Below, in pieces: positions 1-64,000 of a stretch of 64,000 bases of DNA. Source of the DNA: Prorocentrum cordatum (taxonomy: Eukaryota). The number at the start of each line of letters is the position of its first letter. Within the stretch, counting starts at the first letter, position 1. A model generated the notes under the pieces. It saw nothing but the letters and a program-made list of their open reading frames with translations. It made no database searches and was not told the DNA's origin. The position numbers and the translations under genes are program-made. Where the stretch lies: NCBI GenBank assembly GCA_963575745.1, contig CAUYUJ010000001.1:1612001-1676000 (forward strand). Reading direction: 5' to 3'.

Positions 1-1259
1 GGCCAGCGACCAGCTGGGTGGCCACCCCCAGGGCCAGCCAGGCGCTCAGCCAGGTGACAAAACCGACGACCAACGAGGTGGCCTCGCAGAGTGGCAGCAG
101 CGGCTCGGGCATCCCTGTTGGCAAGACCACGCGGCGACGACGTCCGCCTGAGCTCCCTGCCGGCATCGGGGTGTTGGACGCCGAGTTGCGCGACGGGTGT
201 GGGGCGGGCATCAGTGCGACCTCCAGGTGCAGGAGCCATTTGCCAGCGGCGTCACATCTGTCTATGTACGGGGCGATATCTATGACCTTCCCGAGTAGTT
301 TGGTAACGTCAAGGCTCTCGAAGTAACCTACATGCATATGCAAGATCCGACCGCGCTGCCGCCCAAGAGACCACCAGGGGTGACCGTGCTGGTTCTGACT
401 GACAGCACCTCCGTGGGCAGATCGGACGATTTGAAACTTTGCATTGGCGAACGTTTCGCTGGCAATGAATCAGGGCGGGCGCGCTTTCTCGGTTTTCCTT
501 GCCTTGCAGGAAGATGTGGTTCAAAACAGCATCGACGCGATCGAAGGGCGTGCCGCGCGCGCGTTTGGAGCTGGCGCTGTCACGAGCATTCGCGCAGAGA
601 ACTGGGGGGCCGACATCGGGCCTTACCTCCGCCAGCGGAAGGTCATGAGCGGGGAGGCCCCGCGGGCCTTGGAAATCCCGAGCGCTCCTGCAGATGCGCG
701 TGAAGAGCAACCTTCGGGGCCGTAGGCTGCGAAGAGCCCAGCGGTCTTCGGCGCGCCCCTGGGGGTTCACGCCGAGAGCGACGATCTCAAGAGGCAAATC
801 TGGTTGAATAAATCACGTGGGGACGTGGTGCAAATCCAGATCACCCGCAAATGAGTCGAGAAGTTCTTGTCGCTGGGCATGGCTGGCGCACCAGACCAGG
901 TTTTTTTTTCGGATCTCCGCGAGACTATCCGGTCTTTGGCCAGGCAGATCTCTGTGCTGCGAAGAGGACGTGGATACTGATTCAGCCCCGCGTGCCGCTT
1001 GACATCCCGCTGGGGTCGGCGCGCATCATTGCAGGCTCGTTATTGGGCCTGCCTGGGTGCCGCGCTGCGCCCCGTGCTGCTGCGTGCCGTGGAGATGTTG
1101 ATCCGGGCGATGCCGCGTGGGTACAAGACCAACGCTATGGGCCAGACTTCGCGCGCGCTCGAGCGACTGGTGCCGACGACGGCGGTTGCTGTCTGGGGCC
1201 AACGCGAACTGGGCGGACGCGAGCCACTACGACGCTCACCGGCGGTTGCTCCAACCCGC

Positions 1260-1280
1260 CCGTAGCCATGTTGGTTAAAG
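1260..1280 (+). other. Relict dinoflagellate spliced leader (DinoSL)
   Basis: CCGTAGCCATGTTGGTTAAAG versus the SL core CCGTAGCCATTTTGGCTCAAG gives 18/21 identity without gaps. It lies directly upstream of the LINE ORF at 1284. Confidence 0.75.
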
Positions 1281-1283
1281 GCC

Positions 1284-3512
1284 GTGGCGCCCCGAGGGTC
1301 TCGACTAGGCGCATTGTCTCTGAGGGAGGTGCTTGGCAAAGCTAAAATCTACGCAGACGAACGGCTTCCCGACCCGACGCGCGCTCGCGTCGGCGCGTGG
1401 AGCGCGCGGATGGCGGGCGACGGCAGCGGCTGGCAGCCGGTGGCAGGCGGCAAGGGCAAGAAGCTCGCGTTCGGCAGCGGGCGCGGGGGCGCAGTGGCCC
1501 AAGCCGGGCGAGGCAGCCCAGTGGACGCGCGGCGCCTGCGGCACGGCCGCGTTGCGGAGTCGGCGGCGTGGGAGGCGTTAGCGGCACGTGACGCGGTCGA
1601 CCCGCACTCCGAGGATCCTGATCTCGATGCGGTGGTCACGGCCATGTTGGACTTGATCAAGGCCTTTGAGAATTTGTCCTTGGTCAAGCTGTTTCAGGCG
1701 GGCCTCCGCTGGGGTTTCTCGCCGCCCATCCTCGCTGTGGTTATGTCCATCTTCGCGATGGCCAGGGCCCTAGTCGTCGACGGCTGCTTCGAAGACGAGG
1801 CGGGGGCCCAGACGGCCATTGTGGTCGGCAGCAAGTGCTCCGTGGCCTTGCTTCGCATGTTGTTGAGGGAGGGAATGGATTGCCTGGTCGCGCGCTACCC
1901 GTGCGTCGACTGGAAGCTGTCCGCGGACGACCTTTGTGCGCAACAGCGAGTGGCGGAGGCCTCCATGACCGATTTTGCCAAGGTTGATCTGGCCTTTTCG
2001 CTCGGCCAGGATGGCAAGTGCCACCAGCTGGCCAGCGCGCCGCGGCTGCTGAACGCGCCCAAGCCCATCGTGAAACGCAAAGGGATCAAGGTGCAGGCGA
2101 CGGGCGTGCACCTCGGGGTCGACATGCCGATGTCCAGGCAGGTGGCCAGGAGCAAGCGGCGGCAGCGGGCCGCGTCACTGGGCAACCGCACCATGCGATT
2201 TGACGGACTCCGACGCCAGGGCGAGGACATGGCGAGAGGGTGGCCTCGGCCTTCCGCGCAGGCCTAAACCGCCCTGCACGCGTGGCGCCAAGTGCCTGGG
2301 GATGTTCGACAGCCACCTGCTGGCACTCAGACGAGCTGCGGCCAAGTCGCCGCGCAGCAAGGTCGGCGGGGCCTCACTCACGCTGCTGCTCGCCACCGAT
2401 GGCAGGCAGGGCGACCCCATCTACGAGGTCTCAGCGGCGCCTGTGGTCGAGTGGGCCGCGGCGGTCTGGGACAGCAGCTTCGCGCCTGAGGTTATAGCTC
2501 AGGCCTGGCGCAGGCAGCAGCGCGAGGTGGGCATGGGGCGGCTGGGCAGCAGTTCGCGGTCCAGCAGGAGCCTGCGTGATGTCGCTCACGCGCGAGCTGC
2601 CCTGGGGCGCGTTCCGCACGCGCGCCCAGCTGGAGGCGCGACTGGCCGAGGTCTGCATCTTGGACTTCCAGGCCATGTGCAAGGAGGACCTCGAGTGCGA
2701 GCTGCGGGCGAAACGCACCCAAGAGGCCGACCTGGCACAGGTAGCCCCGCGGCCCTCGCTAACGCCGCGCGCGGACGCTGCCGCGCGCACGCTGCCAGCG
2801 CGGCGCGGCAGGCGGCGACGCGCGGGCCGTGGACACAGGGCGAGCTGCACAGGATAGGCAAGGCGCCTTCCCGGTAGTGTCAGGCCAGTGGGCGCGAGGC
2901 GGGCACTGCCCACCACCGCTACTACAGGTGCTGCAGGGCCGTCGCCCACAGGCTGGAAGCCCCGCGCAAGTGGCAGCGCGCGGCGGAGCAGGAGCCGCGC
3001 AGTCTCGTCTGGGCCCGAGGCTTGATCCGACACCCAGCTGCGGACTTGGCCTTCCAGCCAGTGGAGGTGCGACGGGGCCGCTGGGGCCGCCCGGGAGGCC
3101 GCCGCGCCCCGCCGGCGGCATATTGCAAAAATATATGGCAAGTTAGGTCGCCGGCCGTGGCCGCCAGAGGGGCCGCCGGGGCCGCTGCCAGGGCCCTGGG
3201 GCAGTTGCCGCGGACGCCAGGGCCGCCCAGGATGCGGCCGCCGGGGCTGCCCAGGAGGCGCATGCGCGCGCAGTCCGACCTCGGTGAAGGCGCCGATGGC
3301 GAGGGGGATGCTACCACCTGTTGCGACGACCTGGTCATCTTGCAGGGTGGGTGCCAGAAAGGCGGGCGGATGGACCATGTGCCGAAACCTTTGGAGGTTG
3401 ATCGGCCCCGGCTGCGTGCCGGCGCGATTCTGGTGGCGCTGCCGCTGGCCCGGCCGACGTTTCGCCCGTGCTGGCTGGCGGTGCCGACGTTGGCCTCGGC
3501 GACGCGGGCGCC
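1284..3512 (+). pseudogene. LINE reverse transcriptase region (frameshifted)
   Basis: Motifs GRVAESAAWE, MLDLIKAFE, AIVVGS, KLSADDL (degenerate Y/FVDD) and HLGVD. A later frame has a Cys-rich CYRC segment near 2920. Confidence 0.8.
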
Positions 3513-3530
3513 AGTAAGGCGCTGGATCAA

Positions 3531-4020
3531 GTCACGGTCACGGTCACGGTCACGGTCACGGTCATAGTCACGGTCACGGTCACGGTCACGGTCACAGTCA
3601 CGGTCACAGTCACAGTCACGGTCCCGGACCCGGACCCGGGCCCGGACCCAGACCCGGACCCGGACCCGGTCCCGGTCCCGGTCCCGGTCCCGATCACGGT
3701 CACGGTCACGGTCACGGTCACGGTCACGGTCACGGTCGCGGTCACGGTCACGGTCACGGTCACGGTCACGGTCACGGTCACGGTCACGGTCACGGTCACG
3801 GTCACAGTCACGGTCACGGTCACGGTCACGGTCACGGTCACGGTCACGGTCGCGGTCACGGTCACGGTCACGGTCGCGGTCACGGTCACGGTCACGGTCA
3901 CGGTCACAGTCACGGTCGCGGTGACGGTCACGGTCACGGTCACGGTCACGGCCACGGTCACGGTCACGGCCACGGCCACGGCCATGGCCACGGTCACGGT
4001 CACGGCCACGGCCACGGGCA
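3531..4020 (+). repeat. (GGTCAC)n microsatellite, with a GGACCC/GGTCCC variant block at about 3620-3690
   Basis: Hexamer array visible directly; it produces the spurious VT-repeat ORFs. Confidence 0.95.
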
Positions 4021-5099
4021 TGGGTTTTGCCAGTGTAATGGTGACGTCATCGGCGACAAAGTCGCTGGCAGCATCGGTCATGGTCTGGACCCAAAGCGTG
4101 GCGTCGCACAGCGGCGCGGAACACAACACCGCACCGCACAGCATGTCATGGCATGGCGCCTGACTCCTCGGAGGGTAAGTGGATCGTCGTGGAGAGGTCT
4201 GGGCCCGTCTGGAGCCGCGGCTCCATGTCCAGCTCCTATAGGCTCCCCGAAAAGCCCTTCACGAGAAGGGCTGTCGGATAGAACCCGCTGGCTCTGCTTT
4301 CAACATTGCCTGTTCGAAGCTGAAACAGGGTTCCCGCTTGATTCTGCTTCAGAACAACGACGACGCCCACAAAGGGGGGGGGGCCTTCAAAGCCCCAACA
4401 ATTCAGCGCATCGACTCCGGTTGCGCTATCACGACCGATGCTCTTTTCGGAGGGCTTATCTATAGACCGTGGGCATTGCTGGAAGGACCGAACACGCCGG
4501 TGCTACCGCGGGAGTTCGATGTGGAACAATTGGAGGCGCGGAAGCGGGGCCTCTCTGCGCAGACTAGGGGGAGAGAGGAAAGTAGTATCCATATTGTGGA
4601 ATTGTGTAACGGGAGGGGCAGAGAGGGGAGGGCGAGGGCGGGGGAACTGCAGGGCAAACGCGGGGGGCAGGGAGGGCAGGAGAGGCAGGAATGGGCGGAG
4701 GGAGAGGGGAGAGGAAGGGATTCGGAACAACATATCCACGGATAGCCGTTCAACCGCAGAGCGGCCGCTCGTCGCTCTGTCCAAACATTGCTACGTCATG
4801 CTGTGGAGACATCGTCGTGGCGTCACCCCCGCCGTGACCCAGAGCTTCCGCGGCTCAAACGAGAGGCGCCCAGGCGAGGTGGGGCGGAGCACTTCCTTCG
4901 CCATGTCGTGCTCCAAGGAGTGGCTTTCGAAAGTATCCAGCGGCCTTCGGCCCACCCCGCGCCCGCGCCTTGGTTTCGGGCACAAATTCAACGGGATCCT
5001 TTCCTGGGTCTCCTCGGAGCCTGGTCGTGGCTTTTCGGGGGGGGGCGAAACTTTATTGGGCCGTTTTCGGGGCCTCCGGGGGCCCCCTTGGCTTGTTTT

Positions 5100-8000
5100 G
5101 CCCGACCCGCCCGCGAGGGCCCGCCCGCCCGACCCGACCCGACCCGCCCGTTAGGGTTCACGCGTGTCAAATGTAAACGCACCATACTTTAATGTCCCGC
5201 CCGCCCGACCCGACTCGCCCGTTAGGGTCCGCCCGACCCGACCCGACCCGCCCGTTAGGGTCCGCCCGCCCGACCCGACCCGCCCGCTAGGGTTCGCGCG
5301 TGTCAAGTGCACACGCACCATACTTTAATGTCCCGCCCGGCCGGCCCGACCCGCCCGTTAGGGTTCGCCCGGCCCGACCCGGCCCGCCCGTTAGGGCCCG
5401 CCCGCCCGACCCGACCCGACCCGCCCGTTAGGGTTCACGCGTGCCAAGTGCACGCGCACCATAATTTAATGCCCCGCCCGCCCGACCCGACCCGCCCGAA
5501 TTAGGGCCCGCCCGACCCGACCCGACCCGCCCGTTAGGGCCCGCCCGACACGACCCGACCCGCCCGTTAGGGCCCACGCGTGTCAAGCGCACGCGCACCA
5601 TACTTGAACGTCCCGCCCGCCCGACCCGACCCGCCCGTTAGGGCCCGCCCGACCCGACCCGACCCGCCCGTTAGGGCCCGGCCCGCCCGACCCGACCCGA
5701 CCCGCCCGTTAGGGTTCACGCGTGTCAAGCGTACGCGCACCATACTTTAATGCCCCGCCCGCCCGACCCGACCCGCCCGTTAGGGTCCGCCCGACCCGAC
5801 CCGACCTGCCCGTTAGGGTCCGCCCGCACGACGCGACCCGACCCGCCCGTTAGGGCTCGCGCGTGTCAAGTGTACACGCGCCATACTTTAATGCCCGCCC
5901 GCCCGACCCGCCCGCCCGTTAGGGTCCGCCCGACCCGACCCGACCCGCCCGTTAGGGTCCGCCCACCCGACCCGACGCGCCCGTTAGGGTTCACGCGTGT
6001 CAGTGCACACGCACCATACTTTAATGCCCCCCCGCCCGACCCGACCCGCCCGTAGGGCCCCGCCGACCCCGCCCGACCCGCCCGTTAGGGTCCGCCCGAC
6101 CGACCCGACCCGACCCGCCCGTTTAGGGTTCACGCGTGTCAGTTTACAACTGCACCTAACTTTAATGTCCCGCCCGCACGACCGACCCGACCCCAACCCT
6201 TCGTTAGGGTCCGCCCGCCCGACCCGACCCGACCCGCCCGTTAGGGCTCACGCGTGTCAAGTGTACACGCACCATACTTTAATGTCCCCCGCCCGCACCG
6301 ACCCGCCCGTTAGGTCCGCCCGACCCGACCCGCCTTAGGGCTCACAGTCGCGTCCAAGTGTCAGCACGCGCCCATTACTTTAATGTCCCGCCCGCGCGAC
6401 CCGACTACCCGCCCGTTAGGGTCCGCCCGACCCGACCCGACCCGCCCGTTAGGGTCCGCCCGCCCGACCCGACCCGACCCGCTTGTTAGGGTTCACGCGT
6501 GTCCAGTGCACACGCACCATACTTTAATGTCCCGCCCGCCCGACCCGACCCGCCCGCTAGGGTCCGCCCGACCCGACCCGACCCGCCCGTTAGGGTCCGC
6601 CCGCCCGACCCGACCCGACCCGCCCGTCAGGGTTCACGCGTGTCAAGTGCACGCGCACCATGCTTTAATGTCCCGCCCGCCCGACCCGACCCGCCCGCTA
6701 GGGTCCGCCCGACCCGACCCGACCCGCCCGTTAGGGCCCGCCCGCCCGACCCGACCCGACCCGCCCGTTAGGGTTCACGCGTGTCAAGTGTACACGCACC
6801 ATACTTCAATGTCCCGCCCGCCCGACCCGACCCGCCCCGTTAGGGTCCGCCCGGCCCGACCCGACCCGCCCGTTAGGGTCCGCCCGCCCGACGCGACCCG
6901 ACCCGCCCGTTAGGGTTCACGCGTGTCAAGTGCACACGCATCGCACTTGAATGTCTCGCCCGCCCGACCCGACCCGCCCGTTAGGGTCCGCCCGACCCGG
7001 CCCGACCCGCCCGTTAGGGTCCGCCCGACCGACCCGACCCGACCCGCCCGTTAGGGTTCACCGCGTGTCTAGTGTACCACGCCCCAACTTTAATGCCCCG
7101 CCCGCCCGAACCCGACCCCGCCATTAGGGTCCGCCCCGACCCGACCCTCGTCCGCACCGTTAGGGTCCGCCCACCGACCCGACCCCCCTATAGGGGTCCG
7201 CACCCGCACCGCACGACCCGACCCGCCTTAGGTTCACGCGTGTCAAGCGCACGCGCAACATACTACCATGCGGTAAGGCCCCGCCCGCTCACGCCCGACC
7301 CGACCCGCCCGTTAGGGTCCGCCCGACCCGACCCGACCCGCCCGTTAGGGCCCGCCCGCCCGACCCGACCCGACCCGCCCGTTAGGGTTCACGCGTGTCA
7401 AGTGCACACGCACCATACTTGAATGTCCCGCCCGCCCGACCCGACCCGCCCGAATTAGGGCCCGCCCGACCCGGCCCGACCCGCCCGTTAGGGCCCGGCC
7501 CGCCCGACCCGACCCGACCCGCCCGCTAGGGTTCACGCGTGTCAAGTGCACGCGCACCATACTTGAATGTCCCGCCCGCCCGACCCGACCCGCTTGTTAG
7601 GGCCCGCCCGACCCGACCCGCCCGTTAGGGTCCGCCGACCGACACCGACCCGACCCGCCCGTTAGGGTTCGCGCGTGTCAAGCGGGTCCGGTGGCCAGCT
7701 TAATGCCTCCGACCCGCCCCAACACCGAACCCGCCCGTTAGGTCCGCCCGACCCCGACACCGACTACCGTTAGGGACCGCCCGCCCCGAACCCGACCACC
7801 GTTTAGGGTTCGCGCGTGTCAGTCAAGCGCCCACGCACCATACTTTAATGTCCCGCCCGCCCGACCCGACCCGCCCGTTAGGGTCCGCCCGACCCGACCC
7901 GACCCGCCCGTTAGGGTCCGCCCGCCCGGCCTGACCCGACCCGCCCGTTCGGGTTCACGCGTGTCAAGTGCACACGCACCATACTTTAATGTCCCGCCCG

Positions 8001-8742
8001 CCCGACCCGACCCGCCCGTTAGGGTCCGCCCGACCCGACCCGGCCCGCCCGTTAGGGCCCGCCCGCCCGACCCGACCCGCCCGTTAGGGTTCGCGCGTGT
8101 CAAGTCTACACGCACCATGCTTTAATTTTCCGCCCGCCCGACACGGAAAAACCCGCCCCGTTAATGGTCCGCCCGAACCCGACCCGACCCGACCCTCCCG
8201 TTAGGGCCCGCCCGCCCGACGCGACCCGACCCGCCCGTTAGGGTTCACGCGTGTCAAGTGCACATGCACCATACTTTAATGTCCCGCCCGCCCGACCCGA
8301 CCCGCCCGTTAGGGCCCGCCCGACCCGACCCGACCTGCCCGTTAGGGTCCGCCCGCCCGACCCGACCCGACCCGCCCGTTAGGGTTCACGCGTGTCAACT
8401 GTACACGCACCATTTTTTAATGCCCACCCGCCAGACCCGACCCGCCCGTTAGGGTCCGCCCGACCCCCGACCCGCCGTTAGGGTTCACGCCCACCCGACC
8501 CGACCCGCCCCCCTTAGGGTTCGCGCGTGTCAAGTGTACACGGCACCGACCCGCCCGTCAGGGTCCGCCCGCCCGACCCGACCCGCCCGTTAGGGTCACT
8601 CGTGTCAAGTGCACACGCACCATGCTTTAATGTCCCGCCCGCCCGACCCGACCCGCCCGTTAGGGTCCGCCCGACTCGGCCCGACCCGCCCATTAGGGTC
8701 CGCCCGCCCGACCCGACCCGCCCGTTAGTGTTCACGCGTGTC
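5100..8742 (+). repeat. About 135-145-bp tandem satellite (about 25 copies) containing GTTAGGG and CCCGA repeats
   Basis: Unit is GGGTTCACGCGTGTCAAGTGCACACGCACCATACTTTAATGTCCCG followed by three (CCCGA)n-CCCGCCCGTTAGGG sub-repeats. Confidence 0.95.
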
Positions 8743-9305
8743 ACGGTCGCGGTCACGGTCGCTTTCTTCTTGTTCGCACAGCGCCGACCCCGGAGCGGCC
8801 TTGGGCCCGGCCACGGTCGCGGTCAAGGTCACGGTGCCGGTCACGGTCGCGGTCACGGTCGCGGTCTCCGTCACGGTCACGGTCACGGTCACGGTCGCGG
8901 TCACGGTCACGGCCACGGTCACGGTCACGGTCACGGTCACGGTCACGGTCACGGTCACGGTCGCGGTCACGTCACGGTCACGGTCACGGTCACGGTCACG
9001 GTCACGGTCACGGTCACGGTCACGGTCACGGTCACGGTCACGGTCACGGTCACGGTCACGGTCGCGGTCACGGTCACGGTCACGGTCACGGTCACGGTCA
9101 CGGTCACGGTCACGGTCACGGTCACGGTCGCGGTCACGGTCATGGTCACGGTCGCGGTCACCGCCACGGTCACGGTCACGTTCCCTTCTTCTTCTTCCCG
9201 CGCACGCCAGCCTGCGCTGCAGGGCGGTCGCGGTCGCGGTCGCGGTCGCGGTCGCGGTCGCGGTCGCGGTCACGGTCACGGTCACGGTCACGGTCACGGT
9301 CACGT
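8740..9305 (+). repeat. (GGTCAC/GGTCGC)n microsatellite
   Basis: Hexamer array in the same orientation as 3531-4020. Confidence 0.95.
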
Positions 9306-9769
9306 TCCCTTCTTCTTAACATAAAGGAAGAAGGCGAACGTGACTTGATCCAGCGCCGCACTCCGGGCGCTGTGCCCCGCAAACGGTTCCGGCGTGGCCC
9401 CCGGCGGCCCTGGAGGCCACCCATGAGTGTTTATGAGCGCGCAGGAAGGAGCGCTCAGAATTCGCCGCGATGGTCCAGGCGCCCCCCGGCGGCTCCTGGG
9501 GCGGCCTTGCGGGAGAGGGCGGCTCGCCCGCCGGCCGAGCGCCGGCAGCGTGCCGGAGCGATTCTGGGTCGCCGCGCTCTGGGCCCAGAAGTCTGGCCCC
9601 GGCGCCCGCGGCAGCCCCTGCCGCCCGCCCAGCGGACCGGGTGGCCTCGCTGGCGGGCGGGGCCGTTGCCGAAGCCTCTGGGGCAGCCGCTCCTCAGCAT
9701 AGTCCTGCGAGCGGCGAGCCCGAGGTGGGGCCGCCCCCTGGCGCCGAGCTGGAGCTCGAGGGCGTGGTC

Positions 9770-10260
9770 GCGCGCGACGGACCCAGGCTGGGGCGGCCAC
9801 CGCGGGGCCAGACGGGCTGGGCGGCCACGTCGGTCGACGCGGAGGGCCGCGCGAGGGCCCGGGCTTGGGGCCCGCTGCCTGCGTTCCCGCCAGTGCAGAG
9901 GACCGTCGAATCAAGCGAGCGGAGCTTTCGGCCTGCTCGCAGGTGCTTCGGCGCGCGCGCACGGCCGCCACGGGGGCCGTAGGGCCGTGCGAGGTATGCA
10001 CCGACCATCTAGCCATCGTCTTGGGGTTGCTGCGCGGGCGAGCCTGGCGATGCTGCGGCAAGTGGGCCCGCGCCGACGTGCGGAGGCAGATCTGGTGCTG
10101 CGCGGGGGGCGCGAGTTCCACATCGACAGCGTCCAGCACTACAAGGCACAACGCAGCCAGGCCGCGATCGCCGCCCTGAAGGGCCAGGGGGGGCGGGTGG
10201 CCTTCGGGAGCCACGAGGTCGATCGACTAGCCAAGCTGGCCGCCGAGATGGATTCGGGGT
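9770..10260 (+). pseudogene. Ribonuclease H domain of the LINE (degenerate)
   Basis: In order across frames: GVVARDG, WAA, GPLP..VQRTV, EVCTDHLAIV, ADVRRQIW, HYKAQ and GSHEVDRLAKLAA. These correspond to the RNase HI motifs TDG, E, TD, KAH and GNexAD.LAK. Confidence 0.75.
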
Positions 10261-10729
10261 TCTGGCGAGACCTTGCCATCCAGCGCATGGGGCCTGCACA
10301 CTTGCCGTGGGCTGGTAGCGCGAGCGGGTGGAGGTCTGGGGCGACATGCTGGAGAAGCCTGCCGAGCGGCCTCCTCGAAAGGGTGAGTCATGGGCGCTGC
10401 GGCCCCTGGGCCTGGCGCAGCGCGACCTTGTCGCCGCGGCCTTCGGCGCGAGGTGCCAGGCCCGCGGCGAGAGGGCTCGCGCCGCTGTATCCAAGCAGCA
10501 TCTCTATCCCAGCAGGTGCGCGCCGAAGCCGTGGAGGAGGCTGGGCCCATCTGCGGACCTGCACATGATAACGGGGCTGGGAGTGCGGATGCGCGCGAGC
10601 AGCCAGGCGGAGCCAGCCGTGGCCGAGCCCGCCATCGGCCCGAGTGGCGCGACCATTTCGCAGCAGCCCGGCGAGTCAAAGGTAGCTTATTTGCTGCGCG
10701 CGGTCCAGCGAGGACAGCAGTTGGATCTA

Positions 10730-10966
10730 GGCCTCCTAGATGGGGTCCGAGCAGATGGGGTCGGAGGATCGCGCCGCATCGCCGATGCATCGGCGATGCA
10801 TCAGCGATGCGGCGCGATGTGGAGCCCGATTTTCTCCACGCCAGCGTCGCCAGTGCATCACCGACGTCGCCGATGCATCGCCGATGCATCGGCGATGTAT
10901 CGGCGATGTATCGGCGATGCGGCGTGATCCTCCGACCCCATCTACTCCGACCCCATCTAGGAGGCC
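10730..10966. mobile_element. MITE family A, copy 1
   Basis: About 60-bp TIR GGCCTCCTAGATGGGGTC...; TCTA on both sides (10726-10729, 10967-10970); internal CATCGCCGATGCATCGGCGATG palindromes. Confidence 0.9.
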
Positions 10967-11389
10967 TCTATTGGAGGAGGCCGCGAACGCCGCGGAGGGG
11001 CCAGCGCCTGCCCGCAGCGAACAGGAGGAGGCCGCCGCGGCCCTGGCGACGAGCGCGGCGGTGGCCGACGCCGAAGGCGCGCTGCGGGTGGCTGCGCAGG
11101 AGGAGCAGGCCGCGGATGCCCCAGCGGCGAGAGCGGGCGCGGCCATTCCCGCGGGCCCGCCGAGGCTGGCCAGGCCGCCCGCGCCGCCGAATCCGCAGGC
11201 ATTGGCTGGAGCGGCCGCTGCGGGCGAGCGGCTGCGCGCGGTGACCGAGGCCTACGGGCGCATCCACTTTCACCGTCTTGAAGCTGTCCTCTCTACTGCT
11301 CGTGCAAGCATCCCACCCTCCCACCCGCAACTTGGTCGCAAGGCTTCTTAAGACAAGACCGTGGCGGTAGGCACCACATGGCACTTGGC

Positions 11390-11972
11390 CACGACACCGA
11401 CGCCGACGACGACAGCGACAACGACGACGACGGCGCCGCAGACACCGACTACGACGACACCGCCGACGTCGACGTCGACGAAGACGACGACGACGCCGAC
11501 GCCGACGACGACGACGAGACGACGACGACGTCGCCAACGGAGACGACGACGAGGGAGGAGAAAAAACAACGACGGCGACAACGACGACAACGACGATGGA
11601 GGAGGGAAGACGGCGACGACGCGAACGACGAAGAAGGAGGAAGGACGGCGACGCCGACGACGACAACGACGAGGGAGGAGGGAAGACGACGACGACGACA
11701 ACGACGACGAAGACGACGACGACGGCGACGAAATAGGAGGGACGACGACGAGACGCCGACGACGGGCGACGACGACGACGAGGGAGGAGGATAACGACGA
11801 GGGAGGAGTGAAGACCACGACGACGACGACGACGACGGCGACGAAATAGGAGGGACAACGACGAGACGCCGACGAAGACGACGAGGGAGGAAGGACGACC
11901 ACGGCGACAACGACGACGGAAGCGACAACGGCGCCAAGACGACGCCGACGACGACGACGAGGAAAGACAGAA

Positions 11973-12007
<35 letters not shown>

Positions 12008-12040
12008 GGGAGGAGGGAGGACGACGACGACGACGACGCA
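11390..12040 (+). repeat. Degenerate (GAC)n trinucleotide repeat region
   Basis: GAC runs are punctuated by GAGGGAGGAG motifs. Confidence 0.9.
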
Positions 12041-12049
12041 AAAGCGCGC

Positions 12050-12512
12050 GTGCACGCTTTTGTTGAAAACCCGTGTTGCCGAACCTTGTGTTTTTGTATG
12101 TTTTTTTGGACACGATTTTGGAATCCCCTCCGAAATCGAAGGTTTTTGAAGGATTTCGGCATACGCGCGGGACTTCGCGCGCGTCTGCAGTTCGTCCTAT
12201 TTGTTGCAAAGGATTCGCGACGGCACGCGCAAGGGCGTTCGACAGATTTCGACATGCGCGCGCGCGCGAAGCCCGTTTGGGAGCATTCTGTGAACATCTT
12301 GAAAAAACCTACGGTTTTCTTAAGATTTCCCAAGAGCTCGCGCGGAAGCCTTTTTTAGCAAATCAGTGTTGCGAAACCATGTGTTTTTGTATGTTTTCTG
12401 GAAACTCGATTTGGAAATCCTTCAGGCACCGAAGGTTTTTGAAGGATTTCGGCATGCGCGCGCGACGACGCGCTCGTGTGCACTTCGTCCTTTGTTTTGC
12501 GAGGGATTTGTG
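12050..12512 (+). repeat. Diverged direct duplication (about 160-bp core, about 290-bp spacing)
   Basis: TGTGTTTTTGTATGTTTT...CGAAGGTTTTTGAAGGATTTCGGCAT occurs at about 12087-12162 and again at about 12380-12455. Confidence 0.85.
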
Positions 12513-12638
12513 AAAAAGTGCTATGCTAGAGCACACAATGTCACCGCATAGTTTTTTTTAACAAGGGAACCTCAGGGAGGGGAAACCGGCCCAGCTGGGA
12601 TGGTACGATTTCGTATTCAGGATGGACGAGTGTGCAGA

Positions 12639-12687
<49 letters not shown>

Positions 12688-14392
12688 AAATTCTATTATC
12701 CCAGGGGAACCGATAAGTCCGGGGGGGGGGTAGAGCCGTTATTATTATTCTTATTATTAGCATTTAAATATTTATATTTATGTATGTATATATATATATA
12801 TAAACGGAGAATCGAGTGCGCGGCCTGCGGCGCGGTCGCGCGCGGCAGGGCCGCGGGCCTAGCGCGGGTGTGCCCTTGCTGGCCCGCCAGGCCGACCGAG
12901 GTCGATCGGGCGCGGCGCCGCCGTGCCGACCGCATCCCGCGGGGACTCCATCCCAGGGCGAGCCCGTCGCTGGAGTGAGCGGGGTTGCGAAATTATCGGG
13001 ATCATTTCGGTGGCAGTGCGTGGTCCTCGCCATCTGGTCCACCTCGCGCGACAGCCTCAGGAACGCTCAGGCGCCCTGCCAGAGCGACGCTGCAGATTGC
13101 GACTGCGTCACGGACAGCCCACACAACACGCGCGGTGTATATGTGCCACCGTTGAGCATCGCTTAACCGATCCCTATCCCCACTCGCGTGGCCTGGGCCC
13201 CACTTGCCGGTTTACGCCCCTAGATGGGGTATCGGCAATTTCTGCGGGCTGTAGGGGTTCCTGCGGGTGCCTAGGGCCGCTCGTCGGTGGGCGTCGACTG
13301 CAGGCTCATGGAAAGCCCGAAACGGTTGCTCTGAGCCGCCCAGGACCGCCTCAACGACTGATCCTGCTACCGCGCGCTCGGGGCGCGCCGTTTGCCGGAG
13401 ACTTTTCCGAGAGCTACCGTCGCCTCTCCGCCTCGTTCCTCCTCGTGCTCGTCCTCCTCCTCGTCCTCGGGCGCGTCTTCCTATTCATTGTGCTTCTGCT
13501 CCCCTCGCCGCCCTCCTCGTCATCCACGCTGGCGATCTACCTCGCGGAGCGGAAGCATCCTAGTTTTCCAACAGTTGTTGTCGAAACGTTCTTCCCAGCG
13601 CATTTTGCCATTATATGTTTTGCCAGCCCGCGACCAGTTGGCTGCAGCGCGACTTTCGTTCGCGGCAGCAGTTCCTTGTCATGGCAGTGCCCCGCGCCCA
13701 GCCGTGACGCGCGTGGCAGCGCGTCTCAGGAGATGGCAACGGTTCCAGTCTCTCCCGGCGGGACCACCACGATGCAGTTTCGCCGCGGTTTCACGTTGCG
13801 TTTGCTCTGCACTTCGATGCGTGCTCGTCGTGGCCATGTGCGCCCAGTCGCTGAGGGTAACGGAGCGTGTTGTTTCTTTCCCGGAGCTGTCATGGCAGGG
13901 GGCTTCGAGGCTTTGAGTGCGGCTTAGATGCTCGGGGATTGATTATTGGGCTTCCTTCTGCAGCCGTGCGATCAGCCAGTCTCTCCTCAGGTCCCCAATA
14001 AGGCGCGCGCGCGCCATCGAACATAGTGAGTTCCTCGTCGTCCACGTTGCCATCCTCGACATCCGCCGCAGTGTCGTCGCCATTATTCTTTTCGTCGCTC
14101 CGCCCTTCCAATGAACCACGTCGGCGCTTCCCGTTCTTCTCCGCCCAGGCTTCTGCCAAAACAACGGGCCACCACTGAGGGAGGTGTAACTGGTTCGGGT
14201 TCTATGCGCGTTTCCGCAGGCGCCTGGGCACGGCGCCTGGGCACGGCGCGGCACGGCGCGACGCGCGGGCGCGTTTCGCGGCACGGCCCGTCCCCCCCCC
14301 CATTCTTGGACAGCAGGCGCGGCACGGCACGCGGGCACGGACATTGCGCAGCCCACCAGCTTCGCATGTTGTGCCTCAGATGCGGCATTCTT

Positions 14393-14598
14393 TCGGGGGA
14401 GCGTAAGACCCGGGTTTGCCGGGACTCGGGTTCGCCATCATTTTTTGACGACCGCGACTCGGATTTTGACGAGGAGGAGTTTTGTGGGATGTCTGCAGCG
14501 GGAGGCCTCGTCAAAATGCAGGCTCGGCCTCGTCATTTTTTTGACGACCTCGTCGGGGATTTCCGAGTCCCCCGTACCCGGGTCTTACGTCTCCCCGA
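14393..14598. mobile_element. Fold-back MITE-like element
   Basis: TCGGGG(G)AGCGTAAGACCCGGGT..GGACTCGG pairs with CCGAGTCC..ACCCGGGTCTTACGTCTCCCCGA; there is an inner inverted repeat ATTTTGACGAGG/CCTCGTCAAAAT. Confidence 0.75.
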
Positions 14599-14738
14599 CT
14601 GGGCACGGCGCGGCACGGCGCGACGCGCGGGCGCGGCGCGGCACGGCCCGTCCCCCCGCATTTCTTGGACCGCAGGCACGGCACGGCACGCGGGCACGGA
14701 CATTGCGCAGCCCACCAGCTTCGCATGTTGTGCCTCAG

Positions 14739-14911
14739 CAAGGGCTCCCTCGAGGGCGCGAAGTTATTCGCGCTTCGCGCTTCGCGGTCCTCGTTCCTTC
14801 TCCCCCTCCTCCTCGTCCTCCTTTTCTCCCTTTGGGGGGGCGGCGCGAGGGCGCGAAGTTATTCGCGCTTCGCGCTTCGCGCAGCGCGAAGCGCGAAGTT
14901 GGGAGCCCTTG
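14739..14911. mobile_element. MITE family B, copy 1
   Basis: 11-bp TIR CAAGGGCTCCC/GGGAGCCCTTG. TTGTGCCTCAG is duplicated on both sides, and the paralogous empty site at about 14369-14379 has it once. Confidence 0.9.
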
Positions 14912-16724
14912 TTGTGCCTCAGATGCGGCATTCTTCGTCCAGGAACCTGGGGCACGGCGCAGCGCGCGGGCGCGACGCGGCGACGCGGCGCGCTTCTCCC
15001 GCGCCAGAGCTCGGGCACGGCACGCGGGCACGGGCACGGCGCAGCACGGCGCTCTGTCCGCATCTTCTCAGGCCGAGGCACGGCACCGCTGGGCGCGCGC
15101 GGCACGTGCTTTCGCAGAAAGTTGCGCACGGCTCTCGAGCATGGCACGGCTCATTCTCGTGTCCTAGAAATTTGGCACGGCGCGGCATGTTTATCGCATT
15201 CTAGAGCCGGCACAGGCACGGCACCTCACCTGGGCACGGCACGGCACGGTACATGTTTGCATGCTACAACCCAGGCGGGGCGCGACACGGCACATTCCTT
15301 GCGTTCTAGAGTTGAGGCACGGCGTGGCACGGCACGGACTTCTCTTCGCAGTCTCACAACTAGGCGTGGCATGCGGGCACATGCGGGCTTCTTACATGTA
15401 CCTCATATCCTTCTGCAGCGGTCGCTATCTATAGCGCAAATTTATCGGATCGGCGCTGGGCTCCTCTAGCGGTGGCGTTCCGGCCAGGGAGATATCCAGC
15501 CTCGATCCAGGAAAACCGCGTGGACCTCCGAACGTTGATGTTTGTTCAGTTGGTTCTTCTCCTGATGGATATCGTACGTGTGTTTACGACGCGAGCGTCC
15601 TGGACATGTGATGCATGCCATTTTAGGTACCTTTTAGGCGCTGGGACTGACCCCAGGCTGCAATTATTGCTCCCTCTCTCTTCGGCGACAGTATATCGCT
15701 TCTCGCCCCTGTAACTGATGTCCCGCCCCCAGGCTCCTCCGTGTGGGATCCCAGCAAAATCATAAAACATAATTCCAATCAGTCAGAGGGCGTTTCGGAG
15801 CGGAGCGCGCAAGCGCGCGGTGCTCCGGGCCCCGTCGTTGCGGCACGACGTGAAATTCAACGAACAACGAAGCAACACCCCAATCGGATTCGAGTGAGAG
15901 CCCAATTGGTTTGCAACATAAGCCCAGCAATACCCTGATCAATGTCGATCGGATGCTGACAGCGTTCGAAGAGGATCCCAGGTCCCAGTGGGGCTCCACC
16001 ATGGAACTCCCCCATAGAAGGTCTCCATTCCAGTCCCCCTAATTGACCCAACTGGCCGCCCTCCATTCTCATGGCTGGTGCAGAAAGTAGCCTCAACTCG
16101 CATTGCCTAGTTCTTGACGCTTCGCGTAACCTCACCAGTGCTCGCTTTGCTGGCGTCTGTCTAATTAGTACCTCGCGCGGCCCGCCCAGACTTTGACGCG
16201 CCGCTGTTGCGCTTTCGCCCGCGGCCGTTGACAACAAGTAACCCCGCCAGAACCGATGAGGCGAGCAGCCCTGATCAGGCTGGCCCACGCGGTGCTGGCC
16301 CACTTGATGTGTTCACAAGACTCGCACTCGACGACGGCGCTGGTGATTCACGTTCGGCCCCCGCCGGATCGTTGCCGAGCACTGTTTTGGCGAGGACAAA
16401 TTCGTCGGGGCGAAGGTCGCTGGGGACAAGCTCGCCGAGGATAAGCTTGCTGAGGGCCCCTCTTCGGCGCGCGGGCCTGGCCCTATTCCTGTTTCGGCTT
16501 CTTGCTCGCTGCGCGTGTGTTGCCCCGTCTCCGGCCGCTGCTTTTAAGGTCTCCGCTGGATCTTATTGACGGCGCGCGGCCCCTCCGCTTGCGCTCGCGA
16601 AAATAGCAGTAAGCCCACCAACCCATTCAGAAACGATGAGGCGAGCTGCCCTGATCAGGCATGCGGGGGAGCACGCAGTGGAATAATTGCCGGGAAGCCG
16701 TCATACCACAAAACGGGGAGGATA

Positions 16725-16783
16725 GCGGAGGAGCCAGAGGTGGAGGAGGAGCAGGAAGAGGAGGCGGAGGAGGAGGGGGAGGA

Positions 16784-16815
<32 letters not shown>

Positions 16816-17010
16816 GAGGAGGAGGAGGAGGGAGGAGGAGGAGGAGGAGGAGGAGGAGGAGGAGGAGGAGGAGGAGGAGCGGGGGAGGAAGGGGGGGGGG
16901 GGGCGGAGGAGGAGGAGGAGGAGGAGCAGGAGGAGGAGGAGGGGGAGGAGGCAGAACGGACGAGGGAGGAGGAAGAGGATTAGACGGATGAGGAAGTGGA
17001 AGAGAGGACC
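16725..17010 (+). repeat. (GGA)n microsatellite
   Basis: Seen directly. Confidence 0.95.
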
Positions 17011-17339
17011 GAGCAGAAAGGCCAGCGGCCTCTTGGATGTCTTTCAGACTCCCTTCGGGTCTCTTTTGAGAGGTTTTTGAAATCCAGTTGAGGCGTCATG
17101 GGGGCCTCTTGGCGGTCCCAAGGGGCCTCGTGGAGTGTTTTGGGTGCCTTGGGGGAGCCTCTTGGGGCCTCTTGGGGGTCTCTTGGGGGTATCATGGGGG
17201 CCTCTTTGGGCCACTTTGGGCCTATTGGGCGTTCCTTGGGGCCCTCCTGGATTTGTCCTGGGGCGCCCTTCGGAGCCCTTGGGGCCATCTTGGGGCCATC
17301 TAGGAGGAGATCGATCAAAGCGGGGGGGAGTCAATTAGA

Positions 17340-18530
17340 GTCTCCCCTCCCAGCCAGCCCGGCCCCCCCCTCTCCCCCCAGCCAGCGCGCCCCCTCCGCC
17401 CCGACTAGTTCATGTCGGCACTCGCGCACGGCGCCGCACAGCCCACCCTCCTCCCAGGCAGTCCAGCCCAGCCTGCGCGCCCCATCCGCTCCGACTGCTT
17501 TATTTTCGGAAGCGCGCACGGCACCGGCACCCCCCGCCCCCCTCCCAGCCAGCCTAGCTCCTCCTCCGGCGCGCCCCCTCCGCCTCGACCAGTTCATGTC
17601 GGCACGCATGCACGGCGCCAGCACCCACCCTCCTCCGACCCAGCTCAGCTCCTTTTTTACCTCCAGGCAGCGCGCCCCTTCCGCCCCGACCATTTTATTT
17701 CGACGCGCGGGCACGGCACCAGCGCCGCCCACCCCCCTCCCAGCCAGCACGCCCCTCCGCCCCGACCATTCATTATTTCGGCACGCGCGCGCACAGCACC
17801 AGGACCGCCCAACCCCCTCCCAGCCAGCCCAGCTCTCCCTTGCCCCCCAGCCGGCGCGCCCCCCCCCCCCCGACAATTTTAGTCTGGCGCGCGAACACGG
17901 CACCCGCACCGCTCACCCCCCTCCCAGCCAGCCAGTTCCCCCTATCCGCCCTGCCAGCGGGCCCCTCCCCCGTGACTATTTTTTGTCGGCACGCGCGCGC
18001 GGCCTTGGCGCCCCCCCTCAGCCAGCCCAGCTCCTCCTCCCCCCCAGCCAGCGCACCCCTTTCCCCCCGGCCACTCTATTTTGACACACGCGCACGGCAC
18101 TGGCACCGCCCACCCCCCTCCCAGCCAGCCCAGGTCCCTTTTTTCCTGAGCCAGCGCGCCGCATCCGCCCCGACCACTTTTCTCCGAACGCACGCATGGC
18201 ACCAGCCGCCCACCCTTCCCCCAGCAGCCAGCGCGCCCCCTCCGCCCCGACCAGTTATTCGGCACGCGTGCACGGCACCAGCACAGCCCACATCCATGTT
18301 AGCCAGCCCAGCGCCCGTCCATCCATCCAGCGCGCCCCTTCCGCCCCGACCGCTCAGGTCGGCACGCACGAAAGCGCCAGCACCGCCCACCGACCCCCAG
18401 CCAGTCCAGCTTCCCCTCTCCCCCCAGACAGTGCGCCCCTCCGCCCCAGCCGGCGCGCCCCGTCCCCCCCGACCTCTTTATTTCGGCACGCACGAAAGGC
18501 AGCAACACCGCCCACCACCCTCCCAGCTAG
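17340..18530 (+). repeat. About 120-bp C-rich diverged minisatellite (about 10 copies)
   Basis: Recurring CAGCGCGCCCCCTCCGCCCCGACC..TTATTTCGGCACGCGCGCACGGCACC..CCCTCCCAGCCAGCCCAG. Confidence 0.85.
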
Positions 18531-21499
18531 CATCAGTTTTGGCAGTCGCCGCGGGACTGGGGTGACCATCGTATCGAAGTTTTCGTTGTCGATTTTTTCG
18601 GCGCGTACCGTTCAATCCTTTAGGGCAGCCCAGCGTTGTCAAATTTGGCTCGGCGTTTGCACAACGACGGTGAGCGCACCGTAGAGACCTTCATGACACC
18701 CCCTCGTTGTCAAGATTGGCGTGGCGGTTGTACGACGAACGCGGGCACGGTGGTCCCGCGCATTTGGGTGTTCACATTCGTTATGGTGTTCGCATGTTGT
18801 TGGCTAGACGTAGGACTTGTGTAGGTCTTGGATAGATCTTTGGTAAGCCTTGGCTGGGTCGTCTGCGGGCCTTCACTGGGCTTTGGATTGGCCATTTATA
18901 AGCCCGCCCGGTAGGCCTGGGGCAGGTATTGGATAGGCCGTCGGGCTGACCTTGGGCAGGCTTGGGGGGTCGTGGGCAGGCATTGGGCAGTTTTGGGTTA
19001 GCATTGGGTTTGCTCCAGGTGGCCTTGGACGCTCTGGGTCGTCTACGCCTTGGGTAGGCGTAGAGTGCGTGAGGGGTGTGCCGAAATCAGGCCCCATTGA
19101 GCCGTCTTGAAAGGTAGCTGTTTCTGTAGTCACCGCCCCCCCCCCCCTCCCCAAAGACCAGATCTTGGCTGCTTGTGGCGGCTGCTTCAAGCGGGTGGAT
19201 TAAGTACTGGGGCCCGCCCCCCCCCACCTCCCCCCCCCGGTGGACACACGAGCTGCTGCTGCCCGCACTTGCGTTGTTTTCTCGAGGCGCCCCTTTGGAA
19301 ATTGTTCAAAGGGGTAGCCAGCTGTATTGGGATCATGGGGAATTCTTTTTGACCTGCGGCCAGTTATATTTGTCATTGTTGCACGCCGAGTGGAACACGT
19401 CCACCGCGTCGACAACGAATATACTTTGTCGCGTTGCATGCCGAGTGGGACTCGTCCACCGCGCCCGCAACAGCTCTTCTTCAGCTTGGAATGTGCTTCC
19501 ATTGGTCCACAAAAAAAGTGTGCGGAAAAGAGAGGAAGCGAGAGTGCTTGCTGGGATGAAAGTACAAGGTTCAGGTCGATTGAGGTTCATGGCATGCACC
19601 CATAGGGGGCATAGTGGCAGGGTGCCATGTGCTGATTGATCATGATTGATCGAAGTGTTTCTGCGCTCCGATGCTGCAAGTCCGAGACCGCCGTCACATC
19701 CTGCTAGAACCAAAGCGCGTAGCGCGCGCGCGTGGTTCTTATTTTTTACAAAAAAAATGAACCAGAAACCTACTCCTGGAGGCCCTGGGGCTGCAGCACA
19801 CCAGGGTCACCCAGAGTCACCAAAGGGCCTCCCTTCCCGGGGTCTCCCCTGAGCCTCCCCGGAGCTTCGGCAGAGGCCCCTCGGGACCCCCCAGAGTTTC
19901 CAGATAAGTTCCAAGGGAGTCCAAGACGGCCCAGGATGGCTTCCCAACAGCCCAAGGCGCCCCAAGTCGGCTCCAAGAGGACCCCCATGCAAGACGGCCC
20001 CAAGACGCGAAGACCGCACCATGACTTCAGGGAACCGTATGTATTTAGCATATTCGTGTTTAAGTTTTAGCAGCGTCCAAGACGGCTCAAAGAGGCCCTG
20101 GAGACCGCCCCAAGATGGCCGAAGAGGCGGGACTGAGGACTGGCGACGGCGACGACGACGACGCAGACGACGACAGCGTCTCACACGACGAAGGGTCGGC
20201 TGATTTTCGCCCTTTGTTGAAATATACCTTGCGGTTAAGTCTCGTAGTTTACTTTGAAGACTTGGCTGCTGTTGTCGTTGTTTGTTTCAGTACTAGTGGT
20301 TCCAAAAGAGTGTGCTGGGAGTGATCAGCTAGCCCAGCTCCCTTTCCTCCCTCCTCCCTCCCCTGCCCCTTCTCTCGAACATGAAGAAACGCCATAAACA
20401 TAACTTTGTGGCGCTTCGCTAAACAATATGTGGATGTATGACGTTTTTCCTTTTTCTATTCTTCCAGCCCCACCCGACCGCCGACCTCTGAAGTGGCCGG
20501 CGGTGCCCGGGGGGGTGGCAAGAGAGGTGAAGCTGCTAGTCGTCTACTTGCACAGCGACAACTCCCGCTACGCGCAGAGCTTCTGTTCCGAGGCTGCCCT
20601 CCGCACCTCCGCGCCGCCGAGGAGGAGGAGGAGGAGGAGGAGGAGGAGGAAGACCAGTGTAACCCCAAGATTGTTCAACGATATTGCAATAACCCTCCCT
20701 CCAAGCTCCCTGTTTACAGGCCCCATGCAAGGTTCATTTCACTAAGGGAAATGCCCCGTTGGAAGACAACCGTTTGAAAATCTTGAACTGGGCCAGGACA
20801 TCATCCCTGGGACATCAACGCCGCGAATCACCTTTATTGCTGCTTGTTGACGATCCTGAGCCGTGCCAGAACACCATTTTCTGATATTCCAACACGAGTC
20901 AACGTAATTTCTGCGCCCTGACCGTCCGACATCGTGCCTAAGCACATTTTTTGGAGGATGGTGCCCATGATAATCCTTGATTGCGTTGTGAATCTTCCAA
21001 ACGAATGTGCGCGGCGCAAAAGCGAGGCGCACATTTTGAAAATGAGCTGCCCTCTACCCGCGAAACTGTTGCAATGTGTTGAAATTAATGTGCGCGCCGC
21101 GAAAGCGGGAACCACATGTTGAAAACAACCCGCGTTCCATCCGCGAAATTCTTCCAAGCTTTAAGACGAATGTGCGCGGCGCTCGGGTGAGAGCAACATT
21201 TCCCGCCTTCCATCTACGAAGCTGTTGCCAGAACCATGAATGTGAAAATGCGAGAAAGTCCGGGCCTGCCCCTTTCGACGGGCTTCGGAGTGCGATTACT
21301 CAGAAGGAAAAGGAACAGAGGAGGAGGGGAGCAACCGCGCGCTCGAATTGGCCGCGCCTCACAGGGAGGCTGGCCAACGGCGGCGGTGCTCGCGCGTGCC
21401 GCGATATCTCGCGGCAGGGGGCCCTGGGTGCTTCCCTGCTCCCTGCCGCCAGACCCGCGGCCGCGCTCCGCGGCTGAGGCCGCGACTGCCGAGGCGCAG

Positions 21500-22858
21500 G
21501 CGCCTTGGGAATGCGAGAGCGCCCGGCGCAGGCGAGATCGCCAGTCCAAAGCGATAGCTCGCACTTTGCTGCGAGTTGCTGTCGCCAGGTCCCTGCTCCA
21601 GAACCACCAGTCGAGGCAGATGGCGTACCCGAAGCAGCAGTGGCAGTGCGCAGGGTGTGGCAGCGCTCGCCAATTAAATGCCGTTGTGGCATGACCTGGG
21701 TGCAGAACCAGCAGTTCTACAAACACTGGAACGCCCTGTAGCAGCAGCAACAGAAAGTAACCCAGGGCCGGCAGCATGCGGCAGCCATATCCAAACACAC
21801 GGAGCCAGTCGCACTTGGATCGGAGATTCTGTACATGGTTGAGGGTACATGCGTCGCGGACCTCAATATCGCTACAACGCATGCTAAATAGGATGCATCA
21901 CTCGCTGGTGCGTGACAGCGGCAAACATATAAGTTTCGTGTTCAGGTCTGAATGAAGCCGCTTGCTGAAGCTATTTGGTCCCATCAGAAGACGGCGCTCA
22001 ACTTACCGGGGGAGGTTACCGAGCTGGCCATGTTGAAGCCCGCCCTTGTCATGACCACGATGCCTGGGGATTGGATCAGTGACATTCTTGAGGGTTTGCA
22101 TCACCAATGATGAGTTGTGTTCAGCGAGGAAAAACGCCAGCAATTTGCAGTCTAAGGGAACCGGTCTTGATGATACCTCGATGAAGTATGCATTGTTGGC
22201 TGATGTTTTCCGTCGCGATAGTGTATACGGTGATGATGTTAGTCAACTTGAGGTACCCCGTGAAGAACTATTCCACGCCGCCCCACCGTGGCAAGAGAAG
22301 TGTACCAAGGCGGCGACGGTGGAGGAGGACCCTGGTCCGACGTGGCATTGGCAAGAGCTGTCAAGACCGATGGGTGTCAAGGATGCTCAGAGCCAGATCA
22401 AAGTGCTGCATGTACCGCCTCCTCCGCGGCCGCAGCCAAGGTCACCGTGCCGCGAACCGAGACCGTCGCCACTGGCTGTGGTTGATAAGACCAGGAAGAG
22501 GTGGAGCATGAGAAGTTGGCTCGTCAAGAGGCTCGTCAAAAGGTCGCTGCACGGGCGGGAGGGGGGGGGGGGGCTCGATACGTTGGCAGCTGATGCCAGG
22601 AGTCAAGCACGCGCAGCTCACCAACATGCCCAACGTGCCTCCGAGGAGTCAGCGGGCGCAGCAGCCAGTGCGTGGACAGCGGCGACTATTCCAGGAGATC
22701 TTGATGATCTACCCCAGCTTGTTGAGAAGGGCCGGCTTGCCCTCGAGGCCCTCAGCGCGCCTGCTGTAGACGGAGGGCCACTTGAGGGGGGAACGGCTAC
22801 GCGAAGTCCTGGGCCATCAAGGGCGCAGAGGACTGCGATGCTACAGACGGGCAGATGA
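21500..22858 (+). pseudogene. Disrupted ORF with an N-terminal zinc-ribbon-like motif, possibly a retroelement ORF1
   Basis: MAYPKQQWQCAGCGS is followed after a frameshift by KCRCGMTW, and then by a 259-codon ORF (22079-22858) of normal complexity. The family assignment is inference only. Confidence 0.35.
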
Positions 22859-23959
22859 CGCCGAAAAAGGCTTGCGGAATCTATTGCTGAGGAAATCCAT
22901 CATGTGGAGCTGCCCTTCAATATTTCCATGGCTTTTGCGATCGGCACACCTGGGCGCAGGCCTGCGCGATCCGATCCATGCGACGCAGCGGAGCTCGAAC
23001 CGTCAGCTGCAGAGGAGTCGACCGACGCCGTCACGCAGCGCGCCCAGAAGAGGCAGGAAGGTTTAGACGGGCAGCCAGTCCGCAAGGTCACAGGGAAGGG
23101 CGCTGGCGCATTGGCACCATTCGCCTGCGAGCCGCCCAGAGGGGGCCTCGAGTCGCGCAGAGGGGCGGCCCTGAGCCCGAGGGCTCGAGCCTGGAGGATC
23201 GCCCAGACCTCCAGCAGCTTCTCGTGATATGGGCGGCGCAGCGGGGCCTGATTCACGCTGGGTTCCTTCTTGAGGGCAGGGCCCGACGTGAAAAAGCAGT
23301 CATGCACGGTGGGAGTGCGGAGCGGTGCCATCTGGCGTTCGGCGCTCGGCGCGGGCTGCAAGGCATGCGAGGGGGTGCCGAGCTCGCCAATGGTCGCGAA
23401 CGTTGGCCGACCGATCCCCAGCGACGCGCCGCGCGAAGGCAGCGGTCCTCAGGCGAGCCGCGCGAATTCATCCGGTGCAAGCCCAGCATCCACGATGCCC
23501 GTTTTGACCCTTGGAGGGGGGGCGGGCAGGCAGCGCGGTCGCTCCGGTCGGAAGCTTTGTCCCATCGTCGGGGGTGGGGCCTCGCACCGCGGCCTCCCTG
23601 ACCCCTCCCTCGCGGGGCTCTGTGGCCCTGGGGCCGCTCTTTCCCATCGGGCGACTGCGGCTTGCCCGCCCGGGGCCCCCCGTCTTCGCCGCGCCGCCCC
23701 CTCGAGCGACGCCGCGCCCGCCCGCGGTCGTCGCCGACAGGGCGAAGAGTGGGGCTGGCCTGGGGAGGGGGCGGACATGCATTTTCCAAACCAAAGCGCT
23801 GCGTTGCTGGATTTCGGCTGCGCTTTGATTTTCGTTTTGGCATGGGGGCGCAGGGAAACAGCTAAAGCAAAACGATCAACGAAGCAAAAACAAAACGAAC
23901 AATCAAGGGCAGCAGCGTAGAATGGGGATTCCCCGTTGCAATGTCTCGGCGGAGAGCCG

Positions 23960-24475
23960 CGTCCTCGCCCTCCTTTTCCTCGCCCTCCTCCTCCTCTTCC
24001 TCCTCCCCCTCCTCCTCCTCCTCCCCCTCCTCCTCCTCCCCCTCCTCCTCCTCCTCCTCCTCCTCCTCCTCTTCTTCCTCCTCCTCCTCCTCCCCCTTCG
24101 CGACCTCCTGGCCCTCCATGGTCCTATCGAGCGATCGGGCCCCCTTCTCCATCGGCGCCTGCCCCTGCGCCCCCCTGGAAAATGACCGCCGCCACATCCC
24201 CCTCCACGTCGTCGTCGTCGTCTTCTCCCTCGTCCTCCTCCTCCTCCTCGTCCTCTGCCCGCTCTCTCTCGTCCTGTTCTTCTCCATCCTCCTCCCCCTC
24301 CTCCTCCTCTTCCTCGCGATCCCCCCTCCTTCCCTCCTTCCTCCTCTTCCCCTCCCTGCCTCCTCCCTCCCACCCTCTTCCCTCGCTCTTCCCCCCCCTT
24401 CTCCTCCCTCCCCCCCCCCCCCCCCCCCCCCTTCCTCCTCCTCCTCCCCCCCCCCATCCGCCCTCCTTCCTCTTC
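23960..24475 (+). repeat. (TCC)n / poly-C low-complexity tract
   Basis: Seen directly. Confidence 0.95.
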
Positions 24476-24549
24476 AGATCCTCTCCGGGAGGGCCGCGGG
24501 TGAGCGGGCGCCGAAAAGAGAGCGTGCACGCGAGGGCAAGGTGACCCGC

Positions 24550-26700
24550 GATGTGCGCGGCTGCGGTTGCGGTCGCGCGCGCGGGCGAATTAAAATGCGT
24601 CGCCCGGTTGCGGTTGCGGATGCGACCGCAGTTGCGCGGGCGGGCTGGAGTGTGTCGCGCAGTCGCGGTTGCGGTTGCGCGGCCGGGTTGAAATGCGTTG
24701 TTTGGTTGCGGTTGCGGTTGCGAGGGTAATTTGAAATGTGTCGCCTGGTTGCGGTTGCGGTTGCGGTGCGATGGCGGGTTGAATTATGCCGGCTGGTTGC
24801 GGTTGCATTTGCGCGGCTGGGTTGAAATGCGTCGCCTTGGTTGCGGTTGCGGTTGCGGTTTCGCGGGCGGTTTGAAATGCGTCGTTTGGTTGCGGTTGCG
24901 GTTGCGCTCGCGGGCGGGTTGAAATAGTTGCAGTTGCGGTTGCCCTTGCGCGGGCGGGTTGAAATTCGTCGCCTTGTTGCGATTGCGGTTGCGGCTGCGC
25001 GGGCGGTCTGACATGTGTCGCCCGTCTGCGGCTGCGTTTGCGCATGCGCGGGCGGGGGGAATTGCGTCGCCTTGGCGGTGGTTGCGGTTGCTGTTGCGCG
25101 GGCGGGTTGGAATCCCAGTTGTGCCTGCGCGCGCGGGCGGGTTGAAATGTGTCGCCCTGTCGCGATTGCGGCTGCAGTTGCGAGGGCTGGTCGACTTGCG
25201 TCGCCTAGTCGCGACTGCGGTTGCGCGGCTGGGTTAGAGTGAGTTGCCTGGTTGCGGTTGAGGTTGCGCGGGCAGGTTGACATGCATCGCTTTGTTGCGG
25301 TTGCGGTTGCGGCGCGATGGCGGGTTGAATTATGCCAGCTGGTTGCTGTTGCGGTTGCGCGGTTGGGTTGACATGCGTTGCCTTGGTTGCGCCTGCGATT
25401 GCGGTTGCGGCTGCGCGGGCGGGTTGAAATGCGTCGCTTTGTTGCGATTGCGGTTGCGCGCGCGGGCGGGTTGAAATGCGTCGCCCAGTTGCAGTTGCGG
25501 ATGCGGTTGTGCTGGCGGGCTGAAATGTGTCGCCTTGTTGCGGTTGCGGTTGCGGCTGCGCGGGCGGGATGACATGTGTCGCCCAGTTGCGGTTGCGTCT
25601 GCGCATGCGCGGGCGGGTGAAACGGCGTCGCCCAGTTGCGGTTGCGGTTGCGGTTGCGCGGGCGGGTTGAAATCCTAGTTGCGGTTGCGCCTGCGTGCGC
25701 GGGCGGGTTGAAATGCGTCGCCTGGTCGCGATTGCGCCTGCAGTTGCGCGGGCGGGTTGAACTGCGCCGCCCGGTTTCGGCTGCTGTTGCGCGCGCGGGC
25801 GGGGTGGAATGCGTCGCCTGATTGCGGTTGCGGTTGCGGTCGCGCGGGCGGGTTGACATGCGTCGCTCGGTTGCGGTTGCGGTTGCAGTTGCGGTTGCGC
25901 GGGCGGGTTGACATGTGTCGCCCGGTTGCGATTGCGGTTGCGTGCGCGCGCGGTCTGACATTTGTCGCACGGGTGCGGTTGCGTTTGCGCGGGCGGGTTA
26001 AAATGTGTCGCCCAGTTGCGGTTGCGGTTGCCCGCGCGGGCGGGTTGACGCGCGTCGTCTGGTGGCGGTTGCGATTGCGGTTGCTTCGGCGGTATGAAAT
26101 GCGTCGCCCAGTTGCCCCTGCGTTTGCGCGCGCGGGCGGGTTGACGCGCGTCGCCTAGTGGCGGCTGTGATTGCGGTTAGGCGGGCGGGTTGGAATGTGT
26201 CGCCCGGTTGCGATTGCGGGTGCGGTTGCGGGGGCGGGCTGGCATGAGTTGCCCAGTCGCGGTTGCGTTTGCGCGCGCGGGCGGGTTGAAATGCGTCGCT
26301 TGGTTGCGGTTGCGGTTGCGGTGCGCGGGCGGGCCGAAATGAGTCGCCTAGTTGCGGATGCGGTTGCAGCTGCGCGGGCGGGTTTACATGTGTCGCCCGT
26401 CTGCGGTTGCGGTTGCGCGCGCGCGGCTTAGTTGAAAAGTGTCGCCCGGTCGCGTTTGCGGTTGCGGGTGCGCGGGCGGTTTGAAATGTGTCGCCCGTCT
26501 GCGGTTGCGGTTGTTGTTGCGCGGGCGGCGTGAATTGCGCCGCCCAGCTGCGGTTGCGGCTGCGCGCGCGGCAGGTCGAATGCGTAGCCCTGTCGCGGTT
26601 GCGGTTGCGCGCGCGGGTGGGTTGAAATGCGTCGCCTGGCCGCGGTTGCGCTTGCGCGCGCGGGCGGGTTGAAATGCGTGGCTGGGGTGCGTTTGCGCGC
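24550..26700 (+). repeat. About 40-50-bp minisatellite built on GGTTGC
   Basis: Unit is approximately GCGCGGGCGGGTTGAAATGCGTCGCCCGGTTGCGGTTGCGGTT. A (CAGT)n tract follows at 26746-26775. Confidence 0.92.
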
Positions 26701-28207
26701 TCCCGGACGGTCTGAAATTCGTCGTGAGGAGCGCTCTCCTGGCGTTCAGTCAGTCAGTCAGTCAGTCAGTCAGTCACACTGGCGGGCGCGGAATGTCCCC
26801 CGGGCCCGCCGGGAACAAAGTTTAGGTTCAGCCCTGTTCCTGGCGGCCCAGACTGAGGGGTTTGAGCTTGCTCGCGGCGCCCCCCCTTGCAGCGGCGAGC
26901 GCAATTTCTTTTTTGGGGGGCCTGGGGGCTTGGGGCGAGGCTCAGAAAACCGCCGGTATTTGGTCGGGCCGATTTTTGGCGTGTGATTAAGCACGGGAGC
27001 CACCCCGCACCCAGGGCGCCGGCAGATCGACTGCGCGCCCTCGCGCCGCGCAGGCGCTGCGATTTGCGCCGCCGAGAGCGACCTGGCCCGACGCGAATCG
27101 CAGTTCGACGGGTCGATTCCAGATGGTTGGGCACTTGCAAGGATGATGCTTTGGGCCGTCGCTATCATTTCGGGGCGCGCCGATGGAACCGGCGGCGAAT
27201 CATTTTGGGGGCGACGAGTCTGCCGGGCGCGCTGGGGTTGAATGGGCGGAGATCAATTTGCCAGCGCGGCGGCAGAAATCATTGCATTCGATGTCTGTTC
27301 ATGGGGGCCTTGGGCGCCGACGTTGAAATCAGCTTTTCCTGAGTGTGGACAGCGTGGGGGCCACGTTTGGCCCGTCCTCCTGCTCTTCCTCTCCCCTCCT
27401 GTCCCCCCCCCCCTCTTCGTTCTCTTGGCCCCCGCGAATCCAGTCCAGGTCTGGTTCAAATCCGGTCCAAGTGCCTTCCAAATCCGGCCCAAATCAGGCC
27501 CACATTGGACAGTGCCGGGGGCCGCGCAGGCCCCCGTGGAACGGGCGCCAAAATTGCAATTCTCTGGGCGTTGAACTACGTTGCATGCTTTTCCCCGGCG
27601 ATGTAGGTGGCTGACTCTGGGCGGTTCAATGATGGCCGCGCGGGTGGCCGAGGGGCCCCGCCTCTATAGAGGCGCCCGAAGTTTTGTCCTCGATCCCGAT
27701 TGCCTCGCCATTCATGTTTGACCAAAAACAAATGAAGCATTTCTCAGACACGTGGCAACGCGCCGCGGAGATCTGCGGAGCGAGATTGCGGATTCCGCGG
27801 CCGAAGAGTCCTCCCAAATTATGAGCCGTCTATTTCTTCGACATGCGATAGAGATGCTGAACAACAACAATCGTCACATAGAACGCCCTTGGCTGAAACG
27901 CGATGCTACCGTGCCAAGGGCAATGCAAGCGATTGGTCATGGTAGCGAGCTTGCCGAGCATATTGGTCACGTCGTCGACCTCGGTTGGCCGCCGCGGGCT
28001 TGGCCATCGCCGGGCGAGGCGAAGGGCCGAGATCGGGCGGGCCCGCGGCCTGGTCAAATGTCACGTTGCACATCAACGACAGGTGCCGCAATCTGGTAGG
28101 GTTTCAAGAGGGCCGTTGCAAGGATGGGCCAAGGATGGGCCAATGCATATATACATGTATATATATATATATGTGTTTATATATACATATATATACAAAT
28201 ATGTACA

Positions 28208-28238
<31 letters not shown>

Positions 28239-29469
28239 GGAGGTGCATCTGGGCGCCGTCAACGGAGACCGCGGCCGCGCTCTTTTCGTGGGCCCCACCA
28301 AGCCTCGCTGTAAAGTAGGCGTTGAGTCAGGGTGTTCCCGTGACGGCCGCGTCGGAGCCTTGCGCGGTGAGCCGCGGGCACTCGCCATCATGGTGGATGC
28401 CCTGCTCCTGACGGTAACAGTCGCAGTCCCCCGCGCTCCTCGTCACAAGTCCCTGCCAGCTCGATTTAGAGGAGGAGCGGTGGGGCAGAATTAAGTCTGT
28501 GCTCGGGCAGTGGCAAGCGGATCTTGTCTTCTAGGATGCGAATGGACGCGTCGGCCGCGCCGTGCGCTGCGGCCAAGTTGCGGGGCGCGTCGGCATGGCA
28601 GGCGGCGGCTAATTGCAAGGGGCAGCGATTGGCATAACGTGCAAGAGAGGTGGGCACGCCCATGCTGAACGCGCTGTTCATGAACAGCGAGCAGGGCGGC
28701 ATGGGCATGGGCGACCTCGCGACGGCGCCCGCGTCAAGTCGCGCATGAGAGGATGGGGGTGGAGGCCGACGCACAGTTGACTATGTCCTATCCTCTCCGA
28801 AATGCGCTCAGGTGGCTGTGGAATTGCGGGCGCGCTGCGACATCGACGACGGGCTGCGCGTTGAGGATGAGTGCCATGTTTTCGTGCACTTCAAAGCCTA
28901 GGTGCATGAGGGGCGCCCGTGGAGGGGTGCAGCAAGGTGGGCCGCGCGCGACTAGGAGCATTACGCAAACGCTGACGAGTTTCAGCAGTCTCTGGGCGCT
29001 GCTTTGGTCAGCGAGCGGGGCGCCGACCCTGTTGCCGTGCGCCGCTAGGCCGAGGGCGCGTTCGGCAAGGGCCCCTTCGCGCCGTTGCAGCCATGCGTGG
29101 GCCGACCCACGATGCGACTGCTGCGACTGCGATGGCATGGGCATCTGGTTTTACGCTGATGGAGGCGACGTTGGCCGACGCCCGCAGAGACGCGCGCGCG
29201 TCGCCCCCCCCCCCCCCCCCCAGCAGTTCAGCGACCTGGCCGAGGATGGCGGTGCCTGGGATCAGCCAGTGCAAGTTCTACTCTTGAGCGCTCGAGCGCA
29301 GCCGGCTGCTGGCGCGGCGGTGGAGGCCCCCGCGAAAGCCGCATCGGTTGGCGCCTCGAAGTCGCGGGCGGCGCCGCGCGCCACGCCCTGCGACTTGACG
29401 GGCAATTGAAAATTGCAGTTGGCTGGCTGATCGCGCGAGGAAGTATCTGAGATCGCAGATGGCGCAGCC

Positions 29470-31030
29470 GAATGGACACGAGCCAAAGAGATGCTGATAT
29501 ATGGCGGCCGCGCGCGCCCGCGACTGCAAGGGGGGCAACCCATTGCCAGCGAGGCGAGACAGCAATGGGGAACTCATGGCTTGCGAGGAAGACTTGGCGA
29601 GCCGCGGGCAGCAACGCTTTGCCAAAGTAGACGCGGCGACAACTGGGGCTGTCAAATCAGCGAAATCGGAGTTCAACGCGACGGGGCGCCGGAGTACTCC
29701 ACGCGATATTTGCGCCATTGAAGCGGCGTCCACTCCCGGTGCAACGGGGGCGCCCACCTCGACGGCGGCGAAGTTCAAGGGCGCCGGGCCGGGTCGAATC
29801 CACGACGGCCTACAGCGCGCAGCGTCGCGCCAGTCGAGCCGCGCGCGCAATCTCGCAGTCTTCGCGGCGGCAGCCGCAGGCGCGGGGCCCGCCGTTCGAA
29901 CGGCGCGCGACGTCGAGGCCGAGGCGTCGGAAGGAAAGGCAAATTCCCAGTTCTTGGAGGCGCGTCGGGCCGTCGCGCCGGGCCGCGTCACTCCGAAGCG
30001 CCAAGCGCTTCTACGCGTTGCTGCGCGGACATGTGTTGGCGACGATCAGCGCCGCGCTGAAGGGCTCGCAGGCGGGCGGGAGGAAGCGGCGAGGGCGTGC
30101 GATGGCGACCCGCCGGCGTCGATTTGCGCGGCAGCTGTCGAGAAAGATGGGCGTCGCACTTAACAGCTTTACTGCTGACTTGGCTGCGACTTTTTACACG
30201 ATGCTGCGGCATGCGGCAACCGCATCGGGTTCGACGCCTACAGAGATGGAGAAATTTCAGCATCGGGCAAATATACCGTGGCTCTTGTCGACGCCGGTCA
30301 GGGCTATCATTGTAAGGCCTGGGCTGGTGTCTTCCAAGATCTTGTCGTTGGGTCGCAGCGCCTGACTTGCTGTCGGGCGCCTGGGGGCGCGGCTGCAGCG
30401 ACGGCGCGCCGCGGGGGCAGATCTGGGAATGGATCTTCTGACCATTTGCCGACTGTTTCCCGGCCCGTTGAAAGATGCGCGAAGGTCTTTTTTTGAAAAG
30501 GGGGCGCCGTTTCGACCGGGTGAGTGGTTTGAGGTAGTGGCCCAGGCGGCTGGCGCAGAGTGAGAGGTGAACGCGCTGGCCGACGCCATCTTCGATGACG
30601 ACGGCGCAGCGCCGGCGACTCGCAGGCGCAATATTGCAGGCGCGGGGGGAGGGGGGGCGGGCCGTCGAGAGCGCGGGCGGGGCGGCGTTGCACGATGCAA
30701 AATCTGCATCTGCAATGGCGCAGAATTGTTACCCAGGGGAAACGGCGACAATGTCTTGCAGTCGTGGCAAGGGCCCCTTCCCTGAGGGCCAAGCGCGTGC
30801 AATGCGGAGAGGATGATCTGGACATAGAGAGCAGTAATGGCCAACGTCGTTTACCAGTTGTGAGGCTGTGCAAGCATCTTGGCGCGATGATTTCGCGCGG
30901 CGTGCGTCGGGAACCAGATCGGGGGCCAGATCGGGCATGGCGCACTCAACGACGTGCCGAGGGTCTCCGCCCTTGCGATCAGATCATGCTGGAACCTGAT
31001 ACTATCCACCGCCCAAAGCAGCTAGCTGCG
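29470..31030 (+). pseudogene. Highly decayed LINE reverse transcriptase
   Basis: Ordered motifs across frames: LASRGQQRFAK (RWxxHF), KGAGPG (KAxGPD), FTADLAATFYTMLR (FVDLxxAFY), RPG, DAIFDDD (xVDD) and LPVVRLCKHLGAMI (YKHLG). Confidence 0.7.
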
Positions 31031-33309
31031 CGCGTGGGCTAGTTGGCGAGCAGTCATGTGCAAGGGCAGTTTCAAGCTGAGTCCTGGCCGGCCTCGCCCA
31101 AGAGCTCGACGCAAGGGGCGGCGCCCGCCTGCGCGATGAGCTTCGAGGCAGCAGCCAGGATGAAGGGGAACGCGAACAACCGCCAGTGCATGGACGAGGA
31201 CGCGACGATAGCAATAGCGACCAGCAGGATCGACATCGGTTTCGTCGTGGGGTTTCGCAGGCTCCGCGTTCGTCTTCGCGTTTCCGTCGCATGCGCCTGC
31301 TTCCTCGCGCGCGTTGATCGACGTCGCGCTGACTTCTGTCGGCGGGTGGGGGAATTTAGTTTTAGAGGATTTGGAGTGGATGGGCCGAGTCTGCTCAGGC
31401 GCCGGCGCAGCGATGGAACCTATCCAGGCTGGTGCTACGCCGCGCATGCGCGGCCGAAGGCTTCCGATAGTTTTCCGAACTCACGTGGGTCGTTTTACGT
31501 CGCGGCACCTGGACATCTCCCGATTAGCAATTTGGCATCACCAGCTAGAGATTTGTTCCCCGCTTTTTCCTGCCTCGCCCCCAGCGCCCGCGCATGCGCG
31601 CAGTGCGCGCGGGCGCCTAAGCGCCGCGGTCAAAGCGTTGAAGCGCCGAGGGTCGGGTGCAGGATGGGCCCCAGCCAACAGGCATGCGCGCGCATCTGGG
31701 TGCGGAGAGCGCCTGCAGAAGTTCAGCGCAACATTTGCTGAACATATCATTTGGAGTACCGCGGTCCGTCGTACTGATTAGCGATGCGCGAGAATTGGAT
31801 TCCCACGTCCCAAGAGGAGGAACACTTGACAAACAGGGCAATGATAATCTTAGGAGCAAAGGGGAGGGACATGGAGTCACAGGCGTCGGCCCTCGTTCGG
31901 GGGCCCCCTGGATGGACTCCACGCCCCCCCAATCGTCATGACAGAGCCCGAGGTGAGGGGGCCAATCGGCCAGCCTGACCATGAAACCCATAACTGACTG
32001 GCTGCTTCAGTGCTGTCTGGGTTGTCCGAGAAACAGCTTTTTTTCTCTCCGGATACTTGTGAGCGCGAGTGGCTTCCAGGTGCCCCCATTCTTCTTCGGG
32101 CAAGCCTTGGAGATTGCGAGCGCAGCGTTTGGCGCGAAATCATCCAGAGAGGGCGCGTTGGTTGAGCTCGGCCCAGAGGTCCACGCGAAACCTGCCAGCC
32201 GCGCCACGACGCGCCCGCGGGGAGCCAAGAGGGTGTCGGCAACAGTTGGGCGAAGGGCCGGTAGAAGCAATCGTATGCTCAGGGGCTCAGGGGTCAGGGC
32301 GTCAGAGACGGGGGCACAGGAAACGGGGGCACGGGGAACGATGATTTCCACGTTTGGTTATGCCTCCGTTTCGAGGGCCCTGGGCGCCGTAGATGGAGGC
32401 GCAGTATATTGGGGCACTTGGAGAAACCAGTGCGCCCGTTTTGCTTTTTCCCCGTTTACGAAGCCCCGAAGGGGTGCCAGCGATATTCTCGCGCACCACT
32501 TGACCGCGGCAACGTCGCGCGTCCTGGCGTGGGGGGGTGCCCCCAAGGATGGGCGACCCCCGAGTTGGCGAATCTCCTGTCCATTGCGGGCGTTGCTGCC
32601 ACCGTGGGGGGCGGGGCGGCTCCATGCGCGCGAGAGACATCGGTCTGAACGTCGATGCGGGACCGGCCCCGCCTGTGAGTACGCAGCTGTCTCGCGAGCG
32701 GGCGGTGCGAGAGATGGTCGCCAAGTTTTCTTGCGCGCGCCAAGAATGGGTGTCGCAGCTTCAATTGGCCAGCAGAGCCTTCTTGAGCCTCTGAGAAGGG
32801 GGGGGGATGGCGATGGATGGGGGTTGGGGAGTCGACCCTGTCCAGTTGCCACGCACCCACAGTTGGCTGCCCGACAGGAGGGGGGCGGAATTATGCTACG
32901 AGCCTAACGGTGCTGGTGGAAGAGGAGTCTTCGTCACGCTCTGCCGCCCGCGCGGGGAGGGGGCGGGGCCCAGGGCGCCTGCGATGTTATATGTTTGTAT
33001 GTTTTTTTTGTTGGGGGTCGGGGAGGTGCGAGTAACAAGTGCCTCGCTGTTCGGCCACGTCAAGTATGTTGGGGTGGATGTCGTAGATGAGGATGAAGAG
33101 AATTTTGATCTTCGCGTACGGCCTGAACTGCGACTTTCAGGCCGACTTGCTTGCACTGTGTACCGTGGGGGGCACCTGGGATCTTTTTATTCTATGGCAT
33201 GAACGCAACGGGAGGAGGATGGAGAGGGAGGAAGGGAACAGCGGACGAAGACCGGGAATAATGAGCTCGGCGCGGCCCCAATTGGGACACGTTTTCAAGT
33301 GCATGGGAA

Positions 33310-33500
33310 CATTGTTCGGCGTTGTTTAGCATTGCTTGCCATTGTTCGGCGTGTTTTGGCTTTGCTTGGCGTTGTTTGTTACTGTTTGTCGTTGCTTTGC
33401 GTTGCTTGGCGTTCGTGGGCATTGTTTCGCATTGCTTGGCCTTGCTTCACAGTGTTTGTCGGTGCTTTGTATTGCTTGGCGTCGCATGGCATTGCGTGTA
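33310..33500 (+). repeat. Degenerate 10-bp-period repeat (GCATTGCTTG-like)
   Basis: TTG recurs every 10 bp. Confidence 0.7.
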
Positions 33501-33534
33501 AACACAGCCAAGCACTCGACGACTGCAGTGAGGA

Positions 33535-33831
33535 GGCAAGACGAAGCAACCCGTGGAACGCAGAGACTAAAACTACTGGGAACGCAAGAAGGACACAAGA
33601 CCAAGCCACCCCGGGGAACGCAGCAAGGAAGAGAAACCAAGCAGCCCGCGAACGCGGCAAAGACGCAAGGCCGTGCAACCACATGGGAACGCCGTGCAGG
33701 AACAGGGCGAGGCAGCCCCGGGCAGCGCCACAGCGTCAGACACCAGACGAAGCAGCCCGGGGCAGCGCCGCAGCAAGGAAGTCTGTGGGAAAAACGCACA
33801 CACACACGGTGACACACACACACACACACGT

Positions 33832-33885
<54 letters not shown>

Positions 33886-34080
33886 ACACACACACACACA
33901 CACACACACTGTGGGAAAAAAACACTGTGGGACAAAACACACATTGTGTATGTTTTCCCGCAGTGTTGTTTTTAAGACACAAGACGAAGCAGCCCCGGGC
34001 AACGCCGCAGCAAGGACGCGGGGCCGAGGATCGCCACGGGAAGGGCACAACACCAAACCGCGCCGAGGAACGCCAGCAGG
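33535..34080 (+). repeat. Diverged AAGACGAAGCAGCCCCGGG..GCAGCAAGGA tandem repeat interrupted by a (CA)n-containing insert (33783-33963)
   Basis: Repeated motif on both sides; the insert is bounded by CTGTGGGAAAA and TTTTCCCGCAG. Confidence 0.7.
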
Positions 34081-34099
34081 CGCAGACCTCCCTCGAGGA

Positions 34100-34262
34100 G
34101 GGGGGTTGACTACAGAGTCGAGTTGCCCCAAATTGGAGTTCCCCCAGCCAGTCTACGAATACGTGGATGATTCGCAAATCGATGGGGAAGTCGAGGCATT
34201 TTCCATAGATTCGACGAGAGACTCAATTTTTGGGTAAATCCATTCTGTCGTCGATCCCCTAG
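34100..34262. mobile_element. MITE-like family C, copy 1
   Basis: Imperfect inverted repeat GGGGGTTGACTACAGAGT / ATTCTGTCGTCGATCCCC, related to 57050-57215. Confidence 0.55.
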
Positions 34263-34905
34263 AACTCTTTAGAAATAGAGTAGGCTGCCCGTCGGTCGTT
34301 AAAAGTCGCAAAACAAGTCAGATCCCACTCCACTTGTTAGGCGCCTTTCTACCTCAAGGATCGACCTGTTTCGCCTTTTCTTTCCTTTTCTTCAAGGTGC
34401 GGTCGGAAACACCATCGATGTCCAGCACGTTCCTGCTTCATGGTTCTGCCAAGGTGTCATCTTAGGGGCCTGTTGGGCCCCCTTGGGGACCTCGGGAACC
34501 GCCTCGGGATGATCTCCTGGGGGTCTCCTGAGACGTCCTCGACGCTCCCCACCGAAAAACGGCGAGCATGCAACGACTTTACGACGGCGTTGCCCTCTGT
34601 CCTGGGCCAGCCCCCAGGGCCTCCCGGACGGGCGAAGGAACCTCCAGCAGCAAGGCTGCAGGGCGGACCGCGGGGCCGTGCCGGGCCCTGCTGGAAGCGT
34701 GGGGTCCAAAGCACGCGCTCGAGGCCCGCGGAGAAGCCGCGCGGAGATGGAGAGGAGCGGCCCCGAGTGCCTGAAACACGGGGCCTGGGCCCCACTTCCC
34801 AGGGCTGGCCCCGAACGCTATTTTGCTGGATTTCGGCTTTGTTTTGTTGTTTGTTCTGGCAGGGAGGTACAGGAAAGCAGGTAGAGCGAAACGAAGAACA
34901 CAACG

Positions 34906-37258
34906 AATTATCCCGGCAAAGCAACCTAACAGCGATGTGTAGGAGCATATTTGGAAGCATTCCCCTTAAGACTCAGATGAGAATCCTGTTGTAGAATTCT
35001 GCTGTTCTCGCAGTCGTACTCGCATTCGCGATGGCAGTCGCAGTGGCAACGGCAGTCGCAGTCACAGCCTCAGCTTCAGCCTGCCTCAGCCTCAGCCTCA
35101 GCCTGCCTCAGCCTCAGCCTGCCTCAGCCTCAGCCTCAGCCTGCTTCAGCCTCAACATCAGTCTGCCTTCAGCATCGGCCTCAGCCTCAGCCTGCCTCAG
35201 CCTCACCCTGCATCAGCCTCAGCCTCAGCCTCAGCGTGCCTCAGCATCAGCCTGCCTCAGCCTCAGCCTCAGCCTGCCTCAGCCTCAGCCTCAGCCTCAG
35301 CCTGCTTCAGCCTCAGCCTCAGTCTGCCGTCTCCCTCAGCCTCGCCTCAGCCTCAGCCTGCCTCAGCCTCAGCCTCAGCCTCAGCCTCAGCCTCAGCCTC
35401 AGCCTCAGCCTGCCTCAGCCTCAGCCTCAGCCTGCCTCAGCCTCAGCCTGCATCAGCCTCAGCCTCAGCCTCAGCCTGCCTCAGCCTCAGCCTGCCTCAG
35501 CCTCAGCCTCAGCCTGCCTCAGCCTCAGCCTCAGCCTGCTTCAGCCTCAGCCTCAGTCTGCCTTCAGCCTCGGCCTCAGCCTCAGCCTGCCTCAGCCTCA
35601 GCCTGCATCAGCCTCAGCCTCAGCCTCAGCCTGCCTCAGCATCAGCCTGCCTCAGCCTCAGCCTCAGCCAGCCTCAGCCTCAGCCTCAGCCTTCAGCCTC
35701 AGCCTCAGTCTGCCTTCAGCCTCGGCCTCAGCCTCAGCCTGCCTCAGCCTCAGCCTCAGCCTCAGCCTCAGCCTGCCTCAGCCTCAGCCTCATCTGCAAA
35801 GCCTTTCAGCCTCAAAAGAATCAAGGGAAGTTCTGGGAACTCGAAGAACACGAAGTGGCCTACAGTTGGCTCCGGGCATTCAAAATCATGCCCAGGAATG
35901 GAGTTCTGGGAACTCGAAGAGCACGAAGTGGCCTACAGTTGGCTCCGGGCATTCAAAATGTGGCCCGGGAATGGAGTTCTGGGAACTCGAAGAGCACGAA
36001 GTGGCCTACAGTTGGCTCCGGGCATTCAAAATGTGGCCCGGGAATGGAGTTCTGGGAACTCGAAGAGCACGAAGTGGCCTACAGTTGGCTCCGGGCATTC
36101 AAAATGTGGCCCGGGAATGGAGTTCTGGGAAGTCGAAGAGCACGAAGTGGCCTACAGTTGGCTCCGGGCATCCAAAATGTGGCCCGGGAATGGAGTTCTG
36201 GGAGGTCGAAGAGCACGAAGTGTGTGACTGTTTGCTTAAAACGAGCCCGGCCCTTGCCCGGCTCTCGCTGTCCGGCTCCCGCCCAGACCCCCTTGGGGAG
36301 TCATCAGATGCTTTCTTTTGACCCCATTAGAAACCTATCAGCAAGAGCTGTTAGGTAATTATCCCGGCAAAGCAACCTAACAGCGATGTGTAGAAGCATA
36401 TCTGAAAGCATTCCCCTTAAGATTCAGATGAAAATCCAGTTGTCGAATCCTGCTGTTCTCGCAGTCGTAGTCGCATTCGCGATGACAGTCGCAGCGGCAA
36501 CTGCAGTCGCAGTCACAGCCTCAGCCTCAGCCTGCCTCAGCCTCAGCCTCAGCCTGCCTCAGCCTCAGCCTGCCTCAGCCTCAGCCTCAGCCTGCTTCAG
36601 CCTCAGCCTCAGTCTGCCTTCAGCCTCGGCCTCAGCCTCAGCCTGCCTCAGCCCTCAGCCTCAGCCCTCAGCCTGCAGCCTCAGCCTCAGCCTGCCTCAG
36701 CCTGCTTCAGCCTCAGCCTTCAGCCTCGGCCTCAGCCTCAGCCTGCCTCAGCCTCAGCCTGCCTCGGCCTCAGCATCAGCCTGCCTCAGCATTCCAAATG
36801 TGGCCCGGGAATGGAGTTCTGGGAACTAGAAGAACACGAAGTGGCCTAGAGTTGGCTCCGGGCATCCAAAATGTGGCCCGGGAATGGAGCTTTGGGAACT
36901 CGAAGAGCACGAAGTGGCCTACAGTTGGCTCCGGGCATCTAAAATGTGGCCCGGGAATGGATCTTTGGGAACTCGAAGAGCACGAAGTGGCCTACAGTTG
37001 GCTCCGGGCATCCAAAATGTGGCCCGGAAATGGAGTTCTGGGAAGTCGAAGAGCACGAAGTGGCCTACAGTTGGCTCCGGGCATCCAAAATGTGGCCCGG
37101 GAATGGAGTTCTGGGAGCACCAAGAGCGATTTTGCGAGGATGTCCTAAGCGATTTCGGCTTCGACGGCAGCCTCCCCGGGTCCCGCCCATACCCCCCTGA
37201 GGAGTCATGATGCTCTCTTTTGAGACCACTAGAAACCTATCAGCAAGAGCTGTTAGGT
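34906..37258. mobile_element. Head-to-tail dimer of a composite repeat element (units 34906-36356 and 36357-37258)
   Basis: Each unit consists of AATTATCCCGGCAAAGCA, ACCTAACAGC, a unique head, (CCTCAG)n, a 73-bp minisatellite and a tail ending GCTGTTAGGT (the inverted copy of ACCTAACAGC). Confidence 0.85.
35828..36222 (+). repeat. 73-bp minisatellite (second array at 36795-37117)
   Basis: TGGCCCGGGAATGG recurs at 35961, 36034 and 36107. Confidence 0.95.
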
Positions 37259-39689
37259 AAAAACAACGTTTAGGTCCAGCCCTGCCATTTCCCTTGGCAT
37301 CGCCCGGACGCGTGCATTGTTCGGCGAGGCGGGCACAATGGCGTGAACTGGTACAAGACACGTCTTCGCGGCCTGCGGTGTGGCACGAATCAACGGCCCT
37401 TCGCAGCTTTGCGTGGAGAAGTTTGGCTCCCCGAGGTTATCAGATGCCTTCGGCTGTAATTCATGTCCTGTCTGATCTAACACATGTGCGCAGGCCTTCT
37501 CGCAGCTACGCGCAGCTCAGGGCTTGACCTGAACAGTGTTTTCCGTTTTCGTTTTGTTTTCGTTTTCTGTTGTTCTGTCTTCGTCCTGCTTTTGCTGCAC
37601 AGCGATACCAAAACGAGAAAAGGTCCACGAGATCGCTAGAACACCATTTAGGTTGTTCCTTGGCGCAACTAAGCCTCCGCCCATATCCCTCCCCTTGCCT
37701 CCCTCCATCCTTCCCTCCCTCTCTTCATCCTTCCTCTTTTCCCCCTCCCTCCTGCATCCAAGCACGGGTCTTTTCCACCGGAGGAGGTGGTCCCAGACGT
37801 GACAATGTAGCACGCGGGGATGGAGCATCTCGCCGCCCCCAAGTTGTTGCTTGCAAAAAACAAGCGCTACCCAGCGCGGGCCAACAGCAGTGCGAGACGG
37901 CACTGTGGAGATGAGCAAGCTGATGGGGTGAACACAATGCAGTGTAAGCTATGTCGTGTAGGCGAGGTGGTGCGAGCTATGGGGTTGATCCCATGGGGTG
38001 CAAACTGTGTGGTGTAAGCTGTTGATGGTAGACACTGGCATGCTCTCCTGCCTCTTCCCAGGCGCCGTTTTGGATCCTACAGGGGCTTTGAGCGCGTTGG
38101 GAGGGAGTCCCTTCGGCCTATTCGCGCGCACGCCAGGGAAACTAACCCCTGCTTCAACATTCGTAGCAGTGCTTCGGTGAAGCGCGTTCGATCCACGGAT
38201 CTACGGATGACTGCGCCTGGAAGTCAGGGCAGCGAGCCCACAGCGAAGCCGTGCGGAGCGTCGGTGACGCAGTCCCTTGCAGATCGGTGATGAGGCTGTG
38301 CCTGGAAGCCAGGGCAGCAAATACATGGTGGTGCCGTGCAGAGCGTCGATGACGCTTCACGGTGCGGATCGCCAACGAACGGCCGCCCCCGCCCGAGTGG
38401 CAGAAACAGCTACGATGGGTAATTGCCCCCGACGGTTCCGGGACGCAGCGGGACGGAGTTCCCACGATGTCGCCACCCAGTACGATGGCGATACAGAACA
38501 GGCACAGGATGACAGCCCCCAGCCGTTCGGGGGTGCGCTCACGCGAACGCCGGGACGCGCTGGCGAAGCCAGCCGCCCAGCGGACTGGTGGGCCCGGGAT
38601 CGCTGACAGCAGTTCCACGACCACTGGGCGCGCGCACGGAGCTCCAGCCTCGCCGAGGCCCGCGGCCGAGCAGTCTGCCTCTGGTGGCAGATGCTGCAGG
38701 TGCTGCAAGCGTGCGGCGTGGAAGCCTCGGGCTGGGCGTCTCGGCCGACAAACGCTGGACCGGGGGTCGGCGCCTCCGCCGATGATGCTCACGGATGGCA
38801 CGTCCACGCCTGGGGCGGACAGGGGGGGCGCCCCGCTGGATTCGCGCGGTTGGCGCCAGCACCTGGAGCACCGCGGCCCCCAGCGGGGCGGGCCTGGCGC
38901 TTCGTAGCCCAATCGCCCGACCTGGCACGGATGGAATCCGCAGGTCCGGCAGTGGAGCCCTCGCCAGGAGTGGCAGGAGTGGTGGAGCCATGAGCTTGCG
39001 CCGTGGACCGATACCGCAGTCAGACCTGGAGGGCAACAAGGCAGCCGGCCCGTTCGGGCACAGCGCGGAGCTCAGCCTTCCAATCGAGCACTAGGAAGAC
39101 ACGCGGAGGGCGGAGCTGGTGGAGTTAGCCGCGGAAGAGCTCCGATGGCAACGAAAGGGCGCGGAGAGAGCCACGTGTGAGCAGTTGCTGCTTGCTCTCT
39201 TCGGGGAACGCGTGCCTGGGGGAGCCCCGAAGTCGCCGAGTGGAATCGGTTGCGATCGCTGCCGCAACTGTCGGTGGCGCCATCGAGGTATGCCGAAGAC
39301 AACGAGCCGAGGGGCGCTGCGAACGACGAGCCAGCAGACGACGAGAGCAGCGACGGAGCGGATCCGGGGCGCCAGGAAGCTGGGGACGACGATGGCGACG
39401 AGTCGAGGAGCGACGCGTGCAGCGACGGAGCGTATCCTTGTCGCCTGGGCTCTGATGCGGAGGATGAGTCGTCGTCGTCATCGGCTTTGTCGTCATCGTC
39501 GGCGTCATCGTCGTCGTCGTCAACGTTGTCAACGTCGTCGTCGTAGTCGTCGTCATCGTTGTCGTCGGCGCCGGCGTCGTCGTGAAGACGCTTGGGCGGA
39601 GTCCCCTCTGAGCGGCGGGCAGGGAGGAGGCGGGCCCTGGGAGGGCACCGCCGAACTGGCGGCTGTGGCGGCCCCAGCCGCGCGCGCAA

Positions 39690-39860
39690 GAGCCCCGCGA
39701 GTCCATGTGCGCGGCCTGTGACCCCAGGCGCGCGAGCAAAAACCTCGCGAGTCCATGTGCGCGGCCGGTGACGCCAGTCGCTCGAGCACAAGCCCTTCGC
39801 GAATCCATGCGAGCGGTCAGTGACCAGGTCGCGCGAGCAGATGCTTCGCGAACCCACACG
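39690..39860 (+). repeat. Short tandem repeat, about 50-bp unit, about 3 copies
   Basis: CGCGAGTCCATGTGCGCGGCC.GTGAC.CCAG..GC.CGAGCA is repeated. Confidence 0.75.
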
Positions 39861-41865
39861 TTTTATATATCCTGTATCTTGTGCCCGTGGGAGCTGCCAC
39901 GCGGCGCCTGGGTCACGGTTATCTGGGCGTGGCCTGGCGGGGTTCGAGGCAGAGAAGGGGAGAGTCAGTGTTGAGGATAGGCATTGCCATGCTGTCCTGC
40001 CTCTCCCCCGCCGCCGGCTTGGCTCCTACAGGGGCCTCTGACCGCGGCCTCTTCGTGCGCTTGCGTGCGAAAAGGATCCCTACTTCAACATAGTGTGCAA
40101 TCTACGCGGGCAAAGCCATGTTGTGTCAGCTGTGTGGTGTAATACGCAGGGGAAGCTGTGTCGCGAAGGCTAAGAGTACGGGGCGCCCACGAGGCGGCGC
40201 GGACGGCAACTTGGCGCAACCTCGGCACACACAGACACACACGCACACACACACACACTCACTCACTCACTCACTCACTCTTTGTTCACACGCACACGGC
40301 AAGCGGGGCGCCCACGAGGCGGCCCCCGCGCCCACGAGGCGGCACGGGCCGCAAAGTGGCGAAGACCCAGAATACCAACCGAAGCCAGCACCCCTAAGAG
40401 CAAGCACTGCTTGGGGAAACGTATGGGGCGTTCCCAAGATTGCCTTGCCTTCGAGGATCGAAGGAGTTGCCATCTCTTCCGCGGCGGAAGGTGGCGGAAG
40501 GGCGGCGGAAGGCCGGCGGAAGTACAACGATGCCGCCTTCGCGGCGGAAGCCGGCGGAAGGCCGGCGGAAGGTGGCAGAAAGTCGCGGACATAAAAATGC
40601 GCTCCCAAGAGATGAACACGGTTTTGGGTTCAGGGTTTCCGAAGTCGCCCATATGCTGGCACTCGGGGATTCGGAATTTGGTGCTCAGCGACGCCCTCGA
40701 TGCGCATTGCACGCGCCGTCGCGTTGTCCACGACCGCGTTGCTCCGCTCAGGGCGCCGCTGAAAGCTCGCCGATGCAGACTCCGCGAGCCCAGCGGCGCC
40801 CGCAGCGACGCCCTCAGCGAGCGCGCCTCCTCCGTCTCTTCTTCTGACATCCTCGCGTTTTGAAAAATCACGACGGGCAGTTTTTGGCAATGTTCGGCTT
40901 TCGCAAGGGCCTCAGTTGACCCCAGGACCGTCAACAAAGAAGAAGTCAGGATGAATCGCCAGCCTGGGGAAGGGGGGCCACGCTGCTGAAAGAACACGAC
41001 GTCGGACGTCTGGGTCCTCACGCGCGCCGCAGCAGACGCCGACGACGGCCGCGCCCGCGCGCGCGCGTGGCCATGGCCGAGGCCGCCGGCCCTGGCGGCC
41101 GCTGCTCGCACGCCGTGCACACCCCTACCTGCGGGTGGAGGCCAGGCGCGCGGCGACGGCCTCGCGCCGGGGCGCGTGGTGCAGCGCGGCGCGTGCTCTG
41201 ACCCCTGGCGTCGCGCGCGGGCCTTGGCCAGCTTGCGAAGCCCCCAGGGGCAGCGTTGGGGGGCATGGGCTCACGGGGGGACGCATCGACCGCCCCCCCG
41301 TCGCCCAGTCCTCGCACATTCTAGGGTGCCCGAGGGCCCACCCCGCCCGGGGGCGTCCAGGTTCGTAGTCGGGTCCTGTCGCCGACCTTTCGGCGGCGCC
41401 TCGTCGATTCCAGATCGATGCCCCCCCCCCCTGAGCCAGTCCCCTCCCAAACGTTAGACCTCGGCCCCTCGGCCTCTGCAGGCTCGTCTTGGGCTCAGGG
41501 GCCCTCGTGTGCAGGCGGGCCCGACGTGGCAAGTCCCTCCTTGCCCCTCGTCTCTCTTCGCCCTCTCCCGCTGCTCCTCCTTGCTTCCTCTGGGCGAGGC
41601 CTCCTTCTCAAAGGACGTCGGAGGTCTGGTTGACATGGTCATGGACCTGCGTTCGTGCTTCCGTGCTCGGCGTGCCAATTCGGGTGCAGGCCAGGTGTTT
41701 TCCAGCAGCAGTGCGAGGGAGCACGGACAGGAACAGTCTCGGATGTGAACAAGACGTGATCGCACATGCTACCATATTCTCGATGCCGTATGTCCGTCGC
41801 GCCGTGGCCCTTCCAACTATGCTGCGTGGTCCTGTTCGTGTCAGGTGCGCGTGGACTCGCTCCGT

Positions 41866-42029
41866 CAAGGGCGCCCTCGAGGGCGCGAAGTTATTCGCGC
41901 TTCGCGCTTCGCGGTTCGGCTTCGATTCCTCCTCTTCCTCCTCTTCTCCCCTGGGAGGCGGCGCGAGAGCGCGAAGTTATTCGCACTTCGCGCTTCGCGC
42001 AGCGCGAAGCGCGAAGCTGGGAGCCCTTG
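41866..42029. mobile_element. MITE family B, copy 2
   Basis: CAAGGGCGCCC...GGGAGCCCTTG; flanks are CTCCGT and CTCAGT. Confidence 0.85.
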
Positions 42030-42189
42030 CTCAGTCTTGGGGAGGCGGGCACACACACACACATGCAAGGGTTCGGCGGAGCGCAGACGAGCCGAGGCGG
42101 GCGAGGCGGAGGTGAGCAGATGCTCGGGTGCCGAGGCGCGGGGCAGCGACAGCGCCAGAGTGAGCTTGGCCATGCCCAAGGAGTTTTAG

Positions 42190-42353
42190 CAAGGGCTCCC
42201 ACGAGGGCGCGAAGTTATTCGCGCTTCGCGCTTCGCGGTCCTCGTTCCTCCTCCTCGTCCTCCTTTTCTCCCTTTGGGGGGGCGGCGCGAGGGCGCGAAG
42301 TTATTCGCGCTTCGCGCTTCGCGCAGCGCGAAGCGCGAAGTTGGGAGCCCTTG
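42190..42353. mobile_element. MITE family B, copy 3
   Basis: CAAGGGCTCCC...GGGAGCCCTTG; both flanks are TTTAG. Confidence 0.9.
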
Positions 42354-43875
42354 TTTAGAGCTTGTGCAACTGCTTCGCGAGAGGTGAGGGGTGTGTGTGT
42401 GTGGCGCGGCGGGAAGACGTGTTGGCTCGAGGGAGCCCTCCGGCGTTTTTCTATTCTGCATAGTTCCGTGATCCAGCAGGTGGGTGGGACAGTGCAGCCC
42501 CGAGTTTCTGCGAGATCTGCACGATTCGATCGCGTTCTCGTAAACCTTCAGGCGGTGCAGTGACAGCGTCGATTCAGGAAAGTGTTCGGCGTTGGTGAGT
42601 CCCAGGTACATATTCTACCGCTTAGAGACAGTAGCGATATTGTGCGATTTCCCCGCAAGGGTCCTCATTATCGACCGCGAGACCCTCAACCTCCTGAGTA
42701 TCTGACGGTTCCTTGTCCACGGAGCGTCTGGGACGTAGCTCCACGATCCACGATGCGACCGAAGCAATGCAAGTAGTAGAAGACAAAGACGCGAACGGTG
42801 GCACGCGAAACAAGCAAGGTAAGGTAGCACGAATAACGCGAACGAAGCAGCACGCTGCGTAAACGTAGACTTCGGAGGCTCTCGCGGCGATTCATCGGCT
42901 CCGCGATGGGCCCCCCGCCCTGGGGGCGCCGCTGGAGGCGCAGCCAGGGGCGTGGGGAGGGGGGCTCCGGCGCCGGCCAAGACTATCCGCGCGGACCTCC
43001 GACCAGGCTCTGCCAAGGTGCAACTCTGTTGCCTTTCCAGGCGCCAGGAAGCTGGACTTTCATGACGCGGCCGGCGTGGGCAAGCGCTGGACACGTGTGG
43101 CCGCACGTCTTCACAGCGTCCGCCCTCGTGTGGCTGGGCACGGTGGCACTCCGCGTGTGTACCCAGCGCGTGGCCCCCGGATGTCCCACGTGCGAATCTA
43201 GTCGTGTGTGCTTTCGCCTCTCCGGCTCCTCGCTGGTGCAGCCAACTCTGCCTCGCCGCCGACGGCAAAAGTGTTCCCGGCTCCGGCGCCGAGAGGCGCC
43301 AGGAAGACTGGCCGCGTGCAGTTGGTTCGTGAGCCTCATTCTTTCCTGGCAACATCCCTACTCTAGAGCATCCCGGGCGAGAGCACCCCGAGGCTGGAAA
43401 ACTTATGAGATGCCAGCGTAAACGCCCGAAAACCTCGGACCTGGATGTACAGTACATTCGTGACGTGTCGACTCGGCGGCGACCGCACCGCGGGGCGTTC
43501 AAGGCTGAACGCCACCAACGGTCGTTCGTCAGGAGGGGAAACAACACACAGACACAATCAATCGTTCACTCCCAGGAGAATATGGAACATATGGGAAGTG
43601 GGGGGGAAGACAAACATTCAAAACATACGCGCAAGAGTGGGGAATCATCCTGTTTGTGTGGATTTCTTTGTGTGTCCTGGGGCCCCTCCAGTTCGTCCCA
43701 CCTGGAACGATCTGCGATCCCGCAGAGCCGCCCTCGCCCTCGAGGTGGAGCGACCCACGCGGCGCCGCACGCGGGGCGCACAGGGCCGCCACGGCGTGGC
43801 CCCCGGGTCCCTTCCTGCTGGCCAGGGGGGGGCACGGCGCCGAGCGGGCCCCGGAGGCCGAGATCGAGGAGCAGC

Positions 43876-44240
43876 TTGGGCGTTGCGTAATGGAGGGGTC
43901 ATAAATACGGTAGGTTTGCGTCGTGTCGACCGGCGGCGACCCCAGCGCGGACGTTCAAGGTTGAACGCCGCCGGCGACCCAGAATCGATCGATGTTGAAC
44001 GATTGGACGTTGCGGAAATGGCCGATCGCTCAAGGTTGAACGATCCCTGCGGTGTCAAAAACCAACGCCGGGGTCGGCACGACACGAACCTGCCGTAGGG
44101 GGGTGGCGAGGGTGGTCCGAAAAGGTACCCAAACGGTACCTAAACGAGCCCCCTGGGACTCCAGAGGGGCCCGAAAGGGGCACGAGAAGGGACCGTTTCT
44201 GACCCCCCCATTTATGACCCCCCCATTAAGCCACGCCCAA
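43876..44240. mobile_element. MITE family D
   Basis: About 30-bp imperfect TIR TTGGGCGTTGCGTAATGGAGGGGTCATAAA; GCAGC on both sides (43871-43875, 44241-44245). Confidence 0.85.
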
Positions 44241-44460
44241 GCAGCGCCTGGATTGGTTCGATCATGCCGTCTGTTTTCTCGCATCGCGAGCCCCCAGAGG
44301 CCTCGACCCATTCCCCAGGACCGTCGCTCATCGTCCCGAGTCGGGTCTTGACGGTCCCGGGGCCCGGCAAGGGCCCCAGAGGCCGCACGTGGCAGCAAGA
44401 CATTGCCCGTCGTGTTTTTGTCCACGTCGCGAGGCTGCCTGGGTCCCGCCCACCCTTCTA

Positions 44461-44644
44461 GGCCTCCCAAATGGGACCAGAGCTGATGGGGTTGTAGGAT
44501 CGCGCCGCATCGCCGAAGCATCGGCGATGCGGCTCGATGTGGAGCTCGATTCTCCCCACGCTGACGTCGGCGATGCATCGGCGATGCACTGGCGAGGCGG
44601 CCGGATCCTCCGACCCCGTCTGCTCGGACCCCTCTTGGGAGGCC
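44461..44644. mobile_element. MITE family A, copy 2
   Basis: GGCCTCCCAA...TTGGGAGGCC with the same internal palindromes as 10730-10966; flanks are TCTA and TCCA. Confidence 0.85.
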
Positions 44645-45167
44645 TCCAGCCCTGCAGCCCGCCCCCACGCGTGGGCTTCGGGGTGCCATGGCCCCGCCAG
44701 CGCTCCCGCTGCTCCTCTGGTCCCTGGGCGTGCCAGCCTCGGCGTACCGGCCGAGCGGCGGGGAGGCGCTCGAGGCCCCCGCTGGTTGGCGGGCCGATCA
44801 GGGGCAGCGCTGCAGTCAAGACGCTGACATGAGTCAAGGGAGGAAAAACCACCCGGACATGACAATTGACGTTTACTAAACGGCCTTGGGCGTTTACTAA
44901 GCAGCCCTGCCCTGTTCGATTCTTTCCCTGGGTGCGTTTACTACACGGCTTCGCTTGTCGGGGTGATTCTGATGGGGGTGGGTGTTCTGCCCTCTAGTGA
45001 GCGCCGCTCTGGGGTCAGGAGGGTCTCTCGTGGTCGGGCCGTTCCTTGCACGCAGGTGGGGGGACCCCAGATTCGTGGCCGGGGTTCGCCGGGGCTGGAA
45101 GAGCAAGATCCGTTCCTTTTTCCGTACTAGCACGATGGCTGGCAGAGGAGAGATCCTGCTGGGAGGC

Positions 45168-45381
45168 TGTGAGAATCAGATAGGCGAGGATGTGAGATTT
45201 AGGGTCATAATGGAGTATATTTCCCTTCCGCCCATGGCCGTTGTGGCTCATAAGCTGGGCGGGAGGGTGGACGCACCGACTCACTGTTTGTTATGAGTAC
45301 GGCGATAAATAGATCGTGCTAATCTTATCTTGTGCTTGCGTCAAGTGCATGGTGGGAGGGATCGTGTGCTCTGTATTTGCA
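45168..45381 (+). repeat. 5' LTR
   Basis: TGTGAGAATCAGATAGGCGAGGA...TTTGCA, colinear with 54011-54225. Confidence 0.88.
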
Positions 45382-45382
45382 C

Positions 45383-45396
45383 TGGTAGCCTGGAGC
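45383..45396 (+). promoter_or_regulatory. Primer-binding site, initiator-Met-tRNA-like
   Basis: TGGTAGC lies one base after the LTR and is complementary to the ...GCUACCA 3' end typical of eukaryotic tRNA-iMet. The rest of the match is unverified. Confidence 0.6.
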
Positions 45397-45629
45397 TGTA
45401 TCAGTTCTACGGTTGCGCGTTCTATACCAGAGTGGCCGTGCAGACCTACATGTTGGCGCTCAAAGTTCTCGCGTTGCTTTGCCAGTGCGTTCTTCACATT
45501 TCAGTTATCGATACGATGAGCATCATCACTTGCAGCCTGGGCGAAAATCGTTGCCGCGAGCCGGACGGCAGCAGTGATAACAACAACATTGACTACGAGC
45601 TGGACGGCGGTCCCATCACTAAAAACAAG

Positions 45630-46760
45630 ATGGCGACCAGGCAGCAGCAACCCAACGACGGACCCCTCTTCGTGGACAAGGAGGGCGTCGCACACTACAG
45701 CGGCGACCCAGCCTACGGCGAGGAGTTCGAGGAGCGTGCGATCCTCGGCTATTATGCGAGCGAAGAGAAGCTGCAGAAACTCTACGCCATCAACATCACG
45801 AATTCATTGACTGGGCGAGCGCGGAAGAGATTGCAACGCAAGCAGCGTTGGACAAATCATGTGATGACCCACTTGCTGCAGTGAAGATGGTGGTGGCAAG
45901 GGTACGGCAGGCGTGCGAGCGGATCGCCCCACTACAGAAGCAACAAGCGTTCGAAGAGTATTTATTCAAAGGTTTTCGCAACATACCGGAGTCTGCGCAA
46001 GTCTACATCTTGAAGCGGGGGACGGAGTTTGAGCGGCTTGAGTTTTTCTCAGCAAACACGACAGTCAGCGAAGATTTACGGACGTACTTCCTACTAAAGT
46101 TGGCCAGCATCAGCATGACCGACCGCACTGCTATTCTCGGGCAGTGCAACAACGAGTACATATGAGATGATGTGACGGCGGCAATGCTCATCCAAGTGGA
46201 CACGACGTGCAGAGACGAACGTGGTCACAGACGTTGTGGAGCATGCCCGGTGGACTACGACGGTGACGAGGAGGAAACCCTACTTGGATACGAGTGTTGC
46301 GTATGCGATGAGGACGGGCTCCTGAGGGATGAAGACTATGACTCGCTGGCAGCCGACATCGATGAGTTGGAGCGGGCGGTTGACGACGTCGGCCCCGAGG
46401 AGGTCAGCCAGGAGGAGTGCGACACTCTAGCGGCTGAGACACAGCGTTTCGGGTGGAAGGCTGGACGAAAAGGCCACAGGCCCAACTGCAAGCAAACCCG
46501 GGAGAGGCTTGCACAGAGCAAGTCCAGCCGAGGCTGGAAGGCCAACATCAACAAGCAGGGATCCATCAAGATGGACGGCAAGGAAGTCGAAGAGAAGCTA
46601 CATTCGACAACGCCCGCACGAAGTGTTACGCATGCCGCGAGGAGGGCCATTGGAAAGGCGACCCCGAGTGCGAGAAGACAAGACAAGGCCATCAGGTGGC
46701 GGGCCATCGGGCAGCCTACAGCGTGGAGGACGAGGTGGTGGCCGAGGCTTTCACGGGCGA
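45630..46760 (+). pseudogene. Copia gag with zinc knuckle (frameshifted)
   Basis: GVAHYSGDP..EEFEER, FRNIPESAQVYI and EDLRTYFLLK, then CYACREEGHWKGDPEC at about 46624-46671. Confidence 0.8.
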
Positions 46761-47499
46761 CCTGGAGGTTTCCTGCGACGGGCTGGGTTTGCGATGGCAA
46801 CGGCTGTGAAGCTACTGATGGCGGGCAGCTCAATGGGCATGACTGCCATCCAGATCGTGAATGACCAGCTGGCGAACAGACACCACGATGGAGGATATCG
46901 CGAGTCTGGCGAGGGTGTGGATCGACACCGACGATCAGAACGTGAACACCTGGACGGTATCAGCATTTGGAGACGACCGAGGTACGCGAGAACCTGAGGG
47001 TAGCGAGGACCAAACGCCAGACTCTGGATCAGGACAGACATGGCCCAGCAGATCGATCACCGACTGCCATGAAGAGGATGCCACAGTGGCAGGCCTACAG
47101 ATGATCAAAGATCGAGCAGCACAGGCTGCAGCAGTATGGGTCAGCTGTGAAAACAAGGAAGCAGCCTACAGGGATTACATGGATTGGTGCGTGGACTGGG
47201 CACTGCGCCGGATCCGCCAGCTCATGCACATCACGACGGAAATGGCACCACAGGGACTCAGGAACTTGCAGGAACTTGGCGTGCGACCTATGCCAAGCAT
47301 CCTGGGACAGTAGCTTGGACATGCGAGACATCGCAAGGAGCACCTGCGAGCACCTACCTCATGGAGCGCGACCGACATGTTTGTGGATGGACCGATGGAA
47401 CGCAGGACGGGCGCAGACTGCAGGCCCACAGAGGATCGCGCACCATCATCTGGCCTGCAGGTGAACGATGGGGAGCTGGAGGCGACCGAGGCCTACGCG

Positions 47500-47910
47500 G
47501 TAAGGAAAGGACTTATTCTCGATGGACATGCTGCACTGGGCACGGCGTGCTTACGAGGATGCGGAGGTTCAGTAGCGTCGGACGGCTACGCGGAGGACAG
47601 CAGGGTCACTGCGATGATGAGGGGCTCATCCACGCGAGTCCGAGGCGTGAATGATAGCGCCCTGGCCATGGCAGAAGGCGAGCAGGAGGTCACTGCTGGA
47701 CACGCAGGAGCCGACGTGAATCTGCGATTCGAGAGGCTGACGAAATCGAAGACGCCAATACTGCTAAGCATCCACTAGCTGGAGGGGCCAGACGCAGCGG
47801 TGTGCGTGAAGGAGCGGAAGGCGGACTTCAAAGCGATCAACATGTACGGGGTGCCGTTCAACAAGACCGAGAAGGGGCGCCTGGCGATCTCGCCCAAGGA
47901 CTGGCCGAAG
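47500..47910 (+). pseudogene. Copia aspartic protease (catalytic Asp mutated)
   Basis: GHAALGTACLRGCGG, where LDT has become LGT (GGC at 47539); later TPILLS. Confidence 0.65.
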
Positions 47911-48109
47911 AAAGAAACTACCAAAACAGTGCCATCAGTTACGACGGATGAGATCGACATCTGGACCGCGGAGTTGCAAGAAATAGACGAGGGCATCCCA
48001 CGACGAAGGCAGAGGAAGCAGATCGAGGCCTGGGAGAGAGAATTGCAGGGCAAGCTGGACCAGCGCCAGCAGGTCGTGGAGTTGCTGCAGGCGGACCTAG
48101 AGGAGAAAC

Positions 48110-48735
48110 GGCGTATCACTTGCGAGCTCTACGTTGGTGGCGTGGCAGCCGCGTTGGAAGCTTCGCAGCGGCGACGCCCTGCTACGAGACCAAAGGAAAT
48201 CCTGACAGGGGACGACCTACTGGACATCAAGTCACAGCGGAAAATGTTGAAGCAGCTGGACGAAGACGACCCCCGCGTGACTATCGTGGGTTTTCCATGC
48301 GACCCGTTCGAACACATCGCGCATGTTTCCGCGGAAGACGAGGGCGATGAAGCTAGCAACTGGCATGAAGCACCTGCGGTTCGTCAAGCAGATCTGGCTT
48401 AACTGCAAGCGTCGAGGAGCGCGCATGCTACTGGGGAATCCGCTGGCATCCAAGGCGCGGAAGCTCATGCCGTGGCTAGGCTCAGAGCATGCGGCCGCGA
48501 TGACGCACCGGTGCGCCGAGGGCAGCAACCTGGTGGACATCCTGGGCGATCCCGTCGAGAAGCCGACGTGCTTCCTGACTGCGGCCATCGTGCTGGGCGC
48601 CAAGCTCAACAGCACCAGGTGCGACAACGCGCGCGAGAGCACGGGCGTGACCAACAGGCCGCAGCGAACAGCATCAAGTCTTGGCAACTGGGCGGTCAAC
48701 CTGGCTAAGACGATCACGGGCGGCATCGAGGAGCA
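48110..48735 (+). pseudogene. C5 DNA cytosine methyltransferase-like domain within copia pol (frameshift near 48320)
   Basis: CELYVGG (motif I-like, 48121), TIVGFPC (motif IV, catalytic PC at 48295-48300), LLGNP (motif VI ENx-like, 48428) and SLGNWAVNLAKTI (motif X-like, 48677), in canonical order. Confidence 0.68.
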
Positions 48736-48919
48736 GCGGGGCCTCGCGAAGCAGCGCGGTGGGCGCGCCAGGTGCGCCGACAACTTCGAGGACACCGGGC
48801 TCGACGAGATCGAGGCCAATCCTGCAGAGGCGGAGGCGCCCATGCACGCAAGTGCAGCGTCGATCTTCAGCGAGCTCGGCGACACAGTCGAGACGGCGGC
48901 ATGGGCGGCGGCGCCGCCA

Positions 48920-49930
48920 CCCATGCGAGCAGCTATCAAGAAGATGCACGAGAGCCATTCACATGGGCCCTACAAGGAGTCACTGGTACGATACTTACAG
49001 CACGGTGGAGCTAGTCGACGAGCGGCGCAGGCAGCGCGACTCTGGAGATGCACAAGGTGTGGGTGTCAGGCTCGGACGGCAGCAAGACCTGCAGCGGTCC
49101 AGCCAAAGGTTAGAGACCTCCACGAGGCCTTTGACATGGATCTCATGCTCTTGCCCGACATGGACAATAACATGCAAGTGGTGCTTGTGATCGTGGATAT
49201 AGCATCGGGATTTACAGAGGCTATCTACACGTGTCCTGGATCCAGACCGACGGCAGAGTTGGCGAAAGAAGCTTTCGAGCTTGGGTGGCTGACCCGGGCT
49301 GGGCCACCTACTGCGGTTGAGCAGGTCCAGAGTTCGAGACACTGCGCAACGACCTCGGCCTGGTGGTCAAAAACGCTGCGCCATAAGCTCACTGGCGACT
49401 GAGCATGGTCGAGAGGAAGATACGTGACCTAAAGGAAATGGCGACGAGTGTCTTCAATGCTGGAGAAATTCGTGGCCAGGATTCAGTTGCAGCTGCAGTG
49501 CGAGGCGTGGCCGACGTGCGCAGCCATCTGGTTGGCACAGCGGGCTTTTCACCGCAGCAGTGGGCACTGGGATCTGGACATCGACTACCTGCGAGTCGGG
49601 TGAATCCCGACAACGACTCAGCAGTAGTTTCCAGGGTAGCTGAAAGAACATCGCTCTGGAATCGGCTACACCTTTAGCAGATATGCTCGGAAGCATTTTC
49701 AAGGCAGCTAACTCATCTTCTTTGAGGCGGGCAGTGCTGGCAAGGACGAGGCCCCAGCCGTGGCCCTTCCAGCAAGGTGATCTACTGATGTTCTGCCGAT
49801 CGGACAATCTAGACAGTAACTTTCATGCTCGATGGCGCGGACCTGCCAGGTGCTCGGGCAAGGGCGAGCATGGTTACTGGCGGAGTCACAGTCGGATCCC
49901 GATTCTGAGCTCACCACTGCGAAAAGCGAC
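48920..49930 (+). pseudogene. Copia integrase
   Basis: HHCC zinc motif (KMHESHSH...CTRC), FDMDL, VIVDIASGF, GWLTRAGPP, VERKIRDLK, GFSPQQWALG and RWRGPARC. Confidence 0.88.
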
Positions 49931-51189
49931 CGAGCACGACGTGGCGACCATGCCGCTCACCAACCTGATTTCAAACGGCAGGCCGGCCCGATCGCGAGCT
50001 TGACAGAGAGGCTTTATAGACACTCGAGGAGAACGATATTATCCAGCACGAGCTGCTCAGCAGCCAGATCAATCGCCTGATCGACAGCCAGGCCAACATC
50101 AAGATCAGCAGCCTCCAGAACGGCAGCAGGGAAATCATCGGCAGCTACCTGGACAGCAAGAAGCTCCACAACAGCAGCCAGTGCAAGAACAACCAGACAC
50201 ACCAGGAGCAGCACCAGCTCAAGGTGGTGCGGGTCATCCGAAGCAGTCGGACAGCAGAAAGAGACGATCGGATGCGCCGCGCGACAATGACGTGATGCCG
50301 ATGCGGCAGAGGCTGGGCGATGAGTACGAACCAGTGCCAGCTGATCAAGACCAAGCAGAGGAAGATCTGCGGGCGCGACTACGTCGAGCACACCAAGCCT
50401 GGGACACAATCCCGAGAGCAGTGGCATCCAGCTGTCAGGGCAAGACTTACCTGAGACAGCTGGACAACATCAGGAATGCACCTCTACTACCCGAACCGGC
50501 ACCGGGTTATCAGATCGAGAGGAGGCGGTTGTTCAATCTGGACACGCGCGACCTGGGCCCAGACATTTCGAGGGCGGACTGGCTAGCAAGCCCTCAGATC
50601 ATCGACGATGTGGCGGCGCAGCAACCGATCGCGGTCATCGAGGATGCCACGTCGATGAAGGAAGAAGGGGCTGAAGATGGACAGGGAGGTGACCGACAAC
50701 CTGCAGCCTCACAGCCTGGACCTCCAAGCGGTGGCAACGCCGACGAGATCATGGAGGAGCCGGAGCAGCCCGAGGAGGTGAAACGCGATGGTAAGAAGCA
50801 TTCTGTCAAGAAGGACCTGAAGCTCAAGCAGACCAAGAAGGATGATGCTCACGACGACCGAGCTCAATTTCAAGTACCTGCCATTATCCAGAGGAATATG
50901 GAAGAACGTGAGAAGGCAGAGGAGACGGCGGCAGCGCCGACCACAGCAATGGAACAGCAACAAGGGACAACAATATCGAGCACAAGACAGCCGGAGCAGC
51001 AGCAGGGCAGCATGCGCCAGGAACATCCCGCGACGTTTAAGGAGTTCTTGCTGGGCGACGTGCCCATCAGCATCAAGCGCGCGAAGGTGCGGACGGGACC
51101 AGTCAATCAGCTGGCAGAGACACCGCTCCTTGTCGAAGCATTCGTGGCCGAGCGGATGCGCGCGCAGCCGACAAGGGCTAACAAGCATC

Positions 51190-52230
51190 AGGAGATCAAC
51201 CTAAAGACGCTGGGCGGCGGCAAGCTCAAGTGGGAGAAGATGCAGAGTGCAGTGGAGAAGGAGTGGAATACTTGGTGCCAGTACGGTGCAGCAACCCACA
51301 TATCAGGGGCAGCGGTTGAGAATATTGACCCAGACAAGATCCTAAGCTCCAAGGTGGTCTGGGCGGACAAGGGCCCTGCGTCCTTTGAGCCTGTGGCGAG
51401 AACATGTGGACGGGGCTACAAGGAGGAGTTCGACGACAAGCTACGTCGAGACCCTCCTACAGTCTCAGCACAGGCGACGCTACTTCTGTGCAGCGTCGCA
51501 TCGAGCCTCGACTTGGACCTAAGCGTTGCAGATGCGAAGGAAGCCTCTCTACAAGGCACGGTGATCACACGCGAGCTCCACTTTCGGATCCCGACGGACC
51601 TTAGGAAGTGCATCATCCCAGGTGCTAAGGCAGGCGACCTGCTGAAGCTTGGCAAGAGCGCCCACGGGACCAACGATGCGGCGAGAGCTTGGTACGCGGC
51701 GCTGCGCGAGACGCTCGTGAAGCTTGGGTGGGAAGGCCTGAGCTTCGAGCCCGCGGCCTTCATCAAGCGCAACGAGGAGAACACGATTATCGGGATCATG
51801 TGTCTACACGTGGGCGACTTCCTCATGGTCATCAAGCAGGACGACCCTGATGGCGCCAACATCATGAAGGACCTTCAGAAGGATATTGACGTTGGCGAGG
51901 TCAAGGACGCGAGGCAGGAGAAGGCGGCGTTATGTGGCCGGGCCTATCAACAGGACACGGACGGCAGCATGAACGTCGCCATGGAGGCCTATGTGAAGTC
52001 TATGCTGATTGTTTTTTGTCAACCATGTATATTTTTTCGCTGAGCGCAGCAAACACCTGACAGTGCACTTGCCCCTGCAGAGCATCGAGGACTACGAAGG
52101 ATGGTTGGACAACAGCAGCGGGCTGCGCGAATGATTTGCTTCGCAGAGGCCTTCGAGGCATCCCGATTGGCATCGACGCTGGGAGCTCCCACGGTGAAGG
52201 ACCTGCAGGACGGGAATGCATCTATCAGGT
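51190..52230 (+). pseudogene. Copia reverse transcriptase (RVT_2-type; catalytic motif HVGD)
   Basis: AVEKEWNTW, ARTCGRGY, DPPT, ADAKEASLQG, LGKSAHGTNDAARAWY and CLHVGDFL within ORF 50181-52043. Confidence 0.92.
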
Positions 52231-52289
52231 GAATCCAGAAGCGGGGCGACCTATTGATCGAGTTCACAGTTGGCCTGAACCTGTGGAAG

Positions 52290-52590
52290 GCCATGGTGAT
52301 CAACGTGACCGACAGTGCTTTCGACAACCTGCCGAAGCACAGATCGCAACGAGGACGCTGCATCATGCTAGGTGACGAGAGGATTAATGAGGACCACGGC
52401 AGCAAGTACAAACTACGTTGCATTGGGTGGCAGTCTTCAATGATTCAACGAGTGGTGCGATCTATTCTATCGGCGGAGGCATACTCCTGTGCAGATTCGG
52501 TGGATAGGCTGATTTGGACAAAGTCAACCTTGGCGAAGGTTCTATACCCAGAGATGGATGCTGCTAGCGGACAAATTGACGAAATTGCTT
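52290..52590 (+). pseudogene. Copia RNase H (internally deleted)
   Basis: VTDSAF..SQRG, WQSSMIQRVVRSILSAEAYS and LADKLTK. Confidence 0.88.
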
Positions 52591-53529
52591 CCAGGAGGCT
52601 ACGCGAGGAAGATTGTGATATCTAACTTGTGGACTCTTGGGCCTGATGACAGAGCACCATCAATGCGCGGACGGAGGCTCGTTGGACCAGAGAAGGTGGC
52701 AGCCAACAAGGAGGTCGACGACCTGAACGCGAAGTTGGCTAAGTACGTCCAGCAAGAGCTGCACGACGACACCGATGGGAGCGATGAGATATCTACCTGG
52801 CCGGTGGGGACGTACAACTATGTCGAAGAATGCTTCTACGATGACAAGGACGAAAATCATGACGAGACCGACACTATACATGGACGGCGCGGTGGACATT
52901 GCCCAGTGGATAGGAGTGGCGCGCGGCGAACCATCCAAGTACCTGGCCAAGTTGCAGTTATGTCTCAGTTCTGCTCACATGCAGTGTATGGAGTGTGTCC
53001 TTCGATGTCTCCTTCGGCGGTGACGCTGGTTTCTATTTGTGCGGGAGTCATCGGGCTTATCTACAGAATGCAACCTAAGCAGAGTGGCGACGAGGATTTC
53101 GGCATGGCACCGATGGAGGTGGACAGTTCAAGCAGCGACAACCTTTTTGGGCAGAGGTGCCCTGGCAGGCAAAACTCAAGACAGCTACACTGCGCCTGAA
53201 GGCTGAGCCCGAGGTGGAGACGTACTCCGACGAGGTCACGGAGGATGGACATATCTACCTGGGGGACAGTGCTCTCCTGAGGCAGTTTTTGGCTACACTG
53301 GGACCGATGCACATCAAGAGTGGCAGATGCGAGGGCAGCATCTTCGCACATATATATATGTATATATGTGTATATATATATATATAGATTGCAAGGACAA
53401 GCGCTACGCCAATTGCTTGGGCTGGTGTCTGAAGCTGGACGCAGACGAGAGCAGGGGCTACAGTCTGGATCCGAGCATCAAGACTTACATCGCCTACAGC
53501 ATCATCAATGCAGCTAAGTTACGCTGAGA

Positions 53530-53730
53530 TGTCACTACCAACTTTGCCTCGGCGTTGGGTCGTGGAGAGATGGCATTGACATTTCACGACCAACTTTGTG
53601 TTTACGTTGGGTGGTGGAAGAGATTGTGTCGACATTGATCTGCCAACTTTGTGTTTACGTTGGGTGGTGGAAGCGGTTGCATGCTATTCACTACCAATTT
53701 GTTGTTTTCGTTGGTCGGTTGAGGAGATTG
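53530..53730 (+). repeat. About 53-bp tandem repeat in the copia 3' UTR (about 4 copies)
   Basis: CCAACTTTGTGTTTACGTTGGGTGGTGGAAG recurs. Confidence 0.8.
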
Positions 53731-54010
53731 CGTGCGCACCCTCTCTGGTGAAGGGAAGATGGGTGCACGCCCTCATATGACTGGATTATGTTTGTACCAA
53801 CATTTATTTTGCAATGTGGACATTTGTTGCTGGAGATTCGATTGGGTATCTTGATCTTTGCTGGTCAATATTTGAAATGATATCTTGGTCGATGTCGTTC
53901 GGCGTGCGGGCGGCTTTTGGCCGGTCGAGCCGACAGGCACATTCCTGATTATTCTGGATGCTTGTTTCAGAGTTAGCCGCGCAATCTTCGGCGACGGTTT
54001 CTTTTTCTTG

Positions 54011-54225
54011 TGTGAAAATCAGATAGGCGAGGACGTGCTATTCAGGGTGCTAATGAATTCTATACCCCTTCCGGCTATGGTCGTTGTGGCCCATGAGCTG
54101 GGCGGGAGGGTGGACGCGCCCGCTCGCGTTTTGCTTTGAACACGGAGATAAATAGATCTTATCTTTCTTATCTCGCGCTTGCACCAAGTGCTTGGCGGGG
54201 GGGGGGGGGGGGGTCCGCGTTTGCA
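54011..54225 (+). repeat. 3' LTR
   Basis: TGTGAAAATCAGATAGGCGAGGA...TTTGCA; roughly three-quarters identical to the 5' LTR by eye. Confidence 0.88.
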
Positions 54226-54679
54226 AGGCTCGGCGCGCAGGGTGGCCTAGAGACGCAGCAGGCGCCAGCACCAGCGCCATAATCGGAGCCCAACGCCCGA
54301 GGCCCAGAGTTGCCAGACAGAAAAATCCCCGCTCCAGGGCGAGACGATCAACCCGCAAGCCAGCGCCCTGGACCAAAATTAGCCTGGCGAGGGGCCCGAC
54401 CATGCGCAGCTGTTAGTACCGCATCAGTGAATGTCGTTTTCGGTGGAGCTCCTCATGGGGGCGCGAACCGAGTGAGGGGTGTGCCAAAGTGGGATGGCGG
54501 CGGCGCGCGGGCGCTGCCGCTGGGGCTTTCGGTGGAGCTCCCTATAGGGCCTTTCGGCGTGTCTCCCTCTGTCCGTGATCTGTTTGATGGGGGGTATCGA
54601 GACATGCTAGACCGTCTAACATTGTCCTTCTCCCCTTTTTCTCCCTCTGCGCAGGCGCGCCCCAAAGCCCAAGGCTGCG

Positions 54680-55090
54680 GGCGCAGCGCAGCGCGGAGCC
54701 CCCGCGACGAGCGCTGGTCGCCCCGAAGGGGTCCCAGCGACGCGCGCGGGTCGTCCGCTGCACGGAGCACAGAGAGCTAGCTGGCTGATTGCGGGCGCGG
54801 CTTTGGCTCTTCGGCAGAGCGACGACTGGCGAGCGAGGCGCTGGTCAGCGCGCAGCATGGAGTTCCCGCGACGCGCGCGGGTCGCCCCAAGAGTGTCCCA
54901 GTGACGCGCGCGGGTCGTCCGCTGCGCGGAGCAAAGAGAGCTAGCTGGCTGATTGCGGGCGCGGCTCTGGTTGCTCGGCAGAGCGACGACTGGCGAGCGA
55001 GGCGCTGGTCAGCGCGCAGCATGGAGTTCCCGCGACGCGCGCTGGTCGCCCCAGGAGTGCTCCAGCGACGCGCGCGTGTCGTCCGCGGCG
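54680..55090 (+). repeat. About 165-bp tandem repeat (about 2.5 copies)
   Basis: AGAGAGCTAGCTGGCTGATTGCGGGCGCGGCT...CAGCATGGAGTTCCCGCGACGCGCG occurs at about 54771 and 54935. Confidence 0.9.
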
Positions 55091-55159
55091 CGGGGCCAAA
55101 CAGTCAGACCGTCGAGAGAAGGCGATGTTCGGGCGGGCCGCTCCCCCGGTCAGGCCTCG

Positions 55160-55640
55160 CGGATTTATCCGCGAAGCACGGATCCCTGGCGAGGGCCCTT
55201 GCCTCTTTCTGGCACCGCTTCGTGCGCGCCGCAAACTGCTCCAGCTGCTTCCGCAAGCCCTCCGGCGGCCCGCCAGGGAGATCTCGATCCGCGGCGCCCG
55301 CGTGAGCAGGAGGTCCTCGTGGCGCGTGGCGCGCGAGAGCAGCGCGTAGAGGCCAGTCGTCGTCCTCCATCTTGCCGTTTCCGACCTCGCGGCGGCCGCT
55401 GTCCAGGATCGCGCTTGGGCGACGTCGGCCGAGGGGGCGGCGCGCGGGACAGCGGGCGGCCCGGGGCGAGAGTCGACAGGGCCGAGAGAAGGTCTGGCTG
55501 CGGAACACCAGCGGGCCCGCGAGGTCCCCCGTGAGGCTGTCGTCGTGGCGCATCAGGTCGTCCACGAAGGGCGCGCCCGCGCATTTTTCCATGCGCGCCC
55601 AGACCCCCCGCGGCAAATGCCTCATGTAGATCCTGTAGGG
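55160..55640 (-). pseudogene. Probable C-terminal fragment of a PIF1-family helicase (Helitron-type)
   Basis: Across frameshifts it reads IYMRHLPRGVWARMEK...AILDSGR..KMEDDDW / LYALLSRATRHEDLLLTR / GPPEGLRKQLEQF. YALLSR resembles the SF1B helicase motif VI (YVALSR). Confidence 0.5.
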
Positions 55641-55674
55641 ATATGGGCCCACTAAGCGCGTGAAAGGTTTGCTC

Positions 55675-56462
55675 CTTATGGGGCCACGAAGCGCTGTAAC
55701 GAGCGCAGAAACTGGGCGCAGGACTCTCGTGCGAGTTCAACCAATGGGACCTTCGGTGGAGCTTCCTACGAGGCCACGCAGCGTTGCACTGGGCGCAGGA
55801 ACACCGTGCGAGTTCCGCCGTTGGGACCTTGGGTGGAGTTCCTTATGGAGCCACGAAACACCGCACTGGGCGCAGGAACCGCATGCGAGTTCCGCCACTG
55901 GGACCTTCGGTGGAGCTCCCTATGCGGCCACGAAGCGCTGTACTGGGCGCAGGAACCACATGCGAGTTCTGCCACCGGGACCTTCGGTGGAGCTCCCTTT
56001 GAGGCCACGAAACACCGCACTGGGCGTAGGAACCGCATGCGAGTTCCACCAGTATGACATTTGGTGGAGCTCCTATGGGGCCACGAAGCAATGCATTGGG
56101 CGCAGGAATTGCACGCGAGTTCCGCCACTGGGTTTTTTTTCCATATCGGGCCACGAAACGCTGTACTGAGCGCAGGAGCCGCATGCAAGTTCCGCCACTG
56201 GGACCTTCGGTGGGGCTCCCTATGATGGGGGGCCTCGATGCGCTGTTTCGGGAGCAGGAACCGCATTCGAGTTCCGCCTTTGGGACCTTCGGTCGAGCTA
56301 CCTATGGGGCCACGAAACACCACAATGGGCGCAGGAACCACATGCGAGTTTTGCCATTGGGACCTACTGTGGAACCCCCATGGGGCCACGAAGCGTTGTC
56401 GTGGGCCCAGGAGTCGCATGCAAGCTCCGCCACTGGGACCTTCGGTTGAGTTCCCTACGGGG
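55675..56462 (+). repeat. About 77-bp minisatellite (about 10 copies; related units at 54440-54550)
   Basis: GGGCCACGAAGCGCTGTACTGGGCGCAGGAACCGCATGCGAGTTCCGCCACTGGGACCTTCGGTGGAGCTCCCTAT is repeated. Confidence 0.93.
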
Positions 56463-56629
56463 TTCTAAACGCTGTATTGGACGCTAGAAACGCATTCATG
56501 TTGGTGATGATGATGATCATCAGCGTCATAATGAGAACGATGATGGTGGGAGGGGGAAGGGAAGAAGGCGAGGAGGAAGGAGGGAGGAGGGACGCGGGGC
56601 GCTGTTTTTTTCCACAGGATGGTTGGGAA

Positions 56630-56820
56630 TACGAGAAAATCGGCGTAAACATAAACTGTCGACGGTCTGGGCGGATTTCTTGGATCTGCGTTGGACCCCC
56701 TACCTGGCGCACGGAGCGCGCCAGGGGCGGCGCCGGAGGCGCCACCAGGGGGTCCTTAGCGCCGACCCAAGAAATCCGCGCGGATCGTCTAAAGTTCACG
56801 TTTATGCCGCTTGTTCCTCT
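56630..56820. mobile_element. Fold-back MITE-like element
   Basis: CGGCGTAAACATAAACT..GCGGATTTCTTGG..GGACCCCCT pairs imperfectly with AGGGGGTCC..CCAAGAAATCCGC..AGTTCACGTTTATGCCG. Confidence 0.75.
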
Positions 56821-57049
56821 TCTATGAACACATCTACCTCCTCCGTCCTCGTTCCTTCCTTCGCGGCCGATCCCGCCGCTCTCATATCTCCTCGTCGCCA
56901 CGGACGGATATTCGCCTCGAAGTCTCCTGGCCGCGGCGCGCCCCAGGAGAGAGCCCCGCGGAACAGCGGTCTGGGCATTTTGCCGGCCCTGGTGATCCTG
57001 CGGGGAGGCTCGGCACGCATGGCTGCCTGGAGAATGGGGGTATTCGAGT

Positions 57050-57215
57050 AGAGGAACGACTACAGAGTTCATTTACCCCAGGATCAGTCTTCTCGTCGAA
57101 TCTGCGAAAACATATTCCGAATTCTCAGGGGGTGTGCGGAAATTCGACGTATTCGCCGTAGATTCGATGGGAAAATCTATTTTCGAGTAGATGAATTCTG
57201 TAGTCGATCCCTTCC
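57050..57215. mobile_element. MITE-like family C, copy 2
   Basis: CGACTACAGAGTTCATTTAC / GTAGATGAATTCTGTAGTCG, with an inner TCGAATCT/AGATTCGA. Confidence 0.7.
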
Positions 57216-57319
57216 TTATTCGATGTATGCCGATACCACTGTTCATCCCTCGTCGCCACGGCTGGATTCAGTCATGTATCGGTCGCTGGTCGGGAAGGTC
57301 ACGCGCTGCGCAGCGGCAT

Positions 57320-58320
57320 TCCCGCAGGAGGGGGATGGTGCAGGGGAGGGGGAGGCGATCACGCGTCTGTGAACTTCTGCCTTGTGAGCGTGCCATGTTG
57401 GGCAGGCCGAAAGTAGTCCGTGACGTCATCACACTCACTGTCAGCCGCCCCCGCGTTTTTGACGAAGCTGTGGGCCCCGTGTGGCTGAGGGGGGCTCGAC
57501 TTGTCGCCCCAAGCACTCTGAGGCCAAGTCCTCGAGCCTTCTGCGGGTTTGAGGTTCGTCATCTCGAGGCTTCTCTGGAGGGGCCACGGTCCTCTGGGCG
57601 CCCGCTCCCACGCTGTGGGGAGCTCCTCTGCGGAAGATGCTCGTTTCGGCGCTCCAGCTGGGATCGGACGCCTGAGCACAATGCACGCCAAGCGCGGGAG
57701 GCCGTTACTCCAGGAGGTGCCGCCCTGGAGACGTCGTGAGCTGCAGATCTGGGGACACCTCAAGACGACGGCACTGACTCGAAGATCCTGCCCCGAACCT
57801 GCGTTGTGCTACGGTCAGGAGCTTTGGTGTAGCGTATCGTTCCGTCGGTTGTGGCCCACCACGCCTCGGCGCGACACGCGAAACGACGCCCCAGTCCCCG
57901 AGCATCCACGTCCCGAGCCTTTCTCAGCCTCCCTACCCGCGAGGCAGAGCGACACACCATCCGCTCGCAGGGCACAGCGTGTCGCTGGGGCTGCCGCCGT
58001 GACACGCTGAGCAACAGTTCCTGACCGCGCCTCTGGCGGTCCTCGGCCTGTGGTCTGCCGGCGGAGAGGCCGCCGTTCCGTGGCACCCCGGCAGGCGCAG
58101 GCGCTCGGCTCCGCGAAGAAGGCCGCCGGCTCCGTCCAGACCCTGGAGGTGCTCGACTCGGCGCACATGCGCTGGGCCGGCCACCGCGCCAGGGAACCGG
58201 GGATCCGCAGCAGCCTGGCGGCCACGGCCCACAACGGGACCCGGCACGCGGACCTGCGCGCGCGCCAGGCGCGGAGAGCCAGCGCGGAAGTCGCTCGGGG
58301 GGCCCAGGTCGCCGACCACG
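57320..58320 (+). pseudogene. Decayed LINE RT/thumb-region remnant
   Basis: GMVQG, PALCYGQELW (LxYGxExW) and HMRWAGHRAR (LRWAGHxxR). Confidence 0.6.
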
Positions 58321-60999
58321 TTTGTTTTTCTCGCTCCGGGCGTTTTCCCCTCGGTTTCGGCCACGCGGGGCCTGCCATCGGGCCCCAGGACGAGCAAGAA
58401 CGGATCGGGGGCGAAAAGGTGGCCCCACGGAAGGGGCCGTGATTTCCGTGGCCGCGCATCGACGAATTCACACCGGCGGATGCCAGGGGGTGGGAAGGGT
58501 GGTGGTGTCGAGATGTTGTAAAAGGGAGCAATTCGGGTCAGGAAGGGGCTCGATGTTCCCTGGGTCCTTCCATGGCGCCTCCTCCACCTCGCCTCGTGCG
58601 CACCTGGGCGCTTCTGGCTGGCCAGAAAGGTGCTTAGCTCCTCCTCGGAGGGAAGACCAGAGGGTGGCTGGCCGCCGTCTTCCTCCGCGGGTCTTCCGTC
58701 GGGGATATTCCGTGCACTTCACCGAGGCGCCCCCCCCAACAAACAGAGGGGATAGCAGAACACGGCGAACACGGGGAGGGTCAGACCGGCGAGCTCTTCA
58801 GTGAAGAAATCATGTGAACAGCAAGTGCAAACTTCAGTAGTTTCAATTCTCCAGCGGGGCCACTGAGTTCTTGACGCTTCGCGTATCCCAACCAGAGAGT
58901 CCTTGTGAGTGAGGCCTCCTCCTGTTCCCCCCTTCTCCTGCCGCCGCTCGCGCCCGCCGCCTTTCCCCGTTCCTTCGCCTCCTCGTCGTGTTGGACGGTG
59001 CGGCCTCACTGGCCCCTCCGTGCCGCCACAGCGCGGCGTGACCCACGCCCTTACGCGCTGGTCGGTACGGACTGAGCTGGCGCCACTGTGCGACTTCTCC
59101 TCCGTCTGTCACCTTTTGATGCCTGCGTCCCCGCTTCCGGGTCGCCTGCGTTTTAATGGGGGGCATTTTGTCCCTGGCACGTGCGCCCGCTGCGTCGGCC
59201 TATGCGCCGTCGCCGCTAATCATCTCGCCCTGTGCCCCAGCCGAGACCGTCCCGCTTCCTGGATCTGTCCTTGTGAGCCGCCAATCAAAAAAGTAGCCCA
59301 ACCAGCGGCGTTTGGTCCGTAGATACAGAACAGGTCGCGACATCTCCTGGCGTGCAGGATCCAATTCACCCACACGTGTGCAGCAGCTACCCTGGCCGTT
59401 TGCAGTCAGCTCAGCCAGCTCAGCCTCAGCCAGCTGCCTCCCCGGCGGTAGGTTATGATTCCTTGCTCGGTCGCTGTGGTTGTTGGCTCGCGCGTAGGTC
59501 TTCCCCTCACGCCGTAGGCGGCCTCGCCCGCGCGTGTAAATTAGATCGGCCCGTGGCCCGGACCTTTCAACTCGGCGCCTGCGCTTTCGGTTGCGCCCGC
59601 GAGGAAAATATCCCAACCAGCACATCCAGAAACGATGCCATGCGAGTTGCCTTGACAAGGGAGGTCTGGGAGTAAGCAGTGGAACATAGAGAAGGGGAAA
59701 CCATCAACACGAAGCTAGATATTTGCCCGAGCATATCCAAGAGTCAACCATCAATGCCTTCGTGCATCCTCCGGTCAGGGGGCATATTTGCTGCTTATTT
59801 GGAGCATTTCGGGGCCACTTGGGAGGCATAGGTCTCTTGGGGCTCTCTTGGGATCCTCCTGGGGGCCTTCGGCTTCTCCTGACGTGATCCAGTACGCCAT
59901 CAATCAAACAATGGGGGACCTAGTTCGCGTTGCTCCTTCGGAGCTCGACACATCGCCTCCTAGGGCTCTCTTGGGACGCTTATGGGCGCCCCGGGGGCCG
60001 TATCGAGACTCCTCTTGGCTCTTCCTGGGGCTTTCTTGGGAGCTCTGAGGGTCATCCTCAGGCATCCCAAAATCATGGGAACGGACAGAACAATTATTTG
60101 AAACAGTTTAGGCTTGTTGGTTAAAAAGGTCTGCGGACTCTTGTAGGCATCGTAAGGTGACTCAATGGCTTGGGGGGGTCTAGAGGCATCTAGGTTGCAT
60201 GTTCAAACGCACTTGAGCCATCTTAGGATAGCCTGTACCATCTTGGAAGCCATCTTGGACGCCCTGGTGCGTTGCGGGGGCGGTGGGGGCGTCCAGATCC
60301 ACGGGAGGGAGTATGGGGGAGGGTCAAACTACCCACAAGCCGCAAACCGTCTCGATCACTTTCACCCGACCTCCCAACAGCACCCGAATCTCGGCATGGG
60401 CACGGGCCGCCGTCGACAACCATCGGGGACCCTTGGCATCGCTCGGACGTGTGCTCTTTGTCTCCGGCGAGGACCATCGAGGAGCATCCTGGATCATCTG
60501 GCAACAAAAAAAAAACACGCGCGAATCCGAACCAGGCATGGGAAAAAAGGATATCGGAAGCAATCGCCCCCGTAAATGACCCACGCCCAGACGATTGTTT
60601 GGATTTCGCGTCGGGGCCCCCCGCCCTCGCTCACCATCCATAAGTTGGATGCCCCTTAGGCAAAACCAGCAGACCCCGCCACTGCCATTCGAATTCCAGT
60701 GAGGCGCACATCCGACATCGTTGTCAAGCCCAGTCCGACCAGAACCAGCCCGTTCGACGACATACCATAGCCTCGCATCCTCGACGCGCTCGCAGCACAC
60801 TGTGTGGCTACCCTTTTGGGCGGTTTCGAAAGATCGCCGCACAGAGTGCTGCGCTGACGCGGTCGTGGGTTAACCGCAGGCACAGGGATGATCACACCCC
60901 GGCGGCGGAAACTTGTGAACAGCATCGTTACAGCATCAAGAAAGCGTTTACATGAATAGCACATGCGGGGATCCACACAGGATACTGAAAGGGGTGACC

Positions 61000-61470
61000 A
61001 AACGGGATACCTTGCGGGATACCATACTGTACGGGAAACAATGCGGGATGCCATACGGAAGACCACGTGGGAGACCCTGCGGGGGACCATGCGGGAGACC
61101 ATGCGGGAGAGAATGCGGGGGAACATTCGGGACACCGTACGGGAGACCCTGCGGGAGACCATTCGGGAGACCATGCGGGTGACCGTGCGGGAGACAATGC
61201 GGAAGACCACGTGGGAGACCATGCGGGAGACCATGCGGGAGACCATGCGGGAGAGAATGTGGGAGCCCAACTGGAGATCACGCGGGAGACCATGGGGCAG
61301 ACAATACGGGAGACAATGCGGGAGACCATACGGGAGACCATGTGGGAGACCATGCGGGAGATCATGCGGGAGACCATGCGGGAGACCAAGCGGTAGGCCA
61401 TACGGGAGATTGGACGTGAGACCATACGGGAGACCATAAAAGAGACCATACGGGGAATCATGCCGGAGAC
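61000..61470 (+). repeat. 12-bp minisatellite (GGGAGACCATGC)n
   Basis: Seen directly; it produces the ETMR/GDHA/GRPC repeat ORFs. Confidence 0.95.
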
Positions 61471-63279
61471 CGCACTGAAGATCACCGGTTCACACCAGCC
61501 CTTAGAAGCATTGTCTATAGCGATTTAACAGACAAGCTGTTTAGGGTACGTACAGCAATCCTACCAGACACTACTTGGTGTTGCACCACGCCTCGGAGTG
61601 CCAGGGGGCACGGTGGCGGATACCAACAGCAAATTGAGTGGTGTCTGGCCGTGTCCGCGTGATAACTTTGATCTGGAGCGTTTGTGATGGCCCAGCCAGG
61701 GTGCTGCTGATCGTCGTGCGCACGTGGGCCATGGTTCTCTAGACGGTGGCAACAACCAGACTGCGCTGCTCCCCGTGACGAGCAGCTCGGACTGCGGGGT
61801 TGAATCAGGCACTCTCATCAGGGAGGTCGTAGATGTTGCAGTCCAGGGGCCACTGGGCTAGTTTTACGCGTTTGCGACTAGGGCGGTGAAGGGGTGCGCT
61901 GTCGTGTAGCCTGGACATGCAGCCGTTCATGTTTGCTGCAAGGTGACGCGAGGTGGCTGTGCTCCAGGTTGGCCCGCTATTGGGCGTACCAGTCTCGAAA
62001 TGGTTTCAGAACGTCGCTACCAGGCCCCTTTGAAGCACGAGGAGTGGCAAAGCCAACGGCGGTGTGTTGGCATGCTGGTCTTAGTAGGTCGCCGTCCCCA
62101 CTGGTCCAGTCGAGATGATGACATCGGTGGATATGTGCAGCTTGCCTCGCAGGATACAACAGCGCATGGGCCACATGTTGACTCGTTAAGGTTTGTGGTT
62201 TGTGTGCTTCTAAGACGTTCGTGGGCTTGCCAGATTTAAAAAGGTTGATGGTTGGTATGTGAGTTGCCATTTCTAAGATTTGTTATGGAAAAGTTCTGGG
62301 GCTGCCGCGTTCTCGCAGCGCGCAGGACGTTGAGCAGGAATTCCCGCACGAGGCAGACGGTGTGAAGGGCCAGCCGGAGGAGGAGCGGCACAAAGGCCTT
62401 GTCCACAGAGGCCATCCTGAGGCTCCTTCAGACAGTCGACCGCACAAGGTGAATCGCAGCGCCTTTGCTTTGGACTTCTTGCACCGCGACTCAAGGTCCA
62501 GGGCTTAACATCGGCCGTGAGGAAACCTTACTTCCCCTCCCGTCCCTGCCCCCCCCCTCTCCCCCCCTACTCGAGTGGAGAAAGGGGCGAACTGGGGATG
62601 CAGGATGGGGGAAGAGGAGGGTTGGAGGAGGAGGAGGAGGAGGAGGGAAAGGAGGAGGACCAGAGTAAACCCGATATGAGTTCAAGATTGTACAACGCAC
62701 TTTCCTGTCCCAAGTCCCTTTGTCACTGGGCCCATCAGTGTTTGAAATGCACCGCCCTCCATGCTTCGATCAATAAGGACTGCGACAAGTTGGGCTTCTC
62801 AACGTACAGGAGGTGCCCAGCGACAGCCTCGCGTTGAAAAGGAATCGCCCTGCATACGTGTAGCTGTTGGGCGAAGCTTGACTTCCGGCAGTCATATCAC
62901 ACGAGGTCTCGGGCGAGAACCCCGCATTGAAAGGAACCGCCCTCGACCGCCCGTAGAACAATTGCACAAGTTTGCATGTCTGGTATGCCTATCTATGTAT
63001 GTATGTGTATATATATGTATGTATGTATATATATATATATATGTATGTGTAGCTTTCTCTCTCTCTCTCTCTGTGGAGCCCCCACTGTCGAGACGATCGA
63101 AGCAGTCGTGATGGTTCATCACATGTAAAACACCGTTCGTGTGCTCCCGCCGCCGCCCAGGATGGGTGGGCGGATCAAGTTACTGAAATCCGACGAGCGG
63201 CATTCGCCCTCGTAGAGCTCACTAAGACGCCCGTGTAGGCCTCTGCGGATTCCGTGTGGACTCCTTCTGAGTACGAACG

Positions 63280-63408
63280 ATATATATATATATACATATG
63301 TATACATATAGTTTTTCTCCCCCTCTCTCTATAAATAAATAAATATATATATATATATATGTGTATATATATATGTATATATATATATGTCTATATATAT
63401 ATATATAT
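63280..63408. repeat. (AT)n microsatellite (others at 12640-12686, 12770-12802, 28147-28237, 53350-53387, 62990-63070)
   Basis: Seen directly. Confidence 0.95.
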
Positions 63409-64000
63409 CGAAAGAGCCCCACGGGCGCCAGAGTTGGCCCCCCTCCCCCATCGCCAAGGGGACCCGTGGGGACGCAGGGGGGCTTCGAATTGGAACGCGC
63501 GAATTACACCTAGGCCCAGCGAGGAACAAATCAGCACAACGTTAGCTGAGAGGAGGAGGAGGCGGAGGAGGAGGAGGAGGAGGAGGAGGAGAGACGAGCG
63601 GCGCGTGCGGCAGCAGGGGCGGCCAGGCAAGGGAGAGGAAGGGAAGAAAGAAACGGACCAGGGGTGGGGGCGGTCGGCCGGCGGGGATCGTGGTGGTGGT
63701 GGTCATGGTCGGAATGGGCGTAGTGGTCGTGGGGGCGGTAGTCGTAGCGGTGGTCGTCGTAGTGGTCGTGGTGGTCGTAGTGGTATTGATGGTCGCGGCG
63801 GTCGCAGGAGCTCGTGGTGGTGGGTGAGCGAAGTGGCGGTGGGCTCGGTTGCCGTAGCGGTCGTGGGGCGGCTGCCGTGGTGGCGGTCGGCGGGCGCGCT
63901 AGTGGCCGAAGTGCTGGTGGCAGTGGTCGCGCTGGAGCTGGTGGTCGCTACAATGGGCCGCTCACGCTGCACTCAGCAGCATCTCAGCGTTGCCGAACGC

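Follow-up and report, generated by a model that had tools for sequence, protein, structure and literature searches.

The window analysed here, a 64,000-nucleotide stretch of Prorocentrum cordatum contig CAUYUJ010000001.1 (positions 1,612,001 to 1,676,000), holds a decayed Ty1/Copia-type retrotransposon at 45.2-54.2 kb, a series of tandem arrays and several frames that a sequence-only reading had taken for LINE remnants. That reading listed 11 changes in conserved motifs of these elements, considered them inactivating and biased toward A>G and T>C, and proposed a process resembling repeat-induced point mutation (RIP) run in reverse, or one targeted at thymine in repeats, with strong GC-biased conversion as its alternative. 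The Copia element and the codons cited upstream of its reverse transcriptase (RT) are laid out as follows.

45168..45360, + strand: putative 5' LTR, GC 0.50, with 79% identity over 194 nt to 54011-54203, 8843 nt downstream
47539..47541, + strand: GGC codon cited as protease LDT>LGT, present
48434..48436, + strand: GGG codon cited as ENP>GNP, present
50004..52040, + strand: Copia open frame of 679 codons with a C-terminal RVT_2 domain (Pfam, relatives, Atlas)
54011..54203, + strand: putative 3' LTR, GC 0.54, direct repeat partner of 45168-45360

The Ty1/Copia-type RT domain (RVT_2) occupies ~51399-52004. Its Pfam match (PF07727, E 8e-8) scores 32.6 bits, just above the curated cut-off of 31.6, Atlas assigns the frame to RVT_2 at 0.96, and relatives number 2250 at E<=0.001 and 322 at E<=1e-10. 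With Ty1/Copia retrotransposons the element shares the D..AFLQG, YG and HVDD blocks and putative LTRs 8.8 kb apart; unlike them, it is decayed, with HVGD, AHG and ASLQ in place of the canonical blocks, broken frames, and no Pfam match to protease, integrase or RNase H anywhere in the element. A weak zinc-knuckle match lies upstream of the RT. Judged by its likeness to the downstream copy, 45168-45360 is probably the 5' LTR; contig depth is low over it. The frame around 47539 gave no Pfam protease match at E<=10, and the residues ILDGHA, six codons upstream, fit the protease motif at least equally well. No family match was obtained by Pfam, to E<=10, for the frame around 48434. An HHCC-like and a D,D-like pattern can be seen by eye in 48281-49399.

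The remaining cited elements proved harder to recognise.

1260..1280, + strand: spliced-leader-like 21-mer that departs from the dinoflagellate spliced leader at 3 positions, immediately ahead of the frame 1266-2264
1266..2264, + strand: frame of 333 codons read as a first LINE, holding GCG 1923 (SADD); an Atlas lead
10209..10211, + strand: AGC codon cited as RNase H GN>GS, present
30869..30871, + strand: TGC codon cited as YKHLG>CKHLG of a second LINE, present

For 1266-2264 we found no Pfam match at E<=10, no solved reverse transcriptase and no homologue; its only lead is a match by Atlas features, at 0.90, to clusters of RVT_1. An RVT_1 domain, on which a LINE assignment would rest, was found by Pfam neither there nor in the second element (~30-31 kb), and no + frame of 27.5-33.5 kb matched any family to E<=10. 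Around 10209 there is no RNase H match (Pfam, E<=10), and the large frame 8697-10565 that surrounds it is mostly translated hexamer array. A search with the dinoflagellate spliced-leader sequence gave a single 21-mer match, and none of 100 shuffles gave any; no second relic of the 16-mer core was found in the window at <=2 mismatches. By sequence, the Copia RT is thus the sole recognisable transposon among the cited elements, and 5 of the 11 listed changes lie in elements that no tool recognises.

The codons themselves are real. All seven that were cited with coordinates occur in their + frames: 1923 GCG (ADD), 10209 AGC (GS), 30869 TGC (CKHLG), 47539 GGC (LGT), 48434 GGG (GNP), 51663 CAC (HG) and 51813 GGC (HVGD). 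Two cited without coordinates could be placed, at 51534 (GCG, DAK) and 51546 (TCT, ASLQ); FVDL>ADL and HF>RF have no certain placement in the window. Four of these sites fall within the RT frame (DAK 51534, ASLQ 51546, AHG 51663 and HVGD 51813), where relatives allow the supposed ancestral residues to be judged. Three were assigned correctly: 122 of 129 relatives have D at the HVGD site, 104 of 135 have F at the ASLQ site and 117 of 134 have Y at the AHG site, while HVGD itself recurs in 4 of the 129, including the closest long relative, P0004. At the DAK site, 52 of 134 relatives carry I, 46 carry V and 23 carry A, so that alanine is a natural state and DVK>DAK is not inactivating. The protein relatives that serve as the family derive from data sets labelled as another organism or not labelled at all, and some of the differences may be between species; 6 of the 10 shorter RT relatives listed are named by source, and all six are Pyramimonas sp. 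CCMP1952, a green alga.

The way in which the list was assembled bears on its direction. Codons for Y, F and N can change by transition only from A/T to G/C, and for four of the 11 entries in the list, Y>H, F>S, N>S and Y>C, no other direction was open to a transition. The reading was confined to conserved residues (D, E, Y, F, N, V and H), and the codons of these are A/T-rich at positions 1 and 2. The motif that supplied DVK>DAK and AFLQ>ASLQ also contains two unlisted changes in the opposite direction, G>E (51540, G>A) and T>K (51537, C>A). The list is selective: only fitting cases were entered.

A bias nevertheless persists when the choice is removed, at amino-acid level. Unpicked amino-acid changes private to the window copy in the Copia RT comprise 12 AT>GC and 4 GC>AT transitions, or 14 weak-to-strong (A/T to G/C) against 5 strong-to-weak changes. 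For the remaining 15 copies the figures are 27 against 15. The window's ratios (12:4 and 14:5) lie above that of the other copies (27:15), but the difference is not significant. Pooled over the 16 copies there are 41 weak-to-strong and 20 strong-to-weak changes (41/61 = 0.672), a share that departs from the 0.495 expected under symmetric rates (P=0.004) and agrees with the 0.62-0.65 expected at an equilibrium GC of 0.626-0.657 (P=0.25-0.43).

At the DNA level the two directions are even. We compared 41000-54600, which includes ~4 kb of other repeats, with 11062 contigs of run X1 at a likeness of at least 80%; these are Logan contigs, which drop rare variants. Differences between contigs and window occur at 1760 places, where transitions with A/T in the window and G/C in the contig number 579 and the reverse 586 (P=0.86; not polarised), and all weak/strong differences 756 and 768. 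Transitions outnumber transversions about 2:1, which does not amount to hypermutation. The implied equilibrium GC of the Copia family is 0.593, the GC of the compared region is 0.596, and the per-site rate of AT>GC is about 1.45 times that of GC>AT. As changes private to the window we took the best-supported 40 of the 1760 places, at which every contig differs from the window: from family to window, they hold 13 AT>GC and 11 GC>AT transitions, and 17 weak-to-strong and 16 strong-to-weak changes. Within Copia itself, which contains 39 of the 40, the figures are 12 and 11, and 16 and 16. The claim that changes are biased toward AT>GC therefore stands at the amino-acid-changing sites of the Copia RT and fails, in raw counts, for the DNA of the family; it fails likewise over the tandem arrays, of which the following matter most here.

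3531..4017, + strand: (GGTCAC)n array of ~81 units (tandem-array scan)
5101..8728, + strand: 141-nt satellite with embedded TTAGGG, between two hexamer arrays
8808..9304, + strand: (GGTCAC)n array of ~82 units, with the unit on the + strand as in 3531-4017
24665..26679, + strand: 49-nt satellite contributing the largest share of the satellite spectrum (73 AT>GC and 52 GC>AT transition cells)

Each of 17 tandem arrays was aligned to its own majority unit. Together they yield 196 AT>GC and 193 GC>AT transition cells; over all changes between weak and strong bases, 263 cells are weak-to-strong and 295 strong-to-weak. Per site, weak-to-strong change is ~1.9 times as frequent as the reverse (2.2 times for transitions alone), and the implied equilibrium GC is 0.657 (bootstrap 95% interval 0.555-0.725). 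The satellite variants to which the sequence-only reading had pointed, GGTCGC, GGCCAC and CTAGGG, are all present. CTAGGG occurs 4 times, against 56 for TTAGGG. In 3531-4017 the one-mismatch variants are GGTCGC (4), GGCCAC (6), AGTCAC (6), GGTCCC (5) and three others once each, several of them in runs; 8808-9304 has 15 GGTCGC units, of which 7 form a single run, and GGCCAC twice. When each run of identical variants is scored once, by eye, the events in the two (GGTCAC)n arrays are 18 AT>GC and 8 GC>AT transitions, which against the equilibrium expectation gives P=0.013-0.03, uncorrected and for arrays chosen post hoc (2 of 17, flagged by the earlier reader).

Base composition gives no sign of a repeat-specific shift in the retrotransposon. 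The Copia interior has a GC of 0.57 and is poorer in GC than its surroundings (non-repeat remainder 0.627), the tandem arrays stand at 0.665, and the window as a whole at 0.626. The implied equilibria of Copia (0.59) and of the satellites (0.66) bracket the GC of the non-repeat remainder, the composition of unique DNA being used here as a stand-in for its equilibrium. In the RT frame GC is 0.59, 0.42 and 0.72 at the first, second and third codon positions. Neighbouring bases have little influence: when dinucleotide context was examined in the satellites, T>C stayed within 0.049-0.079 per site whichever base stood on its 5' or 3' side, with no preference among them, and C>T at CpG (0.034) was not raised over other contexts (0.020-0.036). 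For CpG the observed/expected ratio comes to 1.02 over the window and to 0.94 within Copia. There is thus no CpG decay, and the pattern, as had been supposed, does not resemble the C>T decay of repeats under methylation in animals and plants, with which it has no feature in common.

We consider it probable that the AT>GC lean of this window reflects the ordinary compositional equilibrium of a GC-rich genome, together with picking by eye, and not a reverse form of RIP. In the window, neutral substitution would settle at about 60-66% GC, and the window itself has 62.6%. Each A/T site would change to G or C some 1.5-2 times more often than a G/C site changes to A or T, and the raw numbers balance in both directions because A/T sites are fewer. 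In a dead Copia copy the constraint at protein level would be gone; the protein would have held codon positions 1 and 2 near 50% GC, and once released these positions would drift upward in GC, so that amino-acid-changing differences would lean toward AT>GC by about 2:1. The bias behind this drift, whether of mutation or of GC-biased gene conversion, is probably genome-wide and not specific to repeats, and a single GC-ward process would account for the repeats and for the composition of non-repeat DNA alike; GC-biased gene conversion is a possible cause.

That GC-rich genomes have such an equilibrium, and that relaxed pseudogenes drift toward it, is an established concept. The window differs from it in nothing of kind: per-site weak-to-strong rates exceed strong-to-weak rates, raw counts are even where the sequence is at equilibrium, and a net weak-to-strong shift arises only where selection had kept sites AT-richer, at codon positions 1 and 2. 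Implied equilibrium and observed GC should then agree, and they do, at 0.593 and 0.596 for Copia and at 0.657 (0.555-0.725) and 0.626 for the satellites. With fungal RIP, in contrast, the window shares only the notion of a directional transition signature on repeats. RIP produces hardly any changes other than C>T/G>A, favours CpA and makes repeats much richer in AT than unique DNA, whereas here the directions are even, no neighbour is preferred in the satellites, transitions and transversions stand at about 2:1, and the Copia element has not moved toward GC. The sequence-only reading had itself named a polarised spectrum lacking surplus AT>GC transitions as grounds for giving up its view, and in raw counts the window shows just that. 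Neither a repeat-specific or T-targeted process nor a reversed RIP-like hypermutation is supported: dominance of one direction is absent from the Copia family (579 vs 586), from its best 40 of 1760 places (13 vs 11) and from the satellites (196 vs 193), and the composition did not shift accordingly, with Copia at 0.57 and its LTRs at 0.50 and 0.54 against a remainder of 0.627, and the arrays at 0.665.

Could the GC-ward pressure, through mutation or through gene conversion such as ectopic or intra-array conversion, be stronger in repeats and erode them faster than other DNA? The excess of events in the hexamer arrays over the equilibrium expectation, the higher GC of the tandem arrays than of the remainder, and a satellite equilibrium slightly above the GC of the window would all fit. 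The satellite interval, however, takes in the background value, the raw counts over all 17 arrays are even, and the Copia family has an implied equilibrium below background GC in an element poorer in GC than its flanks, so that we hold this explanation to be unlikely.

That the pattern is chance and choice alone, with no per-site bias whatever, is very unlikely. It would draw on the changes that could go in only one direction, on the unlisted opposite changes within the same motif and on the listed changes in unrecognised elements; it is at odds with the unpicked 41 against 20 changes, which depart from symmetry, and with per-site rates in the satellites that differ by ~1.9x (2.2x for transitions alone).

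We give slightly less credence again to a GC-ward bias that would exceed the genome-wide equilibrium in some repeats through a thymine-directed process acting on silenced copies. The 18 against 8 events in the two (GGTCAC)n arrays are a hint in this direction. Were it true, mispairing or repair of modified thymine could be the cause if the host is a dinoflagellate, and the process would be a mutational cost of silencing by 5-hydroxymethyluracil (5hmU).

The more specific proposal, that 5hmU drives T:A to C:G change in silenced elements generally, is less probable still. Its published basis is an enrichment of 5hmU on transposable elements in a dinoflagellate (PMC11572971), a study that likewise concerns repeats, and the modification of thymine; it presents 5hmU as silencing and not as mutagenesis, and in its data the repeats densest in 5hmU are for the most part the less diverged ones (PMC11572971). 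The proposal presupposes dinoflagellate DNA, for which the spliced-leader-like 21-mer at 1260-1280 speaks, and a per-site rate of T>C above that of C>T would suit it too. Against it stand the lack of any raw AT>GC excess in either the Copia family or the arrays, the absence of a neighbour preference for T>C in the satellites, a repeat that is not enriched in GC, and the green-alga label on those relatives of the Copia RT that are closest among the named ones, which would allow for a host without 5hmU. Least probable of all is adenosine-deaminase-type editing of retroelement RNA before reverse transcription: although A>G outnumbers every other class at the best 40 of 1760 places (9 of 40), editing should leave a single-strand signature, whereas A>G and T>C are equal on the RT sense strand (6 and 6) and similar per base over 41000-54600 (0.110 and 0.100), and the per-site bias recurs in satellites, sequences that do not pass through reverse transcription.

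An AT>GC process targeted at repeats would, if true, represent a new genome defence or the mutational footprint of thymine modification. The compositional equilibrium that we favour carries a different lesson. Changes at the level of motifs do not amount to a signature without a full polarised spectrum, and in a GC-rich genome any set of supposedly inactivating changes taken from the codons of conserved D, E, Y, F and N residues is bound to seem biased toward AT>GC.

The inactivating changes in unrelated repeats of this stretch had been read as biased towards A>G / T>C, in a reverse-RIP-like manner and with a possible link to 5hmU. The raw observations behind that reading hold: the codons cited with coordinates are all present in the window (7 of 7), as are two cited without them (TCT at 51546 and GCG at 51534) and the cited satellite variants. 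The elements to which they were assigned are more unevenly identifiable. Within the window (64 kb, 62.6% GC), a Pfam search of 252 stop-to-stop frames of at least 120 aa and of 91 smaller + strand frames from the cited regions yielded RVT_2 (PF07727; score 32.6 bits, cut-off 31.6, E 8e-8) in the frame 50004-52040, on which Atlas agrees while offering no usable taxon, and no other transposon domain. This reverse transcriptase (RT) belongs to the putative Copia element at ~45.2-54.2 kb. Self-comparison of the window returned only two sets of dispersed copies, too few to polarise substitutions:

45168-45360 and 54011-54203: LTR-like direct repeat of 194 nt, 79% identity, a plausible LTR pair around the RVT_2 frame
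14737-14913, 41866-42029 and 42188-42355: three copies of a dispersed ~170-nt repeat (identity 94% and 88%)

With the Pfam threshold relaxed to E<=10, nothing matches the protease and "ENP" sites of Copia or the frames taken as a first LINE (1266-2264), an RNase H (~10.2 kb) and a second LINE (~30.9 kb); the two LINEs show no mutual similarity in the self-comparison. A word-indexed search found no homologue of the frame 1266-2264, and solved structures gave chance-level matches only (e.g., Nek2 coiled coil, E 0.013), leaving a feature-based lead to RVT_1 clusters (0.90) as its one lead. Directly before this 333-codon frame lies a 21-mer (1260-1280, + strand) with 3 mismatches to the dinoflagellate spliced-leader pattern, matched by 0 of 100 shuffles. 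It could be what is left of a trans-spliced transcript that was retroposed; a second search gave no other spliced-leader relic in the window. Rfam and tRNA scans gave no match, and of 163 pattern matches in JGI metagenomes none was a relative.

Ancestral states were checkable for the Copia RT only, using the relatives aligned from the 150 best matches of a full HMMER scan. Among these, the HVGD site is D in 122 of 129, the ASLQ site F in 104 of 135 and the AHG site Y in 117 of 134, while the DAK site is divided (of 134 relatives, 52 have I, 46 V and 23 A). Close fragments (identity 68-81%) concur: P0079 has HVDD, P0034 has F and Y, and P0026 has V (P numbers denote protein relatives of the RT). 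Three of the four ancestral calls for the RT (D, F, Y) were thus right, but V>A at DAK reaches a state common in the family. Moreover, HVGD is not unique to the window, being present in 4 of 129 relatives, including P0004, and other family copies show D>G at either of the two HVDD aspartates, and Y>C at the YG block. GC-ward loss of catalytic residues has arisen repeatedly and independently, which a single bias acting on the decay of the whole family would predict. Non-LTR reverse transcriptases normally carry F/Y-A-D-D; at the "VDD>ADD" site of the first LINE, A would then presumably be the usual residue.

P0004 is the 1 near-length homologue of the RT. The closest named relatives are P0156, P0158, P0010, P0012, P0114 and P0029, which match window 51141-52040 with an identity of 68-81%. 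Their EukProt set, in which protein numbers run above 470,000, bears the label of a green alga, Pyramimonas sp. CCMP1952, and this conflicts with the dinoflagellate premise of the sequence-only reading. HVGD is also found in P0004 and P0013, QVDG in P0029, and ICG in P0011 and P0014.

To the chosen examples we added an unpicked set, comprising every position in RT aa 380-679 at which the window's residue is private to it and a different one is common to at least 60% of relatives. Of its 29 positions, 20 can be assigned unambiguously to a single-base change (6 A>G, 6 T>C, 3 G>A, 1 C>T and 4 transversions); another 6 are multi-step and 3 ambiguous. Two changes within the quoted motif DAKEASLQ itself, G>E by G>A and T>K by C>A, are absent from the list of the sequence-only reading. 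Scored by amino-acid pair, changes number 14 weak-to-strong (A/T to G/C) versus 5 strong-to-weak in the window RT and 27 versus 15 in 15 other RT copies together, indicating that the GC-ward tendency is real and common to the whole family. From the amino-acid-changing opportunities counted in the RT codons (GC1 0.59, GC2 0.42, GC3 0.72), the expected weak-to-strong share is 0.495 under symmetric rates and 0.62-0.65 at the per-site ratio holding DNA at 62.6-65.7% GC. The pooled share of 41/61 = 0.672 departs from symmetry (P=0.004) but not from equilibrium (P=0.25-0.43), and for the window copy alone, at 12:4 and 14:5, the comparison with equilibrium gives P=0.21-0.36. The lean in the RT thus matches in size a relaxation to the genome's own GC equilibrium. 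The genetic code introduces an ascertainment of its own, given that codon transitions from Y, F and N, which make up 4 of the 11 examples of the sequence-only reading, can only be AT>GC. An origin by RNA editing was rejected, the changes being symmetric between strands.

At the DNA level the lean is absent from the raw counts. We aligned contigs of the public sequencing run X1 to window 41000-54600, a stretch that takes in ~4 kb of other repeats, at a likeness of at least 80% (n=11062; 426 at >=99%, 1755 at 95-99%, 4596 at 90-95% and 4285 below 90%). Depth in every Copia bin (X1 summed word depth ~50-250) shows the family to be multi-copy in the organism of X1; runs X2 and X3, with 2 and 11 contigs, are the basis of no conclusion. 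Over 1760 differing places, unpolarised and read from window to contig, transitions towards G/C (328 A>G, 251 T>C) total 579 and those towards A/T (344 G>A, 242 C>T) 586 (P=0.86), and all weak/strong differences stand at 756 versus 768, bearing in mind that contigs lose rare variants. The ratio of transitions to transversions is 1.96, and the implied equilibrium GC per base (0.593) lies close to the GC of the stretch itself (0.596). The 40 best-supported of the 1760 places, which include none of the cited positions, can be polarised because all contigs there differ from the window: from family to window, transitions are 13 AT>GC versus 11 GC>AT, and changes 17 weak-to-strong versus 16 strong-to-weak (12 versus 11 and 16 versus 16 for the 39 internal to Copia). 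Sites 51453 and 51603 match protein-inferred changes (S>P, G>R), which provides a cross-check of the polarisation.

The satellites are equally balanced. Tandem arrays account for 66 TRF rows in the window (12.6 kb as a non-overlapping set), and 17 arrays were aligned cyclically to their majority unit, using only columns with at least 60% majority. Transition cells number 196 AT>GC versus 193 GC>AT, and all cells 263 weak-to-strong versus 295 strong-to-weak; the per-site rates of 0.083 and 0.044 correspond to an equilibrium GC of 0.657 (bootstrap over arrays, 0.555-0.725). Two (GGTCAC)n arrays, those taken up in the sequence-only reading, lean further; they are given here with the satellite between them and a separate duplication:

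3531-4017 and 8808-9304: (GGTCAC)n arrays, same strand, ~81 units each
5101-8728: 141-nt satellite with embedded TTAGGG, between the two (GGTCAC)n arrays
34906-37234: direct duplication of 1451 nt (95% between 34906-35202 and 36357-36653)

The two (GGTCAC)n arrays hold 30 versus 13 transition cells, or 18 versus 8 when runs of identical variants, counted by eye, are taken as single events (P=0.013-0.03 against equilibrium, uncorrected, for 2 of 17 arrays chosen after the fact). This excess is the sole residue favouring something extra. The long "RS/GH-rich" open frame at 8697-10565 is largely the second of these arrays in translation. In both copies of the 34906-37234 duplication, a 73-nt satellite comes after a (CAGCCT)n array.

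Sequence context and base composition point the same way as the spectra. The per-site rate of T>C is 0.049-0.079 whatever the neighbour, and C>T at CpG shows no rise over other contexts. With CpG observed/expected at 1.02 for the window as a whole and 0.94 for Copia, methyl-CpG decay is absent, as had been proposed; TpA is strongly depleted across the window (observed/expected 0.60). GC is 0.57 in the Copia interior and 0.50 and 0.54 in its putative LTRs, each below the 0.627 of the non-repeat remainder, the opposite of the trace that GC-ward hypermutation of repeats would leave. Copia appears to be flanked by very high-copy repeats, in bins with X1 summed word depths of 67,967 (54166-54600), 11,622 (44178-44631), 6,130 (43270-43723) and 4,177 (41908-42361). 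The ~170-nt repeat, two copies of which lie near 42 kb in the last of these, may be a small high-copy element.

Collectively, these results retain the AT>GC bias as a lean at amino-acid-changing sites of the Copia RT but do not extend it to the full spectra. Balanced spectra, the lack of a context preference and a Copia element that is not GC-enriched argue against a reverse-RIP process, and they equally leave the link to 5hmU unsupported. In a dinoflagellate, 5hmU is enriched on transposable elements, with a role in silencing, and the repeats in which it is dense tend to be the less diverged ones, according to one study (PMC11572971). The cause of the lean in the RT is likely a generic GC-ward process, either mutation bias or GC-biased conversion. 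A "universal bias towards GC rich codons" has reportedly been described in dinoflagellates, and a generic GC-ward process is already known.
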